Source: Blastocystis sp. subtype 4 (lineage: Eukaryota). Taken from it: a stretch of DNA of 57,082 nt. The stretch is from NCBI RefSeq assembly GCF_000743755.1, contig NW_014569517.1:1-57082 (forward strand). The letters run 5' to 3'. A model generated the notes under the pieces. That model ran no database searches, had not been told where the DNA came from, and saw nothing but the letters and a program-made list of their open reading frames with translations. Every line of letters starts with the position of its first letter. Position 1 is the first letter of the stretch. Below, one piece after another: positions 1-57,082 of the stretch. The position numbers were made by a program, and so were the translations under genes.

Positions 1-736
<736 letters not shown>

Positions 737-823
737 ACGAGAACCGGTGTTTATGAATACCAATATCGTTTGTTTGTTTTCAGAACGCTATTGATTTGAC
801 AACAAGAATACGAACAACCCAAA

Positions 824-2821
824 CTAAAAGGCAAGACGCTCGGTCTTTGAGCGATGCTGAACAATTGCCTTCTCATCTCCCTTCTTCTGAGCCTTCTGTA
901 GATCCAAAGCTGAATAACCAAATTCATTCTTTCTTGTCTTATCCACAGGATAAATCCACATCTGATAGAGATAAATGAAGAAGATGATATCATCACGGAA
1001 ACAAGCAATACGATGAAGAACAGGCATCTTAATAATGAACGAGAACATATCATCAATAAAGGTATTAAGTGTCTTGTAGATCATAGCATTCATCGGAATA
1101 TGAGCTACGCTCTTCAGTTTATAATTGATAAACAACTGAGGAGTCATTGAAATGAATCCTATCAATGATACCTTCATTGAACACTTACCGAACAGATACA
1201 CGAAATTGGTCAGAGAAGTAATAATCCAATCATACCATGATTTATGTGTCTCATAAATCAACGAATAAATAGCATAACCAGCTACTAATGGATAGAGAAT
1301 TACCATCAAATGACGCATAGCCGTATCATCATATTCTTTTGTTTTACTTGTACTATAAGTAGCTCGATCTCGAATCCGTAATACAGGTTTATTGTTCTTC
1401 CAATAGAAACGAATCTTGACTGCTTTTGTGATTTTCCACAACTATTCATTATTAAAATTCATAGTTCTCACTTCAATAAGAAGACCAACAGCATTTGAGA
1501 TAATGATCATAGTAGATGTTTCATTGTTGATTAGATACAATAACACGATCAGATTCACAAATACATTCATAAACACACTACGCACTGATAACCCTTCCAT
1601 ATTATTTCGATTGCGCCAGAATGAAATTTCATTCTTGAATGCTAATGCATCAAATACACTATGAAGAGTTGAGACAATCTATATCTTATTCATATCCTTC
1701 ATACGAACTCCAGTTAGAATCAGCAGGTAAATGTTGGTCTCTAAGAACATGGATTTGATATCATCAAAATCATCCTCTGTAGCTGCTCCCATCATCTTCT
1801 GCATCTCCAACACAGTATCCATCTGTTGGACCATCTGCCCTTTGAAGAAACCATAGGCTTTGAAAGAGAGGGCTAATGGTAATTCAGTAAGAGTATCGTT
1901 GATTGGCATCAAATGCTTCTTCATAAGAACGAACTCATTCACATCAGCATTCGGAGTGAAAGTGTGTGTTTCGTCATCAATGAAGTCTATCTAAGACAGA
2001 CGTCAACAGACCTACAATCTTTCATCTGAGGAGGAATTTGACCACCACGAATAGGCTTGGTATTTGGAATAACATACATGTGCAACATGGGGACCCAGTA
2101 GGAAATGATAGCTGGAGGTGTCTGAGACTTTTGTGTCATTAGCGAAGATGCATTTGAGAGCAGATTCACTTCCTCTACAGCTGTGATGTTGGGCTTATAA
2201 CGATTCAGTTCTACATCTCAAGGCTATATGTTGTTATACGATAAATAGTATGCGTCATTCCCATAGTAGAAGTACATTCACTTGGTTTCTTGGAAGCCAT
2301 TCCGAAGAAGATATGGGCGTACAGAGTACCATTGTTTAACAAATTCTCTGTCATAGGAAGAGTGACGTTCAGTTCATTATACTCCAAGTTGGTTCCATAG
2401 TGAAGCTTCTCTCTCTTGTAAATAAGCGAATCATCGTTCACTGAGCAGTCATTGTTTGTCTCCGAAAGATATACATAAAGAGACTACAATAAAAAAAAGT
2501 AAAAAGACAAACACAAAGATCACCATCCTTCAAAGTCGACACATAGGTTGCACCATTCTCTCCTTTCTTAATTGGCATCATTCCCTTCATCAGTCCAAAT
2601 ATGGAAGAAACAGGACCGGTAGGTTCAACAGCCGATTGGGTATCTTGAGTCTTCAAACTCTGATTATAATTCTCAATGATTGATGCCGGCGATTCTTGCG
2701 GCTTCGGATTAGTAAACCCACTCATGAGGTTTCTAATCAGGAAGAAGATCATCAGCATCGTCAAAAAGTTCATTCGAGGTTGTTCCTGTTCCTCTTGCTC
2801 GGGCTGTCTTTGTTCAGGCAT
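824..2821 (-). CDS. CLPTM1: CLPTM1-family membrane protein, multi-exon
   Basis: Motifs NNGTLYAHIF, FLETNIYLL, FKNEISFWR, MTPQLFINYKLKSVAH, YKTLNTFIDDMFSF, YQMWIYPVDKTRKNEFG; about 30-nt GT-AG introns. Confidence 0.92.
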
Positions 2822-2990
2822 TACGGGAGTTAGTTTTGAAGAATTGTCTTTCACAGACGAAAATCGGGACTATTTCGGTCGTTGAATCGATGTTTCAGAA
2901 ACAAATAATCAATTCTTGGAGAACAATAATACGGAATGATGAAACGTGAATAAGAACAAACAATTCCTGAAAAGTGGAAAAGAGCTATGA

Positions 2991-3474
2991 TCACAGTGAA
3001 AGGAAGAGTGTCTTGCGTTTCCTTAATCTTCGAACGATCCGTTTATTAAAGAAAGTAATCCTTCCTCCAAGGTACATCCCTCCCTACTTGATAAACTCAA
3101 CAGGGATACATATACTGGGATCATCAATATTGCTTTACCGTACAAATGGCCAAGATGTTGAGACTTTATGGGGATTGTTTTCCTGATGATCGGCAATTCC
3201 TGTGTGACACAATGAGGTGAGGCGATTCCTTCTTGACTAAACCGTGCACTATCGTATTTAAAAGGACTATCCACAGCAAATGGTCTACAGATCACTCTTA
3301 ATCACAATCTGCAAACAGAGAACCAGGAGTTGACTGCTGATCCAGCTCCACATTACTTCGTTTAAGTGTATCCACGTTATCCAACTGACTCTCACTTGGT
3401 AATGGAATTGATCCGCCTTCCAAGAAGGACATAATCTGCATGGAAGTGGTATTTAGAGATGTTCCCTGTTCCAT
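2991..3474 (-). CDS. Hypothetical protein (2 introns)
   Basis: ATG 3474 MEQGTSLNTT...; two 32-nt GT-AG introns give an open frame ending KTLFLSL*; TGTTTGTT on minus at 2955-2962. Confidence 0.55.
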
Positions 3475-3625
3475 GGATCACGTTGAAAAAGAAAATGGTT
3501 CCAACTTAGTTGCCGCCAAAATAGAATGAAACGCTTCTTTCGCATATGCGAAATAGAATAATAGTGATTATCCATTCTGTCACTCTGAAGGATGTATAAC
3601 TCTACATATTATCATTCAACACAAA

Positions 3626-6600
3626 ATGGAACGATTTACTTCTCAGTTAGGACCAAAGATGGATGTAAGTAATTTTTAGTCTACCCAGTCAGACTATATG
3701 GATAAAAACTCGGAAGAGCTTTATCGATCTGTAACTTGTGTTGTTAGATAGAGAATTAGGGAGTTTTTGATTCTAGCGCTTCACGCGATTGGCAGAAGAA
3801 GTCTCTCTTTCCTCATGTATTCTTTTTCACCTATATTGATGATTAGTTGATGAATGATGATGATGAGATTCGGGATGACTATGACAATCTACGAAGTAAT
3901 TTTGAAAGTCCTCTGATGAGTTTGGTTTCAATTGGAGAGTGATTGACAGATACTCGTTTGCGCAAAGTTTATGCATGGTTAAAACTATTTATTCGCTACA
4001 CTCGGCTATACTGGGAATCTGTAATTGAATGAGGAGTTGGTCAGGAATAGTTGATGCTGTTCTCTCTCGTATTTTTGGTTGTTATTGTTGGTATTCGAAC
4101 CTATATATACGATTGGTCCGAAAGACACAGTCTCATGATCACAGTGATCGAAGTTGTGTTCAATAGCATGATTGTCATCGATTTCTTTCGAAACCTTATC
4201 GATGCCCCAGAAAAGATGGAATTCATCTTCTCCATGTACAATTTGTCGTTTCATATTCCCTATAGATATGGCCTGTTCAACTTTGCTGCTGGTATTCCCG
4301 TGATTATTGTCACTGTACTTCCAAGGCGATTATTCTTAGTATATTTCTTCGTTGTTGAATATATCCTTTGTCTAAAGGTGTTTGATTTCCTTCACCGTAC
4401 TGCGAACGTTCTTCTTCTTCTTATATCTCCGTCGTATGAAACTATGGAGGAAGGCTGTAGTGGAGTATCGTGAACGAGAGCTAGTAATTACAGTATGTGA
4501 ATTAGCGCTCTTTGCCTTCTCATTTGGATGTTGGATTTATTGATATCCTTCATATAAAGGTTTATATACAAACACAGAACGTTCTGTAGTGGAGTATAGT
4601 GTTGTAGACGCATTGTACTATGCCTTGGTGACTCTGACTACTGTTGGTTATGGAGACATCACTCCTCAGACTCGAGCAGGACGTTTTGCAACAACCTATT
4701 ACATCGTATCTGTACTGTTTTGGCTTCCATCAAAAGTTCGAGTTGATAGATGTGACTATGTCTAGTTGATGCGACTACTGTCTTCTCCTCCTACACCTCG
4801 AGATCGATTTACGAAGGATACAATGAAGAAACCATCCCATGTGGAACATGTGGTGATTGTTGGATATTATCAGGAATTTTTACCCATGCTGATCAGTGAG
4901 ATGAAAGAGGAATCATCTGATTATCTCCAAGACACCATTTGTATGAGAAATATTCTGATGATGAGAGATAGTCGTAATTCTAACTCAAGAGAAAGTGAAA
5001 GTTCCTGAGATGACAGCAATGTGTGGTCGATTTGCTTCCCATGTTCAGATCATTGAAGGTTCACCTGTTGACATCATATCCATGTGTCTTCAAATTAGAC
5101 TATCCTTCATTATCACTCTTCTTGTCTTCGTGCTAAACTCTTTGATGCTTATTCTGTGTATGTGATTCCTTATCCAACTTGGAGGTAATTATTCTGCTAG
5201 TTCTTTCATTCTCTAGTTCCAATCAACAACAAGCCTGGATGCGATTGATTGTCAATGCATTAGAAACAAATTTCTTCTTCTATCGATCTGATTTACGTCG
5301 GACATTTCATTCTCTTAGTCAGTTCTAGAAGTTCAAAATAACCGTTTCACGAAGCTTCTCTCTCTTCAGACTCCAGCACCAGACCCATCATTAAAACCAT
5401 CTTTAGAAGCTCAGATCAATGAGTATGAAAGTGGAAGTGAAGATGGAACAGAAAGTCTTCATTCAGATCACCAATCGATGATGAATATGAACTTTCCTTC
5501 AATTAGTGAAGCTTTCCGAACTGGTGATGGCTTATCGTTTGGAAGTTTCCCACAGTACACTAATTCTGATCTATCATGGTCTGTTCAAGATCCTCGAAGA
5601 AAGATTAATTCAATGGGAGATATGTTGGTGACTACAAGAGCTTCTCCAACAGAATTGCATAATGATACTCACTCCATGGAACGACTACGACAAATGTTGA
5701 TAACAAGACCTATATGTCGTATATATTACGAATCAAATCGTCAATATGGCTACTATCGCAAATACAGACATCTTTATCACGATCGAGTTTATCTTCTGTT
5801 TCATAATTAATTCGTAGTATATTTCTGAATTTCTGTCAATTTCACCAGAGAATTTGATGAATCGGATAATTAGTTTTGAATTGACCTGCAAGGGAAGCTG
5901 GACAATCTTTTATAATTTGTTCATTAATAATGAACACTCATTTTTGCCAACACTCTCACCAATCACGACAACGCGAAGTGACTTTAGGTATGTTTGATTA
6001 GATGTATAGTGATTAGTGATTACTTTGATAATTATAACCTATCATTATTTCATAAAAACAAGGTTATTCGAGCTCCTGAATACTTCTATGGTAAGCCTTA
6101 TCACTTGTATGTATTGTATCGTTCCTATTCTGTAGTCTGGTATTCGTCTTATTCAAGTATTGTCATACTCTGACCATTGGTCTTGTGGTACTAATTTACA
6201 AAAGAAATAGACTCTAGAAATCATCTTATTCACGTCAACTCAGTAAGGTTCTCTTGAATACATGCAAACGGGAATTAACAAGTTTGGATTTTATTATGGT
6301 TGTGACACAGCAGAAGTAGGATTTGGAGTAATTCTTCATACTAGATCCAAAGATATCAATCAAACCATTCAAACCAATTTGACTTCAATCGATGCAGATT
6401 ATCGGGAATATGGATCAATGGATAAGCATTGTAAGGATTTCCATTTCAATTCACAAAATAGTCCGTTTTCCTGGATTCGAGTTATCCTCCAGTTTTTGTA
6501 CACAGCAAGGTTCATTATTCGCATTGCATCGTGATATGGATGGTGAGGTATTGCGAGTGGCCAAAGATTGCATTCCAACCTCAGGTACATCAACATCGCT

Positions 6601-8067
6601 CTCTCATCGTGGTACTACAAGTCGTGCACGTCTACCTCCCAGTGAGCCTGATACTGGTATCGAGTTGACTGACATCAGGGCAGTTCCCAAACAGTTGTCA
6701 TTAGAAGGATCTTTGGTGACCAGTGCCATTCCAGATACAGAAGCTCCAATTCCTTCATCAGATTCCATACGATCCTTACCAGGACTGGATAGTGAATCTG
6801 TTTCTGTAGAGAAGAAATCGCGTGAAAAACGAAATATGGTGAATGCAGTTTTGATGGATTACGTGTTTTGCGTGAGAATATTTGGTGGTTTTGAGTAATA
6901 GGGCGATATGGATCATATTTATACACAAATCCTAACAATTTTGGATTTCCAGAAATTGTATCGAAAATCAAATCAATTGCTTTGTATTATCATCTTCTGT
7001 GAATCTCCCAACAAAGGTAGGAGTTGTGTTATTGTTACATGAAGATCTTCTGCAAGCGTTGCTTACTCAACCAATTCTTCTTTACGTATTTGATCAGTCT
7101 CCATATTACAAGCATTCCTATACAAGTCCTGACATCAATCATGTTCATGCTTATGTCAATGAACAGATTAGTAATCTGTGGGATGTAAACCCTTCTTGGA
7201 TGATGGATCACAAGCCAAGAGTGGTTCGATTGCTTCAAGCAGAGAGATTGGTGATTTCAGAGTACCGAAGTCCAGATCAGCTAGAAGTAGGGTATATTTC
7301 GTATTCATTGAATATAGTGTATTTTCAGTACTAATGATAGAGAGAATACTTCAATATCCATAATAGCAACAACGATTCTAGAATTATATCAAGGTAATTC
7401 ATGTTGTAGAATGATGATACTAGATTATGAAGTAGAACTAAGTGGTGTATTTGAAGGAATCAAACAGGTAACTAATGATCTCTCTTCTTCATTTAGATTG
7501 ATTATCTTTCTCATGTATTGCTTCTGTTTCCTCATTTTGAAAATTCTGGATCAGTATTTTCACCTCTTTCATCGTATGTAGCTGAAAATGGACTCGTTGC
7601 AAGCAATCAACTTTCTGGTGTTTCAGATGCTCTTTGTACATCGTAAGAGTGAATTAGAGGTACTTATGAAAGCATTGATCTCAATACATCCTCTCTGTTC
7701 CTTCCATTAACACATTTCAAACCACATCTCTTTGACATTTTGATGTCGATCTTTCTTCCAAAGGAGTACTGTAGTAAATGGGGTTCCCTTGTCATCTAGA
7801 TTATTATCCAGTATTGTCCTATGCCTATCCTGATACTATCCCTCTACCATATGGTGAGGTGTTTTTGCGCTTATTGACATCCTACGGAATTGTCTGTCTT
7901 GGAGTCATATCAAAAGCAAGTGGGTTACCAATTAGGTGAATCATTGGGATATCTGGATGATCTATAGTTTGGCTTTCCCTAAGAATGATCTAATTGTGTC
8001 GTATGGTGATAATTTGCTGTGCTTACGGGCAAATATGAACTTATGTTCAGATGGGCTATTCGTTTGA
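3626..8067 (+). CDS. Slo/BK-type (RCK-containing) potassium channel, many introns; start may be 3697
   Basis: Pore DALYYALVTLTTVGYGDITP (TVGYGD at 4640-4657), upstream TM segments, HVVIVG and IIEGSP RCK-like motifs, C-terminal YPTYGEVFL..L..YGIVCLG and FPKNDLIV..GD. Confidence 0.88.
4361..4400 (+). other. U12-type AT-AC intron (40 nt) in the K+ channel gene
   Basis: ATATCCTTTG...TTCCTTCAC-CGTAC; removal gives VVE-LRTFFFFLYLRRMK (S4-like). Confidence 0.85.
5076..5116 (+). other. U12-type AT-AC intron (41 nt) in the K+ channel gene
   Basis: ATATCCAT...TCCTTCAT-TATCAC; removal gives IIEGSPVDI-SSCLRAKLFDAYSVYVI, fitting the RCK pattern. Confidence 0.82.
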
Positions 8068-8101
8068 TTTGATGTTTCAAACAGCAATTAACCATTGTAC
8101 A

Positions 8102-9576
8102 TTAACACTTTCGAATCACTTGTTTATTCGTAAAATTCCGCTTCAATTCTTGTAAAAACTCATGATAACGTTCACGCATTATCACACGACCATCTGGTCC
8201 TCGGTTGTAATACAATTGTCCAATGAACTCACCCCAGTATTTGGAACTAATCATTAAATCAATCTCAGACATACTGTCTGTGAGGGATATCCACAGCAAA
8301 TCCTTTAGTCAGGATCTGGAAATCATATCCGACGAATCGAAGATGTTCAAGCCACTGAACCTTGTTATAGCCATAATTAATGAATCGTTCATCAAAGCGA
8401 GGCAATGAATCCGTCTTCTTTACCATCACATATCTAGAAGTCATAATATGGAGATTATTCTACGGTTCCTGTGTTGATCCTTTAAAACAACGCACTCTTG
8501 TGAGAAGTGGCTGATAATTATCATCATACCATCTATCGAAGAAATAATCGTACTATGAAAGTAACCCTCTTTACTCCATTCAAAGGATATATGCAAATGT
8601 TCTTTTGGTCGGAAGGTGGAACAACGCTTCTTCGCAATACATTCCTTCAACTGAGAACGGTTGTTTGGAATCTTCCTTGAAGCCCTGCATTTATATTCCT
8701 CTCCAAATATTACCTCAAAGCACTACTTTTCCAGGAACCAGATTCCACACCCTTCAATTCGAATGCAGGAACAATAACAGCCAAATCATCACGAGCGAGT
8801 TCATTTGATGGTAATTCCATTAATGCTTCTCGAAGACCCACTAGACATCAACCATTCTTTGAGAGGTAACATGATGGCCACATATCCATATCAGCTAACC
8901 AAAAGTGGCTTGTTTTAACAGCTTCGATAGCCAAATTTCGCAGCATATTGATGGGATAGTTCTTATTATCCTCAGCAATAAACTCAGTAAGATGAAGACG
9001 ATCCGGATAGGCAGTGCTTCGCATAGCCTGACGATAGTCTTTTTCGTTCGTTCTTGTAATGAACATAGCGATAGAGAACTCTCTACACATGACGGACATC
9101 ATTGATCACAACCCAGTCCATCGTTCTAGCATGAAAGGGAAGAATTCAACTCTTTCAATCCTATACAGTGACAATTGCAGAGATACTACTTACGTAGATT
9201 GCGTGGTTAGAGTGACATCATATCCAGAGCTTGGACTTGGACTTACCGTTGACTGAAACTCCGAAGACAATGGTCTTAAGGAAGACATTTCTCTAGTGAC
9301 AGTCTAATGTCTTAGAAGAACGATAATCGTATTACATTGAATTCTTGTCTTGATTCGGATGAGTGGCTATTGTTTTCTACTAACACGACGTATTTCTACA
9401 ATTCACTCAACAAAACATGAAATTACCACATGAGGAAAGGGAAAAGAGGGTCCAGAACGCAGTATATCAAAAGAGTTCGAGGAGATCCAACTACGAGTAA
9501 GACCTTTCGAATAGTTTCACAAAAATACAAAGAATGAAACGATGACAATGAGAGATGTCGATGACATAACACTCAT
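8102..9576 (-). CDS. GT49-family (LARGE/B4GAT1-like) glycosyltransferase; start approximate
   Basis: YPINMLRNLAIEAVKTSHFWLADMDMWP (DxD), EPY..VK...LPRFDERFINYGYNKVQWLEHLR, FAVDIPH. Confidence 0.88.
8550..8590 (-). other. U12-type AT-AC intron (41 nt) in the GT49 gene
   Basis: Minus strand ATATCCTTTG...ACTTTCAT-AGTAC; removal joins FRPKEHLH to DYFFDRWY...CFKGSTQEP. Confidence 0.85.
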
Positions 9577-9631
9577 GACTCCGAAAAAAGAATGATCATT
9601 CTAACAAACACTTAAGCACATATAAAAAAAC

Positions 9632-10529
9632 TTAGTGGTGAGCAAAAAGACTGGTCAAAGCAGCTGCACCAACAAGAGCGACACTACAACTCATCTCTCT
9701 CAAAACTTTCCTACCCAATTCCGATTCCAGCATCTGTCAAATCATGATTCCGTCTTTGCCTTTTTATTTCTTCATCTGACATATATTTCTTATTAGTTTG
9801 ACTAGCAGTAGGTGGACGTTGATAATAGGGATTGCGAAGTACCTGACCACAGGGACAACGGAACAATTCAGCACCTGGAGGAGGATACAGCATCATATGA
9901 CAAGTGGTACATGCAACTCGAGGCTACAAGTGACACGAAAAGAGAATTCTAACTTGAATGTGTTGCTGAGTTGGATACGATGGCTGTTGAGGCATATATC
10001 CAGGAGGAACATATTGGGATTGCGGTACCATATACTGTTGCTGAGGCATATATTGTGGTTGAGGAGGTACATATTGTGGTTGTTGTTGAACGTACTGTGG
10101 TTGAGGCATATATTCAGGTTGTTGAGTAGGATACTGTTGAGGTGTATAATAAGGGGTTGTGGTTTGCGAATATGAACAATATGAAACACTTGAAACCTCT
10201 GAAGGCTGCTGCATCTGAGCAGGATACGTATTTCCAGACACTGTTACAGGTGTAGGATTTCCATTGTTAGACACAGACTGGTATCCTGTAACGCTCATAG
10301 ATTGCTGTAGTTGCGATTCCGTAGGAAAAGACGGAGGATTCGAACTACTTTCAGTTACAGCATTTCCATTCGAAGAAGTTACCGTTACAGGTATCGTTGT
10401 AACAGCAGGAGGATTTACAGGTGCCTCCATATGAGGAACAGTTGATATACTTGTAGAATCACTGGATTGAATTGATTGCATTGGTGCAGAATACACGCTA
10501 CTAGGAGTTGAAACTACTGTAGGATTCAT
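9632..10529 (-). CDS. Ser/Pro/Gln/Tyr-rich protein with LSD1-like zinc finger and hydrophobic C-terminus
   Basis: MNPTVVST..., PQQQY-like repeats, spliced CTTCHMMLYPPPGAELFRCPC, ends VALVGAAALTSLFAHH*; TGTTTGTT on minus at 9603-9610. Confidence 0.75.
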
Positions 10530-10901
10530 AGAATAATGATCAAAGTATGAAGAAAGTGTGAAACGAATCTTTCGAATTGTTTGTAGAGAATGAGATTCGG
10601 CTCCAAACTGTGTTTCATAGGATAAATGGTAACACAAATGGTAACGCCACAACAGAAGGAAAAACGAAAACCTTGTTACATCGGTTTCGATCAAATCATT
10701 TCGTATATTTAATAGACTGAATGATCCTATTTTGCCAACAAATGAGAGTTTTTCAACATGAACAGCAATGATCAAAGGTGGAAACGAGGAAGGAAGCAAT
10801 GGTCAGCGTCGTCGAAACGTCGAATCTGAATAAACCACGGGAATCCTGTCCTGGTGATAACAGACAGTATCTATTTAGCTAACCAGTCTTTTGTTGATAT
10901 C

Positions 10902-13034
<2,133 letters not shown>

Positions 13035-13329
13035 TAATGGATTTGTAGCTTCTATTTATGGAAGATGTTTGAATGAATCTTAGCATGTTTGTTGGAATTG
13101 TGTGACACGATTGTGTTCCAACACGCAAGTATAGTGAATCAATGTCTCGTCTGTGTCCGCCACTTTCTTGGATATACCGCGGTTGTTCTCACTAATCCAG
13201 TTGATCCCTATCTACCCAATTCTGATCTATTATTTAATAATTGCTTTTTCAGAATCAACTACTTGGCGAGCTCTACATTAGCTCTTGTAATTAGTACGCA
13301 AACAACCTGGTTAATCAGTACGGTCAACA

Positions 13330-15017
13330 ATGGATGCTTTGTTTTCTCAAATGAAACGCCAGGTGATGAATTGTGCAATGAGCTAATTTGTAGAAGCTTA
13401 TCTTAAAGAAGAGATGTAGTAGTTGTGGTTGCTTTCTAGGCAAGAAATCAGGTGTCCACTCCTGCAAAGTTTGCAGTAGGATAACGTAGAAAGAGAGTAA
13501 GAGTATAGAGAGGGAAATCTGTGACCGTTGCAAGCAAGGTAAAATGATTCTTCCAGGTTATACTAGTCCGAAGACTGTTTGTGTTCAGTGTTGGAGAAGG
13601 TTGGTTATCCCAACGAATACAGATTGGGCAACTTGTTGCGACTTCTTCGGTACACCTGAGTGTGATGAGATTGTAAATAACTTTGTTTCGTTGTCTACGA
13701 TGGCAACTGAGTTTCTAGCGCATGGTGGTTACTACTACTCGTGGGAGGTGATTCGTCAACACGTTGTGAATGGTTACTTTGTCTATCAGAAAGTAAGTGA
13801 ATGGAAAAGATATAATTCAAAGATCAACCGTGATGAAGTAGTGGAGGATAAACAATGTGTATGTGATATGTGTTGGTATTTGTGGATTCGTTGTGTTGGA
13901 AAACGATGTCCATTCAAGAGTGGAACCATTTTCTTGGAAGATGTTAACTACAAGGTGTTCAATGCGATTAGTCGACTTGGCTATTCTCGTGTACTCGTAC
14001 GCAGTGTATTTTCACTTCTTCTTGTTGATGTTTAGGAACATGTCGTTGGTCAACGAGTTCCTTATTCAATGCGAATTGGTAGTTCCCATCTATCAGAATT
14101 TGTATTTTTGAAATTCCAGAGATCATTCATAGATTGAGTTTTGTGAAAACAAGGCTCAATGGCTGCTTCCAGAGGGTGAAACAGATATCGTCATGTCACG
14201 AGGTCGTGTAGGACGTGGCTATGAGCAAGTGGGATTGGACTTGGTTCCTGGTCGAGATGGTGTGGAGTTGGCTCTTCCTTTCAATCGCCATCATCTCCTT
14301 TTCGGTCGTGTTCCTCTCAAGCAACCAGATCAGGCCACATTCACATTTTTGAAGTTCGAGAATTATGGAACAGAGGCTCTGTCAGATATCGTGTTACATG
14401 GAATCCAGTATGGTTTGCATGTAGTCAAACGAGATCGTGAAGAGAAGATGCCTTCACGACGAGAGACTGCTGGTAAGAAGATCATGGGTCGTTTTCAAGA
14501 ACTGGTACAATTGATCTTTGAATTCCAATCATTAAAACCAATCATTAAACATGATACTATGGAACAAGTGATGGATCGAGCATATGTGAAGGGTGTGTCG
14601 TATATGTGAGAATGGAAGGAGGTTGTAATGAATAGTTATCAAGTGGTGAAGATGACGATGACCAAACTGAATTCATATCTAACTAATCCTAACTCGAGTA
14701 AGTAAGAAGAAGGAGAATAAAAGATAGACCCTGGTCCTTTATCAGCGATTCAGAACTTGTATGGTCAGGCGTATGACTTCCTAGATTTCATGATTCACGA
14801 TCCAACGATGGATCACTTGGATGTGAGATTCGGACGTGAAGTTATTTTTGACATTCAAGAGTTACAATCGAGAGAAATGATTGTTGAACCACGGAGACGA
14901 ACTGTGGAGGAAGTGTTACCACAGGCGGCTAGACCTCGTGGTTTAAGTGATTCAATGATCCCTCGGGTCCAAGTGGAGAATGATACCGATGGTTTCAAGC
15001 GCTTTGAACGTCTTTAA
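13330..15017 (+). CDS. FYVE-like zinc-finger protein
   Basis: Spliced MDALFSQMKRQKLILKKRCSSC...HSCKVCKREICDRC...KTVCVQCW (8 Cys in FYVE spacing; basic RRHH motif degenerate); remainder unrecognised. Confidence 0.65.
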
Positions 15018-15062
15018 AGGGTTTTGTTACAAACACGTTGCGATATTAATTACAAACAGGGG

Positions 15063-15540
15063 ACTGGAGTCCATAGTCACTGGTTTTGGTATATGACTGA
15101 AAAGAGAAGACACATTTAGAGACAATTACAGGTTTTGCTACGACCGAGAAGCAACTGCAGCTAACTGGGATCCACTTGGAGTGAGGAATAATACAGAGAG
15201 GAGTGAGAATCGAGTAATGGTTTTTATGCTGAGTTGGAAAAGAAACCTTTTTAGGTGACACAGCTACGTGGGAGGATATAGACGCCTTAAGAAGCTGCTC
15301 TTTCATAATACGTTCCTTAACTAAATATGATCCTCATACAAATATCATACAATGTCTACTACGGATTCTACATGCATTACAAGTACTGAAAACAGAATCA
15401 GTTCGATTATCAACGAAGTGGTATTCTGCTTTCATTAATCCACAACAAGAACATTTGAAGCATATTCCGGTATTATACGGCTCGCTTCCCTTCGGACGGA
15501 TACAAATATTCATCCGAAACACACAAATAATGGCAGGCAT
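15063..15540 (-). CDS. Small Cys-rich hypothetical protein; predicted poly(A)-created stop at 15063 (genomic stop 15046)
   Basis: FKCSCCGLMK...TCNACR zinc-ribbon-like pairs; one about 30-nt intron joins two ORFs. Confidence 0.5.
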
Positions 15541-16240
15541 TAGTGAAATGGAGAAACAACATTTGGCCAATCACCTGCAAGTAGTTAATGACCAACCAAT
15601 CAGATCGTACGCTAATACTTAATTCATTCATAGTGCATTTTACTTGAATCCTAAGTCGAATGCCACGATATTAATTATGTCAATAGATATGAGGATTTAA
15701 ATCGAAATTGTCAAGTTCAAATTAGTAGCAATGGCCTACAAAAACCGTACTATAATTGGAGTTTAGAACGAAATACTGTATTCTATGGAATTACTGTATC
15801 AAAATGAAAAAGGGACTCTAGTATACTGCAGTAGTTGTATTTGCGATAAACCTGGAATACTAATTGTTTCTTGTGATCAGATTCCTCTATAAAGTAGTCT
15901 ATTTTATAGGTATATTGCAATAATGAAGACCTTGCTTGTAGACCAAAATGATCACACAAGACTGTTCTCTAACATAACTGGTTTGACAATTGATCTATTG
16001 AAATTCCTTTAACGTAAGAAAAAGTAGATAAAGACGCATGTGATGATGATGGATTCCTGCGATAATACCTATTTCCTTGCTTTGAAGATAAACCAAAGTC
16101 TTCATTTTATGATTTTATTTCTCTAGAATGCTTATTTCTAGTCTTATTTTATCTGGGATAGAAGTCATACTATTTCCATCTATTTGCGACATTCCTCAAT
16201 TCGACAATAATTGTCGCAATCTCGAAAAAACTTAGAATCA

Positions 16241-17291
16241 ATGAACGCAGTATTTGGAAAGCTCGTCTTAGATCGAATTATTGCCAAACTAATAGAAGGG
16301 AGGGCACGAGACAAACAGTGGAGAGTAAATTCGAACTCAATGTATGATAGTTGTAGCCAAATATTAAGGAAGAAACTATTCGACTACTGATTCTTCGAAC
16401 CAAAGAAGTTTTGCTATCAGAACCCTCTCTTCTCAAGATCGAAGCTCCAATGGTTGTAGTAGGGGATATTCATGGTCAGTTCCTCGATTTATTGGAGTTT
16501 GTGACTCTTGTATGAGTACTACATATAGAATTCTTCATGTCAGCGGAGACCCTTCCAAGAGTCGATATTTATTCTTAGGAGATTATGTGGATCGTTCAGA
16601 TCGTGGAATCCAAGTTCTGTGTCTTCTGATGGCATATAAGTTGAAGTATCCTGATCACATCTATTTGTTACGTGGAAACCATGAGTCAGAAGAAATGAAT
16701 GATGATGGAGGATTCCGAGATGAATGTTTACAATACTATTCTCTTGGTCTATATAAAGATTTTCAGAGTCTCTTCAACTGTCTTCCTGTTGCTGCTATTA
16801 TTTCTAATAAGATATTGTAGATATGAATGGACAAGTTGACGTATAGTTGTGTTCATGGGGGTCTATCTCCTGATTTGTCGTCTATAAAAATGATAAAGAA
16901 TATTAAGCGTCCATGTACAATTCCTTTAAGTGGACTATTATGTGATCTCCTTTGGTCCGATCCCTGTAGTGATGTGAAGGGCTATGCTCCATCGCCTCGT
17001 GACTGTGCATATTTGTTTGGTCCTGATATTGTGGAGGAGTTTATGTCTCGTTTTGATTTTGATCTGATTGTGCGTGGTCATGAATGCTGCGATGGATACT
17101 GTTTTGCATTTAATCGAAAATTGGTTACAGTATTTTCAGCACCGAATTATTGTGGTTGTGAGAAAAATGCTGCTGGAATCATGTTTATCGATAAAGATTT
17201 GTCTTGTCGGTTTGTATTGATTCGAGAGACAAAGCCGCTAAGGAGAGGATCCATTGTAAAGCCAGATACTCTGGAGATCATTAATAAATGA
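16241..17291 (+). CDS. PP1-like Ser/Thr phosphoprotein phosphatase catalytic subunit
   Basis: [43 protein letters not shown]. Confidence 0.95.
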
Positions 17292-17355
17292 GTTCGTGTA
17301 CTATTACTTGCAGTCTGTTTGTGAAATTACAGTTACGAACAAACAAACGAAATGA

Positions 17356-18474
17356 CTACTTTGGCTTGTTATACACACTTGTCTTGACATCATCTACAAG
17401 TTTGTCCACATTCGTCTTCTTTAACAACTCTTTTGGTAATTCCTTTGGTGGAGGAGGAATAATATCCTCCTTCTTCGAGAATGTCAGCCATCGCTTCAGT
17501 GTGATTCGTGCTTGCTTATTCACACAAATCGTCTGTATTCCCGCAAAGACAGAATTAACAATCCAATACAAACACAAACCCTAGATATCAACACCTCCTC
17601 ACAATGCTACAGATTGCATTTTAGCAGCCACAAAAATGGTAAAAAGAGACATTGCTCGCATCATATACTTTGTCCCAATTTGACCATTTGCATTCATTCC
17701 ATCAGCCCCTAATTCTGTCATAAAGAGAGTAGACACTCCAGCAATAACAGGCAGAACAAAGTATGGATCTGGAATGGCAAGATTGGGGAACCACAGACAA
17801 CCACCCTCGGCTACGGCGGGGACTGTCTCGCACAGCTTACGGATTCCAAAAAAACACGACATAATCACAGGAAGCTGGATCAACGAACCCAGCATAGGTC
17901 CCATGGGAGAAACACCCGCCTGCTTATAGATATCCATCATCTCTTCACGGACCTTCATTGCGTCAGATGCCAAACCCATGCTTTGTGAGAGACGAGCTCG
18001 TTCCACCAACTTATTGAGTTCCGGCTGAATCTCTTGCATTTTCTGTCCCTGTTTGGTTGCCTTAATACTAAATGGTAGTAAGATGACTCGGAACCCAATA
18101 CACACTATACATCATCTCCTCAACCCATCTTCACCTCCTGTAATTGCACCCCACCAAGGGAGACCTAGTTGATTCATCCACGAAATCAAAGACACGACCC
18201 AAGTCGTCGGTGTTCCAACAGAAACCCCAAACAGTCCATACTTCAGTGCAGTGTTGTTGATATCGCACAACCAAAGATGTTTATTCTCTTGGATCATCTT
18301 CACCTTCTGCTTGAAGGCTTCGAAATGAATTTCGCGACGTTGTTGCACCCTACTCAAATCCAACCGTGAAGTTGAAGCTTTCACGGTCATAGACGATACT
18401 CCCCTAATGGTCGTAGCTACCAAAATTAGATACCTCAAAAGGAGTGTCTGACGTGTCACAGAGCGAAGCATCAT
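17356..18474 (-). CDS. OXA1: Oxa1/YidC membrane insertase (mitochondrion-related organelle)
   Basis: GLPWWGAI, FRVILLPF, IQLPV, GGCLWFPNLAIPDPYFVLP, LYWIVNS..Q; Arg-rich N-terminus. Confidence 0.93.
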
Positions 18475-18531
18475 CAAGAAAGCGAAGTCCCAAAGCAAGT
18501 GTGAGATCGAGTATTATTCTTTTCTTGTATC

Positions 18532-19139
18532 ATGTTCGCTTTTCGACGTAGTTCAGTGATTTTACGAAATGCATCTGTTCTGCGATCTGCCACTGTAAGA
18601 GGATTTGCTGATGCTGCTCCATCAACTCCTGACGCTGAAGAGAAGGGAGACCCTGAGGTCATTGACTTTATTAAGAAGGTAGAACCCATGGGGACCGTTT
18701 ATTCGTGTAGATTGTTCGAGAGAACAAAGTGATGCTTTTTATGAAAGGAACACCATCGAATCCAGTTTGTGGGTTTAGTCTTCGTGTTGTACAGATCTTA
18801 AAACATCTAGGTGGGAATTGCGAATTTGTGTTTATCCTAGGTTGCGATTTTGCTAGTGCAAATATTCTTACAAGCAAATCTGTAGTCAAGAATCTCAAAT
18901 ATGTGAGGTAGGTTGTCAAGTTTTCTATCGAGTCTAGTGAGTGGAAAACATATCCACAATTGTTCATAAATGGTGAATTTGTTGGTGGATGTGATGTTGT
19001 TACGGAACTCTTCGAGTCAGGAGAATTGAAGAAGATGCTACAAGCAGCCGGTGCTTTTTCCGAACCTGAAGAATCGAAGGGAATGGAAGATCCACCGAAG
19101 TCAGCAGAATCGGAGACTACTCCCAAAGCCAATCCCTAA
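18532..19139 (+). CDS. GRX5: Monothiol glutaredoxin Grx5 with mitochondrial-type presequence
   Basis: [34 protein letters not shown]; presequence MFAFRRSS...VRGFA; TGTTTGTT at 19157-19164. Confidence 0.95.
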
Positions 19140-19235
19140 GTGTTCATTTAGTATTTTGTTTGTTATTTTAATTTACTGAGGTACTGATATCAACGAGATA
19201 TAATCGTCTAGATAACTCAATTCCTTGTGAAACGA

Positions 19236-21032
19236 ATGGCAGATGATCAGACTAAAGTGAATGAAGGACTATTCCTTACGATCATCAAACTCCAAAAATT
19301 GTCAAATGAAGAAGGATATGATAAACAAGATTGTCAGAAGAGGTACTTGTACTTTCTGTCGTTGTTCATAGAATTGTCAAGTGTTGCAAGTATGTACTAT
19401 TGTCAAGTCCATCCTTCTATCTCGACCACAAGTTGGACTCTCTAATGTGGAAAGAAGTGTTCTATTCCAATTATCAAGAGATGAAAAATAATTCAAATAT
19501 AAATTCACAGACTATTATTGAGTTCATCAACAAGGGCATACTCTTTTATGAAGAGTTACTCAAAAGAATTGAACATGACCCTCAATTTGCTTCATGCGTC
19601 TATTTCATGTATATTCATCTTGGTGACCTCCATCGGTACCTTGCAACAGAACAACGGAATGAAACCACTCCAAAAAAGAGCCGATACAGTATCTCCAAGG
19701 CGTTTTATTCCAAGGCTCTTCTGTTGGATCCCCATCATGGATATGCTTATCATGGTTTAGCTGTTCTAGCTACATATGAAGAGACACATTGCCTAGCAAT
19801 CTACTGCTACTTACGTGCAGCCACATGTAGATATCCCTTACGATCAGCAAATCAAAACTTACGAATTGAGTTGGAACAAAATGAAATAGCTCTAAAAGAA
19901 GCTCTTTCCAATCAATCTCTGAGTGCCAAAATCTCTCATAAGAAACAATATGTGGATGTATGGGTACTGAATGTGGTATATCATTAGCTTTTTGCTCTTC
20001 AGTTCATTCATTTGCATTATCTAATATGTTATAATGAATCAACAAATCAGTTCAATGCATCATTAAATGCCTTCAAAGAAACAATGAATTGGTGTATGGA
20101 GAATGATTTGCCCTCCATTCTTCTGATTTATCGAATGATGATTATTGGGATTGTAGGAGCAGCTGATGCTTGGAGACCTGTTCGCGAATCATGTTTGAAC
20201 AAAAGTATTATAATGATATAGCACTTCAACCATCCAATACGCTCACTCAGTCGATAGTTCGTGGTTGGATCGTCTTGTATATCTTCATGACATATGTAGA
20301 TATGAATGTGTTTATCGATATGTAGATAGCTAAATACAGTGCTTCTCTCTCTTCTCCGAAGAAACCAGGTATCTATAAGAGGATGATGCGAAGTAGATGA
20401 TCTCTGTCTCCGACATGTACCAACGATTGCTTTATTTCTTCAATGGATGATTCTTCAAAATGAGAAACAATATCGACCTAGAGTATCCATCTTCCTGTCT
20501 TATTATCTAGTTCTTTCAGAAGAAGATTCATTCATCTCACTCTACTGAAGAGTCATCACACTATCATGTTAGAGATGCTTCCCATTCTATTCAGAGAGAT
20601 AACCTGAGTCAGGAAGATATCTCATACGATGTTACAGATCCATCTTCTTGTATCCCAATTGAACAATTCCTGGACTGTGAGAAGGAGTTCTGGAAAACGA
20701 TGAGTTCACTGATAAAACGTCTGCCAAAGAAAATAAGTGAAAGTCCTGCAGCGAAACATATGTTGCCAATGAAGATAGAAATGGATACAGCAGGGTTTGG
20801 AGCTTTTCGAGGAATGTTTGATCGTATGCAATAGTTTCTATCTAATGACCAGATGTTGAGAGACAAGTGGAAGTATGCTCAAGTCATGAAGCTATTGAAA
20901 GATCCATTGTTACAATTCTTCAAGTGTATCCCTCAATCATTAACGACTCTCAGTGTCCATTTTGTAAATCTAATACTACTGCTCATACTTCTCCAAAGAA
21001 TGATCATGAATCCAAACGTTCTCGCTTATCCT
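19236..21032 (+). CDS. EST1/SMG5-7-like TPR protein; predicted poly(A)-created stop at 21032 (genomic stop 21064)
   Basis: MWKEVFY, IHLGDLHRY, FYSKALLLDPHHGYAYHGLAVLA, AIYCYLRA...ANQNL match the Est1 14-3-3-like domain. Confidence 0.85.
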
Positions 21033-21036
21033 TATG

Positions 21037-21052
21037 TGTTTGTAGACAAACA
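21037..21052. terminator. Back-to-back 3'-end motifs of convergent genes: TGTTTGT-AG-ACAAACA
   Basis: TGTTTGTA on plus at 21037-21044 and TGTTTGTC on minus at 21045-21052. Confidence 0.6.
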
Positions 21053-21060
21053 AGATTCGT

Positions 21061-21835
21061 TTAATCAGAATCAGTGTAATAGTCCTTTGCACTGTTCTTA
21101 CGTGGCAAGAAGAAAGGCATTTTCTTTCCCTCATTCTCACTGTCTGATGACTCCAATGTCTCTCTTAAAGCTTTGTCTTCTTTACGTTGTTGTTCCTCCA
21201 CTACACGATCTTCAATGGCCTTACCCATAATACACACACTAACCATGATTCACTTTCTATATAATTACGCGCAAGGAGCATTAGCCAAAACATAGGTACT
21301 CACACTTCCATTGATGAGTCTTATGCTTAAGTGACAATCACACATATACCTCTCAACATTACCCATTCCTCTTCTTCCCATGACAATCGTATCAATCTTC
21401 TTCTCAACTGCATAAGAACAGACAACCTGGTGTTAAGAGGACACATACATTCAGAAACAGGATATCTTTGCAGGGTCGCCACGAGCGCAAACCACCTCCA
21501 CATTTTGGAATCCCTTGTCATTTGCAGTTTTCTTCATCTCATCTAAGTGTTCCTGAGACTCTTTCTTCAAACGGTCATTGACAACAACATCGTGTGCATA
21601 GGCTACATATTGAGTCAGACAAAGAGATTATACTGGGAGTCTTGAGATTCAACACATTCAGAACAAGAAGGGAGTCTACAGGCTTCATAATTTTCAAAAC
21701 CCATTCAAAGCAAGCTGTAGCTTGGATGGAAAAGTCCATCGGAACGAGCCAGCGCAATCCCTATCGATATCACCCATTCCGATAAGCACCTACAGTACAT
21801 TCACCATTGCTCTCAAACACACCACTTTCTTCCAT
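21061..21835 (-). CDS. Universal stress protein (USP) family
   Basis: Spliced LRWLVPMDFS...ACFEWVL, GDPAK..VCSYAVEKKIDTIVMGRGGMG, GSVSTYVLANAPC. Confidence 0.9.
21427..21465 (-). other. U12-type intron in the USP gene (AT-AG 39 nt, or AT-AC 36 nt ending at 21430)
   Basis: Minus strand ATATCCTG...CTCTTAAC-ACCAG contains an in-frame TGA; the GT-AG alternative frameshifts. Confidence 0.8.
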
Positions 21836-22234
21836 TTCGTTGATCCTTTGGTGAAGTCACCAAAAAGTGGAAACAGAGCAACAGATCACTGTACAGATCG
21901 CGTTAATAATTATAAATTAGTCAAAGAATCACTGTTTCCTATTCTTGTTATTTCATTGTATTGATCCTTCTATAAACCCTGCTTTAAAATATGGAGTTCA
22001 TCTGAGAACTATCTGGGAAACGATTTAGGATTACAGGTTCTCTATTATGAGTATGAATAAACAATAATACTTTATTAAGGAAATCCAAAGAGATAATAAT
22101 ATAGATTCTGTGCATTGAACCTTGATCACTTAACTCTGGATTCTACAATCCTTATCTTTATCCCTATCTTCAGTTACATTCAAAATAATACAAATTCTGC
22201 TGAGCACTATCATTCATAAGGATCTTTTGCACAA

Positions 22235-22771
22235 ATGAGCTCTATACCTCCTGTTGCCAGTCTAGCACTGTTTGTTGATAGTATTTCCTATTAAGCCGTT
22301 AATTATTATCAGAACCTGTATTAGTCGTTCTTCTAGATGGAATTCATTTATATGGGATTCTACGGAGTGTGGATCAATATGGTGGGTTTTGAGTGTGACT
22401 AAATGTTGCTTACACTCTTTTAGGCAATTTTGTAATTGATAACTGTTTTGAACGTGTATTCCGTGATTTCTACTATACAGAAAATCAGTTAGGTCTTCAA
22501 ATTGTTCAGGGAAACAATACTTGTCTCATTTCCGATATAGTATGTTTATAGATAAAATTACTGATGGATAGAACGGTTCTCTTCAATCTTGTCCAATTGA
22601 AGGTATGCAATTGTTAAGCAATGAAGAGTTCATCGAATATATCAATCTTCCTGACGAAGAGAAAAGTATGGAGATCGTGGAATGGACCTAAACGTAGTGA
22701 AACGAAATCAGGGAAAGTCTTGTAGATTTGCCTCCAATGAAGACTACACCATCAGACTTGCTACTGTATGA
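22235..22771 (+). CDS. LSM1: LSm1-like Sm-fold protein (4 introns; absent from ORF track)
   Basis: Spliced MSSIPPVASLALFVDKPVLVVLLDGIHLYGILRSVDQYGNFVIDNCFERVF...GLQIVQGNNTCLISDI matches the Sm1/Sm2 motifs of LSm1. Confidence 0.8.
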
Positions 22772-23526
22772 TTGTATACTAATTATAGTTTGTAACAAAC
22801 AATCTCTAAAGAACGATTAGAACTATTGCACAACCAATTCTCATGTATTCTTGATCAACACACAATCCTTGTTTCTGCCCTCTTTTGCCACCATCGTTTC
22901 CCAAATGACAGATAGACTGCAATCACTGAGCTTATTCCATTAAATGGCAATGCAGAAACATAGAAAATGATAAATCAGTATGAGTTATGTTATAACCATT
23001 GTTGTTACACTCTTCCCCGAAAGATGATACCATCCTATTATCATTTCCCATTCATTGAGGATCAGTTTGCAGTTAAACGACCATGAGTTAAGTCTCACAA
23101 TGAGTTATCTTCCTTCCTCAAATGACAATGAACATACCAAGAAAACTGACAATTCCTTACCTTCTCCTTCACTATTATCTCTTATTGAAACAAATATGAC
23201 AAAATGAGTGGAGAATCGAAAATGCCCCCTATTTGAAATATGCCATATTTCTTAGGTATTATTGTCTATAACCTTTTTGCCCCATCTTGCAAAAATCCTC
23301 CATGCTTACAAATTAAAACAACAATGTCATTTACGATTATCTCCCTGTTTTGTGGGTGAAATAAGCAATTAAAAGAAACTAAACAATGATTATGTTCATT
23401 CCGGCTATACCTCGAAAGGAAGGAATTCATTCTTTTTAACCAGTATATAAGAGTTTGGAAGGACTTAACAAATGACAAAAATAGACCAGATTTTTCGTAT
23501 TCATTATCTTCTATACAGTAGAACAA

Positions 23527-25055
23527 ATGGACTCATTCATTGCATTCTTTCGAAGTCTCGAGGTGGACCATATCGAGATGATGAACCCAAGAAGACCATT
23601 AAATGGTGAAGGTACTGTCTTCTTTAAGGGAGCCTATTATGGATATTCAATGAAAGCTGCGTGGATGGATGATAAAAAGGAAGGTCTAGCGGTGATTTAT
23701 GCTCCTGATGGGAGTGTTTTTGCCGAATTCACTTGTATAAATGATGAAATCATTGACGTTCTGACTTATCCTCCACAAACCTCGAATCGTTCCCCTGCGT
23801 TTTCACCTCAAGCTATTCCGCCAGTAGTAAGTGCTCCAAGCGGACAAGGTAATCCTCAGTCATATTTTTCATCAGGTGTAATGAATACAACTAGCTCAAT
23901 GACAGATCCCCAGTATGGTTACAAGCAACCAAGATCACAGGAAATGAGCGTTATTAGTACTTCTTCTATGGTAAATCCCAAACCAAGTGTTGTGAGTATT
24001 CCAGCGAGTCCTGATGTCAGTGTTATCTCAACCCCTGCTAGTATACCATCAATTGCTGTTTCAACACAATCTAGCGTTGGGACAACGAGGCCAATCTTCG
24101 TGGCTCCTAAGCCTGTTGAAGTTACTATTCAGTCCGATGAAAGCATGTCTCATCCTGGATTAGTCAGTCTAGGATCCCCTGAGAGTAATCCTCCTCTCCC
24201 AACATATCCTGGTCGTACGCTTCCTTTAGAGCGTCAAAGTCTAACTCATCGCTGTCTTGAAAGAAAGGGGCTATTTTGGACAGTTGTGGGAATCATCGTA
24301 GCCGTGTTGATTCTGATTGTTCTCCTTTGTGTATATTTGGCAGCACGCGAAGAAGGTGTGGAATTGACCAGTGATAAGGTTCGTATTCCAAAGAATGTGA
24401 AAACGATTACTGTGCGAGAATTAGAATCCGGATCCCTCGCCTTGACCAAGATTGATCTTGATGGGTTACCCAAAGTAACATCATTTACTGCGGTTTACAT
24501 GTCATTCCCCAGAATCTCCTATGTGTCTTTAACCAGTCGGTTTGAATTTTCCTTTCAATGTAGATCTTCCTAAACTGAAAACCATTACTATCGAGTCTTT
24601 AGCTTTCCAGTACACACATAGTTTTACTCTTAGTAGTAAGTACTGTTAGCTGTGTTGAATATAGATCTACCAATGTTAGTGGCAATCAAGTTAGGTGATC
24701 AGGCTATGACGCTGGATAGTGTATTTTTATCAGGAAGTGATTATAAGAATTCTGTTACCTTGACAGGTAGGCGTGTTGAAATGTGGTGATGTAGATCTCC
24801 CCTCTTTGAGTTCTCTGACTATTTACAATAACTTTGAATATGCTGGAGAATTTACCGCCACTAGTAAGTGTGTTGCAGAACTGTGATGTAGATTTCAATA
24901 CAGGGTATACACTTTTGTACTTATCTGATATAAGTCATTCAATTTGTAAAGTGACAAGACAATCTATTTCTAGTTGATGTGTTCTAATTGATTCATGTGT
25001 AGGAGCAGGAGTAATTGAATCCTATATTAATGACGCTATTCGATGCTCTGCGTGA
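23527..25055 (+). CDS. Single-pass membrane protein with Ser/Pro-rich N-region and C-terminal LRR-like repeats
   Basis: TM LFWTVVGIIVAVLILIVLLCVYLAA, then repeats LDGLPKVTSF, LPKLKTITI, LPMLVAIKL, LPSLSSLTI on successive short exons. Confidence 0.75.
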
Positions 25056-25139
25056 TTTGTGTATGAATATTAGTAGTTACAAATGTTTATGGATCATAAA
25101 TCAACGGACATAAATAGATCCCATCTTTCTAATAGGTTA

Positions 25140-25212
25140 GCCCGTCTAGCTCAGTCGGTAGAGCGCCAGGCTCTTAACCTGGTGGTCGAGGGTTCGAGCC
25201 CCTCGGTGGGCG
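25140..25212 (+). tRNA. tRNA-Lys(CUU)
   Basis: Cloverleaf GCCCGTC/GGTGGGC; anticodon arm CCAGG-CTCTTAA-CCTGG; TTCGAGC T-loop; T-runs downstream. Confidence 0.98.
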
Positions 25213-25313
25213 ACTTCTTTATTCTTTTTGGTTATTCTCATCAACAAACATTCGGATTCGGAGCTTTCAGAATAACCCAGAAAGGACATATAAGGACAAT
25301 CCTCATATGACAC

Positions 25314-26529
25314 TTACTCGGAAACAATGGGGAGGGCTTCTACCCCATAATACTGTTTCTTCAACTCCTTATACAGATGCCAACGACTCATAGCATATCC
25401 CTTACTATCCCAGTCTGTTCCTAATTCCGTCTGCATGACTGCCCAAACAAACCAGAAAAAGAAGGAAAAGCACTGGAAACGATGCACAAGTTGTTGCATC
25501 TCATTCACATTGCTTTCAGATGGATCCTTTCCATCTACATGAGACTCTGATGAAACTCCTACATCGTTCTAAAAGATAGGCATGAATGAAATTCTTCTCT
25601 TCTTCATCTGTAGGATGCAATGAAAAATCAATCCAATAGGAGGGAGAATCATATCTTGTCATCCACTCGCAATAGTGATGACAGATATCCAATGGAGCTG
25701 GTAACAGACACGTATACTCAAAATCGATAATTAGTACTTCACCCTTTGCATTCTTCAACACATTCCCACGAAGCAGATCCTGATGGCCATAAACTATATC
25801 TGTACTCTCATTTCGAATGAGTTCTTCATTTCGATGGATTTCCTCAAGCAAATTGCAAATGTTCAGATCTTTAAACAGATCGGGATGATCTTTCTCTGAG
25901 TACTAATATCCAAAATGTACAATGCTTCTGACAGATTTGAGCCCATGATCTCATAACAGAGTGAAACTCGTCAAAGTGAGCAATTTCAGTCTATTTGTTG
26001 TTTGAAGAAAACTATTCTACTCGGATGTTATGTAGATCTGCCAGTTTCGCTGCGATTCTTCTAGAAATCACCGGATCACGACAACCAAGGTCATTCAGGG
26101 ACTATCTTATTATAGAACCAAAGCAATACAGTGAATCCAACTCTCCATAGCTCCATCCGTCCTTCAGGAAAGGAACACAGAAGCTCGATACCAAAGTTGT
26201 TCTTGGAAAGAACTGAAAGGAACTTTAATTCCTTTTCTCGATTCAAGAAATCGCTACTTCCTACGCATTACCACTTCCTTGATCACATACCAGCCCCATA
26301 GATACGGAAAAGAATAGGAAAATCATCTTCATCGGATTTCTTGGATAACTTGTAGATTATGTTCGTTAATCCATCTATCGCCTCATAAGTGTTGTCATAT
26401 CTCACCCTTGTTCTGGACCATATTGAAATCGTCTACAGAATGCACGTCGTTCCATTCTGGTATGGTTTGAAGTTGTTTCCAGGCAAACTGCTTTCTTTCG
26501 TCATAATTGAGTTCCAAAAGTGATGACAT
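25314..26529 (-). CDS. Choline/ethanolamine kinase
   Basis: GLTNIIY, LFRIYG, REKE, HQDLLRGNVL (Brenner-like motif), IIDFEY, DICHHYCEW, FFWFVWA. Confidence 0.92.
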
Positions 26530-26588
26530 CTTTGTATCAGTCTAGATAGAATGTTCTTACTCCTTCTTCAGTGATAGAAAGAATAATG

Positions 26589-26596
26589 AACAAACA
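26589..26596 (-). terminator. TGTTTGTT 3'-end motif of Nit2
   Basis: TGA-CG-TGTTTGTT; the T of the stop is 5 nt before the motif. Confidence 0.8.
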
Positions 26597-26598
26597 CG

Positions 26599-27644
26599 TC
26601 ATTTCAACATTCGAAATTCATACATATCAGAACGCTTCTGCTTCAAGACAGGGATTGCTTGCCTACGTATCACAGGAAATGCCAGTCATAACCTCACTTT
26701 ATCACACTCACTCAAATCAACATCAGCAATCAGAACATCCTCCTTTTCATCCAATTCGCCAATCACCTTTCCCCAGGGATTGACCACAATACTATGACCA
26801 TAGGCAACATACGATCCATTCACATCTCGAGCGGGAGAGCAAAGGACCACAAAGGATTGAGTGTCTACAGCACGACCCTTTGCAAGAATCTCCCAATGAA
26901 GAGGTCCAGTTGTCATATTAAACGCAGATGGATATACTAGTATTCTGCATCCCATTTTCGAATATGCAAGACTACAAGTGAGTTGGTAACGAAGATCCAA
27001 ACCTCAGTTCTGGGAATCGCATATCATAACATACACCAATTCCAATATCAACAGCCGTCTTTGGAAGGGAGCAATGATATACAGTAAACGAATCACCAGC
27101 TGTCAGGGTCTCACTCTCTTGGAAACAGATACCACCGGGAACGTTCACGTCAAACAAATGCATTTTTCGATGTTTGGTAATCAAATCGCTCTCCGGAGAT
27201 ATGGCCATTGCAGTGTTGTAGACCTTGCCATTGCATAATTCCGGAATGCTGCCACCGATAATAGGAATACGATGTTTGCGAGTCTCTTCCAATAACATCG
27301 ATACCGAAGGGCTTTTGATTGGATCCACGTCTTTGCAACTCTGGTCATTATTCTTCCCTCAAATACCAACTGTAGGAATGCATTCCGAATTTTGCCGAAA
27401 CAACTTCGTATCGTAGGAACTAAAGAGTAATAGAAGTGATTCAAAAATACCTGTTGAAGCATTCAGGAAGAACCACCAGATCGGCTCCTTGGGACACTGC
27501 TTTACTGATCATGGTTCTTGCCTTCGCTAAATTGATCATTTTGTTCTATTCTTCATATCCTTTCCGAGATTTAACAGAAGAAACCATCATCTGGCACAAA
27601 CCAATTCGAAACTTCATCGATTTGATGGCAGCTGATGCAGACAT
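26599..27644 (-). CDS. NIT2: Omega-amidase Nit2 (nitrilase superfamily)
   Basis: Catalytic triad in LPECFN, HRKMHLFD, GVCYDMRFPE; AFNMTTGPLHW; ends RQAIPVLKQKRSDMYEFRMLK*. Confidence 0.94.
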
Positions 27645-27743
27645 GGAAGTTTGTTGATTGTTTGAAGTGAGGAATGAAGTGACATATGTAACTATCACTA
27701 GTAGAATAGGTTGAATATGTTGTTTCCGGTTATAATTCGTGTT

Positions 27744-27751
27744 AACAAACA
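27744..27751 (-). terminator. TGTTTGTT 3'-end motif of Clp1
   Basis: TAA-TGGT-TGTTTGTT. Confidence 0.8.
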
Positions 27752-27755
27752 ACCA

Positions 27756-29349
27756 TTACTTTTCATTCCATGTAATCTTACCCTTCAATAGTATATTACC
27801 AGGCAAATCTCCTCCAAGAGGAGTCACCAATCGAATCACTCGATCATTAACATTAACACTGGAGACAAAAACAAATCCGAGAATGGAAGAAGTAGGAAGA
27901 TCTTTCACTCTACAATTCATTCTATAATTATATAGTAACTCTTTTGCATCAGTTACAGCGAGGATCTGATGATACAATTCTTCTGCTCCAACTTCACTTA
28001 CTTTCATCATTACTTCTTCTTCAGCTGCTTTCGGAGCAAACTACAGTTCAAGGACCTCTTCACTGTTACAGTATCTCGATGACTCACAGAAACGCGATCA
28101 TTATACATTACAACCTTCACTTCATCCAGACTTCGTACTAACTGACTTGCAACAGCCAATTCGCCATCGGTAGCAATATATCCTATGCAATGAGAATCAC
28201 AATTTACTGATCACCATAAAAATAATTATCAATAGACAATCGATTCTCAAGATCATCTGCTCCCATAGGAGTTACAACTCCTTTGGAAAGAGGTAGTTGT
28301 TTAACACATAGAGAAGGATATGAGTCCCGCAATACATTCTATAGATTAGAATTCATCAAAATAGTAACATAGATGAAATCGTCATGAATGACCAAAATCA
28401 AGTCGATTTTCAACAGCTCGATGACCTCATCTAAGAGAGGTCGACTTCCATCTTCCTTGTACCAAGAACCCCCATTCACAATCAATCCTCCATGAAATGC
28501 CTTCTCATCATTCTTCATTCGCGTTTCCACATCAGCAGCAATGGAATGAAGACAACGCTTGAATCTATCTCACAGCTCTGTTTGCATTTCCTACAATTCT
28601 GGATTATCCATACAAGATTGGAAACCATAAAACTCAACACGAGGAGAAGGAAGGAACTTTTGAACTCTCTAGAAAGTCATTGTAGAAAACAAAGACTACA
28701 GGCGTCAAAATGCTTTCCTTGTTAACGACAACAGCACTCATGCAGCCAGGCACGGTGATATTTCCACTAGCAATATCTAGGTCTAAATAGACTGGAGACT
28801 CGTTGAAACGAACCTAAGAGTCACTAGAAGCATCCATTTCAACAGCATATGATAGTAACGTTTGAGCTAATGTATATTTGCCGTGATTTGGGTTGCTAAG
28901 AATAAGAACCTATCAGTAAGATAAAGCAGGAGACAATCACTCGAGGAGCAGTTCTCGAGTTATATGGATGTACATTATTACGTTCAGTTTGTAACTAGTT
29001 ATTACCAACATCCAAAAGATCCACTTGTTTGTGAATATCAAGATACAAGGGCGTAAGACTTTCGTTTGATACATAGGCCCCTTTACATCGACCTTCCAGC
29101 GTTACTTCCGAATCAAACCATGCAAAGAGTGCAAACTACATTTCAGCCAAAGTATCCTCAAACAACATTTCGATTGACGATTGTTTGTTTGTCGCGGATT
29201 TGACATCCATTAATTTCAATTCCTCCGTGATTAAGCTACATATGTTAATCACTTCTCAAACAGTCTACCGTAATCTTGATCGGGTCATTCTTGGAACATT
29301 CAACACGTAACTCTCTTCCCGCTGGAATCCGGTAGTGTTCAGTATTCAT
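27756..29349 (-). CDS. CLP1: Clp1 (pre-mRNA cleavage factor / RNA 5'-kinase family)
   Basis: ELRVE N-terminus, YAVRFNESPVYLDLD...VPGCMSA, GLIVNG.SW, LPLSKGVV, NYFYG, ILGFVFVSSV...LVTPLGGDLP. Confidence 0.9.
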
Positions 29350-29504
29350 CGAAAAGAATATTGACCAAACTCTAGGGAGTGATTTTAAACTCCTTAACAC
29401 TAGTTTTAGAACAAACAACTGGAAATGTCACAAGTTGCGAAACAGCCTACGAGATACCCTTAATCAGCCTTAGGTTTGTCTGCACTTCTACTTCATGATT
29501 TGCT

Positions 29505-29699
29505 TCAGTTACCATACTCTGTTTCAGGATTCTCTCCTTGTGGGGTATCCTTAGATTTACCATCAGTTCCTTGACAAACCTTCTTTGCGAAACAACTAAT
29601 GCACGACTCGGCAAGGAAAAGCACTAATCCCGTCGCAACTCCAATACCCACAGTTTTGCCTGGACTAAGATCATTCAACAGTTTCGTTATCGTATCCAT
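29505..29699 (-). CDS. Small single-TM protein (64 aa)
   Basis: MDTITKLLNDLSPGKTVGIGVATGLVLFLAESC...; TGTTTGTT on minus at 29410-29417. Confidence 0.55.
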   Translation of the reverse strand: MDTITKLLNDLSPGKTVGIGVATGLVLFLAESCISCFAKKVCQGTDGKSKDTPQGENPETEYGN

Positions 29700-29746
29700 T
29701 GTGTCTATAGTCAATGAAAGAATGACAGTTCTTTTCTCCTTCTACT

Positions 29747-30531
29747 ATGGAAACAGAAATTGAAGTTATAGGGGATAAGTAAGTTTATTTCTGATATGTT
29801 TCTAACTAACGCAGAAAGATGTTTCATCTTTTCCTCAACAAACAAGACTTCAAGTTTAGTTCCGGTCATTTTATTGCTTACCAAGTATATTGTCGACTTA
29901 CTTCATCATTCTAGGGTTTTCGCGAACCACTTCACGGACACAATTATCATGCCACCGTATTGTTTGAATTTACTGTGTGATTCGCAGATTGCTATGAAGG
30001 GACAGCTGAATCCTGATGGGTATGTGATGGATTTCGGTGATGTGAAAAATGTTCGTTATTGGAATGTATGTCACTCCTAGTATATGCGTATTGAATGCAA
30101 GAAACTGAACCAGAAGTTTCTTCTCCCAATGAAGAGTGATGTCCTCACTGTCAGTCCAAAGAAGCTTATTCATGTGGTAGATCAAAGAGAACGGAGACAA
30201 CTGGGAAATTACAACTGAAGATAACTGCTTCTTTTCGTAACTATATGTGTGAATCGTAATCAACAGGTTTCCAAAGAAGGACTGCTGTTGTCTTCCTCTT
30301 GTTCACTCTTCAGCTGAGGAGTTGGCGAGATATATCGTTATTCTTTTGCCTTTTCCTCACTTCTAGGTGGGAGAACTAATCGAATCCATTTCTCTTCCCG
30401 TTCTCCAGGTATGTCTCTACCTGAGGACTAATAAATAGAAACGAGGTATCTACGAAATTACAGTGGGAGTTAGCGAGATCGAAGGTCAAGAGGCTAGATA
30501 CACCACATCTGTGAACTATAGTTCTCACTAA
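29747..30531 (+). CDS. 6-pyruvoyltetrahydropterin synthase-like protein, Glu-type (PTPS-III); 8 introns
   Basis: Spliced FKFSSGHFIAYQGFREPLHGHNY...GYVMDFGDVK...FLLPMKSDVL...LPLVHSSAEELARYI...VSE. Confidence 0.9.
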
Positions 30532-30606
30532 GATGTTTGTCACCAAACAAGTGGAATGTTAGGATTATCCCTTTCTGGAAAGTGATCATTATTTAGCAGT
30601 TTTCTT

Positions 30607-31811
30607 ATGTCAAACTATACGTGCATCACCTGTTCTGCTATCTTCGACAATCAAGAAGAGAGAGAGAAATATCCAATGAGTTCGTTTGATTCATCTTATG
30701 GTCCTTCACAATGTCACCCATTTCAGATCGGATTGGCATAGTTACAATGTGAAACGGAAGATTGCTGGACTATCTCCATTATCGAAGGAGTTATTCGAAG
30801 AAAGACAACGTCACTGTCTTAGAGCTTCCTTTTGGTGATATCTAGTGAAAGCCGCTGAGACTGAAGGAAAGAAACAGGAGAAATTGTATTGTGAGATCTG
30901 TCACAAGTCCTTCGTTTCCAAGAACTCCTTTGATCAACATGAACGAAGCAAGCGACATCTTCAAGGACTAAAGAAGTATCAGGATGACTTCCAAAACGCT
31001 CCTGAGGAGGAAAAGGAGGAATCCCAAGTAGAAAAGGTCACAAAGGGACACACTGAGCCTTTTACACCAGAGGAATATGAGTTCGAACCATCACGATGTC
31101 TGTTCTGTCGATTGGAGAGCGATACTTTTGATGCGTATTTCCTATTATTGTCCAACATATAGAAATCTTGAACATATGGCTGCAGTCCATTGTTTCTTCA
31201 TTCCTGATCATGACAGTGTTATTGACCTGGAAGGTCTTATTGACTATTTGGGTCAGAAGATATCCATTGGTTGTGTCTGTGTCGGTTGTAACCATGGTTT
31301 CAAGAGTCCAGCGGCAACTCGAGATCACATGCTGAGCAAAGGTCATACTCGTATGGCTTATTCCACTGTATAATTTAAAAATGAGTCAATATCGTAGGAA
31401 GAGGATTATGAGGAATTTGAAGAGTTCTATGACTACACAGAAGCTAATGAGAACCCAGGAGTGACTTTACAAGCAACAGCCACAGGAGAACTCCAACTGC
31501 CTGATGGGCGTATTTTGGGAAACCGAGAATACATGCGATATTACAAACAGAATTTCAGTAGTGAAGGAGAGAAACGGGAATGTGAGGATCAAGGAGAAAT
31601 GTGATTACTAGCGATTCTAAACAAGTTGTTGTTGGAAAATGGGGGACAAGGAAAGAAACCAATGGCATTAGTGGCTTATGAGGCTCAGAAGAGTGAATTA
31701 ACATCCAAGCGTGATGATGTGGAGAGATTGAATCGATATGCGATTCGAGAACGACTGCGTGCTGGCTTGAATATGAATAAGATCCATTTAGCTCACTTCA
31801 GTCATCGATGA
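30607..31811 (+). CDS. REI1: REI1/ZNF622 60S biogenesis zinc-finger protein
   Basis: YTCITC...HFRSDWHSYNVKRKIAGL, CEICHKSF...HERSKRH, CLFC, HM..HCFFIPD, LQLPDGRILGNREYMRYYKQ. Confidence 0.93.
30669..30717 (+). other. U12-type AT-AC intron (49 nt) in REI1
   Basis: ATATCCAA...TCCTTCAC-AATGTCAC; removal restores EEREN-HFRSDWH of the first zinc finger. Confidence 0.88.
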
Positions 31812-31904
31812 GTTACTTTAGTGTGTCGCATAAGCGGATTGACAAGTTCCTGATGTTTGTTGAAACAATCTTGGAATAGTTTAGACTCTAATATAGGTCC
31901 ATGT

Positions 31905-31912
31905 AACAAACA
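31905..31912 (-). terminator. TGTTTGTT 3'-end motif of the Arc1-like gene
   Basis: TAA-TA-TGTTTGTT. Confidence 0.8.
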
Positions 31913-31914
31913 TA

Positions 31915-33168
31915 TTATGAAATGTGAGCATTCGGGAACTTCGTACATGTAACAACACCAGCAGATGTTGTGAATGGCACATCCTTAAAACAACACACTC
32001 CCTCTGCATTCGTCTTCAAGAACTACACGTCATCAATCCTCTCCTTTCTTACCGGAGCCAGAATCTCTACATACTTCTTCTTCTGGACTTGAGCAGGAGT
32101 AGCAGCCTCACCTTCAAATCCAGGGAATGTCACACGCTCACCGATCTTAGCACCTTCAGGAGGATCAATCAGAGCACCGGCACTGTGATCCTCTGTTGAA
32201 GCACACAGCAACATGCCATTGGAAGGGAATCCTCCCAATTTCCTTGGCTTCAGATTACAGAGTACACAAACACGGTGACCCTGCATCTCCTCAAACGTAT
32301 GGAATGCACGAATACCTGAACCAATTTGACGGGTCTCAGCTTCACCCACATCTACTTCCTCACAATATAGTTTATCGGAGTCAGGATGATTCCAGGCACG
32401 CACAATTCGACCTACTCGAATATCCAACTTGCTAATGCAATCTGTGTCTTCAGCTTTGGGTGCTTCGGGCTGGGGAGCGGACTCTTTCGCAGCTGCTTTT
32501 GCCTCCTTCTTTGCAGCTTTCTTTGACTCCATTGGCTTAGGGGTAGGAGCGTGAATGTCAATTGCATCAAAAGCAAAATCAATCTTGGCAATTCCGAGGG
32601 TTTGACAGACGGAAGCATAGGTATCTTGCATGTACGAATACCAACGAACAACATTCACATATCCATTGTAAGGAGCAAACGTTGTCTAATACATGATAGA
32701 TCAGTATAACGATTACCAAATGTTGAGAAACAGCAAAGAAGAGAGCAAAATCAGCCACACTGACACTAGTTGCAACACCTACAAAAGTTTGGGCTGCCAA
32801 CAATTCGTTCAGTCTCATCATCAAAAGTTTCACATTGTAATTCGTCGTTGTGTACTCCTCAGCAAGATCAAGAGCATTGGCAACCTATGTCCTCATTCTA
32901 TAATAAACCATACCAGCTCCTTATCAGCTGCACTTCCACCAAGCAATGCGGCAGTTTTCTTATCCTTTCCCGTAAGAGCCACAAGCACCTCTTTCAGACC
33001 AGAAACAGTTTTCTTTCCATCATCATACGTGAATTCCTATACCATTACACACCTACTTCAACGACATACACTACCACACTCGATTAAACCCTCCTCGTTC
33101 ATACCAAGGAACTTACACACAGCAGCAACAATAGCATTCTTCTCTCCTTCAGGGACAGTTATCTTCAT
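31915..33168 (-). CDS. Arc1/AIMP1-like aaRS cofactor (GST-like domain plus OB-fold tRNA-binding domain)
   Basis: SVADFALF, NVVRWYSYMQ, LDIRVGRI..AWNHPDSDKLYCEEVDVGE, LCNLKPRKLGGFPSNGMLLCAS. Confidence 0.9.
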
Positions 33169-33246
33169 GATTGGTTCTTTGTTTTTGGTTGTTTCGACTA
33201 ATGACCACAAACCATCTTTTATCTCACAAACATTCTCAAAACAATC

Positions 33247-35742
33247 TTAAACAGCATCTTTTGTGCTATCTTCAACTGCTGTCCTTCGTTGTGTCAGAGC
33301 TAGAGGAGGGAAGAATTGATCACAGATCTCCACCAATTCTGCAAAGTTTGTCATTTTAATCTCCCCTTCAGTTGTGGTATAACGAATATCACCCTTCGTG
33401 TTGATGATAAAAATCTTCGTTTTGTCCACTCCTGCTTGAATATAACTTTGTTCATCTGTGGGTCTGTTACCAAACCCACCAACGAATGGAGATGATTCCA
33501 GAGTAAAGGTGTCACTAATAGACCGCAATACAGGAATCTTGAATTCTTGCGGTTTTCGTCTCACTACTTCGCGAATCAATGAAGCAAACGTCCGATTTGG
33601 ACTACAGATGATCGGACCCTTGGGCATATGCATTCCCTCCTGTTCAATTCCCTCCAAATACTTCCTCGTATCCTTCATCTGACCTACAGCACGTGCTGTC
33701 AGATAGAGAATCACATATCCGTTCTCATCGATTCGATTGTACATACGAACAATGCCCTTCTGAGTATAGTCTTGATGAAGAGCATACATTACGTGACCCA
33801 TCACATCTTCCTTGGTTACTGTTCCATCCACATCTGAAATCACAATCTTCGCATCTTCATGAAGAAGATATCTAGAGTAAAAAACCATTTCTATCTATAC
33901 AGCTTACACTTGACAATACACCGCTCATCTGCATCTGCGATAAACGTTAAATCATTCTCTCCGTCTACTAATGGCCATTCCTTCAACACCTCGGAAGAAA
34001 CACGGAAACTCTTTAATGGCTTTCGATCCTATCATTCATATTGGCTTGTATTCATACTCGAGAGGTCGTGGTGGAGATTACATTCAGACGATCTGCCTCT
34101 TTTGCCATCTCAATGATACGGGATGATGCCTCTTCTAGAGAGATAGGCGTTCTCTCACAGAAAAACATCACCTATAGATAACTGAATTGTTCCGCGGTTA
34201 CATTCGGATGTTCAAGAAGAGATGGGTTATCAATGATATCCGAGAAGGATACTCGATTAGAGAGAATAATCTCATCCAAATCCTTTTCCTTCATTCCCTC
34301 CCGATATTGATCACGACACAAGGAGATCATCACAGCAGGCACATGGAGTTCGTCTGTTAACGGAGGAGGCGAATGATCGCTGGAAGCTTCAATCTCTTCA
34401 TCCTCGTCCTCTTCCAATTTCTCTTCTGGAATGGCTTCTTCTAGCTATTAGAGGTTGAATTCAGTTCTACTTTCATATAAGTTCACAACTGGATTGGATA
34501 GTGTGGTGATGGGAGCATACAGTAGTAATGCTTCCGTTTGCAGAGAATGCAGTTCAGCAACTCCATCTTCACGAACTCGATCCAAACGCATCATTCCATA
34601 ACGCGTCTGATAGTTGATAGTCATGAATCGAGGTACTTCTCCTTCAAACACGTGCATCTCAATTTGGACAATTTTCCTGAACGGTTAATTTCGACACCAT
34701 TATTGTACTTATTAAAGTACGAATAAGAATTATCCCAAGTCATTGACAAAACTCCATCTTCTGGAGCTGTAAACAGATAACTATAATATCCAGCAGATGA
34801 TAAAGCATATTGGTAACCACATAACTAAACAGATTACGACATTCTCTCAAACTCACCTCAATGCACTCAGATTTGTTATCATCTGGTTGTTTAGAATTGA
34901 AATAGGCGCTAAAACCAACATCATGTTGAAACACTGAATAGTTCAGAAGAAGCGTTTTCCCGCGGGAAAGTGCTACTGCATATTGGTAATTCTTACGACG
35001 AAGAATATTCGCTGTGATCTTCTGAGACCATACAGGTGTGCTGTTGACGGAATCGGCTGAAGGTGATGGTAATACCGAATCTATGTAACATGAATAAAAT
35101 AGAAATTATACCTGTTGGGTCCATAGTCATATTGCGAATCAACTGCATTCGGTGGGTGATATCATCTCGAACTTGCTTGTTGGTGATCGAAGGAATCGAA
35201 TTCCAAAATATATATGATCTAGTATCGATAGAAGTAACATAATTCACTTTCCAGTTAGACGAGGACTTGTCTCACCTGGATGTTCTGCTAGAGGAGGAGG
35301 CGAAGATCCTGATTCATCACTCAAATTCTGCGAATTAACTCAAATCATTTGAAAGTACAAGCATGCTAGAAACTGGAGACATTCCAGGAGGTGACATGTA
35401 TTCTCCATTCTCGTCAAGAAGTAATTCACTTAAGAAATAGGCTTCACCATCACTTCCAACACGCATCTTTTGATCCACAAGTTTGTCATTAACGCGAATG
35501 CTCACCATTCGATTTCCGGATGCTCTCGAGAGAATCTAGACAGAACTCCTCCAATTCAACATAAATACACTCATTTTCCCGAAGCGTACGCGAAAAAGAG
35601 AGCATAAGTACGTACCGTCTTCGTGAATCACCACAATCACATCAGTCGCGCCACTCAGGGTTGACTAGATTATTAATCAGCGCCGAAACATAGATACTGA
35701 ATTCACATTCATCCTATTGTACATTGACTTAAGAAACGACAT
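33247..35742 (-). CDS. Lipin/PAH1 phosphatidate phosphatase with internal GOLD-like domain
   Basis: [16 protein letters not shown]...[43 protein letters not shown]. Confidence 0.93.
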
Positions 35743-36001
35743 ATTCCTCTTCCAAAATCGACTGCAATCGCAATAGTTCACAAAATGTAAAGGATAGTCT
35801 TCTCTTAAGAAAAAGTGACTGCATCTTGTATCATTCATCATCATTTTGTGACGCTAACAACTGATATTCGGTATCTATGGTTAGGTCTAAGACTATCAGG
35901 GTATTCAGTGCGCATTGACAAGAAACAAAACAGAAAACCCAAAATTCGTTTTCACATCGTTTTCCTCAATGTCTTCCAACTTCTCACTTTAAACAGAGAA
36001 G

Positions 36002-37556
36002 TCAGAATTCGATTTCTTCTACCCAGCATGAAATACTACCAAGTTAACTCATTCACACATCGAAGAGGCCCCATCAATGCGTTGATATCCACATTCTCTA
36101 ATAATTCCTTCCAGGCATTAGCCGACTTCAGTGCTGCCATAACTGACTTGATAGAACACTTATACAAGTCCCAGTAAACCTTAAGAAACATCCCTGTTAC
36201 TGGAATATTTCGCTGCTACAATTCACTTCTCATGTAACTCATGTACACGACTGTATGAGGCAATCAGATCAAGAAGACGTGACTCCTCAAGCAGAGTCAC
36301 CACCAATGAAGTAGAAACTGTTGATAGAACCGACAAGAGAAACGACCCGACATGAACATGAAGAAATGAATTTGAGTTATAACAACAGACAGCATCCAGA
36401 GCAATCTGAAACAAAGTCTAGCGATAATTCATCAATCCAAAACTCACAATCAGATTCTGCTGGGAACAGTGATTCTGAGTTGCAATCAAGAACTGTCTTA
36501 TAAACACAATACACCACGTTAGAGATTGTGGACATGTGTAAGAGGAGTGTGTTTCCTCTTTGGAGAGAAGTAACTTCGTCATGGTTTTTAGAATCTCCAC
36601 CCACTGATTCTCAACAATTGTGACAATTCCCTTCAATCTACTCGTATTCCAATCAGCTGAATTTGTATAATAAAGCAGACTTGACAACAAATGGAGGATG
36701 TTTCCACATACATGTTGTTCCCTTCTCCATTCATCACTTCCTCTTTCTCCATGAGTCATTCGTTGTAGCGTATTGGATAGTAATTCTGCCAACATGGACT
36801 CATCATCTAATTCGTGGATAAGATTCTCGTAACTCGCTATATGACAACTGTTGATAAGGGAAGTATAATAACTCCTACACCTGGGATGTGACATCATCTA
36901 CTACATTGATCAACAGGTCACAAACTCTGTCAGAAAATGTATAGTCTTGCAGTTTGACTACCAATGCCTTCATCAATTCTGAGGTGTCTCCCCACCAAAT
37001 GGGTTGAGTTACGCTATCTGAGTTCGCATCCTCTGATAGCATAATTAATAACCGCATGACCATTTGTATTGGTACAAGATTCAAATGCTTTAAGATACTA
37101 GGCAAGATAGATTCACCATTTCTAAAGAGATAATCCATGAGCCCTGATCTGCAATCAATAACTAACGACTCCATGATCATAGCAAAACAAGTTGCAAAAC
37201 TAGGATTAAGGAAAAACCTAAACCAAACTGATTCTCCAAATGATCCCAATGAATACAATCAAAAAGAACACTCATACAAGTGTCACTTGTTACCAGCTTC
37301 TCATGAAGCTCAGTAGGCAGCAATTCAACTGCCTTGGAGGCAACGTAAGAGACACGATACATAAAGACATCGTCACCAGACTCTGGGTGAAATACAACTC
37401 TACTATCCTAACTCCACTTCAATCATACTGTAAAAGCATCTCCAAATTACGTGTGTCGCTAAAGTAATTCACTACTTCCTTGTTATGATAGGAAAGGAAT
37501 GCCAGTCCATCATCATCCAGAAGAAATGAATATAATCCATCGACACTACCATCCAT
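36002..37556 (-). CDS. SAPS-domain (SIT4/PP6 regulatory subunit-like) protein; 3' end uncertain
   Basis: YVASKAVELL, LNPSFATCFAMIMESL, MDYLFRNGESILPSILKHL..VPIQMVMRLLI, TSRLKGIV resemble SAPS proteins. Confidence 0.65.
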
Positions 37557-37723
37557 ATCTTCTACTACTTGGCTATGAATCAAAATCTCGAAAAAAGCTC
37601 ACTCATCTAGGATCGGTATCCTCCTATCATACAGTGAATCACAATGCTACGTCGTATTTATAAAAATGCAGATTGTACCATAACAATTCCTGTGAAAGGA
37701 GATAATAAACGAATGGGGATCCC

Positions 37724-37731
37724 AACAAACA
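37724..37731 (-). terminator. TGTTTGTT 3'-end motif of CDK, inside the genomic ORF
   Basis: ATC-TG-TTTT-TGTTTGTT with no preceding stop. Confidence 0.8.
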
Positions 37732-37735
37732 AAAA

Positions 37736-38794
37736 CAGATATCAGGATTCGCATATTTCGACTTATCAAGACTGTTAAACCATGGATGATGCAGAGCTTC
37801 ATAAGCAGTAATTCGCTTGGATGGATTGTAACAGAACATTCGCTACAACATAAGACTCCCATTCTACCTCTACATTTAATAGATCTTCAGCTAAAGGATC
37901 CAAATTTGTCAATGTCTTCTTGATACTACGTTGTGGCCATTTCGGGAATTCCTTGTTATAGAAGGGAAGTTTTGTAACACCAGGCCAAACTTCTTCCGTT
38001 GGAGTTCCTAACGTGCTACATATTATTGATCCCACTATTATCCACTTGAAGATTCGGAAAATCATATCAATCTCATTCTCACCTCTCCAAATTGCATCTC
38101 CCTGTAGCATTGTCACAATTACATGTCCAGCAGACCATATATCAACAACAGGTGAGTACTTCTCCTGGTTGAGGAGAATCTCTGGTGCTCTGTACCACAG
38201 AGTCATCACTTCATGAGTAAGCGTTCCAATGGGCAATGAAAAGGTACGAGCCAAACCAAAATCACACAATTTTAAAGTCTTATCTTTTCGAATCAGAATG
38301 TTCTCTGGCTTCAGATCACGATGCATAATGCCGACACCATGAATGTAATCCAGAGCCAATAGTAGTTGGTATGCAAATGACTACACTTAAAAGACATGAC
38401 CATCCAAACCTTCACCTCCTCGAGGGGCATTCCACCAACTTTCTGACGCTCAATTATATATGTAGTAAGACTCATGTCAATGCACTCAAATACCAAATGG
38501 ATGCGCCCTTCGCTATTCTCGACATCTGTTAATCTGGACGAATTATACATTTGATTTTATCCAACTTTACAATATTTGGATGGTCCAAAGAACGAAGAAC
38601 CGAGATTTCCCTCAAAGACGTACTAGGAATCCCATCACTACTATCTTCAACTTTAACTTTTTTCATAGCAACAATTTGGCCCGTTAAACAGTCCATGGCC
38701 TTAAATCTACAATCCTCATCAATATCATCAATAGTTACACTACTCCATATGCTCCTTCACCTATCGTGTCGATTCGTCTATATCGATTCAACAT
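37736..38794 (-). CDS. Cyclin-dependent kinase (CDK1/2-like); stop predicted as TG+poly(A) at 37737-37736 (genomic stop 37639)
   Basis: [61 protein letters not shown]. Confidence 0.95.
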
Positions 38795-38891
38795 GGATAA
38801 ATGAATGAACTTGAGTCCAATTTATATTCTATATGTTTCTTCTACTTATTTGATTTTTACTCTATTGCAATATTTAAAAAGCAAAAATGCA

Positions 38892-38965
38892 AGCTAACGG
38901 TGGGACTCGAACCCACAACCTCTGGATTAGAAGTCCAATGCGCTATCCAATTGCGCCACGCAAGC
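38892..38965 (-). tRNA. tRNA-Arg(UCU)
   Basis: GCTTGCG...TTGGA-CTTCTAA-TCCAG...GTGGG-TTCGAGT-CCCAC-CGTTAGC; one T-T mismatch in the acceptor stem; TTTTT downstream. Confidence 0.95.
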
Positions 38966-39100
38966 AATCACTAGTCCTTCTAATTAATTCTATTTCAGTA
39001 TCATTTCGTTGTCCATAATATTTAGATTCACTAGTATCCATCCAATTATAACTTTGTTTTTAAAATCAGAATATACTTTGATTTCACAAATATAGGACAA

Positions 39101-42100
39101 TTACAACCCTCTTCCCCAATTCTTCAGTTTTGCCCAAATTGATAACTTCTTCTCACCTCTATGATCTCCTGAAGCAGTATGACTTCCAGGAAGGGAGTTA
39201 GGAAGAGGTGGTTGCTCCTTACTCTGTCGTTCACGCGGCGCAATAGGTGGTAGCTGGAAGGGAGGTACTGGCCTTTCTGGAGCAGGAGCAGACTCCTTTG
39301 AAGGTTTGTTTTGAAGTTGGGTAACAGCTAAATTCTGCCAATCCAATGCCACCTTCTTCAACTTTTCTTCTGCTTGGACATCTAAATAATGCTTGTGGCT
39401 GGCCTTCACACAATTCAAAAATGTCACAATATAGCCGAAAAAATCAGTTGGTTTGACTGAATTCGGATTCTCACCAAATCTAGCACACATCTTCTTGTAC
39501 TCATCATCAGCCTCATTATACAGAGTCCTTAACTTCTGTAATTCTTCATTAGCATTGATATAAAACGTTTGCATCTGAGAGGCAAACAGATCATGTTCAT
39601 TCAATGGTTCTCTCGTTACTTGGCTTTTAACGTTGGTTAAGGAGTTAGCTGTTGATGCGATGGATTTGTTGATGTCAACAAGTGAGAGTTCTGTTCGACG
39701 CTGAAGTATGTCTAGTTCTTGAATCACTTGTAGTACATCAGGCTTGATAGTTACCAGCTTCTTTACAATATAACTATATTGAACCAAATGATCAATCATA
39801 CTCTACAAGTGTCATACAATTATCACTTGTTTTCGTTCGTTCTAGTTGTGGAAGGATATCCAAATGGTAACCACATGCTCCTCCACGAGCTGTTGTACCA
39901 TTCAGATAGTTACCAATTTCAAGGATATAATCAAGAAGATATAGGAAGTGTTGATTATCAAGAACCACTGAACAGTCACTCTTAAAGTCATTAAGTGCTT
40001 CTTTAATTCGCTCCTTCTCCTCATCGAAGGTGGATCGAATCAGCAAACACTTTACACGATCAGCACAGTTGGGAATCTCAGCAACTGAATACAAAAATGC
40101 ATTCACAAAACTGAGCTTCTCAACATCTCCTTGATAACCCCGAATAACTGAACATTCCTCCTCTTTCGGTAGTATTTCTGCCATCACCATTAAAGCTTCT
40201 GTAGACAAAGAGAATGTATCAATCTTCATAAGGAACCTCTTCACCTCCTCTCCAGAGTATCTAAGTTTTCTCAATCCAATACCAATATTTGTCTCTCGTT
40301 TTCCATCCACAAATGTAACTGTCTCCTCTTCCATAACAGCAGGAACAGGATGAGAAGGATTCGTCGTCTGTTGTTTCTTCACTTCAAATAGTTCCTCAAT
40401 CTCGTGTGTATCCAATGTTTGTCGTTTCTCTGCCATACTCTCCCATACTGTGTCTTTCAACGCACGACCTGTTACTGTCGACCAGTAGAGCTGACGTAGA
40501 GGAACTGAAGGTGTGTTCTTTTCACGGACTGGAGGAGTGTAGGGATCTTCAGGTTCTGGTTCTGGTTCAGGGACTGATGGTGGTTGTGGTTTCAATGGAA
40601 CAGGAGTAAAAGTACTAGAAGGCTCCTCAGGCTCAGGATCCCACTCAGGTTCGTCTTGGTCAATGACTGTAGGATCATAACCATCATTCTCAATCTTCTG
40701 TTTCAGGTTCTCAATTGGCATATGAAGCTTCTTCACAGGATTAGGAGGAACAACAGCAGGAGCAGGGACAGAAGAAGCAAGAGAACTTGAAGACTCCTCA
40801 GGCTCAGGATCCCACTCAGGTTCGTCTTGGTCAATGACTGTAGGATCATAACCATCATTTTCAATCTTCTGTTTCAAATTCTCAATTGGCATATGAAGCT
40901 TCTTCAATCTGAAGTATTTCTTGTATGCTGGATCAATTGGACACTTTGCAGGACTAGGAGGAACAGCAGGCGAACTATGCGATGGAACAGGAACAGAAGA
41001 AGGAGTAGGAACACTAGAAGACTCCTCAGACTCAGGATCCCACTCAGGTTCGTCTTGGTCAATGACTGTAGGATCATAACCATCATTCTCAATCTTCTGT
41101 TTCAGGTTCTCAATTGGCATATGAAGCTTGATCAATTGGACACTTCTTCACAGGATTAGGAGGAACAACAGGCGAACTATGCGATGGAACAGGAACAGCA
41201 CTACGAGTCGAGGGTGGGGTAACAGGAGAAGGAGGAGGAGAAGGAGGATGAGGCGTAGTAGGTGAAAGCAATGGAGATGATGAAGATGACATGGAAAGAG
41301 GAGGTGGTGGTGGTGGAGGGATTCTCATAGAACCACGTAAAGCTGGTGAAGAAGGATTACTTTTAGGAGGAGGGGGAGGTGGAGGCGAACCTAGTCTGGC
41401 TGAAGCAGGTCGTGGAGTACGATCGATCTGACGTTTCAATAACTCGTTCTCTTTCATCTTCATATCATCCCCAAATCTCATTCCAACAATTAAAGCCATC
41501 TTCTTCTCTAGTTCAGTTTTTTCAATACGTTCTTCACATAGTTGTTCTTGTAGTTCCTGTTCTCTGCAACGTGTTCGATTGTATCGAAATTCTAATTCTG
41601 TATGTTCCTTCTTCAAAGTGGTTAACTGCTGATTCGAACGACGTAACTCTTCTGCTAATGACTGATCTGTTCTCTTCTTCTTCAGCATCTACCTAATGAT
41701 TCATTCTCTTCTTCTGTACAGTTAGACCTAGATTCGCACGATCATTCCATTGATGTGAAACGTTCACAAGATTCTCACAAAACTCAACCAGACTTGTCCA
41801 CACATCATGGCCATATGTGCCTTCAGCAGGAAGACATACTAACTTCTGGAGTAACATCATATACAGTTGCTGTGTTGTTGAATCTGTACAGTGATTTAAT
41901 ATGATTTCTATACATCATCACACTATAGAATAACCACGGGAAATAGCAGGGACATCTTCAGTTCTGATACTCTGAAGGTCTTCTTCTGTGATAGTCACTT
42001 CCATTACTTCTCGAGTGATATTAAAAATTGATGCTAGAGCATCCTCAGAAGACTGTACATACTTCCGTTCCAGCTCATCACACACTTCAAGGAAATTGTT

Positions 42101-43024
42101 CGTATGATATATTTGAATGATCTAAATACTGAATAATTCAGTTAACTTACTTTCACACGCATTGACAATGATTTCACAGAATACACCAAAACCGCTAAGA
42201 ATTTGAGAATTGTCATTTTCACCTCGATTTCAGCGTTACTTCGAAGAATTCTAATCAGAATACTGAGACTCATCTCTTCTGCTTTTGACTTCTCCTCCAA
42301 GAAACATTGAGCAATCACATCACCACATTCATTCATCTCCTCACACTCACGACTCAGCAACAGCACTGCTGCATAGATGACACTGATTTCTGTGTCATGC
42401 AATAGCTCACAAAGAGTTCGGAAACATTGAGACGATGAGAGCAAGATAGAACGAGCCTCTTCTAGCACCGTCATTTCAGCCAGAATACGGATGTAACTCT
42501 GAAGCATGGTTGTAGTGGCTGGAGACACAGGTTGGAGGAGGACAGTATTGATACACTATCTCTGAAGAAATGAACAAGAACCAACATTACATAGGAATCC
42601 AATGCCATCAACTTGAACAAAAATGGTCGAAGCAATTGGATAATCAGTTACGAGTTGTGGATATGTGTTTACCTTTGAATCTGCTGGGTTCTTCTATTTA
42701 TGATTCTCTTTTAGAAATGCTACTCCTAAGGTCATGAAGATTTGTTGGATAATTCCTTTCCCTTCATTAAATTTAACACTACAATTCTGGATAAACTTCT
42801 GCTTCTTCTCCTTCGTAAAATCCTTTTCCTCCAAACCAAGGTCAGCAACCACAATCCCATTCAGTATCAGATAGTACTGCGCTCTATGTATCAGATCTAC
42901 ATAACAATAGAACAAGAAGTCGATTGCAGAAGGATCGACTTGAGAAGTATCTTCAGATAACTTGAAAGAGAGACAATATTTGAGCTACACATCATTGATA
43001 TATACACACAGAGACAGCATCCAT
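39101..43024 (-). CDS. Formin (helical N-region, coiled coil, poly-Pro FH1, three repeats, FH2); frameshift near 41130
   Basis: PPPPPPP tracts, LRQLYW, EIEELF, RETNIGIGL, ILEIGNYLNG...ACGY.LDIL.QL..TKT, FGE...FF. Confidence 0.9.
40622..41197 (-). repeat. Three near-identical about 110-nt coding repeats (KLHMPIENLKQKIENDGYDPTVIDQDEPEWDPE) with repeated Pro/Ser linkers
   Basis: Direct repeats at about 40625-40730, 40795-40900 and 41025-41129. Confidence 0.95.
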
Positions 43025-43067
43025 AAACAGCGAATTCTGCGTTTCCGAATCCTTACAAATTATCGAA

Positions 43068-43457
43068 ATGGTTCGATGACATAGACTGATTTTAAAGGAT
43101 GAGTCTTTTCCACTTGAACCCAGAGATATGGAACACGATTCTACAGCACGAATGTTGACCACACTATTCAGTAAAGGATGCTTTTTAGATCCTACTATGG
43201 AAGATCAACCTCTTTATCAAACACAAATTGTAAGAAACAGTTGTTCAGAGTCACAACACCTGTAATATATCTAGGCTACCATTTACACTCAATCCACTAA
43301 GATCCAAACCTTTCCTAGCCATCTTGAGGCTACATCAGCAACTTCAACATGGCAATGCAACATTTCACAATTCGTATGTAGATATAAGGCGAATTCGCGT
43401 GGGAATTGAAAGATCTAGTTCGACAGTACTGATTTCCAGAAAGCGGAGCGATTTTGA
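43068..43457 (+). CDS. Small hypothetical protein (3 introns; absent from ORF track)
   Basis: ATG, then an intron, then DESFPLEPRDMEH...; three phase-0 GT-AG introns give about 90 aa ending FQKAERF*; fills the gap between formin and tafazzin. Confidence 0.45.
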
Positions 43458-43459
43458 TA

Positions 43460-43467
43460 AACAAACA
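43460..43467 (-). terminator. TGTTTGTT 3'-end motif of tafazzin
   Basis: TAA-G-TAAT-TGTTTGTT. Confidence 0.8.
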
Positions 43468-43472
43468 ATTAC

Positions 43473-44721
43473 TTATTCTTGGTCCATTTGACGAAGGGCC
43501 TTAAGTTTGTACTCCAACGACGCCAACGACTACCCATTATTAAAGGGTTCTACTCTTACCATTTCGACCCGATCCGTCAACTCCTTGTAAATGACAAACA
43601 TCATCTGTTCTTTCTCTTCTTCTGTTTTGCAGCTTGCCAACTTCTTCTTGCTATCTTCCATGATATCAGATACATCAATTGGCTTTCCAAACTACATTTC
43701 ACATTATTACCATGTAATACCATGCAATAAATATCATTCTTCTTCCCTGGAATGAAGCTGATCACCTTAAGATCTTCATCCTCTGGAAGTACCTTCTCCA
43801 TATTCAAATGATAGAAAGGAAGAATCATGATCTTTCCATTATTCACTCCATTGACAAACGAAGATTCTTCCTGTTGTTTGGCTGCTTCATATATCACACG
43901 CCCCACACCCCATTTCATTGGACCTAAATCACGCCCTGGAGGGGCTGTACGGCCACTTGCACGAATGCGCCGGCCTTGCTCATCACGACACGATTTTAAC
44001 TGCTCCTATTCTTAAAGATCATACCCTTCCTGTACTTGATAGGTGCGACCTTCTGGGAAAATATGACCCCAATCTCCATATTTGATTCGCTGAATGAAGT
44101 TATCAAGAGCAATTTGATAAACACCACCTCCGCGATGAATTGGCATTAACTTGGCCAACGAACAGATCATTGCTTTGGGCGCAGTTTCAAACGTCTGATC
44201 CTCGCGAGCCAGGTTCCAATAACCACAGTTGCGAGGATTCAATAAATCACCTACACAAATCACCAAACCTACCGAACCATACGAAAATGAATATTTGGAC
44301 ATGGCAGAGATGCACTATCGATTGTTGTTACGTGATTACTCACTGTTAACAATCCAACACCATCTGGACGATCCAGAGCAGTCCGCAAATTCTTAACACC
44401 AAAATAGTGTGTCTGATTCCGAATGGTCAACAAATACTGCATCACTCCCTTCACAGCATAGATATCCAAAAATCTATTCATCACAGATAATCAGAGCAAG
44501 GACCGAATTGCCTTTAGAAGCGGTTCCTCTTCAGTTGATGGCTTTATTCGTGGATCAACACACGATTGATACTTGAGTGGCCGCTTATCATGGGTATAAT
44601 CTCGATATTTCAAACTGGTGATTACCTCCAACAAGGCTATTTCGTACCCATAATACCCCTCAATCAAACATAGAGCTCCGATACTCGAGGTCACCACTTT
44701 TGCAAGGCGGTGACCAGGCAT
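43473..44721 (-). CDS. TAZ: Tafazzin-like phospholipid acyltransferase
   Basis: LLTVSNHVTTID (HxxxxD), MPIHRGGGVYQ, WGHIFPEG, MKWGVGRVI, ILPFYH, FGKPID. Confidence 0.93.
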
Positions 44722-44791
44722 AGTTGTTTAGAAATGGTGCACATAAACACCGTACGGATAGTCGTACTGATGAACAAACACTCCAAAATCC

Positions 44792-47384
44792 CTAATTAAG
44801 CTTATTGCATTCCAGATACTCTTCGAAGAAAAGGTAGAACCCCTTGGCTCTTTCCATAAACACTGCCATGTCGTTTTCAGCACAATTCAAACGTTTTAAC
44901 AAGCAATAACACTCACTCCACTCTTCAATTGTACATCTCTGAACATTCTTCAACTGGTCCATTACCGCTGAAACTCCCTTCAATTCACCCAAGGCTATCA
45001 CATTCTGCATCTGCGTATAATCTGCAGTTGCAATAAAGTCATCTATAGTCTTCTCTCCCACAAGTTCCTTAGGTACCTCTGGAATTACTCCTTCGCTCAC
45101 CAATTGTTGTGCCCACCATACAGCCTTCAACGGATACATCTTCATGAGTCCAGCCAAAGCATTCTTCACAGTCGTAGCATTCTTCACCGCAGCACCCCAA
45201 GACAGTACAGTCTCCATCGCTTCTCGACTATTGGTGCCAATCTTCAATACTTGCAATGCAATCTTCATCACAGTAAGCAGTGGACGAGACTGAGACGCCA
45301 AGATAAATCCATTAATGTCTTCATCAGGTTCATCTGCCTTCTTAATGTCTCCATTGATCTGAATTGGTTTAAAATGCTTCAAATACTCTGTCTTATCAAA
45401 AGGACTATGAATCAATCAGTTATTTGAATCCCACTGTTTGTCAAATGCAATAGCACATCGTATAGCTCCAATCGCAGCTTTTAGGTAATAAGGATGATTG
45501 AACACATTATCTGTGTATTTTAGGAACTACAATTAAAACCATTATTATCCATCATACATTCAAATATGGTGTGATATTTGCCTTACGAAGAACATATGGA
45601 TGGAAGTCGAATTGATCCAATACATACTGATTGAAGTGATCGATCACTTCATGATAAAGCTTATTAGCATGTACAACATCTCCTTGACGCCAATAACTGT
45701 TTCCACATTCAATCTCATACCAACATGCTTGCATATTAGCTAGATCGATACGAGAAGGTGTATCCTTCTTCGTCCAATAACTAACCTCATTATCAGCTTC
45801 ATCGATCTTATTGCATCGTAACAAATACTTTGTATGCTTTGTATTCATATAGCGATCACCTCGATCAAGAGAAGATCCAATAGCCAAAGACTTCTCACTT
45901 TGAGCAAGTGCTCCGGCATGCTTCAATACTCGAGCACGGATTGCATACAAATCATAACAAGTGGGGGTTGAGTCACAAGCCTTATCAAGATAACTCAATG
46001 CCATCATAGTATGATTCTCATAATCTTCAAATTCAGCTAACAACAGTAAAAGCCATAACATGACAGAAGGCTCTTCATCTTCACCTTCAATCAACTGACC
46101 AGTTGTTTGTAAGTCATTGTAATGTTTCTGCACTAATTCTTTCACAATTGCGTACTAGGAATCACTCATATCATACATTCATACTCGTGATGGTTGTCTC
46201 TTAAATAACCCTCGGAGACTCTTAAAGAATGAAGGAACCCCTTTACGAATTGCTTTGACAATCAAAGGATCACAAGCACTACGGAATTCGGATTCATCCA
46301 GCAAATACAATTGAATGTATTGAAGTGCTATGCTATGAGGATACTGCGTCTCCAGGTCTTTATAGAGTGATCGAAGTTTCATTCTCTGTTCTTCATTCAA
46401 TGTCGTTGTTGACGATAATAGTTCCAATTTCTGGAGAGATGAGAATGAGGCAAACTGATTCAGAACACAACACTCTAAACCTCGGTAATATCGATAATTC
46501 TCATTATTTCTCTTCAGTAATTCTTCCCACAATGCACAGCTCTCCTTTAATCTACATCTCAATCAACTCATCAATTTCTACTGACCATTCTCACCATACA
46601 AAATAGCCAAACGCTCCTTTGCAGCATCTTCATTGAGAATATCTGACATTCCATCATGCAAAACACGAATAGCATCAGGGCGCTTATTTAGGGCTAGCAA
46701 ACACTCTGATTCAAGATAGACCAGTTCCTGACGGATGATAGACGGAGTTTTGTTCAGAGTCTCACGATAGGTCTGAATGACCTCAATGCACTGCGAGTAC
46801 TTACCTTCAAGATAATAGCCGATCATGAATCCTAGCCAAAAATTGGATCGATTAGGAAGTTGACCGATGAGTTTCTGATGACAACTACGGAAACCAGCAT
46901 AATCTCGTTCCTGAGCATGAAGTGCAGCTAGATCAATTGTTAACTGGAGATTCGATGGATCATATGTTGAAGCAAGCTGAAACGCCTTCCTTGCTTCTGC
47001 ATAATTCCTAAACATGAGTGAACGAGATAAGGGATACTTGCTATGACGATAGAACAATCCTAAGGTCTGCCAACAGGTTCCATTCTTAGGATCCAAACGA
47101 AGAGCACTTTTAATATCTTGTTCAGCCATTTCCTTATCTTTATTCACTAGGTAAATCAGTAGACTCCTCATACAAAGGGAACCTAGGAAATGATCAAGGA
47201 GGAAGAAAACAAACGAGCATTTCTGGGGAAATGCTTCAAAATCGAGTCTGCTAGCTTAATCCCCTTTCTGTATTCCTTTTCTTCATAGCACTTCTGACAT
47301 TGAGTTCACTCCCTTATTCCTTACAATCACCTCCGCGAACACCTTCTCCTTTCCAGAGGGCAGACTTTGATCATTCTTACTCAT
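44792..47384 (-). CDS. NAA15: NatA auxiliary subunit NAA15/Nat1
   Basis: TPRs, KGVPSFFKSL, ARVLKHAG, DRGDRYMNTKHTKYLLR, MQACWYEIECG, DQFDFHPYVLRK. Confidence 0.93.
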
Positions 47385-47443
47385 GATCCCAACGAAATGT
47401 GTGTCGGAAGAATAAACAAACTCCCAAACGTAAATGAACAACC

Positions 47444-49719
47444 TTACTTGCTACTGCCCTTTGCCTTCTTAACCATGTCGTCGACAATATTCTTTGGCAC
47501 TCGCGTCAATGTCTTGAACTCCATCGTGAACTCTCCCTGTCCTTGCGTATTGGAACGCAACTCAGTACTGTATCCAAACATACTTGCTAAAGGTACTTCT
47601 GCGTCAACAGTCACAAAACCACGATCATCAGAATTCGTACTCAGAATCGCACCCTTCCGTCGATTGATACCTCCAATAATTGCTCCCTGGAACTCTTGAG
47701 GAATATCAACCTCCACTGACATCAATGGCTCCAGCAGCATTGGATTTGCCTGCATCATGGACTCTAGCACAGCCATCTTGGCAGCAGTTCGGAAGGCAAT
47801 CTCATTCGAATCCACAGAATGGGACTGACCATCTCTACATGTCACTCTTTCTCTCAAATACATACAACAAAACGAAACGAATACCCGTAACAGGATAACC
47901 AAGTAAACGGCCTTTTTCAATAGCATCATTAAAACCCTTTTCAATAGCAGGAAGGAATTCAGGAGGAATATTATTACCAACCATACGATTCACAAACTCA
48001 TGCTTCACAGGACCTTCATAGTCCATTGGCTCAATATAACCAATCACACGACCGAATTGACCACTTCCTCCACTTTGCTTCTTGTGCAAATAATTGAATT
48101 CCTTCTTCTTTCCAATTGTCTCACGATAGTTCACACGAGGATAACCAACATCCACGGCACATCCGTATTCTCTCTTCATTCTCTCTACGTAAATCTGAAG
48201 ATGTAATTCACCCATTCCTTTGATGATTGTCTCTTTGCTTTCTTGATCATACTCTGTCTGAAAGGTTGGATCTTCCTTTGTGAATCGCTGTAATGCCTTT
48301 GAGAAATTCATTTCACCATCATGATCATGAGGTTTGATAGCAAGAGAGATAACAGTATCAGGCACATACATAGAGGACATAGAGTAATGAACCTTATTGT
48401 CAGTAAACGTATCGCCACTAGCACAATCTATACCAAACATTGCTGCAATCTCACCAGCTCCAGCTGATTGAATATCTTCCATAGAATTAGCATGCATTCG
48501 TACTAAGCGTGATACCTTCACAGACCGTTTAGTTCTCATATTTGTAATGATATCACCTCGATTCATCAAACCTTGATACATACGAAGATATGTTAATTGT
48601 CCATACTTACTTTCCTCCAATTTGAAAGCAAGAGCAACCATACTATCCTTCTCCTTATTTGACAGAACCACTTCGTTCTCATTATCATCCAGATTCAATG
48701 CTTTGTTCTCAACCTCATTCGGAGCAGGTAAGTAATCAATAACTCCATCAAGAAGCAATTGAACACCCTTATTCTTGAAAGCTGACCCCATAAACACAGG
48801 AACAAAAGTACGAGCAATTGTACAACGACGAATGCATTGAATGAGCTGTTCTTGTGTTGGTTTCTCCTCCATTAAGAACATTTCACCCATTTGCTCATCA
48901 ACCTCGGACAAACGCTCGATCAAAGTATTCTTTGCAGCTGCTGCCTTCTCTTTTAGTTCTGCAGGAATCTCACTGATTTGAACATCATCACCATTGGGAC
49001 CACTGAACACCACAGCTCGATCCCGGACTAAATCAACAACACCACGATGAGCGTCCTCCAAACCTATAGGAATCTGAACAGCTGAAGCGTTCAACTTCAG
49101 TTTGTCCCGAAGTTGGGAGATCACACGATCTGGATTGGCACCTTGACGATCCAATTTGTTGATAAAAGCAAGACGAGGAATGTGGTATCGCTTCATCTGA
49201 CGATCCACGGTAATCGACTGAGATTGTACACCTCCTACTCCACAAAGAACCAGAATAGCTCCATCAAGTACACGAAGAGCACGCTCCACTTCAACAGTGA
49301 AATCGACGTGACCCGGAGTATCAATGATGTTCAAGTGATAGTCTTTCCACAGACAGTGAGTTGCTGCAGATTGAATGGTGATTCCCTTCTCACGCTCCAG
49401 TTCCATGGAGTCCATAGTTGCTCCTACTCCGTCCTTACCCTTCACCTATCCCTAACTTCTCCAAATTACCCTCTACTTCATGAATAGCACGAATCTTTTT
49501 AGTGTAGTAAAGAATACGCTCCGTCAGAGTAGTCTTACCAGAATCAATGTGAGCAGAGATTCCAAAGTTTCTCATATGAGAAATCTTGTCATCAGCCTCG
49601 GCAGTTGCTGCAAAAGAACGAATAAAGGAGGAAGAAGCGACAAACCCTTTCATGGCAGTTGTAGTTACCATGGGACTCTTCACAAGACGAGAGACGTTGA
49701 GGCCAAGTTTAGAAAACAT
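47444..49719 (-). CDS. GFM1: Mitochondrial elongation factor G
   Basis: Presequence [12 protein letters not shown]...[70 protein letters not shown]. Confidence 0.97.
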
Positions 49720-49907
49720 GATTCTCAAATGGGAAAACAAGAAATTGGAGATTCTCCGTTTCTAGCCATCTATTCTCTTTGACACTTATCATATTGGATT
49801 GGATAGTGTAGACTATATAGTATCCTTCTTTCGATAAGAAGGAATGGAATCAAAAACAAACAACAAACACTACTAAAACTACATTAAAGGGAAGTAAAAA
49901 GTCAAAA

Positions 49908-51626
49908 TTATGAAGAGGAAGGTAATAACGAGAGATGGCGTCGGAATGCTTCTTTTCCCCTTTCTTCAGTGCTCACAGTTTCCAAAAAACGAAAAGAAGC
50001 ATTCGCTTTGCAAATCGACTTTGTATAAATGAGTGTCACCATCACCGCATTGCTCCAGTCCCTTCCACATCGCAAGCAAAATAGACCTGATTCTACGTTA
50101 AATGCAATAACTATAAATGAAATAAAAGAAAGAAGAAGTACATTGCAGCAACGAATGCTCATGACCAATAGCTGTTAGTCCAAAGCATACTTCTAGCTGA
50201 TTCTAGATTTTATCTCGGAAAAACCCTTCCTTACTCGTATCTCCTTCAGAACATCTCCGTCACGTAATGGTTTTGAAAGTTGAGCCTTGTCAATTTCCAA
50301 AATCCCAATCAAATATCGACACTTGAGTCTCATAGAGAAATACTAGACTTGCAAGTATGAAACAAAAAAGAATCAATTCAATTCACGAATTTGTTGTAAT
50401 AGCTGTTTATTCTCTTCACACACAATGTCAATGTCGTCAAGCAAAGCTTTCACATCCTGTAACTTCTGCTCTCCCCATGACTCCTTCAATTCTTCTTCTG
50501 TGATACCAAACAGTTTTGCTGTCATAGAAATCACACCATCTAATCGAGAAACCGAATCACCCTTCGCTTCACCACTCACAGAAACTTCCTTAGAGTAATC
50601 CTTGATAGGAATGATCGAATCAGGACATTGAGAACGGATCCGCATCAAATCACAATCCACTATTCTTCACAGTCATTAGCAGTATTTACTCGATATCGTT
50701 GAAGGATATTCGATGGAAAGAAATGCATGTCCCTCACTTACATGCGAGAGACAACGTTGATGATTCCGATATTCAATAAAATCATTAACAACGAATGGTT
50801 TTCCATTTGTTTGAAACAAGTCCTCATCATCAGAATCTTCCAGACTAAGTGTCGATTGCGTCTCTGACTTTTTATCATAGGCTAGAGCATGCCAGATAGT
50901 CTTTGCATCTTCAATAGAAATAGGCATATTGTGAATCTGCGAGCATTGATTGGTTACATATTCCCAATTAATATGATCTATATAATACATAACGATAATC
51001 AATACAGGAATTCGATAACTGGATGTTATTCAAAATGGCTTCTAGGACATGACATTGTATTTGAGACGAAAAACGACTAGAAGACAAACGACTACAATCA
51101 AACAAATTCCTAAAAACAACTCGATTGGTGCTGTGTAGGTTGAAGATACACGTTTCAAAGCTACCGATTGTTTTGTATCTGTCAATGGTCGATCCCCAAT
51201 GGAATGATACAGCGGAGATGTCCGCATTGGAGGATTGGAAAAGAGTGGATATTGTCGCTTCATCAAAAGAAGCGATTGATTTGCCTGAGAAATCTGATCG
51301 TCATCCCCGTTCACCAAAATTACTTCCTTCTCATAAATGTGTTTATATTTCTTCTGGATATCTGCGTCATGACGATAGAAATCAAACATTCTAACAATCA
51401 CATAATAGACACACCAATACAATTTATATACCTCTCTTCGAGATAACTCTGTGTGTCTTGTCTTGAAAGCAGCATATTCTCGATTGCGAAACAGAAGAAA
51501 CGGTGATGAATACTGTTTCTACACTAGTAAGGTCATACAAAATAGGTGATATACAATCATCGAGGGTGGACCCAACGTAAGTGAATTCGTCTCTGACGTG
51601 GGTTTATCAATATTTCCTTGCTCCAT
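49908..51626 (-). CDS. Hypothetical multi-exon protein, possibly MCRS1-like (Myb-like segment, possible C-terminal FHA)
   Basis: Splicing of mostly about 30-nt introns joins four ORF-track pieces; INWEYV...EDAKTIWHALAYD recalls MCRS1 ERWYALLYD; tandem TGTTTGTT at 49855-49869. Family call is weak. Confidence 0.45.
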
Positions 51627-51749
51627 CGGATTATTCCGTAGTTAAGTAATCGGAATAAACAATAAGAGTAGTTCTTCAACAATAGATTGACAGAAGTTTT
51701 ATTAAGAAACACAATAGTTACAAGTATTACAAGAAACGGAAAATGGAGA

Positions 51750-52632
51750 TTACTTTTCTTCTCCAAAACATTCAGGCCGAACAAACCTTTGGCCATTTTG
51801 AAGTTGATATCTCATTTCACTTGATGCCTTTTGATATTCTTGAAAACATCCACTGTCTGCATCAAAGGCGGCAACATCATATTCTCTCATTTTCAAAGGT
51901 TTTGATATTGACGCATTCCACATTGCGATATCCCTTGTAGTATTAACAGGAAGACAATCTTCTTCTGTATCCATCCTTTCGACCTCTTCTTTGGGTAATG
52001 TTCGTGAAGGACAGCTACGAGGACAATTCTGCATGGTTGTCCTCCAGAAAACAGAATAATGAGTTATCAAACAAACGCAATATCACAACAATAATAATCT
52101 ATGAATTTCTAAAGAGTTAGAGTCCTTTGTGATAACGTTCTAGAATCACTTGTTCTCTCCCTTGGATAAACTGTTGAATCTCCTTCACTAGACTCTTGAT
52201 TTCCTCGTTGGACAAATTGGTAGGCAACATAAGATTACAGAGAAAAGGAATGGCGTGTTCTGCTAATCTATCAATCAGTCTCCATTTGTTTCATTACACT
52301 GGAGTAGATGCAATTTGTTTTACAACCAATTCCTCTTGAGTGGAAGCATGTCCTAACAACTCCTTAAGTGTGTACTGCATTATTGGATCATTTCCCAATT
52401 TGGAATGAGGAATATATTGGACCTACATTCATCAAAATGCTATCTTCTTACCAAAATGCCTGGTTTCTGATTAGAAGACAATACAATGTGCAACTGATTT
52501 GAATATACACTGAGTCCAACGAAATACTGAAACTCACCTGTCCTCTTATCATCAAGCCAATCTAAGAGATGCTACAACAACAATGCTTGAAAACGGTACA
52601 GGAACAGTATCAGCCATAATTGTATTTGCCAT
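51750..52632 (-). CDS. Hypothetical multi-exon protein (start 52632 or 52617)
   Basis: Exons such as HLLDWLDDKRTGEFQYFVG... and CPRSCPSRTLP...FGEEK* separated by about 30-nt GT-AG introns. Confidence 0.55.
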
Positions 52633-52645
52633 CAGTTATTCTCTA

Positions 52646-53400
52646 ATGATGGAGGAGGAGAAACGATATGTTGATAAGACCTATTGGGACAATCGGTACG
52701 CATCGAAAATGGAGTCCTTTGAATGGTAGTTTCTTGTTCTCTATATAATTGTTAGGGTAATCGGATACGAGTCATTAAAAGCGTTTGATATAGATAGGTT
52801 CATAAAGAAAGATGATTCAATTCTGTTTCCCGGATGTGGCAATTCGTGTATCAAATCCGCAAATAACTGATCTTCAGTAATCACTCGGGACATGTATGAG
52901 GACGGATACCACAATCTTACTGCCATTGATATTTCGGATGTAGTTATTCAGCAAATGAAAGAACGTGATAAGGATTATCCGTTAATTCAATGTAGCTCTG
53001 ATTTGATCCATTTGAGAGTAGATACAATTATGGATTGTTTTAACTTGTCATTTCCAACTGATTCGTTTGATGTTGTGATTGACAAGAGCACAATAGATAC
53101 ATTCTTATGTTCTGAAGAGCTACTTGAACAAATCCCGTTGTATTTGCAGGGTATATGTAGAGTTCTAAAGGAAGGAGGGACATTAATTGTCATATCATTT
53201 AATGAGCCAGATGTTGTATGGATTCGTTTATGTTTACACTGTAGTTTGATATGATTGCCTCTCTTTCTGATGACTTGTCCTATGATCTGGCTATGCGACG
53301 ATGTAGGTTAATTTGGTATCATTAATTGAAGGGGAGCAAGATCCGTCAAATCAGGAAGATCAAGGATTATTCAGTTATGTGTATATTTTTAAACGGAAGT
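52646..53400 (+). CDS. EEF1AKMT4/METTL13-like SAM methyltransferase; stop predicted as T+poly(A) at 53400
   Basis: YWDNRY....FEW, ILFPGCGNS, LTAIDISDVVIQQM, FDVVIDKSTID, RVLKEGG, SYVYIFKRK. Confidence 0.9.
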
Positions 53401-53438
53401 TCACTGTTTGTGTCATTCACATCGAAACATATCATCCC

Positions 53439-53848
53439 TTAACTAACATCTTCATTGTCACTATTGGTATCTTCTTTCAATAAGTCATCATCACTAAGGT
53501 GTGTGTCATCTCCCGTCTATAAATCATTAATGAATCCAACAGCTACCATATTCACGACCGAAGCAGCTTCTTGTTCCGTAATGATAGGAACTGGATCTGA
53601 AGGCTGTGGACTCAACGCTAATCCAGGTCCTACACTTCGTTTCTCTCGTCTAGATATGAAACATACCACTAACTTCACACTCCTTCAAAAGTCGTTCATA
53701 CTCCTCTAATTCTTCCTAATCATAACCATCAGACACGACAAAGTACATCAATTGTTGATGGGACAAATACTTTCCTGATCACCGCAACAATTACACAAAT
53801 GATAAACACTGACGCAATGGCCCCAATGACAGCCAGTATCGCTCCCAT
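53439..53848 (-). CDS. Small protein with N-terminal TM anchor and acidic tail
   Basis: MGAILAVIGAIASVFIICVIVAVIRK...; two introns; ends DNEDVS*. Confidence 0.55.
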
Positions 53849-53911
53849 GTAGATTAGAATGGATTCCAGAAACAGTAACGTTTTTGATATCTTTCATTTT
53901 CTCCTTTCATC

Positions 53912-55397
53912 ATGATCCTTGCATTCATCATCGACACTTCAGCCCATATGAACCAACTAACGGCAACTGGGTTTTCCATTATCCGTGTTGCTCAATCGAT
54001 TGTTTCTCTTGCAGCATTTCTTATATATAGGCACTCAACATTCTCCGTTTGTGTCAGCCAACAGACAAAGTGGCTGTGTTCACCTGTGAATCGTCGGGAG
54101 TTATTATTCTTCACAACCCTAAAGATGCAGAAGTTTGTATACAATCCATTGAGGCGAACAGCGTTTCTGATCCACAACGATTAATACGAAATGCTGTTAA
54201 TAGTATTCATGAATACCTCCTAAGTAAAGAGTGTGATACATTTGTCTGCTTGCTATGTGTGTTTGATTCATAGATCTATGGTCGTTTCCGACAGTTGTCT
54301 ATTCCTGTTACATATGTTTTTCTTTCCTCTGCGCTATCTCTGAAAGGAACAAACTCTTCGTGGGACTTTGTTGGTCATGACAATCTTTTATCTCCGTTCC
54401 GGTGGGATCAGCAATTTAATGCATACATTATATATTCTCCAGTCTTATTCAACAATACACCTCTTGAAGTGAAAGACAGTTCGTTGTATGCAATTTGTAT
54501 TAGTACTCGAGGACAGTTATTCAAAATTGATTCATTGTCTACCGCTCTTTCAGCAAACAATCAACTATTCTTAACAAGTCTTAAAGGAACAGATGTGGAT
54601 AAATCTCCTAAGGCCCATTTTTATCCTTCTGTGATTCTCATTTTTGACAAGCAAACATTGCCACAAAACTATCTGAAGAATATTGATTCGTTCCCAGAAT
54701 TTATGCAGGGGCTCGCTAAAGGAGAAGGTTTATCCTTTCCTATTCCTCTTATTCCAGCAGAGTCTTCATCCTTCCTATCGTTATCACAGGAAGAGAAGCT
54801 TGATCTGTTTTTCAAGCATTCCAGTGAGGTACAGTCATTTTATCCCTATCCCGAACAAGGTAAACCTAGAGGTAGCTATCCACTGTTTCGTATTCGGTTG
54901 ATTCATGAAGTTATTCCAGGAACGAGTCTTTTAGTAATCCTTTTCAATAGGAAATAATCGATAGAATCGAATTCAGAAAACTCAGCTTCCCTATGACTTG
55001 ATTGTGATTCGAAGTGATGAGATTCAGGAATACTCCAAACACTATTTGCATCTGCTCTCAGATATCTATCAGTGCTGTTCATCCCAAACCACAAACATTC
55101 GACCATATTTGCAAGGAGAGGATAAACACACTTATGGAGTTCTTCTGGAAGCAAGTGAAAGTCTCGTCAAACTTCTTTTCTTCACTCCTGATTTCCCACT
55201 GCTGGAGGAGAAAATAGAACAGAACGATATCAATTCCATCATTCAATGGATCCAAACAATTCCACTGGAGTATGTTCCCTCTGTGTACTCGTATTTGAAG
55301 TCTTGTAACATTCACATTCCTTTTTCTTGTCCTTCATTACCTTCAAGAAGTCAAATCTCATTCAGAGACCGAATTCAAATCCGGATTTTTGAGAAGT
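53912..55397 (+). CDS. INTS6: Integrator subunit 6-like VWA protein; stop predicted as T+poly(A) at 55397 (genomic stop 55411)
   Basis: MILAFIIDTSAHMNQ....G, PFRWDQ, ICISTRG, PRGSYP match the INTS6 N-terminal half. Confidence 0.8.
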
Positions 55398-55401
55398 GCC
55401 C

Positions 55402-55409
55402 TGTTTGTT
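55402..55409 (+). terminator. TGTTTGTT 3'-end motif of INTS6, inside the genomic ORF
   Basis: AAG-T-GCCC-TGTTTGTT. Confidence 0.8.
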
Positions 55410-55494
55410 AGAAGTTGCTCATCACTGTGAGAAGTTTCTCAGAATTTTCTTGCTTACTTTGCTTTTTGTCTCTGTTCTGCATTCATTATTTTCA

Positions 55495-57082
55495 ATGACT
55501 GGTAGCGAAGTTGAACTTGTTTCGAATAGTATAACTAGTAAGGAGACTTCTGTAGCTGTACCTGTAAATAAGAAAGAGGAGAAGCCAACGTCACTTACAA
55601 CGTTGTTCTTTCGTTTCTCTTCAACCAAAGAACGTGTCATTCTTTTCCTTGGTTTCTTTTTTGCGGTTTTTGGAGGAGTTCTCATTCCCTTGTCCTATAC
55701 ATTTTATGGAGACTTGATGAATACATTAATTCAAAAACCATTAGAAGTTTCTGTAGTTGTCAAAGTCATTTCGCTATTTGCTCTCTTTATGGGAAGTTCT
55801 GCTGTTCTTGCATTCTTTGAACGGCTCTGTTTATCCTATTTTGCTGGTAATGTTGATGAGTATCTCTAAACATAGAGCGTGTGACGATTCGTTATCGTCA
55901 AGCGTATATCCAAGCTGTAATGTATCACGATATCGAATACATTGAGAGTATCAGTCCAGGTCGTCTGGGCCAACGATTCTCAGAAGAGTCCTCTCGCATG
56001 GTGAATGGATTGGGACCGGAATTAGGCTTAATGTTTCGTGCGATTGCTTCAATGATTACTGGCGCAATTATCGGTCTAACCTATAATGTGTTAGTGACAT
56101 TGCTTGTATTCATCGCATTACCTGTGATTTTCTTCTTCGGTAAGAAGTATCAGAGTTATTTCTCGAGTGCTTACGAAGTCACAATGAAGGAACATCAGGA
56201 AGTTGATACCATCAGCGAAGAGACCTTCCGGAATATCAAGACTGTGGCTTCTTTGGGAGCCGAAAATACAATTGCAAGTCGATGTGAGAAGATCATTCGG
56301 AACTGTTGTTCATATATGATGCGTGCGAATATTCGAGGAGGGGAGTACTACTGTGGTATGATTGCTTCCAATCAACTCTCCTTCGCGTATCTCTTCATCA
56401 TTTCCATTCTTATCATTTACAATCAGCGTATTCACTATCCTCATCTCCTCTTCGATAATGGTTGTACAGAGGAGTTATCCACTTCTGTGGATGTCTGTTT
56501 CAATACACTGATCTCTCTGAATGAGACATGTCATACTCTCTGTAATGAGATTGAACAATGCTGGTATCATGATGGTAGTAGATGTTTAGTGGGAGGAGAA
56601 GTCATTACAATTATGATGGCTGTTGTTAGTGCATTCCCTAGCTTTGGTAATTCTTTCTCAGCTCTAGTATCGTTGGCCAAATCACGAATGTCGGCTTCTT
56701 TCTTTTTAGATGTGATTGATCATAAGGATGAAGTGAACACTGAGAGTCAATCAGGGATTCGTCCTGAATCGAGTAAGGGAGATATTGTGTTTAAGGACAT
56801 TGATTTCAAGTATGCTTCTCGAGACAGCCAAGTACTCAATCATCTCAATATGACGATTCATGAGGATGAGATGTTAGGAATTGTTGGAGAGAGTGGTTCA
56901 GGGAAGTCTACGATTCTCAAGCTTCTTATGCAACTGTATGCACCTTCTGGTGGTAGTATCACGTGGAATGGAATGGATACAAAGACTTTGGATGTTCATT
57001 GGTTACGTGAGAATATCAGTTATGTTGCTCAGGAGCCAGTTCTGTTCTCAGGCACAATCCGAGAGAATCTGATGTATGGTCG
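55495..57082 (+). CDS. ABCB (MDR/P-glycoprotein-like) transporter, truncated by window edge
   Basis: LFFRFS, TM helices, EETFRNIKTVAS, GDIVFKDIDFKYASR, Walker A GESGSGKST, Q-loop YVAQEPVLF. Confidence 0.95.

Follow-up and report, generated by a model that had tools for sequence, protein, structure and literature searches.

Five short candidate introns beginning with ATATCC lie in the 57,082-nucleotide stretch of contig NW_014569517.1 of Blastocystis sp. subtype 4 (ST4) analysed here (the window), and they raise the question of whether such introns are real, which spliceosome removes them and how their branch boxes are recognised. The five are as follows.

4361..4400, + strand: intron 1, U12-type AT-AC, 40 nt, phase 1, in a potassium-channel gene
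5076..5116, + strand: intron 2, U12-type AT-AC, 41 nt, phase 0, in the same potassium-channel gene
8550..8590, − strand: intron 3, U12-type AT-AC, 41 nt, phase 0, in a GT49-family glycosyltransferase gene
21427..21465, − strand: intron 4, U12-type with mixed AT-AG ends, 39 nt, phase 0, in a universal-stress-protein gene
30669..30717, + strand: intron 5, U12-type AT-AC, 49 nt, phase 2, first intron of REI1/ZNF622

All five are confirmed as real introns at these positions. Spliced contigs of run X1 skip 4361-4400 (AT..AC) and 8550-8590 exactly, each with an ambiguity of 0, and contain a 41-nt skip at 5076-5116 (ambiguity 1) and a 39-nt skip at 21427-21465 (ambiguity 2), the last being read as AT..AG because no other placement gives sensible ends. 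This RNA support consists of assembled contigs of one run rather than raw reads and may not be independent of the annotation of strain BT1, and X1, flagged 'RNA?', is taken as RNA from its spliced contigs and a poly(A)-like end. For 30669-30717 the support is an annotated protein, with the junction present in the NCBI protein KAK8806128.1 of strain BT1 (P0118); the first intron of the subtype 1 (ST1) REI1 orthologue OAO17234 is likewise 49 nt long and AT-AC, with a CCTTCAC box and an A at −10. The exact boundaries given in an earlier note on this DNA are thereby upheld, since all four introns that were compared with transcript contigs are skipped there and the fifth junction is present in KAK8806128.1; the check on junctions that the note proposed gave the same answer for those four, at the level of assembled contigs. 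Removal of each intron leaves an open frame, again as the note had it, and restores conserved protein sequence; intron 21427-21465 contains in-frame stops.

That the five are chance matches or assembly artefacts is accordingly a reading to which we give almost no weight, although motif counts lend it something. Searched strictly, as ATATCC with an exact CCTT[AC]A[CT] box, the motif is present four times in the window against 0.15-0.43 expected by chance, and one of the four occurrences is false: the match at 17930-17966 was rejected as an intron, as it runs antisense to a gene and its removal gives no open frame. A loose motif has 11 starts against null means of 3.2-6.6 and a maximum of 13, which is chance level. 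The motif alone is therefore no proof, and the proof lies in the spliced contigs, whose exact skips refute chance or artefact for four of the five. Uninterrupted pieces of run X3 DNA (4739-5215 and 21203-21470, both unspliced) span introns 5076-5116 and 21427-21465, and these, the restored protein and the orthologous ST1 intron argue in the same direction. A wider ATATC[CT] scan of the window gave no convincing sixth intron; 33868-33919 opens a frame, yet starts with ATATCT. Five introns in 57 kb compare with 1.2-1.5 expected from the ST1 density (Poisson P 0.008-0.02), for a window chosen post hoc and a class of introns that clusters in genes.

The introns fall in four genes.

3626..8020, + strand: potassium-channel gene with a long cytosolic part, ends approximate
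8088..9290, − strand: GT49-family glycosyltransferase gene, ends approximate
21056..21830, − strand: universal stress protein gene, with a poly(A)-like loose end at 21056 and an approximate 5' end
30607..31811, + strand: REI1/ZNF622 pre-60S factor gene

The potassium-channel gene matches Pfam Ion_trans_2 (E 3e-15) over 4562-4735, its exons from 4266 onward are joined in one transcript contig, and we infer that the channel is BK/Slo-like. Pfam PF13896 is matched (E 4e-7) in an exon downstream of intron 8550-8590, and the Usp match (E 0.003) on a 25-aa exon of the 21056..21830 gene lies under the curated cut-off. Existing annotation treats these introns differently: in place of 21427-21465, model KNB45762_3 of the published ST4 annotation has a GT-AG intron of 66 nt, and the existing REI1 model begins within intron 30669-30717. 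Other introns of the window appear in the published ST4 intron sheet, and its transketolase exon is identical to ST4 protein KNB45757 across 586 aa, which places the window in ST4. The ST4 sheet has no row starting with ATATCC, all 336 such rows being in the ST1 sheet. The present analysis thus corrects the ST4 annotation for five introns, none of them entered correctly in that sheet.

The signals of the five introns are those of the U12-type class. All begin with ATATCC on the coding strand, as the earlier note had seen, and two of the five carry the full ATATCCTT. Near the 3' end each has a CCTT-x-A-Y box in one of the forms dominant in the published ST1 class, none of which matches the human TCCTT[AG]AC exactly; branch positions are inferred from these motifs.

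4388-4395, + strand: box TCCTTCAC of intron 1, branch-like A at 4394 (−7), box ending 5 nt before the intron end
5103-5110, + strand: box TCCTTCAT of intron 2, branch-like A at 5109 (−8), box ending 6 nt before the intron end
8555-8562, − strand: weak box ACTTTCAT of intron 3, branch-like A at 8556 (−7), box ending 5 nt before the intron end
21432-21439, − strand: box CTCTTAAC of intron 4, branch-like A at 21433 (−7), box ending 5 nt before the intron end
30702-30709, + strand: box TCCTTCAC of intron 5, branch-like A at 30708 (−10), box ending 8 nt before the intron end

With box-to-end gaps of just 5-8 nt in all five, a polypyrimidine tract is absent. Where the U2-type profile has a GT, GC or GA start, about 30 nt and an AG end, these introns start with AT, measure 39-49 nt and in four of five cases end in AC. 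The GT-AG skips of the window (41 among the matches listed) measure 28-33 nt, so the two size classes do not overlap, and the separation from the roughly 30-nt GT-AG class that the note described holds against the listed skips.

The distance from branch to 3' end does not separate the two classes in this way. The branch-like A of the five introns lies at −7, −8, −7, −7 and −10, and in the first 30 ST1 minor rows at −7 (18), −8 (11) or −9 (1); among the 41 GT-AG introns of the window, 23 have a T-n-A with the A at −8, while no other position is so occupied in more than 8. A compressed branch-to-3' distance is therefore common to major and minor introns. Of the compressed geometry claimed in the note, the box 5-8 nt from the end stands, and is genus-wide, whereas its specificity to minor introns fails on the 23 similar GT-AG introns. 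The shared distance also favours removal of the five as non-canonical introns by a major spliceosome known in this genus to tolerate GA-AG and GC-AG ends; GA-AG introns have been reported in Blastocystis in the open text of PMC5608401 (Gentekaki et al. 2017), and a CCTTCAT box at −8 is found in intron 4530-4559, which is of major size. We consider this very unlikely given the invariant ATATCC, the extended CCTT box, the separate size class and the xTATCC start found in none of the 41 GT-AG introns; in addition, that text describes ST1 and ST7 as having the complete minor spliceosome.

A U12-type class in Blastocystis is itself already known. The open text of PMC5608401 gives 346 U12-type introns of about 35,000 in ST1, with four minor snRNAs and seven specific proteins, and reports U11, U12, U4atac and U6atac for ST1 and ST7; the open text of PMC10639083 (Larue and Roy 2023) finds Blastocystis minor introns to be the shortest among more than 3000 genomes surveyed, with a median of 39 nt. 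Two statements of the earlier note, that a minor spliceosome has been reported in Blastocystis and that the system is abundant and miniaturised, thus agree with what those texts had published. The ST1 and ST7 minor introns resemble those of ST4 in their ATATCC starts, lengths of 37-50 nt, mostly AT-AC ends and frequent phase 0, and they share the CCTTCAC/TCTTAAC box with an A at −7 or −8; the REI1 intron matches between ST1 and ST4. The known class now extends to a third subtype, ST4. Human and plant U12-type introns, as far as the open text of PMC3584512 (Turunen et al. 2013) describes them, likewise have this 5' site, a CCTT-type box, no pyrimidine tract and an AT-AC subtype. They differ in being far longer, and in that GT-AG is the commoner subtype and AT-AG is disfavoured, while AT-AG ends occur in 52 of 150 ST1 minor introns (35%). 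The human branch-to-3' optimum is 11-13 nt in the same source, an optimum and not a class definition, whereas the A lies at −7 to −10 here. Hundreds of 37-50-nt minor introns in Blastocystis thus offer a natural lower limit for minor-spliceosome geometry, at about 31-40 nt from 5' site to branch and 6-9 nt from branch to end.

How the branch box is recognised bears on the suggestion, made in the earlier note, that the U12 snRNA is altered. The boxes were tallied by eye in 150 of the 336 ATATCC-starting introns of ST1, not ST4, with at least two duplicated rows among them. TTCA is found in 77, TTAA in 40, TTGA in 20, TTTA in 4 and other forms in 9; TTCA also occurs in four of the five window boxes, so that the preference for TTCA over TTAA that the note reported is seen in both sets. 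The upstream CC is intact in 67 of 77 TTCA, 4 of 4 TTTA, 13 of 20 TTGA and 9 of 40 TTAA boxes. For TTCA against TTAA the Fisher P is 5e-12, and it is 8e-7 when only the 90 rows tallied once the pattern had been seen are counted; the order TTAA, TTGA, TTCA/TTTA is that of pair, wobble and mismatch opposite U. That TTCA keeps CC and TTAA mostly loses it is as expected for a canonical U12: with the canonical U, both sites are weak in 10 of 141 boxes where 28 are expected, while after a U-to-G change both would be weak in 38 where 20 are expected.

A U12 re-tuned from U to G, pairing with CCTTC as in Physarum, would fit the modal ST1 box CCTTCA (67/150), the four TTCA boxes of the window and the precedent of Physarum, where U12 and branch motif changed jointly (open text of bioRxiv 2020.10.12.336362). 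It also has the better duplex energies, with the U-to-G form beating the canonical one on all five boxes by 0.8-3.7 kcal/mol in free duplex folds; these energies are undecisive because G always binds C better. The common TCTTAA and GCTTAA boxes would then be double mismatches, enriched rather than depleted, a C before the branch A is frequent in major introns too (5 of 23 with the A at −8, and many ST1 TCAC/TCAT ends), and cmscan has found the U12 genes of ST1 (AV274_4643) and ST7 (on CABX01000028.1). On this evidence from the boxes an altered U12 is disfavoured, and the re-tuned form seems to us rather unlikely. The only Rfam hits in the window are two tRNAs, with no snRNA among them. Metagenomes scanned for a U12 motif gave at least 117 loci, none of those listed being assigned to Blastocystis, and are uninformative on its U12; 82 of the 117 listed loci are U12-like, all with T at the tested place, Rfam confirmed 6 of 12 submitted, and two loci followed in full came from another eukaryote and from a bacterium.

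Our preferred reading, which we hold to be likely, is that the five are ST4 members of the published U12-type class, removed by the minor spliceosome through a standard U12 branch site. Under this reading ATATCC would be read by U11 and then by U6atac, and the U12 branch-binding site GUAAGGA, which is the Rfam consensus and not a Blastocystis sequence, would pair with the CCTT-x-A-Y box with the A bulged. One weak U12-box pair would be tolerated and two rarely, giving two box forms: one has a mismatched C ahead of the branch A and keeps CC, the other has a paired A there and lets the upstream C drift. The 3' end would likely be fixed by counting 6-9 nt on from the branch A, in line with this genome's major introns, which would leave the last base free to vary (AC, AG, AT, AA). 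Minor introns exceed the 30-nt major ones by about 10 nt because their span from 5' end to branch is 33-40 nt as opposed to about 23 nt, and the longer span likely reflects the footprint of the U11/U12 particle. Several observations run against this reading: C before the branch A is strongly preferred over G and T (77 : 20 : 4), which mismatch tolerance leaves unexplained, the perfect CCTTAA box is rare (9 of 150 in ST1), and U-to-G duplexes are the stronger ones. Physarum polycephalum, in the open text of bioRxiv 2020.10.12.336362, is similar in having many minor introns, a lineage-specific box confined to a narrow range of positions, and some AT-AG ends. It differs in number (about 20,000 minor introns, against about 1% of introns in Blastocystis), in a TTTGA box whose A lies 9-12 nt short of the intron end, and in two matching changes carried by its U12, whereas an unchanged U12 is favoured for Blastocystis on indirect evidence.

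End type and branch box are associated in ST1 minor introns, AG ends being found with 16 of 77 TTCA, 22 of 40 TTAA and 12 of 20 TTGA boxes (P 3e-4; P 0.003 on held-out rows), and the single TTAA intron of the window is its single AT-AG intron (21427-21465). These associations could point to two minor sub-classes, one combining CCTTCAY boxes with AC ends and the other YCTTRAC boxes with AG ends, each handled by its own U12 variant or state of the machinery. We regard such a division as improbable, since the association is partial with no clean split, S1 Table of PMC5608401 has one U12 locus in ST1, and a stronger branch pair offsetting the disfavoured AT-AG end suffices with one machine.

Since major and minor introns share their branch geometry, any GT-starting minor intron would be taken up at once by the major spliceosome, which may explain why the set is AT-only. 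GT-AG minor introns were sought in the first 30 of 155 GTATCCT-starting ST1 rows, where none has minor size and a box; 28 of these rows are 29-33 nt and 2 exceed 90 nt. A more tentative proposal, possible but doubtful at present, is an AT-only minor spliceosome with a 6-9-nt count from the branch A, about one third AT-AG ends, almost no GT-AG minor introns and a change in one core component, be it U12, U6atac or a protein that binds the branch or the acceptor. If true, such a system would serve as a minimal natural model both for minor splicing and for the conversion from AT-AC through AT-AG to major introns.

In the open texts searched, we found no description for Blastocystis of the TTCA box, of how far the branch lies from the end or of the share of AT-AG ends, which the logos in Fig. 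1 of PMC5608401 may display; nor did those texts mention the lack of GT-AG minor introns seen in the 30 rows or the covariation of end type and box. The term 'AT-AG' appears nowhere in the text of PMC10639083, and 'U12' nowhere in PMC10690189. Blastocystis provides a large natural set of AT-AG introns, a supposedly poor intermediate in subtype switching, and the AT-AG ends of 21427-21465, a point that the earlier note did not mention, place one such intron in ST4.

The earlier note had placed five short introns in the window. All are at the positions given, and 8550-8590 and 21427-21465 lie on the minus strand:

4361-4400 (+), intron ending in AC, branch-like A at -7
5076-5116 (+), intron ending in AC, branch-like A at -8
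8550-8590 (-), intron ending in AC, branch-like A at -7
21427-21465 (-), intron ending in AG, branch-like A at -7
30669-30717 (+), intron ending in AC, branch-like A at -10

As had been described, each starts with ATATCC and measures 39-49 nt, and its CCTT-type box stops 5-8 nt short of the intron end. Motifs alone are weak evidence for introns. The strict motif matches four times in the window against 0.15-0.43 expected under Markov models, with one of the four matches antisense to a gene, and the loose-motif count is at chance level. The antisense match, a perfect-looking ATATCC...CCTTCAT...AG stretch at 17930-17966 (+), was rejected as a motif false positive, since it opens no frame and lies antisense to an Oxa1-like frame.

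The five stretches are real introns and new members, in subtype 4 (ST4), of the published U12-type class. Sequencing run X1 is labelled as RNA only by a guess; its assembled contigs pass over dozens of GT-AG introns of 28-33 nt and have a poly(A)-like end, and thus derive from transcripts. These contigs skip 4361-4400, 5076-5116, 8550-8590 and 21427-21465 at the proposed boundaries, and the sole sensible placements of the four skips are AT-AC in three and AT-AG in one. Gap-free pieces in a second run, X3, cross two of the five introns. The X1 skips cover these four introns, and removal of 30669-30717 is supported by the annotated protein and homologues. Without it the frame is indeed restored: the N-terminal zinc finger of REI1/ZNF622 matches KAK8806128.1 (strain BT1) letter for letter and lines up in register with homologues from animals, plants and Amoebozoa.

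U11, U12 and U6atac act in minor splicing. The abundant, miniaturised minor system that had been suggested is already published: ST1 has 346 U12-type introns in 319 genes, and the four minor snRNAs are all present in ST1 and ST7, along with seven specific proteins (PMC5608401). A survey lists 253 minor introns for Blastocystis, 77% AT-AC and 49% in phase 0, the shortest of that survey with a median of 39 nt (PMC10639083). At the density of ST1, 57 kb would hold 1.2-1.5 minor introns, fewer than the five seen here (P 0.008-0.02); we do not read this excess as higher abundance, because the window was chosen for its introns and minor introns cluster in genes.

The miniature size is already known, and the compressed branch geometry is found in the major introns too. 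The distance is short, as claimed, with the branch at -7/-8 in Blastocystis compared with a best distance of 11-13 nt from the end in human minor introns (PMC3584512); among the first 30 ST1 minor-intron rows, read by eye, A stands at -7 in 18, -8 in 11 and -9 in one. Nor is the short distance confined to minor introns: 23 of the 41 transcript-supported GT-AG introns listed in the window have T-n-A with A at -8 and eight at -9, with at most six at any other position. We infer that the acceptor is set by distance from the branch in both spliceosomes. From 5' site to branch the minor class spans 33-40 nt versus about 23 in the major class, and this is the part in which minor introns are longer.

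The ST1 orthologue of REI1, OAO17234, is about 60% identical in protein, and its first intron, matched by first-intron rank, is a 49-nt AT-AC intron with CCTTCAC and A at -10. Between 30669-30717 and this row (OAO17234_1) the unusual length, the branch distance and a similar 3' half are kept. The published ST4 REI1 model begins within its minor intron. Three ENA proteins (P0116, P0126 and P0129; window 30698-31811), from contigs of about 1.0-1.1 kb, lack the downstream GT-AG introns and start at an ATG inside the same intron. These starts hint at retention of the REI1 minor intron in part of the transcripts, although gene calling or assembly could also have produced them.

We tallied branch boxes by eye in 150 of the 336 ATATCC-starting ST1 rows, in five blocks of 30. 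TTCA, said earlier to prevail, is the modal form (77), followed by TTAA (40), TTGA (20), TTTA (4) and others (9). Several points speak against a canonical U12: before the branch A, C is far more frequent than G or T, perfect boxes are rare (9/150), duplex energies favour G in U12, and Physarum offers a precedent of a co-evolved U12 (bioRxiv 2020.10.12.336362). However, a U12 altered from U to G would leave doubly weak boxes enriched (38 versus 20 expected), whereas under the canonical U12 they are depleted (10 versus 28). With the usual U opposite the base before the branch A, a good pair there would tolerate decay of another pair, and a mismatch would demand that the remaining pairing be perfect. 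Upstream, CC is kept by 23% of TTAA, 65% of TTGA, 87% of TTCA and 4/4 TTTA boxes; for TTCA against TTAA, P is 5e-12 overall and 8e-7 in the 90 rows read once the pattern was noticed. Because this order, TTAA < TTGA < TTCA/TTTA, is the expected one, U12 probably keeps its usual U, and the altered snRNA is not supported on this indirect test by covariation in 150 ST1 rows. The window TTAA intron, whose box has CTCTTAAC, agrees with the ST1 pattern. Neither the window nor the metagenome matches listed from a U12-motif scan gave a Blastocystis U12 gene; at two loci of that scan, divergent U12 snRNA genes were seen on contigs of eukaryotes:

L015, 1034-1190 (-), U12 gene, 86 bits, adjoining what reads as a myotubularin-like frame
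L037, 494-644 (-), U12 gene, 68 bits

The same 150 rows end in AC (90), AG (52), and AT or AA (8), a feature that the earlier note does not mention. Elsewhere AT-AG is reported to be disfavoured (PMC3584512). AG ends accompany 34/60 TTAA/TTGA versus 16/77 TTCA boxes (P 2e-5), consistent with a stronger branch pair compensating a weaker end. Scaled up, the AT-AC count is about 200; because this agrees with the 196 of PMC10639083, it suggests that the introns missed there are largely AT-AG. The first 30 of 155 GTATCCT-starting ST1 rows include no minor-looking intron; about 12 of these major-size introns are the first of their gene. In the literature searched we found no description of the AT-AG share, the box-end association or the lack of GT-starting minor introns in those 30 rows, which the Fig. 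1 logos of PMC5608401 and supplements may show. Some interest still attaches to the AT-only start, the large share of AT-AG introns and the box covariation.

Further host genes are a potassium channel with two minor introns, presumably BK/Slo-like, a GT49 glycosyltransferase and a universal stress protein. The minor class is missed by ST4 annotation. The window belongs to Blastocystis ST4: its transketolase exon is identical to ST4 protein KNB45757 and its introns are present in the published ST4 sheet (S11 Data, PMC5608401); among the rows listed, with the ST7 sheet in part, all 336 ATATCC-starting ones belong to ST1. The AT-AG intron 21427-21465 is annotated in ST4 as a 66-nt GT-AG intron. 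The ST4 channel model KNB45753 has implausible 15-, 17- and 54-nt introns in 3626-4500, and its 5' part needs re-annotation. At 4530-4559 in this gene, where KNB45753_7 is a 51-nt AT..GA intron, a 30-nt GT-AG intron may be a converted minor intron: it contains ATATCCTT internally and has a CCTTCAT box with A at -8. We also note in the window:

1-210 (-) and 424-736 (+), histone H3-like and H4 genes, free of introns and in divergent orientation, as read from the sequence
25140-25212 (+) and 38892-38965 (-), tRNA genes
39792-41688 (-), formin-like frame in which a segment of about 40 residues recurs in three near-identical copies

Follow-up and report, generated by a model that had tools for sequence, protein, structure and literature searches.

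How does translation end in a gene whose open frame has reached no stop codon at the point where its message would be cut? In a stretch of 57,082 nucleotides of Blastocystis sp. subtype 4, analysed over its full length and called the window here, the motif that follows most genes lies in some of them ahead of any genomic stop. We hold with high confidence that messages are cut at a fixed position, -5, before a TGTTTGTT-type element, and that the poly(A) tail completes the stop codon in four, possibly five, genes.

The setting is that of a human-clade Blastocystis nuclear genome, as three features attest. The GC content of the gene-dense window is 39.7%, next to 39.4-39.6% reported for subtype 4 genomes (PMC5608401, PMC12129017); a methyltransferase exon and a protein of Blastocystis sp. 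BT1, assigned to subtype 4 (PMC12129017), share 100% identity; and the gaps in spliced contigs of the run X1 are mostly 28-33 nt long, as introns, with GT..AG ends where given. By hand count the window holds about 39-40 genes, and an Rfam search of it returned two tRNAs and nothing else.

We count 22 copies of the motif TGTTTGTT, where 4.21 +/- 2.25 are expected from 100 dinucleotide shuffles, none of which reached 22. This density, 1 per 2.6 kb, resembles the 1 per 2,751 bp published for subtype 4 (PMC5608401). The copies are enriched at gene 3' ends: 19 of the 22 mark the end of a gene on their own strand, 18 genes in all, as read by eye from ORF tables and Pfam matches, two (22801 and 29844) are antisense within coding DNA, and one (22269) is internal. 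A first-pass annotation of this DNA had stated that the motif follows most genes, which these counts bear out; its 16 motif and site coordinates all check out, minus-strand motifs being given there by their lowest coordinate (2955, for example, denotes 2955-2962, minus strand). The looser form TGTTTGT(A/C/G) is far less specific. It occurs 24 times where low-order Markov models predict about 9-10, with six copies at clear gene ends, two at the ORF at 15063, one overlapping a perfect motif and 15 elsewhere, so that writing the element as 'TGTTTGTN' overstates its specificity.

Where, relative to this motif, are messages cut? Contigs from three runs (X1, X2 and X3) were aligned to positions 12501-32400. 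Those of X2 and X3 are short, unspliced and without tails in this region, and the RNA evidence comes wholly from X1, whose status as RNA is an automatic guess, though its contigs are spliced and tailed. Among the 12 loose contig ends listed, of 21, on which all poly(A) counts rest, X1 supplies three poly(T) ends of 21-24 letters, all on minus-strand genes, with motif starts at 21052, 25250 and 26596:

21045..21057, minus strand: end of the Usp gene (PF00582), with a 22-letter poly(T) at 21056, TGTTTGTC at 21052 and a 4-nt UTR
25243..25255, minus strand: end of the choline kinase gene (PF01633), with a 24-letter poly(T) at 25255, exactly at -5 of TGTTTGTT
26589..26601, minus strand: end of the NIT2-like nitrilase gene, with a 21-letter poly(T) at 26601, cut after the T of its genomic TGA

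All three put four bases between the poly(A) site and the motif downstream of it, exactly at 25255 and 26601 and compatibly at 21056, where genomic A at 21057/21056 hides the precise point. The fit bears out the mechanism and the -5 ruler of the first-pass annotation, both of them already in print (Klimes 2014, PMC4159000). At the nitrilase gene the template supplies nothing beyond the T of the TGA, and therefore the message ends in UAA and has no 3' UTR: the tail converts T|GA to UAA. This is the sole tail-completed stop in the window seen directly in RNA, a clean and UTR-less UGA-to-UAA conversion in subtype 4, of a kind counted 90 times in subtype 7 (PMC4159000). The first-pass annotation does not include this conversion, nor the other three ends that are cut inside a genomic stop. 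The alignment of a further contig, X1 record 5, breaks off at 25083, leaving one other letter and then 18 that do not align, an end that would fit a tail added from 25079 ahead of a two-mismatch motif. Among the same 12 of 21 loose ends of X1-X3 contigs on 12501-32400, no poly(A) end falls at 15063 or 21032.

The same spacing was then read across the window. We matched 32 gene ends to a motif by eye, 17 of them perfect, 11 with one mismatch and four with two; about seven genes stand outside this set: the ends of two lie beyond the window, one has a clear stop ahead of 29417, and four show no clear motif. Under a cut at -5, the genomic stop is absent ahead of the cut at five of the 32 ends, is split by it at four and ends on it at two; the other 21 have UTRs of 1-59 nt, that of the tafazzin gene being 1 nt. 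Ends at or near this limit include the following:

27744..27758, minus strand: end of the Clp1 gene (PF06807), whose TAA ends exactly at -5, with no UTR predicted
30529..30541, plus strand: gene end with a predicted cut after the T of genomic TAA, motif TGTTTGTC
31905..31917, minus strand: end of a tRNA-binding-domain gene (PF01588), with a predicted cut after the T of genomic TAA

At each of the five open ends, as first reported, the motif precedes any stop and position -5 holds an in-frame T, or G as the second letter of an in-frame TG, an arrangement with a chance of 0.146 per site. Motifs internal to exons show it in none of four cases (Fisher, 4/4 vs 0/4, p=0.029, with motifs and genes matched by eye and the p-value therefore not blind). 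The shared x-x-V-C read-through tails, also pointed out in the first-pass annotation, are present and yet carry no weight, because they are the motif translated in one frame, and three of the four internal exonic motifs read the same way (KTVC, PLVC and HRVC). The proposed share of about 5 genes in 40 becomes 4-5 of about 39 (10-13%), one of the five having even prospects. Comparable shares are 15% in subtype 7 (PMC4159000) and, above that of this window, 26% in subtype 1 (PMC5608401).

We propose the following model for these gene ends. Cleavage and polyadenylation would occur at a constant distance, four bases, upstream of a GU-rich downstream element; the UTR may shrink to zero, and a terminal U or UG would then be completed by the tail to UAA or UGA. 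Four genes, possibly five, that have no genomic stop ahead of the cut are predicted to be processed in this way. In a subtype 7 reporter, mutation of the motif together with two upstream Ts cut output 324-fold (PMC6395660), and recognition of the element by a short CstF-64 is a published hypothesis (PMC4159000); in the window, too, the motif may be needed for expression, with a short CstF-64 as its putative reader. Four of the genes are these:

19236..21032, plus strand: EST1-domain (SMG/Est1-like) gene (PF10373, E 5e-16) with seven predicted introns; predicted stop T(21032)+AA after ...SKRSRLS
21037..21044, plus strand: downstream motif of the EST1-domain gene, TGTTTGTA, one mismatch
37724..38756, minus strand: CDK1/2-type kinase gene; predicted stop TG(37736)+A after ...KYANPDI, with TGTTTGTT at 37731
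52646..53412, plus strand: methyltransferase gene; predicted stop T(53400)+AA after ...YIFKRK, with TGTTTGTG at 53405, one mismatch
53912..55411, plus strand: uncharacterised gene; predicted stop T(55397)+AA after ...IRIFEK, with a perfect motif at 55402 and a genomic TAG at 55409-55411

Do these genes instead read on to their genomic stops (21062, 37641, 53481 and 55409), the motif and the T at -5 being coincidental? The methyltransferase gene speaks most clearly against it. A BT1 protein (P0001, KAK8806140.1, labelled 'partial') shows 100% identity throughout the aligned part, and its last residues are ...YIFKRK, right before T53400. The public annotation of BT1 thus already reflects the mechanism at this gene, and being aware of it is not a fully independent witness. 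Read-through to 53481 would moreover overlap a convergent ORF. Cleavage at 53400, the most strongly supported of the predictions, is almost certain in our view. In the kinase, residues 2-24 of the last exon match positions 270-292 in the CDK1 chain, which is 297 residues long; the TG+A end would fall eight residues past the aligned part, whereas reading on would add 32 residues beyond the end of CDK1, and tail completion at 37736 is accordingly well supported and very likely. For the EST1-domain gene the seven modelled introns sum to 203 nt, the number of gap letters in X1 record 3, an agreement that sets the final frame at ...SKRSRLS|T. The contig itself reaches 20999, 33 nt short of 21032, and read-through would again overlap a convergent gene. 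We regard the predicted stop at 21032 as well supported and likely.

The fourth gene gives the read-on alternative its best case. Its genomic stop comes just four codons on, and two-mismatch motifs stand at 55460-55469. A relative with 45% identity (P0002) is shorter by about 12 residues at this end and fits either C-terminus, and Pfam and PDB searches with the 53912-55397 gene gave no family match. A resemblance to Integrator subunit 6 (INTS6) had suggested itself, but those same searches lend that label no support. Here it is the ruler that points to 55397, a likely stop to the same degree as 21032. The read-on alternative also draws on the motifs at 21037 and 53405, which belong to the one-mismatch class found away from gene ends in 15 of 24 cases, and on the perfect motif at 22269, which is read through. 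Set against this, an in-frame T or TG stands at -5 at all four sites, a coincidence of about 5e-4 (not blind), and with the BT1 protein end, the kinase length and the convergent overlaps we consider reading on very improbable. Less probable still, to the point of being nearly negligible, is that errors of assembly, or last introns that went unrecognised, account for the missing stops. Short introns are dense in this genome, and the end of P0002 could conceivably be an intron start, but the predicted methyltransferase stops where the BT1 protein does, inspection of the sites turned up no plausible intron of 28-33 nt, and four independent contigs (L001-L004) are 99.7-100% identical over parts of 5049-20608, including 15063, the other four sites lying outside them. 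Tail completion therefore remains our reading of the four genes. For annotation its consequence is practical: the genomic stop lies 5, 10, 32, 27 and 4 codons past the predicted ends at 15063, 21032, 37736, 53400 and 55397, respectively, and gene callers that seek a stop give these genes false tails of 4-32 residues.

Is the motif sufficient for a cut? One perfect copy argues otherwise:

22269..22276, plus strand: perfect TGTTTGTT inside an exon, 4 nt before the 5' splice site, read through by an X1 contig

The contig spans it with a GT..AG joint at 22280-22313 and at least 68 letters on each side, and the base at -5 is a third codon position. A copy of TGTTTGTG at 13576 is likewise spanned by an X1 contig. 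The motif alone is therefore insufficient, unless a contig merges two overlapping transcripts, and the copy at 22269 could help to find what else defines a true cut site.

The fifth open end, at 15063, lies in an orphan ORF and is considerably less certain:

15046..15333, minus strand: orphan ORF and candidate gene, with an in-frame T at 15063 and a genomic TAA at 15048-15046
15028..15058, minus strand: two TGTTTGTA motifs flanking the genomic TAA, starting at 15058 and 15035

The one-mismatch motif at 15058 would yield T+AA at 15063; its identical second copy, just past the genomic TAA, would yield an ordinary 6-nt UTR. Two accounts are evenly balanced here: a candidate tail-completed stop at 15063, or a minus-strand ORF that is no gene at all or ends at the genomic TAA by way of the 15035 motif. 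For the candidate stands a relative, 81% identical (P0004), in which the start, the SPVCN end, the open frame and an identical block of 31 residues are all retained, even though the four residues before SPVCN all differ between the two. A competing plus-strand ORF (15233-15619), whose sole match is a 98% identical protein, scores slightly better than the minus strand over 15340-15600 in an order-3 codon model (-4.6 vs -7.2 per 100 nt, a small difference in a weak model). The minus-strand ORF has no Pfam match, and an atlas search with P0011 gave scores of 0.80-0.81, the chance level. The window and four of four loci have a TGA where 164-residue database versions (P0003, P0011-P0015) read W; those versions are likely machine calls under another code, and strain variation was rejected as their origin on the evidence of the four loci. 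A 30-nt GT..AG stretch could drop this TGA in frame, and depth arithmetic suggests a low-depth RNA contig, on one strand or the other, over 15156. A metagenome scan found only the near-identical loci L001-L004, and none from another subtype. An RNA gene as the cause of the conserved block at 15110-15200 was rejected, the Rfam search having found only tRNAs. The first-pass assignments thus hold for the four genes above, whereas that at 15063, with its second motif past the TAA and no family, is left at even prospects.

Identical motifs flanking the TAA at 15063, and an SPVCN tail conserved in the relative, prompt the further thought that choice between two cut sites might act as a C-terminal switch, with two C-termini at 15063, CPVC exposed at 55397 and context gating, perhaps through U1 binding, at 22269. 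A missed cut at 55397 would leave CPVC as what we take to be a CaaX-like end. If true, the read-through motif beside the 5' splice site at 22269 would mean that context gates the ruler. We think such a switch improbable; a fixed cut at -5 remains the preferred account.

How does the window compare with known systems? Poly(A)-created stops in Blastocystis nuclear genes have been known since 2014, and this system as described in the accounts drawn on here (Klimes 2014, PMC4159000; Gentekaki 2017, PMC5608401; Lind 2025, PMC12129017) shares with the window the genus, TGTTTGTT, the four-base spacer and the same UAA, UGA and UGA-to-UAA conversion classes. Measured against those descriptions the mechanism does not differ, and the window adds gene-level examples only. 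For subtype 4 the case was called likely but not shown by Gentekaki 2017 (PMC5608401); Lind 2025 (PMC12129017) reports the element in subtypes 1, 3 and 4, the last annotated with RNA. Mitochondrial stops in mammals, dinoflagellate cox3 and Diplonema, as summarised in PMC4159000, likewise complete a terminal U or UA to UAA with the tail, but they are organellar and, unlike those in the window, not set by a nuclear downstream element. The dual-use stop and poly(A) signals of Giardia and Naegleria, as described in PMC11529991, occur, as here, in compact genomes with very short 3' UTRs. There, however, the genomic stop forms part of an upstream signal, whereas in the window the tail would make the stop and the signal lies downstream.

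Under the -5 rule, by which the poly(A) tail begins five bases before the downstream motif, the gene for the pre-mRNA cleavage factor Clp1 is left with no UTR, its genomic TAA finishing right at the predicted cut. The poly(A) site of the choline kinase gene, 25255 (-), is adjoined by tRNA-Lys(CTT), which lies just past it on the opposite strand. Two gene ends, 51042-51120 and 53443-53453 (-), show no motif that clearly fits the -5 position, and both were excluded from the motif tally.

27751-28040, minus strand: Clp1 gene (PF06807)
25140-25212, plus strand: tRNA-Lys(CTT)
38892-38965, minus strand: tRNA-Arg(TCT)

X1, the run of spliced and tailed contigs, presumably RNA, aligned over 12501-32400, skips 49 nt with AT..AC ends within the C2H2 zinc-finger gene (30669-30717), likely a minor-type intron. 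Its contigs also lack a 39-nt stretch of the Usp gene, 21427-21465 (-). The ends of this stretch, CT..AT on the plus strand, read AT..AG on the gene strand; this intron is non-canonical or minor-type, its joint possibly shifted by 2.

The transketolase frame has a GC content of 47-48%, higher than that of its intron-rich neighbours, and the formin gene contains an internal repeat, the segment KKLHMPIENLKQ..., of which three copies are seen.

1-736: histone H3 and H4 genes, head-to-head
11274-13034, plus strand: transketolase frame, 586 codons, no stop interrupting
39792-41147, minus strand: formin gene
19236-21032, plus strand: EST1-domain gene, tail-made stop predicted

A stop completed by the poly(A) tail is predicted in the EST1-domain gene itself, a member of a family connected to nonsense-mediated decay.
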